Position numbers and translations under genes: made by a program. This document shows positions 1 to 64,000 of a stretch of DNA of 64,000 nucleotides, one piece after another. Numbering within the stretch: position 1 is the first letter of the stretch; each line of letters begins with the position of its first letter. The notes beneath the pieces are model-generated. The model searched no databases, was not told where the DNA came from, and worked only from the letters and a program-made list of their open reading frames with translations. Source of the stretch: Tubulanus polymorphus (lineage: Eukaryota > Animalia > Nemertea); NCBI RefSeq assembly GCF_964204645.1, contig NC_134028.1, forward strand, positions 11,889,263 through 11,953,262, in the 5' to 3' direction.

Positions 1-451
1 ACCTGAGCCAGGTATTTGTGATCGGCCAATTATGACGAAATTGGCGGCCATCTTGGTATCATCAGTACTCATTCGTAGGTGGGAAAAAGTGTCTCCACAT
101 TATATTGATACCTAAGCATATTTTGTTACCACAATCAATTGCAAAGTTGTAGCTCATGACATTGTCTATGATTGTGGTGAGTTTTAAGGACATTTGTTAT
201 TCTATATGGTCACCAGGGGGCGTTGAATAGTAGAATAACTTAGTATTTCCTTATTAGATTGGTACCTAGGCGTATTTTGTTACCATGATCAATTACAAAA
301 TCGTAGCTGCTGACATGTTCTATGATTGTAGTGAGTTTCAAGGTCATCGGTTTTTGTATATGGTCACCAGGGGCGTTGAATATTGAAATCGTTAGATTGT
401 TGAGCATTGGAAACCACTTCCAAGTGGGCATGGTGTCCCTGGACCCTTAGT
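1..451. mobile_element. End of an interspersed repeat related to the Helentron-like insert at 25218-27457
   Basis: Shares motifs (ggcggccatcttgg, cacca(g)ggggcgttgaa, gtagctcatgacat) with 25390-25620 in the opposite orientation. Its end (gggcatggtgtccctggacccttagtt) resembles the reverse complement of 25218-25245. Confidence 0.5.
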
Positions 452-833
452 TCATTTTTATATCGGTTAGTATGCGTAAGAGAAAAATGACGAAGATGGT
501 CAAGGCATTAAATGAAGACGAAAGAGGCGTCCAATCGTTTATCAAAATACGTCTAGGTCATATGTAGGGCAACAACAAATGCGTACCGCACGAGTGGACG
601 CTACAATCGAGTTATTAAGGTCATTCAAAAATGAAACGAGAGTGTGCGTCAACGCGCACCTCGAAAAAAAATCAAATGACGAAAATCGGGTAAAAATGAG
701 CACTCCGGCGTTTATTGTATGTATTTATGCTGTCAGTTAGAAAAAAAATCTATCGATCTATCGAGCTGTATTCGTACACCAAAAATTGGGAAATTTCATC
801 GAGTTTCAGAGCGACACGAACCGAATTTTGATT

Positions 834-837
834 TATA

Positions 838-884
<47 letters not shown>

Positions 885-1990
885 CATACATACATACATA
901 CATACATACATACATACATACATACATACATACATACATACATACATACATACATACATACATACATACATACATACATACATACATACATACATACATA
1001 CATACATACATACATACATACATACATACATACATACATACATACATACATACATACATACATACATACATACATACATACATACATACATACATACATA
1101 CATACATACATACATACATACATACATACATACATACATACATACATACATACATACATACATACATACATACATACATACATACATACATACATACATA
1201 CATACATACATACATACATACATACATACATACATACATACATACATACATACATACATACATACATACATACATACATACATACATACATACATACATA
1301 CATACATACATACATACATACATACATACATACATACATACATACATACATACATACATACATACATACATACATACATACATACATACATACATACATA
1401 CATACATACATACATACATACATACATACATACATACATACATACATACATACATACATACATACATACATACATACATACATACATACATACATACATA
1501 CATACATACATACATACATACATACATACATACATACATACATACATACATACATACATACATACATACATACATACATACATACATACATACATACATA
1601 CATACATACATACATACATACATACATACATACATACATACATACATACATACATACATACATACATACATACATACATACATACATACATACATACATA
1701 CATACATACATACATACATACATACATACATACATACATACATACATACATACATACATACATACATACATACATACATACATACATACATACATACATA
1801 CATACATACATACATACATACATACATACATACATACATACATACATACATACATACATACATACATACATACATACATACATACATACATACATACATA
1901 CATACATACATACATACATACATACATACATACATACATACATACATACATACATACATACATACATACATACATACATACATACATACA

Positions 1991-2036
<46 letters not shown>
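834..2036. repeat. (TA)n-(TACA)n-(TA)n microsatellite, about 1.2 kb
   Basis: Uninterrupted TACA tetramer array about 881-2020, flanked by TA dinucleotide runs. Confidence 0.99.
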
Positions 2037-2572
2037 GCAGCCGTCTAGTGCTGCCACCTGCCTTAACGAATCATTGTCCGATTAAAACCGTCTAGTGTTG
2101 CCCCCTGTCTAATTTTTCATTCACACAAACCAACGATTTATTACTAGGGTGTTTATACTTTGTGAAGGGTACAATGATATTTCATAGGCCCATTAAGATT
2201 ATATAAACTAAGATTGGAAAATTAGAAAAATAAAATCAACATTGAACAAACGTGAGATAATTGTAATTGTATTTAAAAAACAAATTCAAATATAGCTGCA
2301 TAGCAGCGATAACGGGTGTCTGCCTAACTGGTTCATATGTCGCAATGGGAAGCGTAAAAAAAGATTTCATCGAAATTATTCAAATCCGTCCATAACATAG
2401 GACTATTTCCAAGAAGCGCAACCTGGGTCAACAATATGCTGGATTAAGTGGATCCAAAAGGGCTACCATGTAAAAAGTACTGATGTACCAAGTCTAATCA
2501 AAATGGCTTTGGGGATACCGAAGATATGGTCCCCCGGTGGCAGTTGTATCAACTTAAACGTCGCGTGTCGAG

Positions 2573-4947
2573 CGGTTCCTGAACTTCGCTGAAAAAGCTG
2601 AATCACTGAAACGCTGAAATAAAAACGCTGAAATTTCAGGGAATTTCCGAAAAACGCCGAAATTTCAGGGAATTCCCGAAAAACGCTGAAATCGTGCTAG
2701 GTACCAACAATACACGTTTTGAAATATTTTCCGGGCCGGTGTCCGCTGCCGAGTCCTGAACCGTGTTTTAGTCTCTACCTTCGGTTACAGAGACACGCAT
2801 GGACAGTATGTGTGGAGTATACTTTTAGAGGGCCACTTGTTGGACAAATTAATTCGCTTGAAATCCGGATTTTTAATGCATACAGGCAGCATAATGAGGA
2901 AAACCCATTCACAAACCGTGCAAGCCAACTTAAACACTATGCTCAATATTCCCTGCAAGACGCAAAATATCTTATTTGAACGTTCATGTATAAAACATGG
3001 AGCAACTTTTCTTTTGTCAACACGTTGATGGGCGACGGACTATGTCACTATGGTATTCTCTGAAGGAGGTAAATTAAATTTGACAGCTAGTTATATAAAT
3101 GATGCAGCTTTTGGACAAAAGGGATCTAACTAAATTTCTTTTTAATTCACTGTGGAATGGAATGGAATGGATTGACGCCAATGGCATGCAGTAGGCCCCT
3201 ACGTATGGGTCATACTGATTAGCGTCAACCAATTAATCTAAATCGGGCTAACCATTCAACAACTGTGAATAATTTATTTGCTGTGGCGTGATAATAATTA
3301 GTTTTTTTGAAGAAATGACATACCAACTGTTAGAAAAATGTACCGATTCTTATTTTTAGACTACTACTGAATCTATAAAAGGAGGAGTCATAGACAAAGT
3401 TGATTTGCTTAGCTGGTGACACTTCTTGTCAAGTACATCATCTCAAGTACTGGGTGTTTTGTAAGTTTAATTTCAGTATTTATTTACTAAGTGCTGTTCT
3501 CTCGGACCTCAGTGCTTTCAAACTAGGCCCACCCCATAGGCTATATAGTCCAGGGTGTATTAGCCACTATTCTTTTATATCCGACTAAAATGCACCTTTT
3601 TCTATTTTTAGATTCAGGCTTAGAATGTGCAAATTTTTTGAGATACTGAGAAATCAGATGGCACCAGTAAACTTCAACTGCGAAATTTGCAGCAGGATAG
3701 CTGAACGACACAATTTTTAAAAATAAAATGGCTATTCGAATGCTATTTCAATTATAACTTGATTCAACCAGAGAGAAATAAGTCAATTGCGGATGTACAG
3801 TACACCCACTTTTCTTCCCTGTTTCCTGGTACCAAATTTTTAGTCTTAAGCTAAGCGATATTCTAAGGTATACTAGTGGATTTCATTAGAATATGAAGCA
3901 ATGGAACCAGAATTCTAGTTAAGCGAACTATTGATTCTGATATAATGTAAGAACTGATTTCCTTTGTATACTCTTGCAGAATGTGTTATGTATTATTTCA
4001 AGCTGTTAAATAATATAGTTAGACAAATGTCCAATTATTGGATCTTTCTTGTTGACTTGTTTAATTTTGTGAGTTAAGAGTTCCAGTCAATCCACAATGT
4101 GCAGTGCTTAGCCTTCATCTACACTAAAGCCATGCCTGTGTATGGGAAAAAAATATCGTTCGACTCCTATAAGCCAGACACATCAAAGCATGCAATACAT
4201 TGCAGATAGTAGTCTCCGGCAAGTCGAAAGAGAAAGTAAACCAGGTATTACCCCGTACCCTACCCGGGAACAAAGACACTTAAAGATTCCTTCCTCCTTG
4301 TAGAAATTGTAGAAATATGGCACCCAATTGTAGCAATGCTAAGTACAGTATACTATGACGGTTGAACCTTTATTAACGAATTTCAATGACACCGAAAATA
4401 GAATCAAAATAATCATTAGTTCCATGCTAGCACTTAATTTGGGTTATCAGTTTCAGCCTGATAACCCAACTGTACTTTCAACTGTACTTTCATTCAGCTA
4501 CTACTTGTATGAGACTTGGCAATGATAAGTTGCAAGAAATCACCAAACATAAGAAAAAATATTGTGAATTAATATTACTGTGATTAAGAATTTATTCAAA
4601 TGAAGTGATAACTTCATTGTTAGATCGTACCGGTATATGCACATAAAACTATGGCAAAAAACGCATCTAACAATCCACGCAATCCGCAATCGATCAAGTC
4701 GATCATGACGACGACCTTCGGGCATGTCTCTGTAACCGAAGGTAGAGCATAAAACACGGTTCAGGACTCGTCAGCGGACACCGGCCCGGAAAATATTTCA
4801 AAACGTGTATTGTCGGTACCTAGCACGATTTCAGCGTTTTTCGGGAATTCCCTGAAATTTCGGCGTTTTTCGGAAATTCCCTGAAATTTCAGCGTTTTTA
4901 TTTCAGCTTTTCAGTGTTTCAGCTTTTTCAGCGAAGTTCAGGAACCG
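2573..4947. mobile_element. Non-autonomous DNA transposon with long TIRs (Mutator/MULE-like)
   Basis: TIRs of about 220 bp (2573-2795 and 4726-4947, starting CGGTTCCTGAAC, with internal GCTGAAA repeats). 9-bp TSD CGTGTCGAG at 2564-2572 and 4948-4956. No transposase ORF. Confidence 0.85.
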
Positions 4948-7223
4948 CGTGTCGAGGCAGGTGGTGGCCAGAAAAAGAAATATTTCCGGGAAAATTTTTT
5001 TGAAGACGCAAGGCATTGACAGGTCAATTGTGTTGTTTTCTTTCTTAATTTACATTTGATTTGGCAGGTCATCTTGCTTAGGAGTCCGTTTGTCAAAGCA
5101 TCGAAGCAACACAGTATACCTTGTTCATGTCTCAGGTGCTGCGGGCAAGGGCGGTCATTATATTGCTAACTTATCCAAATTACACTTACACAGCCCAACG
5201 TTTTTCAGTGTATAAACTTTATCATACTCTGCATTATAGGACATTGAGGAATTGAATTTTAGCCATCTGAGCCCTCGGTTTGATTCGAGCAAAAGACCTT
5301 AACTGACTTCACAGAATTTGATTATTAGTCTAGGATTTTCTAAATTTCTGAAGAATGCTTTCTCTGGTTTTAAGATCCATTCAATTTCAATCTTGAATAC
5401 ATAAAAATAAGTCAATTAAATTTTCATTTTATTGAAAGAAATAGTACTGAACACAGATTTTGAACTGAATGACGTGTTGATTTATCCAGGCGAAAAAATT
5501 ACTGCAAAATCAACTGTCTACTCCCTGATGATACAAGCTTTTTGGCTACACCTTTTGAAACATCAACGCCTGATCTAACCGCACCAATTAGTCAGCCACA
5601 GTCGATTTTCATGCCATCTGACCTCTTTCCACCTGCAATTAAGCAATGAAATGTAATAATTACTCGGTTATATAATATCATAGAGGAGTGAAAGTATAAT
5701 AACTGATTACTTATCCAAATATTGTAAACATGGCAACTGAAAAAATAATTACATAAAACGTCAAGCACTTACAGCATATGAGACAGTTGCGCTTAAGTTA
5801 CGACAATGACGAAAAAGCTTCATTTGGAACGTACACTTGCACACTGTGGTTTGAATTTATTTCCACCAGCTGCAAGAATCGGCAAAGGAATTGAAGACCG
5901 TAGTGACCAGTTCATTCCACGAATAATAGCTGGAAAGAAAGTAATCAAAATAAATAGTCATACACATAAGTGTAAACCAGACCCTTACTAACAACTTAGG
6001 CTTTCCACTGTCTCTATTCACTACATTTAGGGCTTATTCTAGGTGTATCCCCCAAAAAAGCTAGGTAAAGTAGCTAGCCAACAATGATGATTGCTTCACC
6101 GAGTACTCATTTGCTACCATATGTACTAATATTATAAAGAAATCACGTGTAATCATTCCCTGGTTAACGGATTCTCACCTTATATTACGTAAAAACTGCT
6201 GTCGTTGTCATCGATCCGGGTCGTCGAGTGAACGCGGAAGTAAATTTCCGTATGAAAATTCCTACCATTTCTGTCCATATTACGTTGAATCGAGCCAGAA
6301 ATCTTCAGGAAATGTAGCCAACGTAAATTGATTTACGAATAGAATTAACCAATTGACTCATTTTAAGGATCATGGTTTCGTGAAATTTATTAAGGTCCTT
6401 AAACTCGCGATAAATTTAAGCCGAAAATGATTTCAACCATCCGCCATGTTTCATTCATAAGACACTTATTACGCACCGGCTGTAGTTATCCGTTCGTGGG
6501 AAATGACGGATCCGGACTAATTGTAAGTCCGATTCCGTGATTTACGGTTGACTCAAGGTCGTGCGGTAAATTTTAGGCTTTTCGGGGTGCACTTTTATCA
6601 ATGGATGACGATTCTTTGCGTTATTCTTGTCGCTGTTTAAACCCGGTAATTATGCGGGATTAATTCATAATAGATTACTATACGCAAATTCGAAACGGTC
6701 AGGCGCTGAGTTATATTTCTGACAGAATTTAAAATTACGTTTATAAGCCGTTGGTAGTCGAATCTGAGAGGAGTTACATTTTATGAAAGATTTTTGGCTG
6801 GAAAGTGGACCATAACTAATAATAATAATCAACAGGAATACAAGAGGGTTTCTGCGAAAGCAGCAGAAACCCTAATAACCATTCGTAAAATCGACGTCGA
6901 TGGGCAGCGACCTCGACGGATGCTGACGAGTTCAAGTGCGGATACGGGGCTCTAAAATCACGGAAATAACTGATGAAGGAAAAATATCCCGATGCCGCTA
7001 ACTTAAACGCGTGCCTATGAAGCAGGTTAACCCTGATTGCAATTTTTCCTAGCCTTGGCCGAAAAACCTGCCGGTCTTTTCGCAATAAAATGCCTCTAAT
7101 TTTTATCTTTCTGTTGATACATGAAACTTGACGTGCCTATGAACCATGTAACCCTAAATTAAATTGGGCGGCCACCTCTCGGGCGAAACCTATCGTCCAC
7201 GAGCATTTAAAGAATTATTTAAT

Positions 7224-7526
7224 TGTTTTTTGCGGAGTTTGTCGATTATACGCGGTCTCCATATCACTTCACCTTCATTTTTGCCGTCAGAAAAAAACGT
7301 TTAATTTTTCGCGAAATAGAAGGGGTAACAAATTGGTTGATATTTCCGGCATCTACACCTAATAGGCTACACATTTCCGTAAACAACGCTAAAACCGGCC
7401 AAGAAATACAGATTCTAGCAACGTGCTTATGACGCAAGCCCAAATGATATTTTAGCCAATAACGCCCTGATGCGCGAATCGCTAGCGCCATCATAACATT
7501 TCAAGAGAACGTGCCTATGAAACGTT
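7224..7526 (+). repeat. Local duplicate of the Polinton target sequence (empty site)
   Basis: Matches 7691-7863 joined to 24327-24427, and 24685-24715. It contains a single AACGCT (aaacaacgctaaaaccgg) with no insertion. Confidence 0.9.
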
Positions 7527-7668
7527 AGTAATAGGGAATATGGGGGTTCAGATCAAAGGTCGAGTTCATAAAAATGAAAAATAAATTCTCGCACACTCGA
7601 ATTTATTTTTCATTTTTATGAATTCGCCCTCCCAACCTTTAATCTGAACCCCCATATTCCCTATTACT
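7527..7668. repeat. Solo fold-back hairpin with Polinton-like AGTAAT...ATTACT ends
   Basis: Arms agtaatagggaatatgggggttcagat / atctgaacccccatattccctattact, plus an inner palindrome ttcataaaaatgaaaaataaatt / aatttatttttcatttttatgaa. The symmetry extends into the flanks (7512-7683). Confidence 0.9.
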
Positions 7669-7863
7669 AACGTTTCATAGGCATTATTAAATGTTTTTTG
7701 CGGAGTTTGTCGATTATACGCGCTCTCCATATCATATCACTTCACCTTCATTTTTGCCGTCAGAAAAAAACGTTCAATTTTTCGCGAAATAGAAGGGGTA
7801 ACAAATTGGTTGATATTTCCGGCATCTACACCTAATAGGCTACACATTTCCGTAAACAACGCT

Positions 7864-7984
7864 AGTAATTAGAATATGTGGCTTTCAGATCAGAGGACGA
7901 GAGGACGAGACACCACTCATCACCACAAGTAATTTTTTTTTTCCTACTCATCACCACAAGTAATTTTTTTTCCTAATAAATGGG
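7864..7984 (+). repeat. Left TIR of copy 1, with an internal tandem duplication of actcatcaccacaagtaat(T)n-cct
   Basis: Reverse complement of 24231-24320 apart from the duplication. Runs into the ATG of the 108-aa gene. Confidence 0.95.
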
Positions 7985-8306
7985 AGATAGAAAAGCATTC
8001 TTAGCAACAATAAATAACAGAATAAAACCAGCAAAAAAACAATTTGAAATAAAAAAGTTAGTTGATGTTACAAAAGAAATTGAACATAAAATATTGAAAT
8101 TAGAAAAGATAAAAACTAAATATGGAGAGAAAGTATCAGCTAATTTAAGCTACTGTAATGTTAGTACATCGCGAGAATTTAAAGTGTTTTTACCCGATAA
8201 ATGGGTTTCATTGAGTACGGAGGAATTGAAAGATTTAGTAGGATTTAAAATAATATATCATGGGAAAAATGAAGACGGTCATCATGATTTAGAAATTGTT
8301 GATTAA
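7980..8306 (+). CDS. 108-aa Polinton protein (TKYG motif); function unknown, possibly small nucleic-acid-binding
   Basis: TAAATG start inside the TIR. Homologous pseudogenes at 49390-49712, 32064-32337 and 54070-55940. Confidence 0.75.
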   Translation: MGDRKAFLATINNRIKPAKKQFEIKKLVDVTKEIEHKILKLEKIKTKYGEKVSANLSYCNVSTSREFKVFLPDKWVSLSTEELKDLVGFKIIYHGKNEDGHHDLEIVD

Positions 8307-8471
8307 ATTTTAAAAAAAATAAATTAATAAAAATAATGAATATCTAGAATCCGAAATGACTTATCTGGACAATTTAATTGCTCCACAGTGATAGACAAAA
8401 GTAGTGAGATGGTGCCGTATGGCACCCACATGGTGATATTCAATTATTTTTTTTGCTTTTTTTCTAAAATA

Positions 8472-8840
8472 TTAATCCATTTTTTTTATTATCAATTTTG
8501 GAATTTCAGAAGTACTTTCATTTTTGATAGCAGTTGGTTCAGAATTACTAATATCATGAATTTTATTTGATTTCTTATACCAATTACACCCAATCAAAAT
8601 GAATACAATTACAAATCCAACTGTAAAATATAAATATTTATCAAATATTCTATTATCAGAAGGAGTAGAAATAACAATATTTTCACCATTTTTATTAACA
8701 TTTTTATTACTTATTTTTTCTTTTACAGCTTTTTTATATTCTTGTGATTTAATTCCTAATTGTCGAGACCATTCAATTTGTTTCTGAGTTCTCGGTTTTT
8801 TCTTCACAGTTAATTCCTTCACTTCTTCCACCTCGCTCAT
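8472..8840 (-). CDS. 122-aa basic protein with one transmembrane helix
   Basis: TAAATG start; KKKPRTQKQ basic patch; hydrophobic YLYFTVGFVIVFILIGC; intact paralogue at 50807-51175. Confidence 0.8.
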   Translation of the reverse strand: MSEVEEVKELTVKKKPRTQKQIEWSRQLGIKSQEYKKAVKEKISNKNVNKNGENIVISTPSDNRIFDKYLYFTVGFVIVFILIGCNWYKKSNKIHDISNSEPTAIKNESTSEIPKLIIKKMD

Positions 8841-9378
8841 TTATTATAGAAATATTTTTACTTTCAATATTTGAAAATGTTATAACCCCAGTTGATAATA
8901 ATGTCATAAATCCACCTAATTGAAATGATAAATATCCAATCCATTTATTTAATTCAGTCATAACTAAATAGTCATTTTTTAAATCGGAATATAATCTATT
9001 TTCATTTTCAATTGGTAGTATATAATTACATAATTTACTATAACCTTTTACTACATTTTCTGATATCGCGTCATTAATTCTAGCTGTTCTCGCGGCTTCA
9101 TAAATCTTAAATAATCTAATAATTTCATCTGATTTCATTGTATCTAATTCATTATAAGTTAAATTTTTACCGACAAAATTTTTACATTTTCCAGATGCTA
9201 TTAATATTTCTAATTGATGTTTACAATAAAGATAATATTCATAATTATTATTTGTTGTAACATTATTTAAAGCACCATCATCTGGAGTTAATTTTGTTTC
9301 TGTTATTCCTAAATCATCTAAAGTTTTTTCAATTGGAACATCACCATTTTTAGATTTTATTTTCTTTTCACCTCCCAT
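8773..9378 (-). CDS. 201-aa conserved Polinton protein with a hydrophobic C-terminal segment
   Basis: TAAATG start; nearly identical paralogue at 51108-51713; frameshifted copy at 43382-44000. Confidence 0.8.
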   Translation of the reverse strand: MGGEKKIKSKNGDVPIEKTLDDLGITETKLTPDDGALNNVTTNNNYEYYLYCKHQLEILIASGKCKNFVGKNLTYNELDTMKSDEIIRLFKIYEAARTARINDAISENVVKGYSKLCNYILPIENENRLYSDLKNDYLVMTELNKWIGYLSFQLGGFMTLLSTGVITFSNIESKNISIINERGGRSEGINCEEKTENSETN

Positions 9379-9410
9379 TTATATAACAAAAAAATTAATT
9401 ATGTGATGTT

Positions 9411-9672
9411 GCAACTAGAATTCAACTAGAATGTAACTAGAATTCAACTAGATTAACAAGCTAGTTGAAATATTGTTGTTTTTGTTTATTTCTTATTAAA
9501 TGTAGTTGATTTTTGTTCCAACTACTAACAACTAGAATTCAACTAGAATGTAACTAGAATTAAACTAGATTAACAAGCTAGTTAAAATATTGTTAAATCT
9601 ATTTGATTTTTGTTACAACTACTAATAACTAGAATTCAACTAGAATTCAACTAGATTAACAAACTAATTGAA
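9411..9672. repeat. Internal array of 11-bp (C/T)AACTAGAAT(T/G) units in three blocks
   Basis: Directly visible. The same intergenic position carries two-block versions at 43193-43352 and 51744-51921. Confidence 0.92.
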
Positions 9673-9673
9673 T

Positions 9674-10282
9674 TTAAATAAATTCATATTTAAATGGGTG
9701 TTGTAATCTAAATAGTAATTTTGATCTTTTAATATTTTTCAACTCATCCATATATTCATTATGTAAATCATGTGGAATAATATCATTTTCCTCAAGTGCA
9801 TTTTTCATTGATTTTCTATCTTTATTGTAGAATAAAACTAGAAATCTAATGTTTTCTCTAAAGTCTTTAACAATTGAATTATATTTTTGATTTAAAACCC
9901 AAGTTGTCATCCCAAAATGTCTCCCAGAGAAAGCTAAATAGCATAACTCACTTTCTCTAACTTTTGAATCATGTAGATTAGCACAATCATCTATAATGAA
10001 TAATGTATTTGATCCTTTATAAATATCAATTGCTATTTTTATACAATTATCTAAATTTTCTTTTACTGTTTTAGGATCTAATATAATAAATTTATTATTC
10101 CTAGTAATATTTCTATCATAAGTTTGATTAAATTCATATGTTGGACAAAATAATACTATAATATCAAAATAGTTTTTGTAAACAGTTTCTAATAAATTTA
10201 ATATAAAATAAGTTTTTCCACAATTTGTTACACCAGAAATTAACATATTATGAGGCTCAAATATGAATAATTCCTTATTCAT
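9674..10282 (-). CDS. A32/FtsK-like DNA-packaging ATPase
   Basis: Walker A GVTNCGKT, Walker B LFIIDD, and a GRH...Q motif typical of A32-like ATPases. Confidence 0.92.
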   Translation of the reverse strand: MNKELFIFEPHNMLISGVTNCGKTYFILNLLETVYKNYFDIIVLFCPTYEFNQTYDRNITRNNKFIILDPKTVKENLDNCIKIAIDIYKGSNTLFIIDDCANLHDSKVRESELCYLAFSGRHFGMTTWVLNQKYNSIVKDFRENIRFLVLFYNKDRKSMKNALEENDIIPHDLHNEYMDELKNIKRSKLLFRLQHPFKYEFI

Positions 10283-11410
10283 TTATATATTTTTAATTTT
10301 ACTTGATAATATCCATTCATTAAATTTATCTGGCCATCCAACCCATTTTACTAAAGAATATTTTTTTCTTTTAATAGTTTTTGTTTTTAATACTTTTTCA
10401 ATTTTATATTCTTGTTCTAGATTTTCAGTAGTTAAACTTAATTCTTCTTCGTAAAAGTAGCCATCAACTTCTTCACCATCTAAATCTTCTAATTTATAGA
10501 CATATGGTTTTGTTGTTATTACCTTTTTTATTTTATATATTTCCCTAGTAAAATTTCGATCGTATCCTTTGTCAAATATCTTTTTATACTTAGATATTCT
10601 AACATTTTGACCAACTTTAAATTTAGGTTCACCAAAATCATCTATAAGAAATGCTCCATATAAATTATTCCAAACAATTTCAGCATTTTCAGGTTTTCTA
10701 GCATCAATAGGTTTCATTCCAATAGAAGAATGATAAGAATTATTATATCCTTCTATCAATTTTGGTAAAACATCAATCCATTTAAAAGTATTATTTGCTG
10801 TAAAATATTTCCACATTCTTGTTCTTAATGTTCTATTAAATCGTTCAACAACTGCTGCTTTTTTATCTGATTTTGTTGAAAAATATTTAATATTATGATT
10901 ATCTAAGAGTTCATGAACAAGTGAATTATCAAATTCTTTTCCATCATCAAATTGTATTTTTTCTGGTTTTAGTTTATCATCCGAAAGAAATTTTCTTAAA
11001 ACATTTGATGTTTGTACAGCATCTTTTCTATAAAGTGGGAAACTCCATACATAACGACTAAAAATATCAATTATATTCAATAACCACCAATAATCATCAT
11101 TATCTTTCTTAACATTTTTCATATCAATTAAATCTCCTTGCCACTGTTGATCTACATAACTTACCATAGTTTTACGAGTTTTATATTTTCTAACAATTTT
11201 TTTATGTGTTGTATATGTTGGTTGTTCTAACATAAATTCATTTATATCTTTATATTTAACTAAATTTTGTGGGATTATCTTATCTAATTTATCTTGTTTT
11301 ACTTTACGCCATATATTTTTAGTAGAAGAATAAGCAACCGAACTCTCAGGGTTGTAATATAAATTTCTTAAATATTGTTCTTTAGTATTAGGAGTTTTTT
11401 TACCACCCAT
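10283..11410 (-). CDS. Retroviral-type (RVE) integrase with C-terminal chromodomain
   Basis: DDE triad in WQGDLID / IQFDDGKEF / VVERFNRT; chromodomain SLVKWVGWPDKFNEWI. Confidence 0.95.
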   Translation of the reverse strand: MGGKKTPNTKEQYLRNLYYNPESSVAYSSTKNIWRKVKQDKLDKIIPQNLVKYKDINEFMLEQPTYTTHKKIVRKYKTRKTMVSYVDQQWQGDLIDMKNVKKDNDDYWWLLNIIDIFSRYVWSFPLYRKDAVQTSNVLRKFLSDDKLKPEKIQFDDGKEFDNSLVHELLDNHNIKYFSTKSDKKAAVVERFNRTLRTRMWKYFTANNTFKWIDVLPKLIEGYNNSYHSSIGMKPIDARKPENAEIVWNNLYGAFLIDDFGEPKFKVGQNVRISKYKKIFDKGYDRNFTREIYKIKKVITTKPYVYKLEDLDGEEVDGYFYEEELSLTTENLEQEYKIEKVLKTKTIKRKKYSLVKWVGWPDKFNEWILSSKIKNI

Positions 11411-11440
11411 TTATATATCCTTAATTTTAACTTTATATTT

Positions 11441-12688
11441 CTAATATTGAATACTATCTAATTGTGAATTTACAATATTTAATTGTGCGTCAGATATAAT
11501 ATAAATGTGCATTTTAAAATTTTTGATTCCTTTATTCTTTTTCATGAATAATTGTATTCCATCTTTAGTGTTTTGTAGTTTTTTTCCAGAACCATGTAAT
11601 GAATTATCTTCAGTTGTTCTAAAATCTAACCATAATGCATATTTATTACCGGTATAATAATCAATTTGATTAATATTACAATTTTCAGATGATTTTACTT
11701 TTTCATTCATAAAATGTTTTTTAATTTCTACCCATTGATCTATCATTCTCATTCCTTGACAAAATATTTTATTTGCTATTCCTTCGATAGTTATTTCTAC
11801 TTTTGTTATTTCAGGATTATAATAATTGTCAACATTTATTGCGCCATTAGTATACGTTCCAATGGTAAAAAATATTAATATACCTTTAATAGATCTTCTA
11901 GGGAAGTTAATATTCTCATTAATTATTTCATCATTTGCATTAATAGTTACAGTTTTAAATTTATCAATATAATCATATAATAATGAAAATCCTTGATTGT
12001 ATTGAGTTTGAATTATGCTAGCAATATTTTCATTAGTTACTGTGTTATATTCTAAACATATATTCGATAATTTATAACTCATATCTTTATTAACGCTAGA
12101 TAATACAATTTCATTTACAGGAGCAAATGTTATCTCAAATATAATATCTTCTTGAATTGCGTATTTATATAAAGGTGCATTATTATTTATCAATTCAAAG
12201 TCTAATGGAATTTTATATTTGCTTCCATATATACTTTTTATCAATTTATCTACATCATTAGTTAATATTGCATTATTAGCTTCTGATCTTAATTTATTTT
12301 GGTTTTCTGATTGAATTCCTTGAAATATCATATTATTTCTATTTTCTTTAGTTAACCATAAATCTTTATAATGCATAAATAAATTATAATCATCTAATGA
12401 GAAAACTGTTTCTGGACCAATCTTTATTGTTAATTTTTTAATCAAATATCTTCCAACATTATCAACAACATAATTATTATTATTACCGATTACTTTTATA
12501 TCAGCTGATAAATAAATACTGTTTGGAACATAAAAAGTATTTTGTGTTAATCTAGGAATTCTAACATATAAAGTTTCATCAGGATTAATATTAGAAGGGT
12601 TATGAGTAATTATATGATGTGATCTTTCTGCTTTAATAGCATTAGATATTCTATGATTCTTCGAAGGACTTATATAACTCCCACTCAT
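11441..12688 (-). CDS. Putative double jelly-roll major capsid protein
   Basis: 415 aa, beta-strand-rich, next to the integrase and ATPase, and retained in all copies. The fold is inferred from context and resemblance, not computed. Confidence 0.72.
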   Translation of the reverse strand: MSGSYISPSKNHRISNAIKAERSHHIITHNPSNINPDETLYVRIPRLTQNTFYVPNSIYLSADIKVIGNNNNYVVDNVGRYLIKKLTIKIGPETVFSLDDYNLFMHYKDLWLTKENRNNMIFQGIQSENQNKLRSEANNAILTNDVDKLIKSIYGSKYKIPLDFELINNNAPLYKYAIQEDIIFEITFAPVNEIVLSSVNKDMSYKLSNICLEYNTVTNENIASIIQTQYNQGFSLLYDYIDKFKTVTINANDEIINENINFPRRSIKGILIFFTIGTYTNGAINVDNYYNPEITKVEITIEGIANKIFCQGMRMIDQWVEIKKHFMNEKVKSSENCNINQIDYYTGNKYALWLDFRTTEDNSLHGSGKKLQNTKDGIQLFMKKNKGIKNFKMHIYIISDAQLNIVNSQLDSIQY

Positions 12689-12712
12689 TTATTTAACAAA
12701 AAAATTAATTAT

Positions 12713-14149
12713 TTATTTTTTTGATATCATATTTACTAAACCAAAAATAATAGCACTTACAACTGTAATTAAAAATAAAATAATATGTTCAGCAGCAAAG
12801 TTAATAATGTTTCCTGCAGATTTCAATATAAAACCAACAATTGAAGCAATAATTCCTGGTAATGCTGCAGCAGATTTTTTAGATAGTTCCCATAAATATT
12901 TTGCTAATTTTTTTAAACCATCCTTAACTTTATCTTGTATAGAATTATTACCTGGAGGTTTATCTGGTTTGTTAGGAGTGGGAGTAGGAGTAGATTTCAA
13001 AGCATTTGATATTGCTAAACCAATTGTTGTAAATAACATAGTTACAGCTGTTAGAATTGAAAGAATTGTTATTCCTTCTAATTTAAATAATAACTTTATT
13101 CTATCTTTCAATAATATTTCAGAATTTGGTTTAATTAACAAATCTTTAAAAATAACTTTTAATCTATTAATATTATAATCATATGATTTTAACAATAATT
13201 TAATTTCTTCTTTTTGTAATTCTACGTTATATTCTAAATCATCTTTTTCTTTTTCTAAACGTAATTCTTTTTGCCTATATTCTATTTCATCAATTACTTG
13301 ATGATCTAAATCAGACTTTAGTTGTTCTATTTCTTTATTTTTATCAGTTAATTCTTTTTCTAAAGTTCTAATTTTAAAATCTCTTATACTTTTATTATGT
13401 GCAATTTTATCAGATGCAAGTCTTATACTAATAATTTCTCTAATTGCTTTATCAGAAAATATATCTAAATCTTCTAATTCTTGATCTGTTGCATCAAGTA
13501 ATCCATTCGGTAAAAGTTTTTCAATTGGAACTTTATTTGATTTAAGTTTACTATTTTTGGAAGTTATATTCTGTTCAGAAGTTGTTTCTGTTTCTGATTT
13601 CTTTTTGATTATTTCAAATAATTCATTAATTCTTTGTTTAAATACATCTATATTATCATCTATTTCTTTTTGTGTAACATCAGTTATTTCATTACTATTA
13701 CTTATTATTTTAATTCTATCTGGTTTTAATTTTTCTAAAGTTGATTCTGATAATATTTTATTTTTATTATTTTTATAAGTGATATCAATATAATAATCAC
13801 CTTTCAAACGATAATAACATTTACCATTATTTAAAAATTTTAATTGATCTGCTAAAAGTGCAACGTCTTCATCATTTATGTTAAAATTAGATTTTTCAAT
13901 TAAATCTTCTAATTTAGGTATTTTGTTTAAATTATCTAAATCTTGTTTTACTAAATCTGGGTCTAAACTTTCAGGATTTAATTGTGATTCAGCATTTTTA
14001 ATATAATCAGGCATATTCAAATTATTATTATATTCTGGTTCATTACCATCATTAAAACTTGTTTCATCAAAATCAGGTGGTTGTTCATCAGTTATACCAG
14101 GTTCATCAAAAGGATCCATTCAAATATCTTCTACACCTTCTACATCCAT
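12713..14149 (-). CDS. About 478-aa coiled-coil, multi-TM membrane protein; TGA at codon 10 in this copy (ORF track starts at 14119)
   Basis: TAAATG start at 14149 reads MDVEGVEDI*M, whereas copy 3 (38789) reads MDVEGGEDIGM. Acidic N-terminus, heptad-rich middle, TM, PTPTP linker and two further hydrophobic helices. Confidence 0.78.
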
Positions 14150-14166
14150 TTATATAATAAAAAAAA

Positions 14167-15555
14167 TTAAAATTTAAAATATAATATTCCTCCTATAACA
14201 ATTCCTATACAAGTTATAGCTAATTTAGTATTTTCATGGAATTTATTATCATCATTTAGTTTAATTATATCATGTTGAATTTTATCAGTTCTATTATTTT
14301 CTGATGTATTGTAATCTTTTATTTTAGAATCATTATTTAATTTAATATTCTTAGTTTTAGTTTCTGTTGATTGAATATGTTTTTTATTTTTTTCACCTTC
14401 CATTAATTTTGGAGCAGTGATAATCTTTTTATTTATATCATTCAATCCAAATGAATTATTTATTGTTGCAGTTTTAATTAGATTATTATAACCAATTATA
14501 TTTCCCATCTTCAATACTAAATCATTAGAAATAATTAATAGATTAGGGCCTATACAATAATTTAATCTAATATGTGATTTATCTAAATAATTTTGATATC
14601 TTATAATGTTTTCTGGAATCGATCTATTTTTATCATTATGTATGGAATCTTCAAATAATACTTTGAATTGTTTTTGTGTATCGAATGATGTATTCAAATT
14701 TCCAATTATCGGTGATCTTGTTTCAACTTGTGATCCTAGAATACAAATCAAATAAGTTCTAACAGATTGATTTATTCTTTCTATACCTGATTTAGTAAAA
14801 CCTTCACTATTTTCTAAAATAAAATAAACCCAACCATTATTGTTTTCTTGTTTTAAATTATCATAAAATTTTGGTAATTTATTGAAATTTAATGTTTCTA
14901 AATCCTTTGTTTCTATTTTACCATAACCTAATTTTTTATTATAGATATTATAAAAACTATTAGATGGTATGGGAAGTGCACAATATTCTGCAATCTTTCT
15001 AGGGCAAGGAAGTGATCTTATTGTTCCAATTTTTATTCTAAAATCAGAATTATTTATATCTATATTAAATTCATTGCAAATTTTATAAAACTTTGATAAA
15101 TTAATATTATTATCTAATTCTTTGAAATACCTAGATCCTGGTAAAGCGCACTCTAATTCATTTAATATTATTCTGATTTGAAAGTATGTATGAAATCTAA
15201 ATAAACTTTGAATTAATTTATATTTAGAATTATTTAAATGATCATTCCAACTAATTCCACATCCTGTTGTTGCACAATAAACAGCAAAATTTAATTGATT
15301 CTGCCAATACTTCATATTAGATTTTAATAACCATTGTTTTTCATCTTTCAATTTTTTAAAATTAATCAAATATACATGAAATATATTTTCCATCTTTGCA
15401 TTAAAATTATTAGTTTCAGTAACATAAATATATAAATCAATTAATGAATCTAAAACTTCATTTCTATATGTAATATCTTTATTAAAATCTATTGCTGGAA
15501 TATTATATTTAATTGATTTATTATATTGGAAAGCTTTTGGAAAACTATCTACCAT
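14167..15555 (-). CDS. 462-aa protein with C-terminal membrane anchor
   Basis: TAAATG start; C-terminal LAITCIGIVIGGILYF; intact paralogue at 37384-38772. Confidence 0.85.
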   Translation of the reverse strand: MVDSFPKAFQYNKSIKYNIPAIDFNKDITYRNEVLDSLIDLYIYVTETNNFNAKMENIFHVYLINFKKLKDEKQWLLKSNMKYWQNQLNFAVYCATTGCGISWNDHLNNSKYKLIQSLFRFHTYFQIRIILNELECALPGSRYFKELDNNINLSKFYKICNEFNIDINNSDFRIKIGTIRSLPCPRKIAEYCALPIPSNSFYNIYNKKLGYGKIETKDLETLNFNKLPKFYDNLKQENNNGWVYFILENSEGFTKSGIERINQSVRTYLICILGSQVETRSPIIGNLNTSFDTQKQFKVLFEDSIHNDKNRSIPENIIRYQNYLDKSHIRLNYCIGPNLLIISNDLVLKMGNIIGYNNLIKTATINNSFGLNDINKKIITAPKLMEGEKNKKHIQSTETKTKNIKLNNDSKIKDYNTSENNRTDKIQHDIIKLNDDNKFHENTKLAITCIGIVIGGILYFKF

Positions 15556-15571
15556 TTATATAATTAAAAAA

Positions 15572-16006
15572 TTAATAATTTATTAATTCTTTTAATAATT
15601 TATCTTGTTCTTCAACTGTTATATGACCATTTAAACTTATTATATAATCTAGTGTGTTCTTTAATTTATTAATTTCTTTTATATTAGTTTTAATTTTTAC
15701 TTTATTACTTTTTATATTTAATTTTGAACTTATACCGGTTAAAACACTTGAACTTAATCCTAATACACCAATTGATATAGCTAAAGGTGTTAATGGACTG
15801 AATATTGCTAAAAATGTTATTACAGAACTAATTGTAACCGAACCACTTATAATAAGATAATATATAATTTTACTTTTTAAATATTTTTTCTTTTTAACTT
15901 TTAAGTCACTTTCAAATTCTAATATTTGTTTTTCTAAATATGTTTTTAATTTAGTTTTATTTATATCATGAGGAATAATATCAATACTATCAACTTTATC
16001 TTCCAT
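15572..16006 (-). CDS. 144-aa two-TM membrane protein
   Basis: Hydrophobic hairpin IIYYLIISGSVTISSVITFLAIF...LAISIGVLGL; TAAATG start. Confidence 0.8.
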   Translation of the reverse strand: MEDKVDSIDIIPHDINKTKLKTYLEKQILEFESDLKVKKKKYLKSKIIYYLIISGSVTISSVITFLAIFSPLTPLAISIGVLGLSSSVLTGISSKLNIKSNKVKIKTNIKEINKLKNTLDYIISLNGHITVEEQDKLLKELINY

Positions 16007-16025
16007 TTATTTAGAATAAAAATTA

Positions 16026-16448
16026 CTAATTAGTAAACTTATAAGCAACAAATATAACAATAACTGTTCCACCTAAAATCCAAATTATTTCATATTTCTG
16101 TTGTTCTTTACTTGGGGTATAATAATCTGATAATTTAGGTTTGTATAGATGTAATTTTTCTTTATTGGTTACTGCGTTATATAAACTCATTGCATCATCA
16201 ACTGATTGAAAATCTCTATGTGAAATCTTCTGATCATATAATTCTTTATTGATGTAATCCATATAGTTTTGTCTCTTTTCTCTATATTCTTCTGCAGCTT
16301 TATTGTATTTCTCTAACGCTAAGTTATGTCTTCTTTGTTCTCCTAATGAACTATTTTTATCAATATGTTTAAATAAATAACCACCACCAGTAAATGCTAA
16401 AGCGTTAACAATTGCTGATCCTATAATAGTTATAATTGCAGAAGCCAT
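16026..16448 (-). CDS. 140-aa membrane protein (hydrophobic N- and C-termini)
   Basis: MASAIITIIGSAIVNALAFTGGGYLF ... IIWILGGTVIVIFVAY; TAAATG start. Confidence 0.8.
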   Translation of the reverse strand: MASAIITIIGSAIVNALAFTGGGYLFKHIDKNSSLGEQRRHNLALEKYNKAAEEYREKRQNYMDYINKELYDQKISHRDFQSVDDAMSLYNAVTNKEKLHLYKPKLSDYYTPSKEQQKYEIIWILGGTVIVIFVAYKFTN

Positions 16449-16472
16449 TTATTTAACAAAAAAATTATGCAT

Positions 16473-16694
16473 TTATATGGGAGGAATATATTTTTGTTTT
16501 TCCAAATAATCAATTGTTAAATTAGATAAAGTAACTGCTAATGTTAACTTTAAAATATCATTGATATCAAATCTATCAACATTAACACTTCCCATTTTGA
16601 ATACTTTTTTTAATACCATTGAATAACCAACAGTTCCAACTGATAGTAAGGCGCCATTATATAATCCAGTTATTATCCACTTATTATCACTCAT
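16473..16694 (-). CDS. 73-aa small hydrophobic protein
   Basis: Identical in amino-acid sequence to 33461-33682 despite synonymous changes; TAAATG start. Confidence 0.85.
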   Translation of the reverse strand: MSDNKWIITGLYNGALLSVGTVGYSMVLKKVFKMGSVNVDRFDINDILKLTLAVTLSNLTIDYLEKQKYIPPI

Positions 16695-16697
16695 TTA

Positions 16698-17036
16698 TTA
16701 ATCAAAAAAATTACTATCATCAAAATATTTAGTTAACTTATTTATGATTAATTCAACATTTATTTCATTACTAGTTTTATGATTATCATATATTTTGGAT
16801 AATATGTTTTTGATATCTTCAATAATTCCATCTTCATTTAATTCATAATATTCTAAAGGTGATTTAATTAAATCAATTACTTTTTCTATATTATACTTTT
16901 CTTTATCAATCATTGACGCATTGTTAAATGATTTACTTTTTATATCAGTAATTACATCATTTAGTTTAATTCTCATTTCTTTACCATGTTTAAAATCAAA
17001 CCCAAAACATATACTCGGTCCAACAGTTATATTCAT
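16698..17036 (-). CDS. 112-aa hypothetical protein
   Basis: TAAATG start; homologues at 33121-33444 and 36478-36831. Confidence 0.78.
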   Translation of the reverse strand: MNITVGPSICFGFDFKHGKEMRIKLNDVITDIKSKSFNNASMIDKEKYNIEKVIDLIKSPLEYYELNEDGIIEDIKNILSKIYDNHKTSNEINVELIINKLTKYFDDSNFFD

Positions 17037-17052
17037 TTATATAATGAAAAAA

Positions 17053-17811
17053 TTACTCTTTACATCTTATAACTAATTCATAAATTACAGGGAAATTATT
17101 TAAATCAATTAAGTATCCATTATGATTTCTAATTTCTAATCTAAAATTATTAAAACGAGGAATGCATGGTTTGAAATCACATTCTGTTAAATTATAATTT
17201 ATTTGCGTTCCAAATTGTTTAACATTCTTCAATGGTAAAATGTTTAGTAAACCAGAATTACATGTTGTATCTTTAGTTGCTTCAAATGTTTTTGTAGGAT
17301 CGATTAAATTGCAATAAATATAAAAATGTGTAAAAGGTATTATATTTGAATTACCGTCTACGTTTCCTGTAACAATTTGTGGTTTAATTCCTAACAGTTT
17401 AGCTAAAGGTTTCCTTACCATAAATGCATGTTTGCTTTCATCATCTAACTTTATTTTAATTTTATCAGAACTATCACTTTTTATAAATCTAATTGAAAAT
17501 TTATATTCACTTCCAAGTTTTAAACGAGCTCTTTTATTAATTTCTTGGGCTAATGTTTCTAAATTATATAATCCTGGTTTTAACATTAGATAAAACCATT
17601 TATTTTTATTTTTCATATGAATTGCAAAACCTCTATGTTCGAAAGTTTTATCCGATATATTATAAAAAGAATTACATAAACTTATATTTACTAATTTCAA
17701 ATCAACGCAATTCTTAAATTCTCTATCTAATTGTACTAATAAATTATGAGATTTATAATTTGTAAGTTTTCTAGAATCAATAAATATTCTGTATTCTTTT
17801 AATTCTACCAT
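17053..17811 (-). CDS. Putative minor capsid (penton, single jelly-roll) protein
   Basis: N-terminal IFIDSR, G-x-Y (PGLYN), FYIYCNLI and C-terminal IDLNNFPVIYEL resemble Polinton/virophage penton motifs. Confidence 0.68.
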   Translation of the reverse strand: MVELKEYRIFIDSRKLTNYKSHNLLVQLDREFKNCVDLKLVNISLCNSFYNISDKTFEHRGFAIHMKNKNKWFYLMLKPGLYNLETLAQEINKRARLKLGSEYKFSIRFIKSDSSDKIKIKLDDESKHAFMVRKPLAKLLGIKPQIVTGNVDGNSNIIPFTHFYIYCNLIDPTKTFEATKDTTCNSGLLNILPLKNVKQFGTQINYNLTECDFKPCIPRFNNFRLEIRNHNGYLIDLNNFPVIYELVIRCKE

Positions 17812-17879
17812 TATTTATAACATAAAAAAATTACCGCTCATCACTAAAAATTAATTTTAATAAAATTTTTCCTTAATAA

Positions 17880-19175
17880 ATGGATGAGAAGATAGCATGC
17901 GAAATTTGTGGTGAACTTCTAAGAAAAAGTAATATGGCTCGACATATGAAAAAACATGATGAAAACTATAAACCCCCTAAAATAAACTGTCCAAATTGTA
18001 ATAAAACATTCTCTAGAAATTATTTCAAAAAACATTCAGAGAAGTGTAGAATTAATAGCGCAACGGCTAATGTTGATAGTAATTCTGTTGAAGTTGAACC
18101 TGAAGTTATTTGGAAAAGACCTTTCTTATTCTATGATAAGGATAATATAAAAGATCATTTCTGTGAGCCTTGTCGAATAAAATATAGCCCTGAAAATATA
18201 GAAGATTGGGAGAATCATCAATTTCGTAAAGCACATATAGATAAATTTTCTAATAAATTTGAAACTGAATTCAATGAAAGAAAAAATAATTTATTAGAAA
18301 AAATAAAATATGAGAAAACGTTACCAGATAATAAAGAAACAGTTGAAAAGTTAGAAAAACAATATAATGAATTAACAAGAAAAACATATTATTGTAAATA
18401 TTGTAAATTGATTATTACAACAAGTAATTCAAATCTACATAATAGAACAATAAAACATAAAGAAAACGTAAGAAAATACCAAGAGCTTAATGAAGATCTA
18501 TTACCTAGAAATTATAAACAAAAATGCCCACAATGTATTTATGCGACTTTAAGGCAAGAAGGTACTGTGTTATTTTGTGTTGAATGTGGATGGCAAAAGA
18601 ATTTATTAGGTGAAGAAAAAACTAGAAATTTTCTCATAGATCCAAAATTAAATTATCTTAATGAAATTTTTAAAATATTTTCCATGGAAGATCATACACC
18701 AGAATATATGCAATGGCTTGAAAAAATGAAAATAATAGAAAATAAAAATGGTGAAATAACTAAAAAAGATATTATAAAAACAATTATTCCACCAACATTT
18801 AACACAAAACAAAAGAAAATGTATTTATATTTATTATTTAACGATTATTATGAAAAACCTAAATTAACAGAAGATATGGAAAATATAAAAAAAATATTTA
18901 AACAAATATTAATGTATTATTTGGAAAATAGAATAACAGATTCAATAAATTATGAATTCTTTTTAAATAAGATTGTAAATTATTTAAACCTAGATATTAT
19001 AATTCCATTTGATGAATTAACAAACAAAAAGAAACAAAGAGAGCGAGATGAAATGTGGAACAAGATAGAACTTTATTTAAATGAGAAAAATGGAATGGAA
19101 GAAGAACCTGAACAATTAAATGAAAATGAAGAAGCCAATAGTGATTTCGAGTTTGATGATATAGATCCATTTTAA
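17880..19175 (+). CDS. 431-aa multi-zinc-finger protein
   Basis: CEIC...H..KH, CPNC...H..KC, CEPC...H...H, CKYC...H...H and a CPQC...CVEC ribbon. Its stop overlaps the pPolB stop on a shared TTAA (19172-19175). Confidence 0.85.
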   Translation: MDEKIACEICGELLRKSNMARHMKKHDENYKPPKINCPNCNKTFSRNYFKKHSEKCRINSATANVDSNSVEVEPEVIWKRPFLFYDKDNIKDHFCEPCRIKYSPENIEDWENHQFRKAHIDKFSNKFETEFNERKNNLLEKIKYEKTLPDNKETVEKLEKQYNELTRKTYYCKYCKLIITTSNSNLHNRTIKHKENVRKYQELNEDLLPRNYKQKCPQCIYATLRQEGTVLFCVECGWQKNLLGEEKTRNFLIDPKLNYLNEIFKIFSMEDHTPEYMQWLEKMKIIENKNGEITKKDIIKTIIPPTFNTKQKKMYLYLLFNDYYEKPKLTEDMENIKKIFKQILMYYLENRITDSINYEFFLNKIVNYLNLDIIIPFDELTNKKKQRERDEMWNKIELYLNEKNGMEEEPEQLNENEEANSDFEFDDIDPF

Positions 19176-22100
19176 TAACCATAAGGTAATGTTTTTATAC
19201 CATCATCTAAAATATGCCTTTTATCATCAAATGGATTTAAACTAGTTTTTTCAACTTCATTAATGTACATCTCATGATCTTCTGATCTTAAACAATTCAT
19301 TTTGTTTTTCATTACAATTGATTTATATAAACACTTTATATAATCTTGAAATTCTATATGTTTATCAACCACATGTTTTGTTATTCCTTTTAACTTTTTA
19401 GCTTCATGATCTTTTGTTCTGTAACTATACATTTTACTTCTTATCCCAACAAATTCAATCATTTCATCACCTTCTAATTCATCTTTAAATTTACCAGGAA
19501 TCTTTTTATTATCATTGCTAAATAGTTCATGATCTTTAGGATAATTGCTAAAATCAAAATGATGTTTTAATGTTTTTAAGTCTTTTGTTATATCATTTGT
19601 CTTGATTTTTAGTATGTAACTGTCAGTATTTTTTTGGATTAATGGGAACCCAGAATTGAATGTTCCATCATCTGTTGATAAATCATAAACATAGTCAGTT
19701 GGGTTATATATTTCAAATAAATCTTTAACTTCTTCTGTTAATTCTTTTTCTACATGCCTTAAATTAAAACAATTTGGTTTAGATTTAATTAATTCTATAT
19801 TCATATTAAATCCTAATGAACTGCATAACACATTTAACCCTGATATAGCAACTTTTCCTTTCTGTGCAAAGGTTATCGTTTTATCCTTTATAAATTTTTT
19901 AGTACCATCGGCTGCGTAGAACCCAATGAAGAACCATTTTCTAAGATTATATTCTGAATTTAATATATAATCTGGTACTATTTTTTCTTTAGTTGAAGTA
20001 TTACTTTTCACTATTGCATGAATATAGAATTCATCATTATATTCTATAGCAAAATCTTTAGGATTATTTACAAGTATTCTATAAACTGCTGATGATTTCA
20101 TAACATCCATGATTCTAAATGTTTTATGTGAATAAACTTCTTCACAGAATTTCTTAATTCTTTCTAATAATTTTAAGTCTTGATTGCATAAATACCAACA
20201 ATATTTATTACCCCAAACATATTTATACACACCTGCTGAACCATCACCCATGAAAAATCCTTTGATAAAATATTCTTTTTCTTCTAATGTTTCAGGTTCT
20301 ATATTATAAATATTATCAATTATTTCATCAAATGACATATGATTCATTCTTTGGAAAAATCTTTTATGTAATAATTCATCTCCAATTTTTATATCAGTTG
20401 GTTTTATTTCATCACCATTTCGTTTAATTAAACTATGGTCTTCTGTAACATCTACGAACCCTAATTTAGTTCTAACTCTATAGATTTTCTTATTTGTTTT
20501 ATGTCTAATAATATTCTTTAATTTTTTCCATCCATTTCTTGTCCAAACATCCATTAATCCATTTATTTGTATTAGTTCTTTTTCACCATATGAAATATAA
20601 GATTTATTTTGATTAGGAATTATTTCTGAAATTCTTCTAATTAATATTTGGTTATTGTATTTTAATAATATTGGGGTGTCAGCTGTTACAGAATCAAAAT
20701 ATAATATTTCTATATGTTTTTCTCCAAAAAGTGGTTGTAAAACATTATAATAAAAATCATACATTAATAATTTTGATATTTCTAAAACTGTTGAACCAAT
20801 GAAAATGGGTTTGTTAAATTTCATGGACGTTCTTTTTAATTTTACTGCTGTTAAATAATCTTCAAATCTTTTATTTCCTAAATGTCTAAGACTTGATTGT
20901 AAATGTCTTAATCTTTCAGAATTATTTACTAATTCAATGTCGTTTCTATTACGAATATTCTCACAAGTTTTTCCATAAAAACTATTGTTCATCAATTTGA
21001 AAAAATCTTTTTCAAAATCTGTTTTTGATATGGTTCTCTGTTGAGTATTGAAATCTATATATTTTTCTAACCACTTCGATTGATTAAATTCAATATATCT
21101 ATGTACTTTCTTTAATTTCATTCCTTGTTTTAGATAAAATTTTAACATTCTATAATGAACAATATAATTGTATTTATTATTTTGAGTAAGTATTAATTTT
21201 TCTGTAAAAACATGATCTTTCGGTTTTATTTTCTTCTGGTATTCACTTAAATAACTATCATCTACAGTTAAATGTTCTGGGCAATAAGGTAAGTTTCTTG
21301 TTTTAAACTTTATATTTTCAGGATATTCTAAATCAACTACAAAGAAATAACCAATTGGTGCTTCATCTTTTAAACTAATAATTGCGCTTTCCCAATCAGT
21401 TTTATCACCATTTTCAACTTCTGTTAATATAAAATTTTTATATGGTTGAGGTTGCATCATTGCCCAACCATATAAATTATTGGCGTCAATATATAATAAT
21501 TTATATTCATCATTTGCTTTAAAATACCTATCTCCCATAACACCACTAATTCCACCTCTAATTGATTTTTCAAATAATAAAACCATATCTGGTTCTTTTA
21601 ATAAATCTAATTCTACATTTGTATATTTTAAACCACATTGCCAGGTTAAACCAGGACTAGAGTAGCAATAACAAGGATCAACGTTAAAATGATTCAAATT
21701 AACTTCTCTAAATTTTTCAAATATGTCAGCCAATATCATAACATCTGATTTTAAATATAAATCAACTAATTCACCATGATTTTTCATCTTAAAATGGTTC
21801 CAAATATTTAATGTTCTATTAAACACTTCGTCTTTCACATACTCCTCTTTTAATTTATCATAAAATTGATCTTTTAATAATTCTGTTACATTAAAATCAT
21901 CATGTGTTTTATAAAATGAATAAGGAATTGCGCCTTTATATCTTAATAATTTAAAATCTTGGTCATTTGGATAATAATATCGAGTTATAATAAAATCATT
22001 ATCAACTAAACTTTTTGATAAATTATCTAATGAACTTGCTAGAAATCTATAAGAATCTAAAAATCTAATGCAACCAAATTGAAATGAAATATAATTTTCA

Positions 22101-33460: not shown

Positions 33461-33682
33461 ATGAGTGATAATAAGTGGATAATAACTGGTTTATATAATG
33501 GAGCATTGCTATCAGTGGGAACTGTTGGTTATTCAATGGTATTGAAAAAAGTATTCAAAATGGGAAGTGTTAATGTTGATAGATTTGATATAAATGATAT
33601 CTTAAAATTAACATTAGCAGTAACTTTATCTAATTTAACTATTGATTATTTAGAAAAACAAAAATATATTCCTCCCATATAA
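33461..33682 (+). CDS. 73-aa small hydrophobic protein (copy 2)
   Basis: Identical protein to 16473-16694. Confidence 0.8.
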   Translation: MSDNKWIITGLYNGALLSVGTVGYSMVLKKVFKMGSVNVDRFDINDILKLTLAVTLSNLTIDYLEKQKYIPPI

Positions 33683-33706
33683 ATGCATATTTTTTTTGCT
33701 AAATAA

Positions 33707-36376
33707 ATGGCTTCTGCAATTATAACTATTATAGGATCGGCAATTGTTAACGCTTTAGCATTTACTGGTGGTGGATATTTCTTTAAGCATATTGATAAAA
33801 ATGGATCATTATCATAACAAAAAAGACAATTTGGCCTTAGAAAAATATAATAAAGCTGCAGAAGAATATAGAGAAAAGAGACAAAATTATATGGATTACA
33901 TCCATAAAGAATCATATGATCTGAAAATTTCTCATAGAGATTTTCAATCAGTCGATGATGCAATGAGTTTATATAACACAGTAACAAATAAAAAAAATTA
34001 CATCTATATAAACCTAAATTATCAGATAATTATACACCAAGTAAAGAACAACAAAAATATGAAATAATATGGATTTTAGGTGGAACAGTTATTGTTATAT
34101 TTGTAGCATATAAATTTACTAATTAATTATATATTACTTTTTGCTAAATAAATGGATGATAAAATTGATGGTGTTAATATTATTCCTCATGATATAAATA
34201 AAACTAAATTAAAAATATATTTGGAAAAACAAATATTATAATTTGAAAGGGACTTAAAGATAAAAAAGAAAAAATATTTAAAAACTAAAATTATATATTA
34301 TTTGATTATGAGTGGTTCGGTTACAATTAGTTCTGTAATAACATTTCTAGCAATATTCAGTCCATTAACACCTTTAACTATATCAATTGGCGTGTTAGGA
34401 TTAAGTTCAAGTGTATTAACCGGCATAAGTTCGAAATTAAATATAAAAAGTAATAAAGAAAAAATAAAATCTTATATAAAAGAAATTAATAAATTAAAAG
34501 ATACATTAGATTATATAATAAGTTTAAATGGTAATATAACAGTTGAAGAACAGGATAAATTATTAAAAGAATTAATAAATTATTAATTTTTTTATTATAT
34601 AAATTGGGTTTCCAAAAGCTTTCCAATATAATAAATCAATTGAATATAATATTCCTGCAATAGATTTTAATAAATATATTACATATAAAAATTTTGTTTT
34701 AAATTCATTAATTTATCTAGAAATTTATGTTACTGAAACACAGTTTTTTATTTCTAAAATGGAAAATATATCTAATACATATGAAGTTACTTTTACTCGA
34801 GATGAATATCATATATATAAAGTAAAATCTAATATGAAATATTGGCAGAATCAATTAAATTTTGCTGTTTATTGTGCAACAACTGGCTGTGGTATAAGTT
34901 GGAATAATCATTTAAATAACTTAGATAAAAATTTGAATTATTCTGATTTAAAATTCATCCATACAATATTTAGATTTCACACATATTTTCAAATCAGAAC
35001 TATATAAAATGAATTAGAATGTCCTTTGCCCGGATCTTAATATTTTAAAGAATTGGATAATAATATTAATCTATCTAAGTTTTATAAAATATGTAATGAA
35101 TTTAATATAAATATTAATTCCGATTTTAGAGCGCATGGTAAATCGCAAGGTATTGGTGAACAGTATGAAATAAAAAGAATTGATTATATGCATAGAATTG
35201 GAGCTTATCATAATTAGAAAGATTGATAATAATAATGGTTGGATTAATTTCATTTTAGAAAAAAGTGAAGGTTCACTAAATCAGGTATACAAAGAATAAA
35301 TCAATCTATTAGAACTTATTTAATTTGTATTCTAGGTGCACAGGTTGAAACAAGATCACCAATAGTTGGAAATGATAATACTTCATTTGATACACAAAAA
35401 CAATTCAAAGTATTATTTAAAGATTCCATTCATAATGATAAAAATAGATCGATTCCAGAAAATATAGTTAGGTACCAAAATTATTTAGATAAATCACATA
35501 TTAGATTAAATTATTGTATTGGTCCCAATTTATAAATCATTTCTAATGATTTAGTTTTAAAAATGGGAAATATAATTGGTTATAATAATCTAATTAAAAC
35601 TGCAACAATAAATAATTCATTTGGATTAAATGATATAAATAAAAAGATTTTTACTGCTCCAAAATTAATGGAAGGTGAAAAAAATAAAAAACATATTCAA
35701 TCAACAGAAACTAAAATTGAGAATATTAAATTGGATTATGATTCTAAAATACATCAGAAACTATAAAAACTGATATTATTCAACATGAAATAATTAAAAC
35801 TAATAATGATAATAAATCACATGAAAATACCAAATTAGCTATAACTTGTATAGGAATTGTAATAGGAGGAATATTATATTTTTAATTTCAATTTTTATAA
35901 GATATAAATGGATGTAGAAGGTGGAGAAGCTTATGAAATGGGAGAAATGGGAGAAATGGGAAATAATAATGATGGGTATATTGATGATGCTGAAACTAAT
36001 ATAGTTAATGATAATGAAACAGCATATAGTTCTAATTTAGCAGATAGCAAAATATCCATGGGAACTATCTAAAAAATCTGCTGCAGCATTACCCGGAGTT
36101 ATAGCAACAATTGTTGGTTTTGTTTTAAAATCTGCCGGGAATATTATTAACTTTGCTGCTGAACATATTATTTTATTTTTAATTACAGTTGTAAGTGAAA
36201 TTATTTTTGGATTAGTGAATATGATCAAAAATAAATAATCAATTTTTTCTCTTAAATAAATGAGTTGGAGTTACATAAATCTTTCTAAGAATTCTAGAAT
36301 ATCTAATGCAATTAAAGCAGAAAGATATCATCATATAATTACACATAATCCTTCTAATATTAATCCCGTTGAAACT
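33707..36376 (+). pseudogene. Degraded 140-aa, 144-aa, 462-aa, coiled-coil and 5' MCP genes (copy 2)
   Basis: Collinear with 12600-16448 of copy 1, with stops, frameshifts and a large internal deletion near 36040. Confidence 0.85.
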
Positions 36377-36477
36377 AGAAATAAGAAATCATAATGGATA
36401 TTTCATTGATTTGAATAACTTTCCTGTGATATATGAATTAGTTATAAGATGTAGAGAGTAGTTTTTTCATTATATAA

Positions 36478-36831
36478 ATGAATATAACTGTTGGACCGAG
36501 TATATGTTTTGGATTTGATTTTAAACGTGAGAAAGAAATGAAATTTAACATCAATGATGTAATTACACAAATCAAAAATATTGCATTTTCTAATGAAACA
36601 ACATTTAAGTATGAAAAAACAATAGATAAAGAAACTTTTAATGTAGAAAAGATTATTAATTTAATTAGAGAATCTTTAAGATTTTATGAATTAGATGAAG
36701 ATTTTATCATCGATGATATTAAAAAAATAATAATTGAAATATATACAAATGAAACTAGTAATGAAATAAATGTTGAAATAATCATCACTAAGATAACTAA
36801 ATATTTTGAAGATAGTAATTTTTTTGATTAA
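36478..36831 (+). CDS. 117-aa homologue of the 112-aa gene
   Basis: MNITVGPSICFGFDFK...DSNFFD with a divergent middle. Confidence 0.75.
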   Translation: MNITVGPSICFGFDFKREKEMKFNINDVITQIKNIAFSNETTFKYEKTIDKETFNVEKIINLIRESLRFYELDEDFIIDDIKKIIIEIYTNETSNEINVEIIITKITKYFEDSNFFD

Positions 36832-37383
36832 TAAATGAGTGATAATAAGTGGATAATAACTGGATTATATAATGGCGCATTACTATCAGTTGGAACTGTT
36901 GGTTATTCAATGGTATTAAAAAAAGTATTCAAAATGGGAAGTGTTAATGTTGATAGATTTGATATAAATGATATCTTAAAATTAACCTTAGCAGTTACTT
37001 TATCTAATTTAATCTAAAGTGACTTAAAGATAAAAAAGAAAAAATATTTAAAAAGTAAAATTATTTATATATTATATATTATTTGATTATAAGTGGTTCG
37101 GTTACAATTAGTTCTGTAATAACATTTCTAGCAATATTCAGTCCATTAACACCTTTAGCTATATAAATTGGTGTATTAGGATTAAGTTCAAGTGTATTAA
37201 CTGGTATAAGTTCAAAATTAAATATAAAAAGTAATAAAGAAAAAATTAAAACTAATATAAAAGAAATTGATAAATTAAAGAATACACTAGATTATATAAT
37301 AAGTTTAAATGGTCATATAACAGTTGAAGAACAAGATAAATTATTAAAAGAATTAATAAATTATTAATTTTTTTATTATATAA

Positions 37384-38772
37384 ATGGAAGATAGTTTTCC
37401 AAAAGCTTTCCAATATAATAAATCAATTAAATATAATATTCCAGTAATAGATTTTAATAAAGATATTACATATAGAAATGAAGTTTTAGATTCATTAACT
37501 AATTTGGAAATTTATGTTACTGAAACTAATAATTTTAATGCAAAGATGGAAAATATATTTCATGTATATTTAATTGATTTAAAAAAATTGAAAGATGAAA
37601 AACAATGGTTATTAAAATCTAATATGAAGTATTGGCAGAACCAATTAAATTTTGCTGTTTATTGTGCAACAACAGGATGTGGAATTAGTTGGAATGATCA
37701 TTTGAATAATTCTAAATATAAATTAATTCAAAGTTTATTTAGATTTCATACATACTTTCAAATCAGAATAATATTAAATGAATTAGAGTGCGCTTTACCA
37801 GGATCTAGGTATTTTAAAGAATTAGATAATAATATTAATTTATCAAAGTTTTATAAAATTTGTAATGAATTTAATATAGATATAAATAATTCTGATTTTA
37901 GAATAAAAATTGGAACAATAAGATCACTTCCTTGCCCTAAAAAGATTGCAGAATATTGTGCACTTCCCATACCATCTAATAGTTTTTATAATATCTATAG
38001 TAATAAATTAGGTTATGGTAAAATAGAAACTAAGGATTTAGAAACATTAAATTTCAATAAATTACCGACATTTTATGATAATTTAAAACAAGAAAACAAT
38101 AATGGTTGGGTTTATTTCATTTTAGAAAATAATGAAGGTTTTACAAAATCAGGTATACAAAGAATAAATCAATCTATTAGAACTTATTTGATATGTATTT
38201 TAGGTGCGCAAGTTGAAACAAGATCCCCAATAATTGGAAATTTAAATACATCATTTGATACACAGAAACAATTCAAAGTATTATTTGAAGATTCAATTCA
38301 TAATGATAAAAACAGATCGATTCCAGAAAACATTGTAAGATATCAAAATTATTTAGATAAATCACATATTAGATTAAATTATTGTATAGGCCCTAATCTA
38401 TTAATTATTTCTAATGATTTAGTATTAAAGATGGGAAATATAATTGGTTATAATAATTTAATTAAGACTGCAACAATAAATAATTCATTTGGATTGAATG
38501 ATATAAATAAAAAGATTATTACTGCTCCAAAATTAATGGAAGGCGAAAAAAATAAAAAACACATTCAATCAACAGAAACTAAAACTAAGAATATTAAATT
38601 GCATAATGATTCCAAAATAAAAGATTACAATACTACAGAAAATATTAAAACTGATAATATTCAACATGATATAATTAAAACTGATAATGATAATAAATTA
38701 CATGAAAATACTAAATTAGCTTTAACTTGTATAGGAATTGTTATAGGAGGAATATTATATTTTAAATTTTAA
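37384..38772 (+). CDS. 462-aa C-terminally anchored protein (copy 3, intact)
   Basis: Full-length paralogue of 14167-15555. Confidence 0.85.
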   Translation: MEDSFPKAFQYNKSIKYNIPVIDFNKDITYRNEVLDSLTNLEIYVTETNNFNAKMENIFHVYLIDLKKLKDEKQWLLKSNMKYWQNQLNFAVYCATTGCGISWNDHLNNSKYKLIQSLFRFHTYFQIRIILNELECALPGSRYFKELDNNINLSKFYKICNEFNIDINNSDFRIKIGTIRSLPCPKKIAEYCALPIPSNSFYNIYSNKLGYGKIETKDLETLNFNKLPTFYDNLKQENNNGWVYFILENNEGFTKSGIQRINQSIRTYLICILGAQVETRSPIIGNLNTSFDTQKQFKVLFEDSIHNDKNRSIPENIVRYQNYLDKSHIRLNYCIGPNLLIISNDLVLKMGNIIGYNNLIKTATINNSFGLNDINKKIITAPKLMEGEKNKKHIQSTETKTKNIKLHNDSKIKDYNTTENIKTDNIQHDIIKTDNDNKLHENTKLALTCIGIVIGGILYFKF

Positions 38773-38788
38773 TTTTTTTATTATATAA

Positions 38789-40245
38789 ATGGATGTAGAA
38801 GGTGGAGAAGATATTGGAATGGATCCTTTTGATGAACCTGGTATAACTGATGAACAACAACCTGATTTTAGTGAAACAAGTTTTAATGATGGTAATGAGC
38901 CAGAATATAATAATAATTTAAATATGCCTGATTATATTAAAAATGCAGAATCACAATTAAATCCTGAAAATTTAGACCCAGATTTAGTAAAACAAGATTT
39001 AGATAATTTAAACAAAATACCTAAATTAGAAGATTTAATTGAAAAATCTAAACTTAACATAAATGATGAAGACGTTGCACTTTTAGCAGATCAATTAAAA
39101 TTTTTAGATAATGGTAAATGTTATTATCGTTTGAAAGGTGATTATTATATTGATATCACTTATAAAAATAATAAAAATAAAATATTAGCAGAATCAACTT
39201 TAAAAAATTAGAACCAGATAAAATTAAAATAATAAGTAATAGTAATGAAATAACTGATGTTACGCAAAAAGAAATAGATGATAATATAGACGTATTTAAA
39301 CAAAGAATTAATGAATTATTTGAAATAATCAAAAAGAAATCAAAAACAGAAACAACTTCTGAACAGAATATAACTTCCAAAACTAGTAAACTTAAATCAA
39401 ATAAAGTTCTAATTGAAAAACTTTTACCGAATGGATTACTTGATGCAACAGATCAACAATTAGAAGATTTAAATATATTTTCTGATGAAGCAATTAGAGA
39501 AATTATTAGTATAAGAAATGAAGCTGATAAAATTGCACATAATAAAAGTATAAGAGATCAAAAAATTATGTATTTGGAAAAAGAATTAACTAATGCAAAT
39601 AAAGAAATAGAACAAATAAAGTCTGATTTAGATCATCAAGTAATTGATGAAATAGAATATAGGCAAAAAGAATTACGTTTAGAAAAAGAAATTAATAATT
39701 TAAAAGATAATTTAGAAGTACAGAAAGAAGAAATTAAATTATTATTAAAATCATATGATTATAATATTAATAGATTAAAAGTTATTTTTAAAGATTTGTT
39801 GATGAAACCAAATTCTGAAATATCATTAAAAGATAGAATAAAGTTATTATTAAAATTAGAAGGAATAACAATTCTTTCAATTCTAACAGCTGTAACTATG
39901 TTATTTACAACAATCGGTTTAGCAATATCAAATGCTTTAAAATCTACTCCTACTCCAAATAAACCGGATAAACCCCCAGGTAATAATTCTATACAAGATA
40001 AAGTTAAAGATGGTTTAAAGAAATTAGCAAAATATTTATGGGAACTATCTAAAAAATCTGCTGCAGCTTTACCAGGAATTATTGCATCAATTGTTGGTTT
40101 TATATTGAAATCTGCAGGTAATATTCTTAACTTTGCTGCTGAACATATTATTTTATTTTCAATTACAGTTGTAAGTGCTATTATTTTTGGGTTAGTGAAT
40201 ATGATATCAAAAAGATATCAAGAAAAAATAATAGAAAATAAATAA
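38789..40245 (+). pseudogene. Frameshifted coiled-coil/TM gene (copy 3)
   Basis: ORFs 38789-39211 and 39568-40245 match 12713-14149. Confidence 0.85.
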
Positions 40246-40265
40246 TTAATTTATTTGTTAAATAA

Positions 40266-41504
40266 ATGAGTGGGAGTTATATAAGTCCTTCTAAAATTTC
40301 TAGAATATCTAATGCTATTAAAGCAGAAAGATCACATCATATAATTACACATAATCCTTCAAATATTAATCCCGATGAAACTTTATATGTTAGAATTCCT
40401 AGATTAACACAAAATACTTTTTATGTTCCAAATAGTATTTATTTATCAGCTGATATAAAAGTAACTGGTCATGATAATAATTATGTTGTTGATAATGTTG
40501 GGAGATATTTGATTAAAAAATTAACTATAAAGATTGGTCCAGAAACAGTTTTCTCATTAGATGATTATGATTTATTTATGCATTATAAAGATTTATGGTT
40601 AACTAAAGAAAATAGAAATAATATGATATTTCAAGGCATCCAATCAGAAAACCATAATAAATTAAGATCAGGAGCTAATGACGCAATAGTAACTCGTGCC
40701 ACAGATAATTTGATAAAAAAGATTTATGGAAGCAAATATAAAATTCCTTTAGACTTTGAATTGATAAATAATAATGCACCTTTATATAAATACGCAATTC
40801 ATGAAGATATTATATTTGAGATAACATTTGCTCCTGTAAATGAAATTGTATTATCTAGCGTTGTTAAAGATATGGGTTATAAATTATCGAATATATGTTT
40901 AGAATATAACACAGTAACTAATGAAAATATTGCTAGCACAATTCAAACTCAATACAATCAAGGATTTTCATTATTATATGATTATATTGATAAATTTAAA
41001 ACTGTAACTATTAATGCAAATGATGAAATAATTAATGAGAATATTAACTTCCCAAGAAGATCTATTAAAGGTATATTAATATTTTTTACCATTGCAACAT
41101 ATACTGATGGCGCAATAAAGGTAGATAATTATTATAATCCTGAAATAACAAAAGTAGAAATAACTAATAGCAAATAAAATATTTTGTCAAGGAATGAGAA
41201 TGATTGATCAATGGCCAGAAATTAGAAAACATTTTATGAATGAAAAAGTAAAATCATTTGAAAATTGTAATATTAATCAAATTGATTATTATACCGGCAA
41301 TAAATATGCATTATGGTTAGATTTTAGAACAACAGAGGATAATTCATTACATGGTTCTGGAAAAAAACTACAGAACACTAAAGATGGAATACAATTATTC
41401 ATGACAAAGAAAAAAGGAAGCCTAAATTTTAAAATGCACATTTATATTATATCTGATGCACAATTAAATATTGTTAATTCTCAATTAGATAGTATTTAAT
41501 ATTA
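40266..41504 (+). pseudogene. Frameshifted MCP (copy 3)
   Basis: A small deletion near 41165 splits the ORF. Confidence 0.85.
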
Positions 41505-41535
41505 GAAATATAAAGTTAAAATTAACGATATATAA

Positions 41536-42580
41536 ATGGGAGGTAAAAAAACTCCTAATACTAAAGAACAATATTTAAGAAATTTATATTACAACCCTGA
41601 GAGTTCGGTTGCTTATTCTTCTACCAAAAATATATGGCGTCAAGTAAAACAAGATAAATTAGATAAGATAATCCCACAAAATTTAGTTAAATATAAAGAT
41701 ATAAATGAATTTATGTTAGAACAACCAACATACACAACACATAAAAAAATTGTTAGAAAATATAAAACTCGTAAAACTATGGTAAGTTATGTAGATCAAC
41801 AGTGGCAAGGGGATTTAATTGATATGAAAAATGTTAAGAAAGATAATGATGATTATTGGTGGTTATTGAATATAATTGATATTTTTAGTCGTTATGTATG
41901 GAGTTTCCCACTTTATAGAAAAGATGCTGTACAAACATCAAATGTTTTAAGAAAATTTCTTTCGGATGATAAACTAAAACCAGAAAAAATACAATTTGTT
42001 GATGGAAAAGAGTTTGATAATTCACTTGTTCATGAACTCTTAGATAATCATAATATTAAATATACTAAATAATACTTTTAAATGGATTGATGTTTTACCA
42101 AAATTGATAGAAGGATATAATAATTCTTATCATTCTTCTATTGGAATGAAACCTATTGATGCTAGAAAACCTGAAAATGCTGAAATTGTTTGGAATAATT
42201 TATATGGAGCATTTCTTGTAGATGATTGTGGTGAACCTAAATTTAAAGTTGGTCAAAATGTTAGAATTTCTAAGTATAAAAAGATATTTGATAAAGGATA
42301 CGATCGAAATTTTACTAGAGAAATATATAAAATAAAAAAGGTAATAACAACAAAACCATATATCTATAAATTAGAAGATTTAGATAGTGAAGAAGTTGAT
42401 GGCTACTTTTACGAAGAAGAATTGAGTTTAACTACTGAAAATCTAGAACAAGAATATAAAATTGAAAAAGTATTAAAAACAAAAACTGTTAAAAGAAAAA
42501 AATATTCTTTAGTAAAATGGGTTGGATGGCCAGATAAATTCAATGAATGGATATTATCAAGTAAAATTAAAAATATATAA
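41536..42580 (+). pseudogene. Integrase pseudogene (copy 3)
   Basis: A deletion near 42060 removes the segment containing the catalytic E (VVERFNRT). Confidence 0.9.
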
Positions 42581-43194
42581 ATGAATAAGGAATTATTCAT
42601 ATTTGAGCCTCATAATATGTTAATTTCTGGTGTAACAAATGTGGAAAAACTTATTTTATATTAAATTTAGTATTAGAAACTGTTTATGAAAACTATTTTG
42701 ATAATATAGTATTATTTTGTCCAACATATGAATTTAATCAAACTTATGGTAGAAATATTACTAGAAATAATAAATTTATTATATTAGATCCTAAAACAGT
42801 AAAAGAAAATTTAGATAATTGTATAAAAATAGCAATTGATATTTATAAAGGATCAAATACATTATTTATCATAGATGATTGCGCAAATTTACATGATTCA
42901 AAAGTTAGAGAAAGTGAGTTATGTTATCCAGCTTTCTCTGGGAGACATTTTGGGATAACAACTTGGGTTTTAAAAAATCAAAAATATAATTCAATTGTTA
43001 AAGACTTTAGAGAAAACATTAGATTTCTAGTTTTATTCTACAATTAAGATAGAAAATCGATGAAAAATGCACTTGAGGAAAATGATATTATTCCACATGA
43101 TTTACATAATGAATATATGGATAAGTTGAAAAATATTAAAAGATCAAAATTACTATTTAGATTACAACACCCATTTAAATATGAATTTATTTAA
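42581..43194 (+). pseudogene. Packaging ATPase pseudogene (copy 3)
   Basis: Frameshifted homologue of 9674-10282. Confidence 0.88.
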
Positions 43195-43381
43195 ATTCAA
43201 CTAGCTTGTTAATCTAGTTGAATTCTAGTTACATTCTAGTTGAATTCTAGTTATTGGTAGTTGTAACAAAAATCAACTAGATTTAACAATATTTTAACTA
43301 GCTTGTTAATCTAGTTTAGTTCTAGTTACATTCTAGTTGAATTCTAGTTGCAACATCACAACTAATTTTTTTGTTATATAA

Positions 43382-44000
43382 ATGGTAGGTGAAAAGAAAA
43401 TAAAATCTAAAAATGGTGATGTTCCAATTGAAAAAACTTTAGATGATTTAGGAATAACAGAAAACAAATTAATTCCAGATGATGGTGCTTTAAATAATGT
43501 TACAACAAATAATAATTATGAATATTATCTTTATTGTAAACATCAATTAGAAATATTAATAGCATCTGGAAAATGTAAAAATTTTGTCGGTAAAAATTTA
43601 ACTTATAATGAATTAGATACATTACAATGAAATCAGATGAAATTATTAGATTATTTAAGATTTATGAAGCCGCGAGAACAGCTAGAATTAATGACGCGAT
43701 ATCAGAAAATGTAGTAAAAGGTTATAGTAAATTATGTAATTATAATTATATACTACCAATTGAAGATGAAAATAGATTATATTCCGATTTAAAAAATGAC
43801 TATTTAGTTATGACTGAATTAAATAAATGGATTGGATATTTATCATTTCAATTAGGCGGATTTATGACATTATTATCAACTGGGGTTATAACATTTTCAA
43901 ATATTGAAAGTAAAAATATTTCTATAATAAATGAGCGAGGTGGAAGAAGTGAAGGAATTAACTGTGAAGAAAAAACCGAGATCACAGAAACAAATTTTTT
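43382..44000 (+). pseudogene. Frameshifted 201-aa gene (copy 3)
   Basis: ORFs 43382-43630 and 43627-44028. Confidence 0.85.
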
Positions 44001-44155
44001 ATTTCAAATTGTTTTTTTGCTGGTTTAAATCTGTTATTTATTGTTGCTAAGAATGCTTTTCTATCTCCCATTTATTAGGGAAAAAAATTACTTGTGGTGA
44101 TGAGTGGTGTCTCGACCTTCGACCTCTGATCTGAAAGCCTACTTTTCCAATTACT

Positions 44156-44313
44156 ATTCTAGATGGTGCTTACATGTTAAATAGTATTAAAAATCAATAT
44201 TATTATCAACTTGAGCACAATTAGAAACAACTTTATCTTTATTATCTGTAATACCTAAATCCTCAATTGTCTTTTCATTATCAATACTATTCTTAAAAGA
44301 TTTCTTTGACATT
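44156..44313 (-). pseudogene. Divergent fragment of a 201-aa gene homologue
   Basis: The minus strand reads MSKKSF...EKTIEDLGITD...CKHHLEI, versus EKTLDDLGITE...CKHQLEI in copy 1. Confidence 0.55.
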
Positions 44314-45696
44314 TATATTAGAGAAAAAGCAAAAAGAAATATTATCAGTATTCTTAAAATGATACTAATAAATCTTTAGGTTTATACTTGTGTCTCTTTG
44401 GGTTAATACTAGCTATTTGAAGTTATTGTTTTTTAGTATTTTTTATTTGTGATATAAAGTATTCTCTTTTTGAAAAGAAATGCAAAAGAAAATATTAAAA
44501 ATATAATAGAATTCACTATCTATTTGAAGATATGTAATTTTTATTTAAATCTTATCAAAATCTATTCAATCTAGTGTCAATTAGAATTGCCAAAAGAAAA
44601 TATTAAAAATATAATAGAATTCACTGGCTAGTTGAACTTATTGTTTTTTAAAATACTTTTTATTTAAATTAGGATTCAATATCTCACTACTATTGTCTAT
44701 CTATTAGGAGCAATTAAATTGTCGAGATAAGTCATTTCGGATCCTCGATAGTAAATCCTCAACTGAAAATCAATTCAACGAAACGCCTGGTGGAATTACT
44801 ATTTCATAAACACATATATTTATTATGCAAATTTTAGCGATCGAAGATAGAACAATGAAAAGCGATCCTAGAAGACCGCTTTTGCTTCTGCGCATGCGCC
44901 AATTATATAATTTATTCTGTAAACTACAACATTCAAACATAGAACAGTAACCAATCAATACTGAACAGCCGTCACCATTAATAACGACCGAACGACTAAT
45001 GTATGCGCAACTGCAATTCCGGCATATATAATACAGCATGATGAAACAGCTTCAGTCTCTTGTGATGAAATATCCATAATTTCTGATTCAGAATCCATCC
45101 ATCTTCACCTTCTTGATTCAATGGTCTTCATTTTGTTATCTAAAAGATATCTAGCGTAGAAAAAAATTAACTTTAAGTTGAACCAGGTTTATGTTAAAAT
45201 TTAACACGAGTCAAAACATAGCTTGTGAGTTTGGGAAGTGGCTTGTATTTCACTTTATTACAGCTCGGAGTATTCCAAAGTCACAGAGCTGTTGTTAAAT
45301 ATATATTAATACAAATAACCCCTTTCGGATGTCTTATACTCACAGCGTTGTTGTGAAAATGAATTACTGTACTTAAATATGTTTAAAGGTTTCCCTACTT
45401 CATAATAACTACAAAAACGGTACTTACATTTAGATTTAGAACTGTAAACTGTGTTTCGAGAGAGAATATTCAATACGTTATGTATATGTGAATGTTGATT
45501 TCTAACTGCCAACGTGGCGCGCGTTCGACCAAGCTGATTATTTCTGTACGTTTGCCTGGATGGTAACAGTTGTTCTTTATGATTAAAGTAATTAATTCTT
45601 TACAATTGAAAACAAGATATATTTGGTGACAGATGTTTTAGTAAACAAGAGCTATGTATTATATACATACAAGGCTCAAATGGAGTTGCCGGTTTT

Positions 45697-46305
45697 CTAA
45701 TCACTGATTAAAACCACAGAATGCGGTTGATTCTGCGAGCTACTATTCCATAATTCAACGAATGTCTTTCCTTTAACCAGTTGATCTAAATATAACTGTA
45801 AATCTAGTTTATTAGATTTAATTATATTTTCCTTCTTTTCTAATGGTCTTAAATTTCTCCAGCTCCAGATTAGCTTCTTATTATAATCATCACTCATGTC
45901 AAATTTAGAAATCGGCAACACGTGATCATGTGGAAGTATTCACCATAATTATCTATATTCATTTTATCGTCGAATTGATATACAATCCATGATTTTAAGA
46001 ATTCATCTGTACAACCCAACAAATTAGATAGCGTGTATGAGTGTTTGTCTTTGTTGAATAAATGTTTTAATCTTGAACTTAAGCATTGCTTCAATTTAAA
46101 ATTAAGATCTGTTTGATATCTTTCTTTTCGATAATTATTACTGTAATCATTATAATGTTCACGATTATTATTTCTCCATTCTCTCATATATTCTGTCATA
46201 TAATCTGGGTGATTTGTAAAATATGTTTTATCATTCTGTTTCCAACATGTTTTACAATTATTTCTTAAACCGTCTTTCTTAGTTTTTTGTGTGTAATATT
46301 CTGTA
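45697..46305 (-). pseudogene. HNH-type endonuclease pseudogene, 5'-truncated by a hairpin-ended element
   Basis: DGLRNNCKTC...YGEYFH-DHVLPISKFD...WRNLRPLEKKEN; inverted paralogue of 46539-47461. Confidence 0.75.
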
Positions 46306-46458
46306 AGTAATAGGGATAATAGGCGTTCATACCAAAGGTCAAACGGTCGAGCTCATAAAAAATGAAAAAATAAGTTCTCGCACGCTCGTATTTATTTTTC
46401 ATTTTTTACTCGCCCGCCCCTTCAACCTTTGATATGAACGCCTATTATCCCTATTACT
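46306..46458. repeat. Hairpin terminus (AGTAAT...ATTACT), third example
   Basis: Arms agtaatagggataataggcgttcata / tatgaacgcctattatccctattact; the inner AAAAATGAAAAA palindrome is conserved. Confidence 0.88.
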
Positions 46459-46663
46459 CTTAAAATATTCATATATATGAATAAAATATAAATGAATAAC
46501 TTCTAAAATCAATTTAGTAACAAATATTTGATATTAAAATGGAATCAGAACAATCTCAAACTATCAATATTACAAATAACACTGGTGTCATAAATATATA
46601 CTACAAGAAATGTTCTAAATGTGAATTAGATAAATTAGCTATAACAGAATTTAGTAAGCGTAA

Positions 46664-46904
46664 TAGAACGATGACCACACTCAAACGTGGTGAACGGATA
46701 ATAAGATAAAATCCCACTATTTACAGATTAAAAGAATTTAAAAACCCGATTTTATTTATTAAATTATTATTTATTTATTCAGGTCACCTGACGATGATCT
46801 CTAGGGTGAGATCGAAACGTCGTGTCTTTTAAATATTTTAGATTTAATAAATAAAATCTGGTTTTTAAATTCTTTTAAACTGTAAATAGTGGGATTTTAT
46901 CTTA
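46664..46904 (+). mobile_element. Penelope-like retroelement remnant (inverted arms around a hammerhead)
   Basis: 13-bp TSD TTAGTAAGCGTAA (46651-46663 and 46905-46917); inverted arms of about 65 bp; central hammerhead core. Confidence 0.75.
46781..46828 (+). ncRNA. Minimal type I hammerhead ribozyme
   Basis: cac-CTGACGA-tgatctc(tagggt)gagatc-GAAAC-GTC-gtg: core boxes, stem II and a short palindromic stem III (ACGT), as in Penelope pLTR hammerheads. Confidence 0.75.
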
Positions 46905-47816
46905 TTAGTAAGCGTAAGATTAGCAAAGATGGTTTTCAATATTGCTGTAAAACTTGCACTAAACTATATAACAAACAATACCGAGAAGATAATATAGAAC
47001 ATTATAATTATTATATGACAGAATATATGAGAGAAAGATATAAAACAGATCTTAATTTTAGATTGAAACGATGCTTAAGATCTAGATTAACACAATTATT
47101 CAACAAAGAAACTCATTCAGAAACACTATCTAATTTGTTGGGTTGTTCAGATGAATTCTTAAAATCATGGATTATATATCAGTTTGATGATGAAATGAAT
47201 GAAAAAAACTATGGTGAATACTTTCATATTGATCACGTGTTGCCGATTTCTAAATTTGACATGAGTGATGATTATAATAAGAAGCTAATATGGAGCTGGA
47301 GAAATTTAAGACCTTTAGAAAAGAAGGAAAATATAATTAAACCTAATAAACTAGATTTACAGTTATATTTAGATCGACTGGTTAAAGCAAAGACATTTGT
47401 TGAATTATGGAATAGTAGCTCGCAGAATCAACCGCATTCTGAGGTTTTAATCAGTGGTTAGAAAACCGGCAACTCTATTTGAGCCTTGTATGTATATAAT
47501 ACATAGCTTTTGCTTACTACTAAAACATCTGTCGTCAAATATATCTTGTTTTCAATTTTAAAGAATTAATTAACTTCATCATAAAGAACATCTGTTACAA
47601 TCCAGGCAAACGTGCAGAAATAATTAGTCTGGTCGAACGTGCGCCACGTCGGCAGTTAGAAATCAACATTCACATACATAGTACGTATTGGATATTCTCT
47701 CTCAAAACACAGTTTACAGTTCTAAATCTACCGTTTTTGTAGTTATTATGAAGTAGGGAAACCTTTAAACATATTTAAGTACAGTAATTCATTTTCACGA
47801 TATCTTTTAGATTAAA

Positions 47817-48242
47817 ATGGAACACAAAGATGAACCAGAAATTCTAAGCCAACCATCGGAAGAGGAACCAGAAACGATGGATAGTGAAACTCAGGAATCA
47901 ATAGAAATGGAGGATGAAACTCTCGTAATTGACGAACAAACTTCACAAAAATTACAAGAACATTTGGACTATCATCAAGAAATGGTGAAAATTCTGAGTG
48001 ATGTAATACGTAATAAACAATTACCACGCATACCATTATTGCCACAATCACCAGCAACGCGACTTAAATTGCTGTTGGGACGCAAAGAATCGAAAACTAA
48101 GAAAATGAGTGGAGAAGAGTTGAACGAGTTTTTAAAATCTAAATTAATCATTGAAACAGAACATTTAAACTTTCCAGAAATACAAAGTGTAGAAGTTATT
48201 TCATTTGCCGAAATTACTGATATCTTTAAAAAAAAGTTATAA
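47817..48242 (+). CDS. 141-aa hypothetical protein with acidic N-terminus (accessory gene of the HNH cassette)
   Basis: Open frame with a ttaaaATG start like other hairpin-family genes; no recognisable domain. Confidence 0.45.
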   Translation: MEHKDEPEILSQPSEEEPETMDSETQESIEMEDETLVIDEQTSQKLQEHLDYHQEMVKILSDVIRNKQLPRIPLLPQSPATRLKLLLGRKESKTKKMSGEELNEFLKSKLIIETEHLNFPEIQSVEVISFAEITDIFKKKL

Positions 48243-49040
48243 AACCATATTAAATAGAAAAGCAAATCACCTATGGGACCACATCATTTTCGGGGGTTAT
48301 CTAAATATAGGGTTTACAATGTTTGATAAAGAAACTGCGGGGATTTCTTGGGGGCGTGGGTTAAAAAGAACATAGATATCAGTGCCGGCTTTGAAAGAAA
48401 ACTGAGAAGAGTTGGTAGATTAATAAAATATGAAAAATTCAAAATATTAGGTTTAGCATTTAGTGAAGTAGTCAGATATTTGCCAGAAATTGAAGAAATG
48501 ATTGGAAACAATCCAGTAATTAAAGAATTCTGGACGAAATTATAAATTACAACATTGAAGATCTTTGTAATATAGATATCAAAAAATGTAATCTCGATTG
48601 TGTAAATCTGCTTTAATATTGTATTGTTATGCATTAGTCGTTCGGTCGTTGTTAATGGCGGCGGCTGTTCTGTATTAATTGTTTACTAGTAACTAAGTAT
48701 TGCGCAATAACCAGTCCGATTGGACCGCTTTTCTATTGTTCTCCATTGTTCTATCTTCGATCGTTGTTGACGGAAACAGCTGCTCAATATTGATTGGTTA
48801 CAGTTCTAAGTTTGAATGTTGAAGTTGACAGAATAAAAATATAACTGTGTATTACGCAATAACCGGTCCGATGGGACCGCCTTTCTATTGTTCTCCATTG
48901 TTCTATCTTCGATCGCTAAAATTTGCATAATAAATATACGTGTTTATGAAATAGTAGTAATTGGAAGATGTGGGTTTCATACCAGAGTACTAGAGTACTA
49001 AACACCACTCATCACCACAAGTAATTTTTTTTCCTAATAA

Positions 49041-49256
49041 ATGGAAAGGAATGATGAATACAATAAAAAACTTATTTGGGGTTGGAAAAATTTAAGGCCT
49101 TTAGAAAAGAAAGAAAATCAAATCAAATCTAATAAACTAGATTTACAGTTCTATTTAGAACAGTTAACAAAGGCAAAGAAATTTATTGATCAATGGAACA
49201 ATGATCCAAATAATGAACGATACGTTGAGGAATTTGATATCAAGGATCCGAAATGA
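49041..49256 (+). pseudogene. C-terminal fragment of an HNH endonuclease placed behind the TIR leader
   Basis: YNKKLIWGWKNLRPLEKKEN matches the 46539-47461 protein. Confidence 0.7.
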
Positions 49257-50806
49257 CTTATCTGGACAGTTATAATTACTGCTCCTAATAGATGCTGTGA
49301 GGCTTGGGTGAGAACGGTTAATAGCGTACTTGTTATACAAGGGGAAGTAATCCCCACTCATCACCACAAGTAATTTCTTTTCCTAATAAATGGGAGATAG
49401 AAAAGCATTCTTAGCAACAATAAATAACAGAATAAAACCATCAAAAAACAATTTGAAATAAAAAAAGTTGACGTTACAAAAGAAATTGAACATAAAATAT
49501 TGAAATTAGAAAAGATAAAAACTAAATATGGAGAGAAAGTATCAGCGAATTTAAGCTACTGTAATGTTAGTACATCGCGAGAATTTTAAGTGTTTTTACC
49601 TGATAAATGGGTTTCATTGAGTACAGAGGAATTAAAAGATTTAGAAGGATTTAAAATAATCTATCATGGGAAAAATGAAGACGGTCATCATGATTTAGAA
49701 ATTGTTGATTAAATAAGAAATAAAAATAATGAATATCTAGAATCCAAAATGACCTTAGTCGTTTTATAAACAACAACAATCATACAATCAAACATCTGTT
49801 ACATGTTATTATAAGAGAGTGCTTCATTTGAATATTGATCAATCAAACAGGTCAAACCGCCCATATGCAATTGTATTAGGTTGTTTACAAAAGCATCTGT
49901 CGCACGTTATATTCAGTTGAATAGGGTGTATCTCATTTGAATATTGATCGAATGTTCTATTTCAGTTGAAAAGGATTAATCAATTATATTACAAAGGAAG
50001 GAACATCTGTTGCACCAGACATTGTTTAGCTAGTGAATAACTGGTAGTTATAAACGCGCAGCACATAAGCATAGGAACGTATAGGATATTCTCTCTATAA
50101 ACACAATTTTAGGAGTTTACAGTTATAAATGTAAGTACTGTTTTTGTTGTTATTAAGGCGTTGGGAAACGTTAAATCTGTAAAACTTATCCTGGTAAGAT
50201 GCGCCACAAAATGGCCATGTTTAAGTGATGTAATTAATATTTTACAACTACAACTTCAAGTTAGTTTTATTCTACGTTAGATATTTATCTTTTAGATAAC
50301 AAAATGAAGGCCATTGAATCAAGAAAGTGAAGATAGATGGATGTGGAATCAGAAATTATGGATATTTCAACTCATGAGACTGTAGCAGTTTAGCCATACT
50401 GTAAAGGCTTCCAATGCATTACGTTTGTCGGAATTTCAATTGCGTCATTAAGCTGTTGTTAATGTCACACAGTGACAGATGTTGTATTGTATTTTATTGA
50501 TTCCTGCATTCCGCGCATACCTTACCGCTCCTCTCAGGAGCGGCTTGGAATGTGGAAATCGATAATGATTGTAGAATAAAATATATGTGTTTATGAAATA
50601 GTATTTCCACCAGTCGTTTCTTTGAATTTATTTTCAGTTTTAGGATTGATTATCGAGAGTCCGAAATGACTTATCTGGACAGTTATAATTACTGCTCCTA
50701 TAGATAAACAATAGTAGTGAGATGGTGCCGTATGGCACCCACATGGTGATATTCAATTAATATTCAATTAATTAAAAAAATTATTTTTTTGCTTTTTTCT
50801 AAAATA

Positions 50807-51175
50807 TTAATCCATTTTTTTTATTGTCAATTTTGGAATTTCAGAAGTATTTTCATTTTTGATAACAGTTGTTTCAGAATTATTAATATCATGAATTTTA
50901 TTTGATTTCTTATACCAATTACACCCAATCAAAATGAATACAATTACAAATCCAACTGTAAAATATAAATATTTATCAAATATTCTATTATCAGAAGGAG
51001 TAGAAATAACAATATTTTCATTATTTTTATTAACATTTCTATTACTTATTTTTTCTTTTACAGCTTTTTTATATTCTTGTGATTTAATTCCTAATTGCCG
51101 AGACCATTCAATTTGTTTCTGTGATCTCGGTTTTTTCTTCACAGTTAATTCCTTCACTTCTTCCACCTCGCTCAT
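50807..51175 (-). CDS. 122-aa TM protein (copy 4)
   Basis: Intact paralogue of 8472-8840. Confidence 0.78.
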   Translation of the reverse strand: MSEVEEVKELTVKKKPRSQKQIEWSRQLGIKSQEYKKAVKEKISNRNVNKNNENIVISTPSDNRIFDKYLYFTVGFVIVFILIGCNWYKKSNKIHDINNSETTVIKNENTSEIPKLTIKKMD

Positions 51176-51713
51176 TTATTATAGAAATATTTTTACTTTC
51201 AATATTTGAAAATGTTATAACTCCAGTTGATAATAATGTCATAAATCCGCCTAATTGAAATGATAAATATCCAATCCATTTATTTAATTCAGTCATAACT
51301 AAATAGTCATTTTTTAAATCGGAATATAATCTATTTTCATCTTCAATTGGTAGTATATAATTACATAATTTACTATAACCTTTTACTACATTTTCTGATA
51401 TCGCGTCATTAATTCTAGCTGTTCTCGCGGCTTCATAAATCTTAAATAATCTAATAATTTCATCTGATTTCATTGTATCTAATTCATTATAAGTTAAATT
51501 TTTACCGACAAAATTTTTACATTTTCCAGATGCTATTAATATTTCTAATTGATGTTTACAATAAAGATAATATTCATAATTATTATTTGTTGTAACATTA
51601 TTCAAAGCACCATCATCTGGAGTTAATTTTGTTTCTGTTATTCCTAAATCATCTAAAGTTTTTTCAATTGGAACATCACCATTTTTAGATTTTATTTTCT
51701 TTTCACCTCCCAT
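51108..51713 (-). CDS. 201-aa protein (copy 4)
   Basis: Intact paralogue of 8773-9378. Confidence 0.78.
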   Translation of the reverse strand: MGGEKKIKSKNGDVPIEKTLDDLGITETKLTPDDGALNNVTTNNNYEYYLYCKHQLEILIASGKCKNFVGKNLTYNELDTMKSDEIIRLFKIYEAARTARINDAISENVVKGYSKLCNYILPIEDENRLYSDLKNDYLVMTELNKWIGYLSFQLGGFMTLLSTGVITFSNIESKNISIINERGGRSEGINCEEKTEITETN

Positions 51714-51968
51714 TTATATAACAAATAAATTAGTTGTGTTGTTGCAACTAGAATTCAACTAGAATGTAACTAGAATTCAACTAGATTAACAAGCTAGATG
51801 AAATATTGTTGTTTTTGTTTATTTCTTGTTAAATCTAGTTGATTTTTGTTACAACTACCAATAACTAGAATTCAACTAGAATGTAACTAGAATTCAATTA
51901 GATTAACAAGCAAGTTGAATTCAAATAAATTCAAATTTAAATGGGTGTTGTAATCTAGATAGTAATTT

Positions 51969-52529
51969 TTATCTTTTAATATTTTTCAACTTATCCATAT
52001 ATTCATTATGTAAATCATGTGGAATAATATCATTTTCCTCAAGTGCATTTTTCATCGATTTTCTGTCTTTATTGTAGAATAAAACTAGAAATCTAATGTT
52101 TTCTCTCAAGTCTTTAACAATTGAATTATATTTTTGATTTAAAACCCAAGTTGTTATCCCAAAATGTCTGCCAGAAAAAGCTAAATAGCATAACTCACTT
52201 TCTCTAACTTTTGAATCATGTAAATTTGCGCAATCATCTATGATAAATAATGTATTTGATCCTTTATAAATATCAATTGCTATTTTTATACAATTATCTA
52301 AATTTTCTTTAACTGTTTTAGGATCTAATATAATGAATTTATTATTTCTAGTAATATTTCTATCATAAGTTTGATTAAATTCATATGTTGGACAAAATAA
52401 TACTATATTATCAAAATAGTTTTTATAAATAGTTTCTAATAAATTTAATATAAAATAAGTTTTTCCACAATTTGTTACACCAGAAATTAACATATTATGA
52501 GGTTCAAATATAAATAATTCCTTATTCAT
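51969..52529 (-). pseudogene. Packaging ATPase with premature stop near the C-terminus (copy 4)
   Basis: 186 of 202 aa; Walker motifs intact. Confidence 0.85.
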
Positions 52530-53548
52530 TTATATATTTTTAATTTTACTTGATAATATCCATTCATTAAATTTATCTGGCCATCCAACCCATTTTACTA
52601 AAGAATATTTTTTTCCTTTAATAGTTTTTGTTTTTAATACTTTTTCAATTTTATATTCTTGTTCTAGATTTTCAGTAGTTAAACTTAATTCTTCTTCGTA
52701 AAAGTAGCCATCAACTTCTTCACCATCTAAATCTTCTAATTTATAGACATATGGTTTTGTTGTTATTACCTTTTTTATTTTATATATTTCTCTAGTAAAA
52801 TTTCGATCGTATCCTTTATCAAATATCTTTTTTTTCTAGCATCAATAGGTTTCATTCCAATAGAAGAATGATAAGAATTATTATATCCTTCTATCAATTT
52901 TGGTAAAACATCAATCCATTTAAAAGTATTATTTGCTGTAAAATATTTCCACATTCTTGTTCTTAATGTTCTATTAAATCGTTCAACAACTGCAGCTTTT
53001 TTATCCGATTTTGTTGAAAAATATTTAATATTATGATAATCTAAGAGTTCATGAACAAGTGAATTATCAAACTCTTTTCCATCATCAAATTGTATTTTTT
53101 CTGGTTTTAGTTTATCATCCGAAAGAAATGTTCTTAAAACATTTGATGTTTGTACAGCATCTTTTCCATAAAGTGGGAAACTCCATACAAAACGACTAAA
53201 AATATCAATTATATTCAATAACCACCAATAATCATCATTATCTTTCTTAACATTTTTCATATCAATTAAATCTCCTTGCCACTGTTGATCTACATAACTT
53301 ACCATAGTTTTACGAGTTTTATATTTTCTAACAATTTTTTTATGTGTTGTATATGTTGGTTGTTCTAACATAAATTCATTTATATCTTTATATTTATCTA
53401 AATTTTGTGGGTTTATCTTATCTAATTTATCTTGTTTTACTTTACTCCATATATTTTTGGTAGAAGAATAAGCAACCGAACTCTCAGGGTTGTAATATAA
53501 ATTTCTTAAATATTGTTCTTTAGTATTAGGAGTTTTTTTACCACCCAT
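52530..53548 (-). pseudogene. Integrase with internal deletion and frameshift (copy 4)
   Basis: Deletion after PIDARK near 52830. Confidence 0.88.
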
Positions 53549-54303
53549 TTATATATCGTTAATTTTAACTTTATATTTCTAATATTGAATACTATCTAAT
53601 TGAGAATTTACAATATTTAATTGTGCGTCAGATATAATATAAATGTGCATTTTAAAATTTTTGTCTCCTCTTTTCTTTTTCATGAATAATTGTATTCCAT
53701 CTTTAGTGTTCTGTAGTTTTTTCCAGAACCATGTAATGAATTGCTTCGAAAGTTTTTGTAGGATCGATTAAATTGCAATAAATATAAGTGTGTAAAAGGT
53801 ATTATATTTGAGATGCATTCTGCGTTTCCAGTAACTGTACTAATATATCATCTTTATATTCTAGTTTCAATTTATTTTCTAAGTGTGTTTTAGTTTTATT
53901 ATGTCTTGCCTTTTGAGATTTATCTATATTGATTTTACATGTTGGACAGTAGTACTTATTTGCTTCCATTTCAATATCAAAATTTTTATTAAAATTGATT
54001 TCATACTATTCGAAATCTATATCATGGTGCCCTTTTTCATTCTTACCTTTGTATATGAAATAGAAATCACCAGAACATAATTCTTCTAGATCTTCACTAG
54101 ATAATCTATGAAATCTATCTGGTAAATATGTTCTGAATTTATATTTATTTCCTTTTAATCCTTCCTATTCTAAGTGGATAACTAATTTATTACCATATCT
54201 ATTAGTAATTGTTTCAAAATTTGTAATTAAATATTTCTTATGTAATGTGAATTCATTTAACTTCTTAAATTTATAATCTACAGATTTGACATGTGTAGTA
54301 TCT

Positions 54304-55900
54304 AGGGTTTTTTTGTTTCTTCACAGAAAACCCTATTGAAATTCGCGTGATTATTATTTTTTTCCCTTTTCCACAGTTTTTGTTAAAAGTGTAAAGGCTT
54401 CGTTACCTTACCGCTGTCGCCGATACAATCCGTATGATATCCTTCAGCTCACTTCAATCTCCAGATACTGCATGGGAATTTTGATAAATCCACGTTATAA
54501 AGGCACTGTCGAGCCGTAAACATCGGAAATTTGGCTCCGTTCAATTAGTAGCCATGTTGTGTTTTCTTTCCGACATTTCTCTCTTCTTTTCGAGGAAGAG
54601 CTATCGAATAATTCCCTCTCTTCTCCACAATCAATTTCAAAGTCAATTTTATAGATTTATTGCTCAGCGGGTCCAAGTCCAAGAGTTTACGAGTCCGGCC
54701 TTCGCGGGTCTGACAGGTTTACGGACATTTGTTTATTTACCTCTTTAATATTTCTGATTTCTTGTTATTCAGGTTATTTCATGGTGCGATTCAAGAATAG
54801 GGGAATATAGCAATATATATGTAGTGATAGTAATCAATTAAGTAATAATATTAGTAATTGCTAATGATGAAATATAATGATAGTAATGTATATAGTAATT
54901 AATGATGATTAGGGAACTAAACCTAAACCTAACCCTAATCCTAACCACTAGTCCCCTATTCTTGAATCTTACCAAATCGAGGTCGTTGAGTCGCGGATGG
55001 CCACTAGAATTACGTTCGTCTCAGAGAGAAAACAAACGACAGAAAAGTATCAGGCGATTATCGATAGCCTACTACGGTACACACAGTTGACAAACAGTGT
55101 TAGGCCTGTGCCGGTTGGTGCGTACTGGGACTAAATACACGTTGAAAAAACACAAGTTATGCTTGATTCTCGTGTTCAAATTTAATTCAAATTCAAATTT
55201 ATTCTATTTCATCATATTTACAAAGCATATCATTAGTTCATACAGTAATGAAAATTAGGACAGAACAAATATTATTACAGAATTTCCAAAAAGGCAATGA
55301 ATTTCTATAACTAAATGAACATTATTTTTCTAATAACTCAGATCAAGAGTGACTCTCCCTTTTATTAGGAAACACACGCAACTAGTGGAATAGATTTGAT
55401 TTACATGCATGTTGCAGGTATCAATTGTTTATCACTATAGAATTTGTAATCCATAAAAGCCAAAATCAACATCAGCCGGAAACCCAGACCAAATCAATTC
55501 ATAATGTATTGATTGAATCTACACTTCAATATATGTATTTATTCAAATATTTCAATAAAAACATTAACTTCTTAAATCTATTCTAATTCATAATACGTTC
55601 TTATCTGTAAATTCACTCAATCTATCGACTCAGCAGGTGCTTAAGATGAGTTCTTAATAGGACAGATCCATTTTTAAGCATGGTGATAATACAGTATCAT
55701 GATGTTTGAATTCCAAAATAAATGCCTGGTCAAATGAATTGATATATGTTGATTGTACGTCCGCGTATGTTCGGTTTCAAAGCTGAATCACATTTGACGT
55801 CAATGCATTTTATTCTATGTATCGGTATTTCAATTTACTACAATTCCCATCATTCTGAATGGCTTTGCAGAAAACCCGTCATCGCTGCTTAGCAGCTATA
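54304..55900. mobile_element. Non-autonomous (HINE-like) insertion splitting a 108-aa homologue
   Basis: Flanks rejoin as MASKQIHSEFLNR/...TTHVKSVDYK on the minus strand. The terminal stem-loop cgctgcttagcagctatatt is also seen inverted at 2289-2316. Confidence 0.55.
54783..54973. repeat. Small MITE-like element with AACCCT-like internal repeats
   Basis: Inverted ends gattcaagaatagggga / tcccctattcttgaatc. Confidence 0.55.
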
Positions 55901-56036
55901 TTTCTATTTAAGAATTCACTGTGTATTTGTTTACTCGCCATTTCAATAACAAATTTTTTATTAAAATTGATTTTAGAAGTTATTCATTTATATATCTTAT
56001 TCATTAATATTTTATTCATATATATGGAATTATTAG

Positions 56037-56151
56037 AGTAATTGGGAATGTGTTGGTTCAGGTTAAAGGTTGAGAGGGTGAGTTCATAAAAAATGAAAAA
56101 TAAATTCGAGCGTGCGAGAATTTATTTTTCATTTTGTATATTAATTCCCAG
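56037..56151. repeat. Degraded hairpin terminus, fourth example
   Basis: agtaattgggaatgtgttggttcagg...ttcataaaaaatgaaaaataaatt-cgagcgtgcgag-aatttatttttcatttt; the conserved leader lies on its left in inverted orientation. Confidence 0.75.
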
Positions 56152-59100
56152 TATTAATTCGATTAGACTCATGGAGCAACAATAATGTCTCTTTTAGAAT
56201 AGTACCCTTTTGAGTAAAGGAAATGCCTTAGATTGCCTTTTTTGATTTTGGGCAATTTATTTTCATTCACATTTTGCTTTAGTCCTAGTTCACAAAGGCA
56301 ATTATTGCTTATGGCGCACAAATTGTGAGCCCTTTTATTTACTTTTTTCCCGAAACATATATTTTTCAAGGGTATTTGAAAACTGACTATCGCACATGCT
56401 GCATGTGCGATAGTCTGGATCCGCGCCTGTGTAAGAGGAAAAACACCCGGCATTTGTGTAAACTAGCTTCACAGTTTAGAGAATGATTATCGCAAATATT
56501 ACAGCACACATAAACTTGGATACACATTATCTGAGAGCCTTTTATTCTGCCAAGTGATGCTATTTTTGCGAATTAAATACCTAGTAAGAGATACGCACTT
56601 TACACTGCATAAAGTACTGGCTTTCCCCAGTGACCCACATCGCTGTAGTAAGTACAACATACTGACTGTATATATGCAGCACACATTACTATTAATACAT
56701 GGCCGGGATGGTGCAGGCTGGGCTGGGATTCACAAAAAAGTTTACGGTTTCAGGACGCTTTATGGTCCAGTACTGGATAAAAATATCTCTACCCACATCT
56801 GCGATGCCTATATCAGTCATCCCTCCGCATGGTTTTTACAAAGAGGGAATGACTTAAATGACGATGAATGTACACTGCTCCACGTCGTAGAAAGATGCTG
56901 GTACTATGTAGTCACAAATTCCTTCGTTCCGAGGCATCAGGTCCAAATTAAATGGAATAATTTCGACTGTCTATTAGTTACGACTGTTGGCTTCCTAAAC
57001 TGCAGACGTATGATTGGAATCTGATGTATTTTAGTCACTATTTTGCACTTAAATTTGCTGTTAGTATCGCCCGTTTCTATACACTACACCATGTTGTTTT
57101 GGTTTGGGTTCTCAGAATGACGTCACACTTCCGGGTTGGGAAGGAATCAGCGCGGTCGATCAAAAGTCTCATTTAAACATTAATTGAAGAATTAAAAATT
57201 AATTTCTTGACCACTAAATCAATAAATTGGTTATAATTGATGATAAAAAATACTTTTAGCCATATCCTAAAAACCTCTTCATGGCCCCTTTAAGCTCGGC
57301 AGAAAAGATAAATATGGCATTAACTGTTGAAGAACGGTGATTATCTGAGAGAGCCTACGTGGTCGACCCAGATCACCGGAGAGGAATGAGGCATGTATTG
57401 AAATATACAGCGATGAATAGCATGTATACATTATCTTATTATTTTTCAAATGGGAGTCACGTTACTAATAATACTGGAGTGTTTAGTGGGTTTTTCAATC
57501 ATTAGAGATCCAGTCGGCTCCGGTTGGTTCAGTGGCGTAACAGAGATATCGTCTAAATACGACGTCAAAAACGCACTCTTCCCATTCTATATGGTACAGT
57601 TTTTGGAGTTTCACTCTTAACATACTAAATGTATGGTTTGAGTTGAGAAGATGCACAATATCCATGTGAGATGAATAACGAGAGAAATCCCACAATACAT
57701 TCAGCCCAAAAAACAAAAAGTTCTGAGGTACAAAAGATATATAATATATTCGTGCAGCGTGTGTCGTGCACGTGAATGGTATATTGCATAATGACCCCGA
57801 TGATGTGCGTGTTTTGAAACAATATTATTATTTATTTTCTCATTAGAAATTAGGATATTACTGTTTTTCATTTAATAGATTATAACACAGTTTCTCCATA
57901 CTTCCAATTACCCGCGGTTTATAGAAGTCATTGTCATGTGGTAGGCAAGTATTTGGCACATTATTCGACTCCCGGTTTTTGTATTTAATTGCTTGACATA
58001 CAGTGCTGCCACCAGGGCACTTAGTACTACTTTTGGCGGTTAATTTTGTTGTATATTAAGCCGCCATAGCTATCGGTAGTTAGTAAATAAATGGTGTGTT
58101 GATATTCTGATAAATATCTCTAATGATTCATTTATTTCTCTAGGATTGAACCGAGGTCTAAGGTTTGAGGTTGTCCATCTTACAGGTGTGGCGCTGGGAA
58201 GTGTGTCAAAGAATCTGTGAATAGCAGCTCTTCTGGTCCCCACGCGTCAGAAACTCGAACGATCGATTAACTGCATCCGTTATGAACCGGTTTAAAGATC
58301 AATAAGGTCGATTGAGTTTAAAGGCATCGTTCCTGGTTGTTATATTGGCGTCCGCGACAGGACCTCTGGAGCGTCCCTTGTTGGATGGTTAAACTGGAAA
58401 TACAGAGGATTGGTAGCTTGTCGTCGGATGATTTGTACAGTTTCGTTGTTCAGAGCTGTGTAGTCATGAATCCGCGAGTTACGTCCTAAAATTAGTGGTA
58501 ATTAGTAGATACACGTGTATATCATGAAACTATAGTGTGAATATAGTGTAGCGGAAATTCCGTGATGATGTTATAGGCGCCAAATTTAAATCACTTTCTT
58601 GCCTGCATAGCAGTTTTTATAACCGGGCCAGAGCGCCAGTTTTGAATCGCTCATGTATCGCCACAGATAGCGTCTAATATTTATAGATCCTTAAAATAGC
58701 ACCAATTATTCAATTTCCTTATCCTTTATTCCCGTTTATAACCTGGTTACCTTTCTTACTGCGTTGCGGGACGAACTCAGCTCGCGTCCAGTCGAGTTGT
58801 GTTCGTTGGGGGATTTTACTCAGACTATGTTGTCTTACCGTCTTTATAACTATTCGGCGGAACCAGTTGTTCAAAGAAATCAAACTGCTCTTAAAGCACA
58901 TCAGTACGTCGTAAATCTTCTTACCAATACGTTCGTATTTATATCCTAACGATGTTATATTGTGATATAGGAATTCCGCTCTAGTGAAGTCGAGTAGCGC
59001 CCGGATTCGGGCCGGTTCAATTTGGTACTCCGCGGTGCCGACCGCTTGAGTGCTCCCTCTTTCGGTGAACTACATTTTTTTTTTGTAACTAATTGGAAGT

Positions 59101-61774
59101 TAAATATTCTCTTGATAATAAATCTTTTTCTTTTTGGAGTTTTTAATGCTCGACTCGGACCGGAGTTCGTATAAATAAATCTATGCTTGTAGGTTCCGAT
59201 CGAGCGACGTCGTGGACGGCGGTCAGTCACGCGTGATCGTGACGTCACGCCGTACCACGTGATTTTCAACCTATTGGAGCGTAGCGGGGACAAAGGCGGG
59301 TAGCCAATCAGGACAACGCGGGGACAACGAGCCCTATATAAGGCGGGCAGCGCGCTAGTTTGGGATTCTGACCTGAGCGTCGACCACTCGCATGGTTCAA
59401 TTTAGCTCTCTCTAACCAACGAATACTATATTCCAAGTTACAATGTAAGCAAGTTGTAGGCCTACCTCCCGCGTCCCGACGGGGACCGGGTTTCCTTTCC
59501 TCGGGGGGATGTGATTGAATTACGTTGCTTTTATTATTGGTATTTGTTATTGTTTCCGTGCCGCGAGGTCCTGATTGTCCCCGGCCCGCCATGTTATTCT
59601 AAACTTCTGTAGTATTCGCCAATCATCACTGCGATACTATTAGGTTGTCTCCAACGACAGCCCTTGTTTAAAGCTCTACCGAAGGTAATTCCCGTCCCGG
59701 GTGGGTGGATTTTGGCGATGGTGACTGGTTTGGGTAGGTTATTTTGGTCTCAGTCCGTTGATGGTCCAGATAGCTAGGCTATTGAAGACGACGAGGGTTA
59801 TTGGTGCGGATGGTTCAGCCGCCTACGGGATTTGCCGGGTCCGGAGAGGACGTCTGATGTCGATGGTTTGACCACCTACGGGAATGGTATATTGGTCCAC
59901 GGAAAAGCGAAGAGAACGAAGAATGGGGTCTGCCGGTCAGCCGTTAGACGAGAATCTGCAGAGACTGAGTTCCAGTCGGGTGCTGGCACTGTCGCCGATT
60001 TCTTCCCTCCCCTCCTTAAGCATTAATCGCCTTAATCATGGGGCATTACCCGTCCTATTCCACGAGAAGTATTATCGATCGACGATCGATCCCTCTAGTA
60101 TTAAAATACGGACATTAGGTATTATTCTAACGAGTTTCCACATCATTGTGATGCTGGGACTGGGGCACAGCGAGGACTATTCCTCTCTGTCTCCCAGTCG
60201 CTCGAAATACCTCACGCTTGAGTTCTAATTCGAGTTAGATGATAATCAGGCAGCTAAGCCGTTTGACTTTAGTAATGCGCCGGCGGGACCTAACCGTTTC
60301 GGCTATATCCGCCTCGCGTTTCAACCACTTATGCAATGCAATCGTTGTAGGGTCGAATTTTATTCGGGGTCGCCTAGGCCTCGTTGCATTTATTTCCGCA
60401 GGCGATTCGCGTGCGGTCCTTAGTTTATTTTTTTAAAACTGAGTTGAGAGAGAAGGGTGAGGGAATATCATTTTTGACGGTATTTTATTTCGTTGGGTCA
60501 CTTGACCCCCCTTGAGTTTCGGAATTTGTCGGGTGACGATCAACCATGCTGCCAGTGGTAGTCCAGGTCGAAACCAAGTCTCCCCTTGATGTCTTACTGC
60601 CTAAGAGGACCAGAGATGAGTGTCCCGAAGAAAGAAGGGCGGACCAGGGAACTGATCAGTCCCTGCGTCGGACCACCAGTGAAGGCGAATTCCAACCAAG
60701 ATGAAGAATCCCTGTAGTGGTAGTTCAAGAGGAGGCATTATCGAGTCGGTCTTTGGCCGGGTTCAGATATTGGGATCTGCTCATCGTCACCGACATTTCC
60801 GCTTCGGACTCAAGCCTTTTAATTATTTGACTCTCATAGTTCAACCCCCCCCCCCCTTTTCTTTCTCTCTCTCATTTTTGGGTGTGAGCCTAATCGCGCC
60901 TTCGTACAATATTATATCCGTGGAACATGATTAGTTCTACGAGCCGTCGTTATGCCTAAGGACCAGTTTATAAATGTTATAAACGTCCCTTGTTCCTGGG
61001 GATTTTCGAGAGAACACATATTTTATTACGAGTATTGGGAGATTGCTTTGATCTTGAGTGGACGAGCAACACCCCGTTCTTTTAATCCGTTGTTGAGCTG
61101 AATAAACATGGCAATCGTTAATTTTTCACGAATAACGGTCTTATGTCTTATTTTGAGTGGATATCTGAGTCTGAGTCAGTTCGACCTGTTTCGGGAACAA
61201 CCTTGGAATGAGGACGCGCTACCATGGAAACGAAAGGATTCCGAGTTGTTGATGATCGCCTTCAAGTTAAGGACGATTGGACCCGAAGACCCACCTAGAA
61301 TCGATAGGAGGCACGACGTGTAGAGGGGATCCCCGACGAAGTTATTTGGCCCGGCCCGTGCGTTAGGGAGGCCAAGCTGTAGACCAGTACTGAGCGGCGG
61401 TATATTGTCTGGCGCAGCCGTTGTGAGAAAATCTGGCCCGGAGAGCCAGTCGGTTACTGTGCCTGGCCTATTCGGTTACAATAGTCCGAGTGAACTCAGT
61501 CCGTAAAGTTGTTCCGGGATCAAGTTCGAGTCAAATTTCTGTGCGCATATCGTTATGAAGTTACTGTCTACATATTGACACTCTACATTGACTATTGGAG
61601 ATCTCGACAACATTCGTTATCGGGATATGGTTGAGAAGAGACTAGTGTGTGGAGTTGTAGTGTGAAAGCTTGCTAGCATTGTGTCATCCTTAAGTGTCCT
61701 GCATGAACATTTATAGTCAAAAACATTTATTTTGCTTGTGTGCGTCTCTGAGTTAGAGAAACACTTATCAAATT

Positions 61775-62074
61775 TTGCTGCTTTGTATTTTATTTCATTT
61801 GTCATTAGGTTTTCTTTGTAAACTGATTAGTGGGGCCACCTGGTTTCGTGGTAGTTATCGTCGCGGTTACAGTAACTATCGCGGAAATTTCCGTGGTCGT
61901 GGTAATGGTCGTGGACAGAATCAGTCGTCTTTGGAAAGTAAACATTGTTTTAACTGCGGTGAGTCCGGACATTTCTGGAGGAATTGTTCGAAGCCATGGA
62001 AGGGAAACGGGGAAGACCCGGCATCGAGCGACGGATGCCGGCCGTCCGACAAACGTGAAGTCGCGAAACTGTAG
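61775..62074 (+). pseudogene. Gag C-terminal remnant with CCHC zinc knuckle
   Basis: RG-rich stretch followed by CFNCGESGHFWRNC. Confidence 0.8.
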
Positions 62075-62094
62075 GTAGTAAGAATAAGGATGAT

Positions 62095-62451
62095 TTGTTG
62101 AGTCGACTCGTCGGTGGTCCAAACGAAGTAGATGCAATCGTAGACGGTGTGTCCTGTTCCATTTTATTAGACACAGGTTCGATGGTTTCGACTGTTAGTT
62201 TCGGTTTTGTTGAAAAATGTGGGAAAGCCGATGAGATCACTCCTCTTGACGATGTTTTGGAGTTTAAAACTGCTGCCGGAGATGTGTTGCCTTATCTGGG
62301 TTGTGTGCAGATGGAATTAAAGTTGGATGAAGAGGTTGTTCCAATGTTTTCTTTCGTTGTCGCTGATACTGAGTATCACCGGAAGATACCAGTTCTAGTT
62401 GGTATGAACGTGCTCTCTCAGATGGGAAATGACACAGGATGCTGCAGTTAG
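62095..62451 (+). pseudogene. Retroviral-type aspartic protease remnant
   Basis: LLDTGS active site and VLVGMNVL C-terminal motif. Confidence 0.85.
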
Positions 62452-64000
62452 GAAGGTCAAGGCGTTACTGCAGCGCCGGAAGTCCGATAAGAGACCGCAG
62501 GCAGGGGCGTAGTCACCGGCGTAGTCACATTATGCTAAAAGGTCATCAAGTTGTTGAAGTTGTCAGTGGTGCAAAAGTATTTCATTCGGAGGCGTTTCCG
62601 CCCAGTGACTCCAGTGAGTTTTGTTAATGCGGTAACAGTGTCACATCTGAACCATGCACCTGATCTCACAGTATCAAAGTAACAGAATTCAGTAAACTTT
62701 TTTCATATTACTTTAGAGCGACTTCTGGTTATATTTCACTGATTCTGTAGCTGTCTTATACATTAAAAATTGACCAAAATAAAGGATTTGACCAAGAAAA
62801 TTCTGCTGAAATGCCGAGAGATGAAAACCGAGAAAATCGAAAGAGTATTGATTGTACAATAAGCTAACATCAGTTCTGCTATTTCTTTCAATAAGTCAGT
62901 GGCCAATTTTTGTAGTTTCATTGTCAATTACTGATGCGAATCATTGGATCTGGGGTAAGATTTTCTTTCCTTCGTAAGGGAGGAGAGTTCAGTTGTATTG
63001 ATTTTGATTAATTTGTTTGAGTAAGAATCTTGTTTAAAGTTCAATGATTGTGGCTCTTGACATTTAAAGGTTTTAGCTCATGTGCTTATATTCCGTACGT
63101 GTAGGTTTAGCTAGATTAAGCTGATCTGATATCGGGGCGATATTTTTTAACTAGGGGGAGAATGTGGTAGGCAAGTATTTGGCACATTATTCGACTCCCG
63201 GTTTTTGTATTTAATTGCTTGCCATACAGTGCTGCAACCAGGCCACTTAGTACTACTTTTGGCGGTTAATTTTGTTGTATATTAAGCCGCCATAGCTATC
63301 GGTAGTAAATAAATGGTGTGTTGATATTCTGATAAATATCTCTTATGATTCATTTATTTCTCTAGGTAAGCGTATTGCTATTATTTACATTATTAACTTA
63401 ACGTTATTATCAACATGCAGCTCGGTTAGAACGCGTAGGATGGTGTATAAAGGTATAAATCATAGTTATTCTTTGAAGATCAATATGGCTGACCTATATT
63501 AGTCTGTGTGTGCTACATTTGTAGGTAGAGTGAAACTATTAAGAGAATGGTGCTTTATAAGTCTAGTAAACAATTATAAACGGTGAATTTTGGTTGTATA
63601 TTAAGCCGCCATAGCTATCGGTAGTAAATAAATGGTGTGTTGATATTCTGATAAATATCTCTTATGATTCATTTATTTCTCTAGGATTGAACCGAGGTCT
63701 AAGGTGTGAGGTTGTCCTTCTTGCAGGTGTGGCGCTGGGAAGTGTGTCAAAGAATCTGTGAATAGCAGCTCTTCTGGTCCCCACACGTCAGAAACTCGAA
63801 CGATCGATTAACAGCATCCGTTATGAACCGATTTAAAGATCAATAAGGTCGACTGAGTTTAAAGGCATCGTTCCTGGCTGTTATAGTCATATATCCTATA
63901 TCCTGGTAATTATTTGTCATTGAGAGAGTAAGCTGATGGTACATCTTCAAAATTAATTGAAACTCCCTAGTTTCCTAAAGTAACTGGAAATGTTCTTTCG

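What the first reader, a model, noticed from the sequence alone, without database searches (positions are those of the whole stretch)
7512..56151. Second terminus type: self-complementary hairpins built from two TIR-like ends
Seen: four copies (7527-7668, 24716-24903, 46306-46458, 56037-56151) start AGTAAT, and three end ATTACT. The arms are homologous to the first about 45 bp of the copy-1 TIR (agtaat.gaatatg.gg.ttcagatca.agg.cgagagg.cga). Arms differ between copies yet stay complementary within a copy (gggaatatggggg/cccccatattccc versus gggataataggcg/cgcctattatccc). Three copies are followed by the same leader (taacttct.aaatcaattt...att(a/g)aaATGG) but by different genes (pPolB, HNH, 108-aa homologue). 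Inference: a structured terminus under selection that presents an integrase/priming end on both sides. Classic Polinton TIRs are not internally palindromic in this way.
Basis: partly seen in the sequence, partly recalled or inferred. Interest (0 to 1): 0.75.

Follow-up and report, generated by a model that had tools for sequence, protein, structure and literature searches.

The report
Fold-back ends of Polinton transposons
One lineage of virus-like Polinton/Maverick transposons in this genome ends in a short DNA palindrome built from two copies of its own end sequence, which likely lets each end fold back on itself during copying; comparable end palindromes have so far been reported only in one 2026 preprint on protist viruses.

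Summary
Four palindromes start AGTAAT, and three of them end ATTACT. As single-stranded DNA they fold far better than shuffled sequence (z -16, -8.7, -14, -5). Their arms are homologous to the first ~45 nt of the plain Polinton terminal repeats in the same window.

They are not mainly free MITEs. Raw reads from an independent run show about 175-250 copies per unique depth. There is a sharp outer boundary with diverse flanks, and no drop at the inner boundary, where the sequence runs into the leader and mostly into a pPolB start. So the hairpin is the outermost part of a long terminal repeat (hairpin plus leader, up to the ATG) of a second Polinton lineage.

A relative from another assembly (pPolB 64% identical to the intact copy's, 73% to the hairpin-ended copy's) has the same architecture with different arms. 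Only the last ~27 nt stay identical between the two arms of one hairpin.

Copy 1 is a solo unit with a perfect 6-bp duplication. In copy 2 an 18S rRNA fragment replaces the core.

The function is inferred. My best reading is a local fold-back that rebuilds and repairs the duplex end for protein-primed replication and integration.

Novelty: a new variant of a known kind. Interest is moderate to high.

The parts
7527..7668 (.). hp1: solo fold-back unit (outer arm, AT-rich palindromic core, inner arm), AGTAAT...ATTACT
   Evidence: Sequence. DNA fold -56.1 kcal/mol, z -16.3, 61 pairs.
7521..7526 (.). Left copy of the 6-bp target duplication AACGTT of hp1 (right copy 7669-7674). The flanks form a longer palindrome.
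   Evidence: Read directly.
7669..7674 (.). Right copy of the hp1 target duplication AACGTT
   Evidence: Read directly.
24716..24903 (+). hp2: fold-back terminus at the pPolB end of decayed copy B. Its arms are 100% identical to those of hp1.
   Evidence: z -8.7.
24755..24857 (+). About 100-nt 18S rRNA fragment that replaces the AT-rich core of hp2 (approximate edges, at short shared letters)
   Evidence: Rfam RF01960, 77.7 bits, E 7e-21, with high posterior only over this part.
24904..24962 (+). Leader: inner part of the long terminal repeat, running to the ATG
   Evidence: Alignment of leaders. Motif search.
24963..25022 (+). Start of copy B's decayed pPolB (in-frame stop at codon 20). pPolB remnants continue to about 31000.
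   Evidence: Translation. tblastn of pPolB proteins on B.
46306..46458 (+). hp3: fold-back terminus, diverged subfamily
   Evidence: z -13.8. Read depth and loose ends.
46459..46538 (+). Leader after hp3, followed by a broken endonuclease-VII/HNH-like gene
56037..56151 (-). hp4: inner arm and core of a fold-back terminus. The outer arm is mostly deleted.
   Evidence: z -5.3.
55942..56036 (-). Leader belonging to hp4 (reverse orientation)
55879..55941 (-). 20-codon remnant ORF after the hp4 leader (possible start of the small terminal gene)
   Evidence: Translation. Homology too short to test.
7864..24320 (-). Copy A: intact plain-terminus Polinton used as reference. The repeat runs through both start codons. 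Target duplication AACGCT at 7858-7863 and 24321-24326. An empty site is seen at 7385-7390.
44081..44155 (-). Plain-type terminal repeat at the other end of copy B
48956..49032 (+). Plain-type terminal repeat of the internally deleted copy C
53802..54003 (-). pPolB N-terminal fragment (55 aa) with a truncated leader and no hairpin left

Best explanation
These are real fold-back palindromes of about 115-190 bp. Each is built from a Polinton terminal-repeat end, an AT-rich palindromic core and an inverted second copy of the same end. Together they form the outermost part of the long terminal repeat (hairpin plus leader, up to the start codon) of a second, high-copy Polinton/Maverick lineage. They likely act as a local snap-back.

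Shown:
- Reads place a sharp element boundary at the outer AGTAAT.
- There is no boundary at the inner ATTACT.
- The orientation relative to the leader is fixed.
- The design recurs in a diverged relative.
- Terminus type tracks the pPolB lineage.
- Only the last ~27 nt are kept identical between the two arms.
- The unit occurs alone with a 6-bp duplication (hp1).

Inferred:
- After strand displacement by the protein-primed polymerase, the 3' end of the displaced strand would pair with the nearby inner arm instead of the repeat 15-20 kb away.
- That pairing would rebuild a duplex end for priming and for the integrase.
- It would also let eroded terminal bases be refilled from the inner arm, which would explain the ~27-nt identity tract.
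- Because each terminus is a palindrome, the two termini of one element can also recombine as direct repeats, or be used as a mini-element. Either route would yield solo units such as hp1.
For: **Structure**
- DNA folds have z -16.3, -8.7, -13.8 and -5.3.

**Terminus, not a free MITE**
- On hp3, X5 raw reads at 85% likeness rise from 16.8 (46276-46291) to 2590-3468 (46308-46355).
- 1568 loose-end reads lie before 46306, and their consensus agrees at only 0.34, so the flanks are diverse.
- Depth stays level across the inner end: 2372, 2648, 2419 for 46436-46483.
- No loose-end cluster is listed at the inner end. The smallest listed X5 row has 499 reads.
- 662 reads run from the leader into the same ATGGAAGC start as the pPolB remnant at 24963.
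- Unique flank depth is about 12-15 (bins 7678-7839).

**Link to the leader inside the window**
- 3 of 3 exact leader motifs lie next to a hairpin, always beside the arm that carries the extra 8 nt.

**Relative L005**
- It has a 257-nt hairpin, AGTAAT...ATTACT, z -13.9. This is followed by a leader and then a homologue of A's 108-aa gene, E 4e-20.

**Lineage tracking**
- Copy B's pPolB remnants are 72.6% identical to L005's pPolB (hairpin type). They are 61.1% identical to A's and 60.2% to L004's (both plain type). A and L004 are 69.5% identical.

**Arm identity**
- Within a hairpin, 27/27, 26/27 and 24/27 of the first 27 columns match. 11 of 14 variable columns changed on both arms.
- Beyond column 28, 0 of 17 variable columns keep the arms equal in all lineages.
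- In the reads, 5 of 5 listed variant sites in the first 26 nt of the outer arm have the complementary variant at the mirrored inner-arm site, at similar frequency (0.47/0.50, 0.48/0.44, 0.85/0.74, 0.34/0.46, 0.37/0.43).

**Solo unit**
- hp1 is flanked by AACGTT on both sides.

**Precedent**
- Preprint 10.64898/2026.07.28.741278 proposes hairpin formation by terminal palindromes in related elements (passages read).
Against: - No function was tested. The mechanism is inference from anatomy.
- Matched arms do not prove selection. Concerted copying or recent origin explains them too.
- Only three independent hairpin lineages could be compared (hp1/hp2, hp3, L005; hp4 lacks one arm).
- No hairpin-type element in the window is intact or shows both ends with a matching duplication. 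Copy B's two ends have different flanks.
- Plain termini work without a hairpin (copy A is intact with a clean duplication; L004). L005 also has a pPolB preceded by only 17 nt of the terminal arm. So the hairpin is dispensable for the family.
- Of 28 related loci with more than 150 nt upstream of pPolB, only L005 has this design, and L002 has a different large palindrome.
- Palindromic arms let reads fit either arm, so mirrored variant frequencies and arm depths are partly confounded.
- Only 24 of 405 loose-end rows were shown. Solo units could therefore make up a minority that I cannot size.
- No pile-up of read starts at the terminus was seen (table 6). That gives no sign of free linear copies in this DNA.
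Confidence: 0.6

Rival explanations
1. Neutral passenger. A fold-back mini-element (two Polinton ends joined by an internal deletion or a snap-back copying error) became fused once to an element body that had lost its own repeat. It has since been carried along without any role. Arm identity would reflect gene conversion within the palindrome or recent origin.
For: - The join between the inner arm and the leader lies exactly at the last base of the unit, ATTACT. That is what fusion of a complete mini-element would give.
- Plain termini are sufficient in copy A and L004.
- The core of hp2 could be replaced by an 18S fragment and the outer arm of hp4 could decay.
- Earlier notes of this scan describe fold-back Polinton derivatives in other genomes (unchecked leads).
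Against: - The design persists between copy B and L005, whose polymerases differ by about 27%, while the arms changed together.
- The lineage reached roughly 175-250 termini per unique depth.
- The identity tract has a sharp limit near nt 27, with the same outer-C/inner-T first mismatch in 3 of 3 lineages. Plain conversion does not predict this.
Confidence: 0.22
2. Independent MITEs. The hairpins are free non-autonomous elements moved by the Polinton integrase, and they merely tend to land next to element ends.
For: - hp1 stands alone with a perfect AACGTT duplication.
- Flanks of AGTAAT ends look alike (..TATGAAACGTT at hp1/hp2..TATGAAATAGT at C), so a target preference exists.
Against: - Read depth does not fall at the inner end, and no loose-end cluster is listed there. 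By contrast, 1568 diverse loose ends mark the outer end.
- hp2, hp3 and hp4 have no duplication around the unit.
- Orientation towards the leader is fixed in 3 of 3.
- hp1 can equally be a solo remnant left by recombination between two palindromic termini.
Confidence: 0.08
3. Hairpin-primed replication. The terminal palindrome supplies a self-priming 3' end, as in parvoviruses, in place of protein priming. The Halocafeteria preprint proposes this for its elements.
For: - A terminal palindrome with the 3' end in a paired stem is the required geometry.
- The model is in print for related elements (10.64898/2026.07.28.741278, passages).
Against: - The hairpin-type lineage keeps a protein-primed family B polymerase, and 662 reads link the leader to its start.
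- The preprint ties palindromes mostly to elements without pPolB.
- No nicking or Rep-type domain was found in the 13 proteins scanned.
- No strand-switch read class centred on the terminus was seen (table 5).
Confidence: 0.06
4. Hairpin RNA gene. The palindrome is transcribed and gives a long hairpin RNA (small-RNA precursor or Pol III product) that serves the element or the host's silencing machinery.
For: - The core has T runs, and the stem is long and near-perfect.
Against: - No Rfam family matches any hairpin. The only hit in the window is the 18S fragment.
- The hairpin begins at the very first base of the element, so there is no room for an upstream promoter.
- No RNA data could be examined.
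Confidence: 0.03
5. Assembly artefact of collapsed or mis-joined inverted repeats.
For: Palindromes and multi-copy repeats are prone to misassembly. The runs of study P1 may be the source of the window and so are not independent.
Against: - Raw Illumina reads of another study (X5) cover arms, core, inner junction and leader at high depth.
- Contigs bridge the flank-arm junctions (X2 record 10 over 7460-7554, X1 record 1 over 46180-46338).
- An unrelated assembly (L005) has the same design.
Confidence: 0.01

Closest known systems
Terminal palindromic repeats of endogenous virophages and one polinton-like virus subtype in Halocafeteria seosinensis (bioRxiv 10.64898/2026.07.28.741278; passages read)
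   Same: The palindromes lie within the terminal inverted repeats, at the very extremity next to the target duplication. The elements are integrated and carry an rve integrase. A hairpin at the excised end is proposed.
   Different: The preprint's example palindrome is 52 nt, and palindromes there are preferentially tied to elements without pPolB. Here the unit is 142-257 nt. It is built from two copies of the integrase-end sequence plus an AT-rich core, and it belongs to a pPolB-encoding lineage. It also occurs as a solo unit. The host is a different eukaryote (not named here).
Classic Polinton/Maverick terminal inverted repeats (plain type, as in copy A of this window)
   Same: Same 5'-AGTAAT start, the same doubled 8-mer motif about 32-46 nt from the end, a 6-bp target duplication, and a repeat that reaches the start codons of both terminal genes.
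   Different: Plain repeats have no inverted second copy of the end and no palindromic core.
MITEs and foldback transposons (for example the Drosophila FB / Galileo type; recalled, and search listing)
   Same: Short, non-coding, almost wholly self-complementary units bounded by the ends of an autonomous family. hp1 has its own target duplication.
   Different: Most genomic copies are not free. They are joined on one side to the leader and genes of a full element.
Palindromic telomeres of protein-primed linear replicons of Streptomyces, and the adenovirus panhandle
   Same: Protein-primed replicons in which the single-stranded 3' end pairs with a complementary copy to rebuild or patch the terminus. 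This is the working analogy for the proposed mechanism.
   Different: No sequence or protein relationship was tested. Those systems are not integrating transposons. The analogy is functional only.
Parvovirus/AAV terminal hairpins
   Same: A terminal palindrome of 100-250 nt that folds on itself, with conserved mismatches inside the stem.
   Different: Parvoviruses are single-stranded, self-prime from the hairpin and need a Rep/NS1 nickase. Here a protein-primed polymerase is kept, and no Rep-like domain was found in the 13 proteins scanned.

Membership tests
Polinton/Maverick virus-like transposon | Protein-primed family B DNA polymerase | tested here: met
   Pfam did not name the 1687-aa protein. 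However, 3920 relatives have E<=0.001, and several of the listed ones carry PF03175. Related loci were found. Copy B holds decayed remnants.
Polinton/Maverick virus-like transposon | Retrovirus-like rve integrase | tested here: met
   PF00665 E 2.5e-10, plus a weak chromodomain match (E 8e-4, 19.7 bits, below Pfam's 25.1-bit cut-off), in 10283-11410(-).
Polinton/Maverick virus-like transposon | Terminal inverted repeats starting 5'-AG and a 6-bp target duplication | tested here: met
   Copy A: 76/76 identical repeats, AACGCT on both sides, and an empty site in a duplicated host unit. hp1: AACGTT on both sides.
Polinton/Maverick virus-like transposon | Morphogenetic module (A32-type packaging ATPase, double jelly-roll capsid protein, protease) | tested here: inconclusive
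   The ATPase matches PF04665 at E 3.5e-13. The putative capsid proteins got no Pfam or PHROG name. The protease was not identified. No structure prediction was run.
Free MITE / foldback non-autonomous element | Each copy bounded on both sides by its own target duplication and unrelated flanks | tested here: not met
   Met by hp1 only (1 of 4). Genome-wide reads show diverse flanks at the outer end only, with continuity into the leader at the inner end.
Terminal palindromes of endogenous virophages/PLVs (2026 preprint) | Palindrome inside the terminal repeat at its extremity, next to the target duplication | tested here: met
   The outer AGTAAT is the element boundary and abuts the duplication at hp1.
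Terminal palindromes of endogenous virophages/PLVs (2026 preprint) | Preferential association with non-pPolB replication genes | tested here: not met
   The hairpin plus leader leads into pPolB in copy B and in 662 reads. In L005 a pPolB gene lies about 560 nt downstream of the hairpin, behind the small gene.
Parvovirus-type self-priming hairpin telomere | Rep/NS1-type nicking endonuclease and hairpin-primed turn-around replication | tested here: inconclusive
   No such domain was found in the 13 proteins scanned. Several proteins remain unnamed. Replication intermediates are not testable with these tools.
Hairpin RNA gene (Pol III or miRNA-like) | Match to a known RNA family, or evidence of a discrete transcript | tested here: inconclusive
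   No Rfam match to any hairpin. No RNA runs were examined.

The most novel reading that the evidence does not exclude
A pPolB-encoding Polinton lineage has evolved true fold-back telomeres. Each end carries a built-in inverted spare copy of its last ~27 nt, so the displaced strand snaps back locally, rebuilds the priming and integration end, and repairs terminal erosion. As a by-product, every terminus becomes a self-contained mini-transposon that can be shed as a solo unit. This would be a mechanistic bridge between protein-primed replicons with plain repeats and hairpin-ended viruses.
Probability: 0.3. Interest if true: 0.8.

Novelty: new variant of a known kind. Interest (0 to 1): 0.62.

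Why it matters
How Polintons/Mavericks replicate and keep their ends intact has never been shown experimentally. The standing model needs the two distant repeats to find each other. A lineage with a spare inverted end a few dozen bases from the terminus gives that question a concrete, testable handle.

- There is a sharply bounded ~27-nt identity tract.
- The first mismatch is conserved across lineages.
- The core is dispensable.
- The genome holds on the order of a hundred or more natural copies to compare.

The finding also explains how Polinton-derived fold-back and solo units can arise, because palindromic termini behave as direct repeats. It extends to a pPolB-encoding lineage a feature so far reported only in a 2026 preprint on protist virophages.

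Tried and rejected
- **No whole genome held**, so copies could not be catalogued. Reads were used instead.
- **Earlier notes of this scan.** Nothing was found for this genome or this sequence.
- **Loose-end contexts in the window.** Three window searches for contexts seen in reads gave 0 matches.
- **Terminal-repeat pattern in viral contigs.** 0 hits.
- **Viral contigs protein scan.** It gave only 3 loci, and two were cut before the pPolB start.
- **Palindrome script.** The first version missed self-overlapping hits and was replaced.
- **L069 and L081.** Their palindromes were inspected and set aside as unrelated.
- **Whole-hairpin alignment.** MAFFT put L005 out of register. Arm statistics come from the arm alignment A3.
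- **Naming the polymerase and capsid candidates.** Pfam, PHROGs and the PDB sequence search did not name them.
- **Inversion between A and B.** I considered that an inversion created hp2's context. I rejected it because A has a clean duplication and an empty site.
- **Circle or head-to-tail junction.** I considered that the hairpins are junctions of this kind, as L002 may be. I rejected it because here the AGTAAT ends face outwards and the outer flanks are diverse.
- **Not used.** No structure prediction, complex prediction or RNA run was used.

Full report
**What the window holds**

The window holds a cluster of AT-rich (21-25% GC) Polinton/Maverick copies in host DNA of about 37-46% GC. No whole genome is held for it.

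Copy A (7864-24320) is intact.
- Its genes include a 1687-aa polymerase. Its relatives include proteins carrying PF03175.
- That polymerase is interrupted by an intein with a LAGLIDADG domain.
- A also encodes an rve integrase with a weak chromodomain match (below Pfam's cut-off), and an A32-type ATPase.
- Its two ends are identical over 76 of 76 nt. The repeat continues through the ATG of both terminal genes.
- It is flanked by AACGCT on both sides, and the uninterrupted site is present in a neighbouring duplicate of the host unit.

Copy B (24716-44155) lies inverted relative to A.
- Its structural half is about 95% identical to A's. Its polymerase half is only 72-74% identical in DNA and is broken up.

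Copy C starts at 48956 and is internally deleted.

**The observation**

All four palindromes are at the stated coordinates.
- As single-stranded DNA they fold at -56.1, -46.5, -45.6 and -16.2 kcal/mol, with z -16.3, -8.7, -13.8 and -5.3 against shuffles.
- Each consists of an outer arm that starts AGTAAT, an AT-rich palindromic core, and an inner arm that ends ATTACT.
- hp4 has lost most of its outer arm.
- The arms align with the first ~45 nt of the plain repeats of A, B and C, including a doubled 8-mer about 32-46 nt from the end.
- hp1 and hp2 have identical arms and the same left flank, so they count as one lineage.
- In hp2 the core is replaced by about 100 nt of 18S rRNA (Rfam RF01960, E 7e-21), joined at a few shared letters.

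**Terminus or free MITE?**

Inside the window, the three exact copies of the leader motif all lie beside a hairpin. The arm carrying the extra 8 nt always faces the leader. hp1 alone has AACGTT on both sides.

Genome-wide evidence comes from raw reads of an independent study (X5) and contigs of three other runs.
- Unique host flanks have depth of about 12-15.
- On hp3 at 85% likeness, depth rises from 16.8 to 2590-3468 at the outer end.
- 1568 loose-end reads lie before 46306 and agree with each other at only 0.34, so the outside flanks are diverse.
- Across the inner end depth stays at 2372, 2648 and 2419. No loose-end cluster is listed there; the smallest listed X5 row has 499 reads, and only 24 of 405 rows are shown.
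- 662 reads continue from the leader into the same start as the polymerase remnant at 24963.
- That remnant and the fragment at 53805-53969 are polymerase N-termini (E 1e-11 to A).

So most hairpins are the outermost part of a unit that continues into leader and genes. Some solo units may exist, but I cannot size that minority.

Reads also reveal:
- a longer variant, with a duplicated segment in each arm;
- a class sharing the outer arm but lacking the core.

**Comparative evidence**

Among 80 loci encoding relatives of the polymerase, plus 3 from viral contigs, 28 had more than 150 nt upstream of the predicted start.
- L005 (64% identical to A) has a 257-nt palindrome, AGTAAT...ATTACT, z -13.9. 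This is followed by a leader and then a 121-aa homologue of A's small terminal gene, E 4e-20.
- L004 (73% in the best segment) has a plain repeat.
- L002 has a different, branched 184-nt palindrome between divergent genes. It looks like a head-to-tail or circle junction.
- The other 25 loci have none upstream of pPolB; the hits in L069 and L081 were inspected and set aside.
- Copy B's polymerase remnants are 72.6% identical to L005's polymerase, but 61.1% to A's and 60.2% to L004's. A and L004 are 69.5% identical.

Terminus type therefore tracks the polymerase lineage in this small sample of two against two. The hairpin has survived substantial divergence.

**Arm evolution**

- In the first 27 alignment columns the two arms of one hairpin match at 27/27, 26/27 and 24/27. 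Lineages match each other at only 14-21 of 27.
- 11 of 14 variable columns changed on both arms.
- Beyond column 28, none of 17 variable columns keeps the arms equal in all lineages.
- The first mismatch is an outer C against an inner T at column 27-28 in hp1, hp3 and L005.
- In the reads, 5 of 5 listed variant sites in the outer arm's first 26 nt have the complementary variant at the mirrored inner site, at similar frequency. Reads can fit either arm, which weakens this point.

**Mechanism (inferred)**

The anatomy fits a local snap-back.
- After strand displacement, the 3' end would pair with the inner arm.
- That would rebuild a duplex end for priming and integration, and it would allow eroded terminal bases to be refilled. 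This would explain the short identity tract.
- Palindromic termini also act as direct repeats, so recombination between the two ends, or use of the unit as a mini-element, would leave solo units such as hp1.

Nothing in the data tests this mechanism. Plain termini suffice in A and L004. No pile-up of read starts marks free linear ends.

The main rival is a neutral passenger that arose by fusion of a fold-back mini-element. The exact join at the last base of the unit fits that origin.

**Literature**

Four searches found one report of terminal palindromes in this virus group. It is the Halocafeteria preprint 10.64898/2026.07.28.741278 (passages read). It describes a 52-nt example and ties the palindromes mostly to elements without pPolB.

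Other papers were seen only as passages and do not describe such ends:
- PMC11296320;
- 10.64898/2026.10.13.758929 and 10.1101/2022.07.28.501842;
- PMC6431247 and PMC4061559.

bioRxiv supplements are closed, so the preprint's supplementary files, which may bear on this comparison, could not be seen. The comparisons with Streptomyces telomeres, adenovirus panhandles and AAV hairpins are recalled, not checked.

**Verdict**

This is a new variant of a known kind, and the function remains inferred.

Noticed in passing
window 24755-24857: About 100 nt of 18S rRNA sequence replaces the AT-rich core of hp2, joined at a few shared letters on each side. This looks like repair of a broken palindrome centre with filler DNA, or a template switch.
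   Followed up: partly
window 19172-24235 (-), aa 1201-1486: The polymerase of copy A is interrupted by an intein with a LAGLIDADG domain. Copy B, L004 and L005 lack it.
   Followed up: partly
window 46699-46907: An unrelated 209-nt palindromic MITE-like insert with different ends splits the endonuclease-VII/HNH-like gene downstream of hp3.
   Followed up: partly
window 7510-7526, 24700-24715, 48940-48955; also 44786-44803 (-) and 50597-50614: Sequences just outside AGTAAT ends resemble each other (..TATGAAACGTT at hp1 and hp2..TATGAAATAGT at C). Uninterrupted copies of the latter site exist inside other element copies. This suggests a target-site preference of the integrase, and the hp1 site is a perfect 20-nt palindrome before insertion.
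   Followed up: partly
window 7864-15912 versus 37016-44155, and 19323-23944 versus 27459-30915: Copies A and B are mosaic. The structural module is about 95% identical, the polymerase module 72-74%. They also have different terminus types at the polymerase end.
   Followed up: partly
L002 4657-4840: An IMG/VR contig has a branched 184-nt palindrome (z -15) between a divergent 115-aa gene and pPolB, with integrase and A32 ATPase upstream. It looks like a head-to-tail or circular junction of a related element.
   Followed up: partly
L005 940-1010: Directly after the 121-aa gene come only the first 17 nt of the terminal arm, then a leader, then pPolB. This is either a nested element with a minimal terminus or a rearrangement.
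   Followed up: no
window 7215-7526 and 7669-7864 plus 24321-24715: The host sequence around hp1 and hp2 is a duplicated unit (about 95% identical, one copy with a 240-bp gap). Each copy ends at a hairpin. Copy A sits inside the second one.
   Followed up: partly
window 9412-9695, 43213-43350, 51745-51902: Arrays of an 11-nt repeat (CAACTAGAATT) occur at the same intergenic place in three element copies. Their role is unknown.
   Followed up: no
window 846-2036 and about 54905-54950: A long (ATAC)n microsatellite, and a short run of CCTAA-like telomere-type repeats in host-like DNA.
   Followed up: no
genome-wide reads laid on window 46350-46372 and 7566-7617: Many genomic hairpins are longer than those in the window, with an extra duplicated segment in each arm. 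Another read class shares the outer arm but continues into a different sequence without the core.
   Followed up: partly

Follow-up and report, generated by a model that had tools for sequence, protein, structure and literature searches.

The locus studied here raises the question of what a run of hydrophobic genes is doing among the capsid genes of a Polinton-type element, and whether such genes point to a virion that contains a lipid membrane. The window, by which we mean the whole 64,000-nucleotide stretch of Tubulanus polymorphus DNA that was analysed (GCF_964204645.1 NC_134028.1:11889263-11953262), contains five consecutive minus-strand ORFs of 468, 462, 144, 140 and 73 aa spanning exactly 12713-16694. 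A likely major capsid protein (MCP) gene (11441-12688) and a likely penton gene (17053-17811) flank this block, and a 112-aa ORF lies in the same interval. A preliminary description had placed five consecutive genes here, correctly; its 478 aa for the first of them is the native length of that protein. Our preferred reading, to which we give a probability of roughly 0.55, is that the block and a 122-aa gene encode conserved membrane proteins of a Polinton-like virus (PLV) lineage, most likely built into a lipid membrane under the capsid shell.

The block is part of copy A, an almost intact element of 16,457 bp (7864-24320) with 5'-AG...CT-3' tips, a perfect 77-nt terminal inverted repeat (TIR; left 7864-7940, right 24244-24320) and a 6-bp target-site duplication (TSD), AACGCT, on both sides (left 7858-7863, right 24321-24326). 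Its GC content is about 23% (21-24%), against about 37% in the flanks. The window holds two more copies, one inverted, broken and internally duplicated (about 28000-44100) and one partial (about 49400-53700). On its minus strand, copy A encodes a protein-primed PolB of 1687 aa (19172-24235; DNA_pol_B_2, E 6.4e-20, 71.9 bits versus a cut-off of 25.8), a 375-aa integrase with an rve core and a chromodomain (10283-11410; rve, E 2.5e-10, 40.9 bits versus a cut-off of 32.6; Chromo, E 8.2e-4, below cut-off) and a 202-aa packaging ATPase of the A32/FtsK type (9674-10282; Pox_A32, E 3.5e-13, above cut-off). Its termini and its genes for replication and integration identify copy A as a Polinton. The plus-strand gene zf431 (17880-19175) encodes a zinc-finger protein and possible transcription factor (zf-U1, E 1e-6), with relatives in a single locus (L002) among 80 searched by blastp; the 112-aa protein p112 (16698-17036, minus strand) is restricted to the three closest relatives.

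The capsid genes were assigned from fainter signals. The 415-aa protein, encoded on the minus strand, is likely the double-jelly-roll (DJR) MCP: 12 of 15 members of its family matched the NCLDV Capsid_N profile, with a best E of 2.3e-4 and all below the cut-off, and identity among relatives was 30-75%. The 252-aa protein, also on the minus strand, is likely the penton, a minor capsid protein, as judged by sub-threshold matches and context. Its family was found in 40 loci by iterated HMM searches, DUF5901 matched one of 30 family members, and its Atlas look-alikes were viral proteins of about 250 aa that included the Sputnik V18/19 penton cluster at 0.97, which serves as a lead only. The morphogenetic module is likely of the PLV type, with a putative MCP and penton, recognized by sub-threshold matches or look-alikes, an A32 ATPase above its cut-off, and no adenain-type maturation protease. 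In 15 loci of relatives a phage-like fibre gene adjoins that of the penton; the window element has none.

We scored a TM-like segment wherever the mean Kyte-Doolittle (KD) value of a 19-mer was at least 1.6. Seven TM proteins had been proposed. Five of them (468/478, 462, 144, 140 and 122 aa) contained clear segments, but p73 and p201, with maxima of 1.16 and 1.36, were weakly hydrophobic and under the threshold; neither counts as a clear membrane protein. Apart from those five, the element has 10 ORFs, among them p73, p201, PolB, MCP, integrase and ATPase, and all of these stayed below KD 1.6. As a control, each protein was shuffled 500 times and the shuffles that reached its observed maximum were counted: 0 for p122, 2 for p468, 5 for p140, 41 for p144, 99 for p201, 104 for p462 and 381 for p73.

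The first protein of the block, p468/478 (12713-14149, minus strand), has an acidic N terminus, a middle part that matched coiled coils only, and a C-terminal module of three membrane helices (about 347-371, 416-436 and 445-465), conserved with the motifs LF(R/K)xxG(I/L)TI and ALPGIIGS. At least one TM segment was present in 43 of 46 family members, and 37 had two to three. The native, promoter-linked ATG at 14149 gives a protein of 478 aa; copy A carries an in-frame TGA at codon 10 (14120-14122), where copy B has GGA, and restarts at the ATG at 14119 to give 468 aa. Because of this premature stop and the decayed copies around it, copy A may have lost particle production.

In the second protein, p462 (14167-15555, minus strand), a largely helical conserved domain (about 30-345) is joined by a variable linker to a single hydrophobic segment that occupies the very C terminus (444-462); the N terminus has none. 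Since its own hydropathy score was so often equalled by shuffles, the case for a membrane anchor rests on positional conservation: in 77 of 108 database homologues (E <= 0.01) a segment ended no more than 8 residues from the C terminus, and most of the remaining homologues were truncated or had glycine-rich hydrophobic tails just below the threshold. The gene is intact in copy B (37384-38772, plus strand), from which copy A differs by 60 nt and 26 aa, and p462 is under purifying selection (dN 0.025, dS 0.136, dN/dS 0.19). It matched no Pfam family. Its structural model had a mean pLDDT of 68 with 149 residues below 50; with this model, Foldseek against PDB and BFVD returned nothing at E <= 1e-3, and the best Z among the 48,161 chains compared by VIA-align was 3.3, with no fusogen fold among the results. 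p462 founds a large family lacking a Pfam model or known fold.

Among the smaller proteins, all encoded on the minus strand, p144 (15572-16006) forms a two-helix membrane hairpin (47-93) and is likely SLATT-like. SLATT_fungal matched 4 of the 14 family proteins scanned, all below its cut-off of 26.5 bits (E 0.034 for the window protein and 1.3e-3, 2.5e-4 and 4e-3 for relatives; the best match covered profile positions 7-103 of 121). The protein p140 (16026-16448) has TM-like segments at both ends (1-23 and 118-139): the N-terminal hydrophobic helix is glycine-rich, the middle is helical and charged, and the protein further has an LSDFYTPS motif and a membrane helix at its C-terminal end. Its HMM family, which drifts somewhat into the p144-like one, had at least one TM segment in 26 of 30 members. 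The small protein p73 (16473-16694) is conserved and has two helices of weak hydrophobicity; in its family, 5 of 21 members reached the KD threshold. Outside the block, p122 (8472-8840) combines a lysine-rich N-terminal region with a single membrane helix (65-88), and p201 (8773-9378), whose gene adjoins that of the ATPase, is a conserved helical protein with a weakly hydrophobic C-terminal helix and, in some relatives, an extra N-terminal membrane helix.

Relatives were collected from 343 pattern-matched metagenome stretches, of which 177 were confirmed and 80 loci were kept. By blastp, p468 was found in 39 of the 80 loci, the ATPase in 31, p201 in 28, the MCP in 24, and p140 and p73 in 17 each; iterated HMMs raised p468 to 43 loci and recovered p144-like proteins in 20 and p122-like proteins in 13. 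A recurring set lay by the MCP and ATPase genes: p468 (3 TM), p462, a p144-like 2-TM hairpin, p140, p73, p201 and a p122-like 1-TM protein. The conserved gene order was 2-TM protein, fibre-like protein and penton; p462; p468; MCP, ATPase, p201, (1-TM), p73, p140 and integrase; and PolB. The relatives carrying the membrane genes spanned 20-59% GC, which argues that the hydrophobic segments are no artefact of AT-richness, and TM segments were kept in relatives rich in GC, for example L019 (53% GC) and L057 (54% GC). Across the same loci, the MCP (0/25), ATPase (0/32), integrase (0/16) and PolB (0/9) had no such segment. Scans of IMG/VR with p462, MCP and p468 profiles yielded no confirmed relatives, and a literature search found no published account of the conserved membrane-protein set or of the p462 family.

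The genes of the element also have a start signal in common. The motif TAATTTTT-N4-9-ATAAATG occurred 17 times in the window against 0.08 expected. Copy A had 10 of these matches, each ending on the ATG of a gene, among them MCP, p468, p462, p144, p140 and p73, and also PolB and p108. Other lineages had their own shared motifs upstream of the membrane genes and the MCP gene.

The preliminary description had also stated that no ORF encodes an adenain/Ulp1 protease. Peptidase families were absent from the 15 ORFs of the element at E <= 0.1 and from four pieces of PolB at E <= 1, and none of 49 ORFs of at least 45 aa in other frames matched any Pfam family at E <= 0.01. Adenain/Ulp1 signal was absent in every frame, at an HMM sensitivity that is limited for diverged proteases and with some of the ORFs folded. 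Pfam searches likewise gave no match to peptidases C5 (adenain) or C48 (Ulp1), proteins of about 200 aa with a His-Asp/Glu-Gln-Cys order and a fold of their own. The sole conserved soluble protein of about this length, p201, was considered as a C5/C48 candidate and rejected for want of any conserved Cys or His. The element is not protease-free, however, because PolB contains a vOTU-like cysteine-protease domain (aa ~301-426; 22958-23335, minus strand), and to this extent the earlier statement needs amending.

The AF2 model of this domain, D2, had a pLDDT of 86.3 and an OTU fold. Foldseek alone was weak (best E 0.064, OTUD1); when its matches were re-checked with VIA-align, all 50 of those listed were OTU domains, the best listed being 4hxd_B (Z 7.9, rmsd 3.1, 101 aligned residues). 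In 34 sequences, Cys316 was at least 90% conserved and His416 was invariant, and this conservation suggests that they are the retained catalytic pair. A vOTU-like D2 domain of protein-primed PolBs has already been published, and in the available text of that study (Krupovic et al., 2024, PMC11161782) it lies ahead of the exonuclease domain and has an OTU fold with conserved Cys and His, as here, with no notable difference. The window PolB carries an intein as well, with a LAGLIDADG endonuclease, inserted in motif C (aa 1182-1536; 19628-20692, minus strand). It starts with Ser1, ends with Asn and is followed by Thr+1, and its excision would restore YFDTDS; Intein_splicing matched at E 1.9e-8 (34.7 bits, just under the cut-off of 35.8) and LAGLIDADG_3 at 23.0 bits versus 22.5. 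The PolBs of relatives (1139-1211 aa) lack the intein.

Animal Polintons/Mavericks (Polintoviricetes) share with the element TIRs and a 6-bp TSD, an rve integrase, an A32 ATPase and a protein-primed PolB that includes a vOTU-like domain, and they too are integrated in multiple copies in eukaryotic genomes. In contrast to them, the window element has a conserved membrane-protein block and no adenain-type protease, a gene that most but not all Polintons carry: it is identifiable in 74% of them according to the accessible part of Krupovic et al. (2014, PMC4028283) and is given as a core gene of group 1 in the portion at hand of 10.64898/2026.06.19.733378. The contrast drawn earlier with canonical Polintons holds for these two features, but it overstated the oddity of the element, since the available text of two sources (Yutin, 2015, PMC4642659; 10.64898/2026.06.19.733378) describes absence of a maturation protease as the rule in PLVs. 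PLV-type elements with PolB and an rve integrase are known as well (Bellas and Sommaruga, 2021, PMC7805220, available text). As far as the same partial sources go, PLVs in the 'Polinton configuration', namely the Monoraphidium neglectum element (PMC4642659) and the VC20/amoeba and oomycete elements (PMC7805220), are similar in size (15-20 kb), TIRs, PolB and rve integrase, and a module of MCP and penton (both putative in the window element) and A32 ATPase without maturation protease. A further likeness to these PLVs is that relatives in the window lineage exchange PolB for an SF1 helicase protein (L036). The window-lineage MCP is faintly NCLDV-like, and the VC20 MCP is reported in the available text to match an iridovirus MCP by HHpred (PMC7805220); one relative gave a sub-threshold Pox_VLTF3 match (E 6.4e-4, 19.9 bits versus a cut-off of 25).

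Viruses with a DJR capsid and an internal membrane, i.e. Tectiviridae (PRD1) and nucleocytoplasmic large DNA viruses such as PBCV-1, iridoviruses and ASFV, combine, as the window element likely does, a DJR-type module and an A32/FtsK-type ATPase with several small integral membrane proteins among the structural genes. In PRD1 the vertex is joined to the membrane through P16, and the entry-fusion proteins of ASFV and poxviruses are tail-anchored with their bulk on the cytosolic side. The window proteins differ from those of such viruses in lacking sequence or fold likeness to them, the resemblance being one of architecture and gene context. Cryptophyte PLVs have SLATT proteins, small two-helix hairpins like p144, for which the available text of PMC12220804 proposes a pore for endosomal escape; the p144 family differs in that its SLATT_fungal matches stay below the curated cut-off.

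A lesser but real possibility is that the membrane proteins work outside the virion, in host membranes, as anchors of replication or assembly sites, viroporins or egress factors, or agents of superinfection exclusion. Topology by itself cannot separate virion from non-virion membrane proteins, and the start motif is no marker of a 'late/structural' class because PolB and p108 have it upstream too. In many non-virion settings, SLATT-type 2-TM proteins act as effectors; the SLATT likeness of p144 consists of sub-threshold matches. Six or seven of these genes nevertheless lie inside the penton-MCP-ATPase module and keep that place in distant relatives, and a 16-kb virus would rarely devote a third of its coding capacity to non-structural membrane proteins.

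The conservation of p462 could indicate a membrane-held enzyme rather than a tether. Cys99, His122, Gln87, Arg260 and Ser264 were invariant in 47 sequences, conservation was as high as in the MCP and ATPase, and the protein matched no structural-protein fold; catalysis by Cys99 and His122 might let it stand in for the maturation protease or modify lipids. We consider this improbable: p462 matched no protease or hydrolase family or fold, and its model places Cys99 in an inter-helix loop and His122 mid-helix, which would not be a papain-like arrangement.

An outer envelope, with p462 and/or p468 as fusogen, is quite improbable as well. The proposal drew on the coiled coil and TM helices of p468 and the C-terminal anchor of p462, and nematode Mavericks encoding a herpesvirus-type fusogen are said to have been described by Widen et al. 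in 2023. A signal peptide is absent from both p462 and p468, and with a polar (p462) or acidic (p468) N terminus their large domains would face the cytosol, not the extracellular side. The Foldseek comparison suggested for p462 revealed no fusogen likeness, nor any other known fold, and the entry or fusion role once put forward for it and the coiled-coil protein finds no backing there. DJR-capsid viruses with A32 ATPases, moreover, typically have their membrane inside (supported by the available part of PMC13598248). Of the inner membrane or envelope previously suggested, we retain the former.

That the hydrophobic stretches are a by-product of 21-24% GC, with its many codons for Ile, Phe and Leu, or that the small ORFs are no genes, can be dismissed: although the element is extremely AT-rich and p462, p144, p201 and p73 score near their own shuffles, the same segments occupy the same positions in relatives of 49-54% GC, no such segment occurs in this element's PolB, MCP, integrase or ATPase, each ORF begins at the recurrent start motif, p462 is under selection, and conservation refutes the idea for p468, p462, p144, p140 and p122.

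A real block, conservation independent of GC content, a start motif in common with the MCP gene and the lack of an adenain-like gene make it reasonable, from the genes alone, to infer an inner virion membrane. Since no protein, except possibly p140, has a signal-peptide-like start, the membrane proteins would insert from the cytosol into a host-derived, probably ER-type, membrane. This membrane would then be the site of capsid assembly, by analogy with nucleocytoplasmic large DNA viruses and PRD1-type phages, and such a route should need no adenovirus-type maturation protease. The large domain of p462, on the cytosolic or capsid-facing side, would tether membrane to shell, or might instead act on the endosome membrane after uncoating; p468, with its coiled coil and three helices, would contribute a further structural component of the membrane, and the SLATT-like p144 may form a pore for genome release. 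The sole protease, the vOTU-like domain of PolB, would have a role in replication and not in capsid maturation, releasing the terminal protein as proposed in the available text of PMC11161782. A lipid membrane is stated for most varidnavirians in the accessible part of PMC13598248, and the predicted inner membrane would be the usual state in this virus realm and no oddity.

The element that carries the gene block, copy A, is a near-intact Polinton of 16,457 bp (7864-24320) that ends in a 77-nt perfect inverted repeat (5'-AG...CT-3') and has AACGCT on both sides. The base composition of the window gave a GC content of ~23% for the element vs ~37% for its flanks. Fifteen ORFs are tightly packed in copy A. 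They include a protein-primed PolB (1687 aa; DNA_pol_B_2, 6.4e-20) and, by Pfam search, an integrase with rve and chromodomain and an A32-type ATPase. A 415-aa protein is the likely major capsid protein (MCP); an NCLDV capsid N-terminal profile was matched below cut-off in 12 of the 15 family members. As a lead for the penton, we took a 252-aa protein whose language-model look-alikes were viral proteins of ~250 aa, with the Sputnik penton cluster among them. PolB motif C holds an intein of 355 aa with a LAGLIDADG endonuclease (19628-20692, minus strand), whose first residue is Ser1 and whose last is Asn, with Thr at +1; its splicing would yield YFDTDS. The PolBs of relatives do not have it.

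The window contains two other copies with ~95% identity to copy A, one inverted and broken (copy B) and one partial. A DNA run from this organism yielded 8,595 contig pieces that matched 6.4 kb of the element at 90-100% identity, indicating that the element family is highly repeated in the host genome. Copy B shows an internal duplication of its p73-to-p462 segment (33100-36240 vs 36460-38820, 75-96% identity). At 7520-7680 and 24690-24900 there are short palindromic elements of MITE-like type, with ends similar to the Polinton terminal repeat. The latter encloses a ~100-nt piece of small-subunit rRNA, the sole Rfam match in the window (24625-24853, 56.9 bits). Another feature of the window, at 830-2100, is a long array of (AT)n and (ACAT)n microsatellites that produces spurious ORFs (390-458 aa) in several reading frames.

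Five consecutive ORFs occupy 12713-16694 on the minus strand, as the preliminary description had placed them; here they are named by length as p468, p462, p144, p140 and p73. That description had ascribed TM-like segments to these five and to p122 and p201. Using Kyte-Doolittle 19-mer windows with a mean of at least 1.6, we found such segments in p468, p462, p144, p140 and p122, but not in p73 and p201, whose maxima (1.16 and 1.36) were below the threshold and not above those of their own shuffled sequences. p468 has three membrane helices on its C-terminal side, p462 has one at the extreme C terminus, p144 forms a hairpin of two, p140 has one at each terminus, and p122 has a single helix. No segment was found in PolB, MCP, integrase, ATPase or penton.

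The first gene had been described as encoding 478 aa, and this proved to be its native length, counted from a motif-linked ATG at 14149. Copy A carries a TGA at codon 10 (14120-14122, minus strand) with an in-frame ATG directly after it; copy B reads GGA (38816-38818). The N-terminal half of p468 is acidic and variable, and its middle part gave coiled-coil matches alone. What is conserved is the membrane module, in which the motifs LF(R/K)xxG(I/L)TI and ALPGIIGS occur. A PDB profile search with the p468 family gave nothing significant, only coiled-coil rows at E >= 0.037. In the p140 family, the N-terminal glycine-rich helix, the charged middle part, the LSDFYTPS motif and the C-terminal helix are all retained. 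p144 and three relatives (4 of 14 scanned) matched SLATT_fungal, a two-TM effector domain, below cut-off over nearly the full profile length. SLATT proteins have been reported in Polinton-like viruses (PLVs) and proposed to be pores for endosomal escape (PMC12220804).

The block genes share a start signal with other genes of the element. The motif TAATTTTT-N4-9-ATAAATG matched 17 times in the window vs 0.08 expected (copy A, 7961-24254; other copies, 33442-49043). In copy A, 10 matches each terminate at a gene's ATG, namely that of p108, p201, MCP, p468, p462, p144, p140, p73, p112 or PolB. Integrase, ATPase, p122 and the zinc-finger ORF of copy A (zf431) are not preceded by it. We take its form, a T-run followed by TAAATG, to resemble that of poxvirus late promoters. 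Other lineages have shared upstream motifs of their own.

A total of 108 homologues of p462 were detected at E <= 0.01. A metagenome scan gave 343 pattern matches, from which 177 p462 relatives were confirmed and 80 loci kept; scans of IMG/VR with p462, MCP and p468 profiles produced pattern matches, none of which was confirmed as a relative. Around the p462 gene of the 80 loci, blastp identified p468 in 39, ATPase in 31, p201 in 28, MCP in 24, p140 and p73 in 17 each, integrase in 15 and PolB in 9; because most loci are short, the absence of a gene from a locus means little. Iterated HMMs, in which the p140 and p144 families drifted into each other to some extent, added penton in 40 loci, a p144-like two-helix protein in 20 and a p122-like one-helix protein in 13. 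In long loci the order is kept: two-helix protein, fibre-like protein, penton / p462 / p468, then MCP, ATPase, p201, one-helix protein, p73, p140, integrase / PolB.

The membrane segments are conserved together with the genes. At least one was present in 43 of 46 members of the p468 family, and the tail anchor exceeded the threshold in 77 of the 108 p462 homologues; among the relatives of MCP, ATPase, integrase and PolB, none was found (0/82). The loci range from 20 to 59% in GC, and the segments are still present at 49-54%. On this conservation in GC-rich relatives, we reject an artefact of AT bias. The intact p462 genes of copies A and B differ by 60 nt and 26 residues (dN/dS 0.19), indicating that the copies diverged as working genes.

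Relatives differ from copy A in some modules. Fifteen of their loci carry a fibre-like gene beside the penton gene (L019:1846-2679, L049:941-2218, L057:910-1788 and 12 others), whereas copy A has an unrelated 112-aa ORF alone at this position. A deoxynucleoside kinase gene (L002:10340-10981; dNK, 1.7e-31) is present in the closest relative but absent from copy A. In another locus, a 1130-aa SF1-helicase protein takes the place of PolB (L036:9967-13359; AAA_30, 6.2e-11), in line with reports of PLVs exchanging replication modules.

In its degree of conservation p462 equals the capsid protein, and no known family or fold accounted for it. No Pfam family was matched by the 47 members scanned apart from two single chance rows, a PDB profile search gave no match at E <= 1, and there was no usable match in Atlas. 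Longer or fused forms were not found, which is weak evidence. Across 47 sequences, 16 alignment columns do not vary, including Gln87, Cys99, His122, Arg260 and Ser264, and the layout of a variable linker followed by a C-terminal anchor is family-wide. An AlphaFold model built from the 47 sequences (pLDDT 68, pTM 0.68) was confident for a mostly helical core (~30-175 and 235-345) and the C-terminal helix. Foldseek against PDB and BFVD returned nothing at E <= 1e-3, and VIA-align over 48,161 chains gave no match (best Z 3.3). The earlier suggestion of p462 as an entry or fusion candidate gained no support from these searches, which matched no fusogen fold. p462 appears to be a domain without a recognisable fold, fusogen or other, which, with a model partly of low confidence, does not establish that its fold is new.

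The absence of an adenain, claimed in the preliminary description, held in that no ORF matched a peptidase family, but PolB itself carries a cysteine-protease domain. Peptidase families were matched by none of the 15 ORFs at E <= 0.1 and by none of four PolB pieces; no family of any kind was matched by 49 other-frame ORFs, and no peptidase family by 21 unexplained ORFs of relatives. Among conserved soluble proteins, p201 alone has the size of an adenain, and it was rejected as a hidden protease because neither Cys nor His is conserved in it. PDB profile searches with the MCP, penton and p201 families gave nothing significant. The penton-adjacent family of relatives (~250-425 aa) was also rejected; it starts with MSI(F/Y)G and is a phage-like fibre by its repeats, such as SGDTMTGDL and DAATKxYVD, and by a Phage_T7_tail match of one member at 1e-11.

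Residues 280-500 of PolB were aligned in 33 representatives out of 3,731 hits at E <= 1e-3, in which Cys316 was kept in at least 90% and His416 was invariant. In Foldseek, the weak top rows of the domain model (pLDDT 86) were OTU domains (best E 0.064). VIA-align on the Foldseek matches gave OTU in all 50 rows listed (best Z 7.9, rmsd 3.1 over 101 residues). The domain is the vOTU-like D2 domain known from protein-primed PolBs, proposed by Krupovic et al. (2024, PMC11161782) to release the terminal protein. A conserved C2HC zinc finger (C440, C443, H456, C460) follows the PolB cysteine-protease domain (22958-23335, minus strand).

Previous studies report that a maturation protease is absent from PLVs (PMC4642659), is identifiable in 74% of Polintons (PMC4028283) and is a core gene in only one major PLV group (10.64898/2026.06.19.733378). 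They also describe elements with PLV-type capsid genes, PolB and an rve integrase in algae, amoebae and oomycetes (PMC4642659, PMC7805220), and a lipid membrane in the majority of varidnavirians (PMC13598248). Given these traits, the element is best read as a PLV-type Polinton, for which the lack of adenain is the expected state. The case for an exceptional polintovirus, protease-less and membrane-containing, is therefore weaker than first stated, since both traits are normal for this branch. As far as its accessible text goes, the Polinton and PLV literature annotates capsid, penton, ATPase and replication genes and leaves the small ORFs between them mostly unnamed. SLATT aside, we found neither a conserved membrane-protein set nor the p462 family described in it for these viruses; gene tables in the supplements of PMC7805220, PMC12220804 and 10.64898/2026.06.19.733378 may list some of these proteins. 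The last, the 2026 PLV framework preprint, makes no use of the word 'membrane'. The membrane block is a real, conserved feature, through which a known kind of virus gains a module that had no annotation and a new protein family of considerable size.

We favour, at a probability of about 55%, the reading that the block encodes virion membrane proteins. These would insert from the cytosol into a host-derived membrane on which the capsid would be assembled; p462 would tie this membrane to the shell or act in fusion after uncoating, and p144 may form a pore. That the proteins sit in membranes but serve functions outside the virion is a distinctly weaker alternative; the genes concerned lie among those for MCP and penton in long loci. 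An enzyme held at the membrane is improbable for p462, which has invariant Cys and His residues and no Pfam family. Slightly less probable still is an outer envelope with a fusogen, in view of the structural searches. An artefact is very hard to credit given the segments in GC-rich loci.

More tentatively, p462 might be the founding member of a family of tail-anchored virion proteins that is new, widespread and of novel fold, and might act as membrane-capsid tether or fusion machine of a PLV lineage bearing PolB and integrase. If so, small polinton-type viruses would, as tectiviruses and giant viruses do, retain an inner membrane studded with proteins, and would assemble without any maturation protease. 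Since a missing protease and a membrane are both expected in this part of the virus world, the result is an incremental advance in annotation and not an anomaly. p462, p468 and p140 offer concrete targets should such a particle be studied for the first time by structural or proteomic methods. If the proteins are in the particle, the lineage would keep an inner membrane, which would bear on the origin of giant viruses in small polinton-type ancestors and on the reasons that PLVs manage without an adenovirus-type protease.

Follow-up and report, generated by a model that had tools for sequence, protein, structure and literature searches.

The 64-kb window (the whole stretch of DNA that was analyzed) carries a complete Polinton at positions 7864..24320 (16457 bp, 23% GC). 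Its terminal inverted repeats of ~80 bp begin with AGTA, and 6-bp target-site duplications reading AACGCT on the plus strand abut it on the left (7858..7863) and on the right (24321..24326); the flank repeat is seen uninterrupted near position 7385. Pfam identified an rve integrase with a chromodomain (10283..11410, minus strand) and an A32-like packaging ATPase (9674..10282, minus strand). The frame at 11441..12688 (minus strand) probably encodes a double jelly-roll major capsid protein, as judged from a weak Capsid_N match and from Atlas neighbors at 0.97 to 0.98, some of them with Capsid_N, a comparison of low recognition value. An intact open reading frame (ORF) of ~5 kb at 19172..24235 (minus strand) encodes a polymerase of 1687 aa, assigned to the protein-primed family B polymerases (pPolBs) via relatives at 47 to 59% identity that match PF03175; the polymerase itself gave no direct PF03175 match, and its N-extein had no significant sequence match in the PDB. 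Both the gene set (pPolB through its relatives, integrase, packaging ATPase, and capsid through a weak match) and the ends (terminal inverted repeats and a 6-bp target-site duplication) are those of a Polinton/Maverick element, which bears out the Polinton context proposed in the first-pass annotation. The adenain maturation protease of adintoviruses was looked for in 14 ORFs of the element (one 73-aa ORF was left out), and no protease family match was found.

An insert of 355 aa interrupts the polymerase at window positions 19628..20692 (minus strand; polymerase residues 1182 to 1536). It begins with SVTADTP and ends with PLIQKN, contains no stop codons, and keeps the frame of the polymerase ORF. 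The insertion point is YFD|TDS, the pol-c site in catalytic motif C, so that the insert starts with Ser1 and ends with Lys-Asn, followed by Thr+1. Two independent observations fix its boundaries: an intein-less copy elsewhere in the window, in which YFD-TDS is continuous, and 53 sequencing reads that skip exactly 1065 nt. The stop-free insert with TEDH and two LAGLIDADG motifs that had been described at this position was thus upheld by the translation, by profile matches, and by the empty copy. A Hint-domain profile match, which had been named beforehand as a test, was found: NCBIfam TIGR01445 (intein_Nterm) scored 32.7 bits against a cutoff of 24.5. Pfam LAGLIDADG_3 was above its cutoff, and Pfam Intein_splicing gave an E value of 5.5e-7, which is significant yet under the cutoff of that family.

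The N-terminal Hint (splicing) region, with blocks A and B, covers about residues 1 to 110 (20363..20692, minus strand); TIGR01445 spans residues 2 to 88, and the region is all-beta in the structure model. Block B is the TEDH motif at residues 83 to 86 (20435..20446, minus strand). The first LAGLIDADG motif (block C; FIKGFFMGDG, residues 142 to 151) lies at 20240..20269 (minus strand) and contains the acidic residue Asp150, a position that is D in 63/66 and E in 3/66 aligned inteins. The second (block E; FFIGFYAADG, residues 254 to 263) lies at 19904..19933 (minus strand) with Asp262, which is D in 61/66, and has block D Lys237 upstream. The C-terminal Hint region, with blocks F and G, occupies 19628..19735 (minus strand); it retains Asp337 and Asn355, has Lys as the penultimate residue, and is without the block F His. 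S1, T83, H86, K237, D337, and N355 are kept in all 66 aligned inteins.

By the established mechanism of intein splicing, the acyl shift begins at Ser1, the N-extein passes to Thr+1, and Asn355 cyclizes. All three residues are present; TIGR01445, the structure model, and Foldseek support a Hint fold comprising blocks A, B (TxxH), F, and G; and the in-frame insertion has a counterpart allele of the host protein from which it is exactly absent. Together these are the features of a class 1 intein. The two LAGLIDADG helices with their acidic residues and the block D lysine (D150, K237, and D262) are those of a LAGLIDADG endonuclease. Nearly all extracted homologues share the YxD|TD junction after the first Asp of motif C, and the insert has its affinity with pol-c inteins. 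An AlphaFold2 model built from the 66 aligned sequences had a mean pLDDT of 94.4. Its best PDB matches by Foldseek were PI-PkoII and VMA inteins, with I-DmoI at an rmsd of about 3.2 Å, and its best matches among viral models were PolB inteins of phycodna-, pandora-, marseille-, and megaviruses.

The penultimate His and the block F His, which are usual and not obligatory and which aid asparagine cyclization, are both absent (Lys354; no His at residues 338 to 347). Their absence would fit a dead or non-splicing relic in an inactive polymerase copy. We regard that explanation as very unlikely: the 5-kb frame is intact, the target duplication is perfect, and the intein is found at high read depth. 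Both histidines are missing from 30/66 aligned inteins, the present one included, and many viral polymerases bear inteins in the same histidine-less state. Across all 66, the penultimate position is occupied by Lys in 38, by His in 22, and by Ser in 6. The S...KN/T style had been put down as typical of giant viruses and archaea alike. The KN ending is not an archaeal style in our sample, because all 35 inteins extracted from prokaryote contigs, 31 of them archaeal, end in His-Asn.

A second Polinton copy ~10 kb from the intein-bearing one aligns on both sides of the intein. Its polymerase gene (27459..31952, plus strand) is broken by frameshifts and stops and is intein-less; the empty pol-c site lies at 30591..30630 (plus strand), with the insertion point between 30610 and 30611, and 38/40 nt match the intein flanks. 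Full and empty states were also found in run X6, a set of raw genomic reads from a separate study with the same species label, of which about 12% was read. Depth was 92 to 253 over the intein and mostly 225 to 433 over the exteins, 77 reads linked the flanks while omitting a net 1065 nt (the 53 with the exact skip and 24 with the same net skip), and depth was about 490 to 510 across the empty site of the second copy, with no dip. Since the reads cover both states deeply, both occur in many copies. From depth, we infer that full alleles make up very roughly a third, an estimate from overlapping read sets that is uncalibrated for genome size. Among the best-supported 40 of 553 read differences, 7/14 in the intein were synonymous, against 19% expected (P = 0.008), with 0 stops, and 12/19 in the exteins were synonymous. 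An assembly artefact is ruled out by the reads that cover the intein and both junction states. The two window copies were not counted as a case of conversion: their DNA identity is 83 to 88% near the site and 58 to 88% elsewhere, and motif conservation explains the slight excess. The intein-less copy belongs to a larger fragment, one of two further partial, rearranged Polinton copies in the window (27459-44156 and about 48950-53835); part of the former is duplicated internally, and its polymerase gene contains about 850 nt of additional sequence close to the end.

The integrated Polinton likely has an animal host. The first-pass annotation placed the intein in an animal genome; an animal host is likely on indirect evidence, and the gene is an endogenous viral one and not a host gene. 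We weighed the alternative that the contig derives from a protist or another co-sequenced eukaryote, which would make the intein another microbial-eukaryote case. In its favor, the 64-kb window contains no host gene, five small runs under the same species label contain almost none of its words, and searches with the intein, the polymerase, and the Gypsy protease (four matches for the last) named no animal. Against it, the four best-matching runs share one species label, and the separate-study reads under that label cover the intein deeply. The flanks are repeat-rich, and Pfam and Rfam found only repeats in them, among them a Ty3/Gypsy gag-protease relic, surrounded by LTR-like direct repeats at 57936-63885, and a small-subunit (SSU) rRNA fragment inside a host repeat at 24750-24853 (Rfam, a generic SSU match). 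This fragment may resemble invertebrate rRNA. The gene set of the element also resembles that of animal adintoviruses as they appear in the available text of PMC8502044. A non-animal contig is, on this evidence, rather improbable.

Several minor features of the window were recorded. The host repeat with the SSU rRNA fragment forms a palindrome at 7512-7683, and further occurrences lie at 46303-46458 and 56037-56147. A long tandem array of an 8-nt unit at 694-2100 yields spurious ORFs. Within 45639-47519 lies an inverted pair of frames (45700-46352, minus strand, and 46886-47458, plus strand), which may resemble free-standing HNH endonucleases of giant viruses; the one frame scanned had no Pfam HNH match. 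A marine metagenome run with a share of 0.08 was not taken as habitat evidence.

A search with the intein returned 316 matches, and the following figures come from the best 120 of them. Eight were in Polinton-type polymerases (ranks 1 to 5, 9, 10, and 86), and full-length matches reached 42 to 64% identity in that group compared with at most 43% in RNA-primed polymerases. With regard to the survey of Polinton pPolBs for pol-c inteins that had been suggested, 12 Polinton polymerase lineages bear the intein: the eight matches, P0174, P0312, L038, and the window's own. Only 5 of the best 120 relatives of the polymerase bear one. The proposed pol-c assignment stands, and the closest relatives outside Polintons are inteins of RNA-primed giant-virus-type PolBs. 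In viral contigs, related inteins were found at 37 loci, 17 of them in named giant-virus bins, with a best identity of 42%; none of the inteins extracted from viral contigs was in a pPolB. A junction pattern specific to the Polinton inteins matched no viral contig (0) and a single metagenome contig (1), L038, which is frameshifted within the intein. Archaeal inteins of prokaryote genomes were about 23 to 31% identical over long matches, and the six best prokaryote-genome matches, at 31 to 37% (one class at 24 to 27% aside), were short metagenome-bin contigs that may be of viral origin. One algal Pol delta among the matches listed bears a related intein, and 50697 phage records gave only 2 weak matches.

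The rows for phylogenetic analysis were picked by similarity to the query, and most are without a taxon name. In the main intein tree (63 rows, LG+G4, with 9 archaeal pol-c inteins as the root), one clade with support of 100/100 unites 8 Polinton inteins, placed under a 96/87 node among giant-virus-type rows, and the archaeal pol-c inteins are set apart by a 100/100 branch. The sister group of the Polinton clade is weakly supported (71/93) and includes one giant-virus bin, four polymerases of T4-like phages, and an intein from a thymidylate synthase. In the best tree, the phage and algal rows fall within the giant-virus-type rows. A quick tree of 84 rows, from which near-duplicates and rows of <300 aa had been dropped and for which 39/120 listed matches had not been extracted, agrees with the 63-row tree. 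The P0174 intein stood apart from the eight-member Polinton clade in all three trees. Approximately unbiased (AU) tests rejected none of three constrained topologies: the nine Polinton inteins as one clade (P = 0.53), the Polinton clade basal beside the archaeal inteins (P = 0.35), and P0006 outside the HNH-type clade (P = 0.43). Because one clade of nine is not rejected, P0174 was not retained as evidence that inteins entered Polintons a second time independently.

The first-pass annotation had attributed the intein to a jump from the RNA-primed PolB of a co-infecting nucleocytoplasmic large DNA virus and had named an intein phylogeny as the check. The relatives are indeed of giant-virus type and far from the archaeal inteins, but the sister group (71/93) includes T4-like phages, and the basal placement of the Polinton clade is not rejected. 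The nearest relatives of the intein are other Polinton inteins, and intein and extein identities run parallel among HNH-type Polinton polymerases, so entry looks old and lineage-wide, which says little about a co-infecting virus in the present host. An origin of the Polinton pol-c inteins from giant viruses is the best reading of these sequence data, though unproven, and the topology tests leave donor, direction, and number of entries unfixed.

Alternatively, the source may have been a T4-like phage or a eukaryotic polymerase, or Polintons may be an old reservoir that donated inteins to giant viruses. The four T4-like phage polymerases in the sister group, the algal Pol delta with its related intein, and the P value of 0.35 for basal placement all lend this some weight. 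It is nevertheless unlikely in our judgment, given that the phage and algal rows are themselves nested among giant-virus-type rows, that the Polinton clade falls under the 96/87 node, that the phage records yielded so few matches, and that the archaeal inteins are so divergent. The T4-like phage polymerases in question (P0014, P0016, P0018, and P0319) have the same pol-c intein, nested among the giant-virus-type ones. Related inteins also occur at look-alike D|TD sites in DHFR-thymidylate synthase and topoisomerase II (P0026, P0008, P0099, P0115, and P0117), which suggests jumps to unrelated genes. In the P0310 and P0373 polymerases, the intein follows YGDTD, two residues downstream of the pol-c site.

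Signs of homing come from the families of two relatives, P0004 and P0174, and not from the window's own family. The P0004 cluster has 136 members, and the 15 listed include 7 full, 6 empty, and 2 uninformative ones. When 7 full alleles of this family were compared with 5 empty ones, every one of the 10 fixed differences lay at -7 to +44 residues of the site, in an alignment of about 1190 columns, a clustering matched by 0 of 200000 random draws. The immediate flanks of the full P0004 allele match those of sister families, unlike its own empty alleles. In the P0174 family, 3/3 differences lie at -3 to +5, in a comparison of 3 full alleles with only 1 empty allele. The P0007 family (3 full versus 1 empty) has no difference near the site, and its flanks are identical. 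Site-clustered differences fit co-conversion or selection for cut-resistant empty alleles; in either case, the nuclease would have been active at some time.

These data bear on whether the intein still homes. It might splice and no longer home, having been inserted once long ago and then lost precisely and repeatedly, with ordinary recombination between copies. The parallel identities of inteins and exteins among HNH-type polymerases and the identical flanks of full and empty P0007 alleles are in line with such a history. An N-extein tree of 51 rows, with empty rows picked as relatives, required 10 changes for 10 intein-bearing rows, and change counts of this kind cannot separate gain from loss. 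Three observations argue for homing instead: D150, K237, and D262 are kept across lineages that are only 42 to 65% identical, allele differences are clustered at the site in two families, and the intein is present in a very distant VSR-type polymerase. The latter, P0006, has 20 to 28% extein identity and 42 to 49% intein identity, which points to transfer of its intein between Polinton groups. We consider the non-homing explanation quite doubtful.

Taken together, we think it probable that the insert is an intact pol-c LAGLIDADG intein in motif C of a Polinton pPolB, one that is predicted to splice itself out, that likely homes between full and empty copies, and that goes back to a probably old entry of giant-virus type. 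Predicted class 1 splicing after translation would restore the motif C aspartates and yield a working polymerase; a polymerase in which splicing failed would be expected to be inactive. The released intein protein could cut the empty YxD-TDS sites of other copies, and repair of the cut from an intein-bearing copy would spread the intein. Multi-copy, recombining elements would keep empty targets available, unlike a single-copy animal gene; the intein could thus persist in an animal genome because many element copies keep supplying empty targets. Entry into Polintons may have taken place in a shared cytoplasmic virus factory. We are evenly divided on a broader proposal, in which animal genomes harbor active inteins unnoticed in their Polintons as a reservoir, with long homing of a giant-virus-derived pol-c intein among copies and families, a live conflict between full and empty copies inside one animal genome, entry via the factory of a large cytoplasmic DNA virus, and imitation of the late promoters of that virus.

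The pol-c name, and its location at position III of family B polymerase, come from work on the mimivirus PolB intein (Ogata et al. 2005, PMC549080). As far as the available text of that report describes it, the mimivirus intein resembles ours in size (about 350 aa), Ser...Asn/Thr termini, block B Thr and His, LAGLIDADG motifs, and the pol-c site; comparing by description only, our intein differs in its protein-primed polymerase, its integrating 16-kb element, and its many copies with empty alleles. Archaeal PolB pol-c inteins (Thermococcales, Woesearchaeota, and others) share the motif C insertion point, the Ser start, and the Asn/Thr end, but besides their low identity, His-Asn ending, and separate branch they are 381 to 402 aa long. 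Inteins of algal and labyrinthulid nuclear scaffolds (Gallot-Lavallee et al. 2023, PMC10710043) likewise interrupt viral polymerase genes within the nuclear DNA of eukaryotes; as given in the available text, those are giant-virus-like polymerases of microbial eukaryotes and algae, unlike the Polinton pPolB here, and Polintons or animals have 0 mentions in that text. HNH and VSR nuclease domains are known in Polinton pPolBs (Jeong et al., 10.1101/2023.08.22.554363; Krupovic et al. 2024, PMC11071308), and one sentence of PMC11071308 attributes nuclease insertions in pPolB to intein invasions, as a suggestion. In the available text of these papers, the domains are fixed and no Hint domain is described, whereas here a complete Hint domain with LAGLIDADG motifs splits motif C and has exact empty alleles. 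Insect iridovirus inteins also belong to an animal DNA virus (PMC549080, PMC5784728), but these viruses are not integrated in the host genome, and the Chilo iridescent virus intein is of a glutamine-ending type, according to the available text of the same two papers.

Inteins are absent from metazoan genomes according to the available text of one review (PMC8529194), and a eukaryote-wide survey places them in fungi, algae, some protists, and giant viruses (PMC5784728, available text). Our literature search turned up no account of an intein with a Hint domain in a Polinton polymerase or in an animal genome, and a term count in PMC13215967 gave 0; supplements, Repbase, and InBase lay outside the scope of the search, so earlier annotation is possible. 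For a pol-c intein, the class of host protein is new and so, probably, is the class of genome. The pol-c allele is extended from RNA-primed to protein-primed polymerases, and the presence of an intact intein, in many copies, in what is likely an animal genome would be an exception that can be explained, in that a multi-copy element can keep supplying empty targets. It also offers a natural system for measuring homing within one genome.

Gene starts in the Polinton bear separately on where the element may be expressed. TAAATG is the start of 12/14 of its genes (7864-24320), mostly behind a T run, and the remaining 2/14 have TAAAT within 30 nt of the start. The polymerase is among the 12, and its TAAATG lies behind a T run inside the terminal repeat region (24233..24238, minus strand). 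For comparison, TAAATG accounts for 8% of ATGs in the element and for 50/348 ORFs in AT-rich viral loci, and 1 of the 12 TAAATG starts is a plain stop-start abutment. These starts resemble the poxvirus late promoter as described in the available text of PMC11980589, and they fit cytoplasmic, helper-driven transcription, which would provide a route for intein entry. Nothing in the nearest inteins links them to poxviruses, and no helper virus was seen. The intein had been offered as independent support for replication space shared with a large DNA virus; being old and lineage-wide, it says little on that point, but the TAAATG starts provide separate support. The intein and the TAAATG starts would together point to a site of replication that animal Polintons and large DNA viruses have in common. 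Both terminal repeats of the element end in a TAAATG motif and open a gene.
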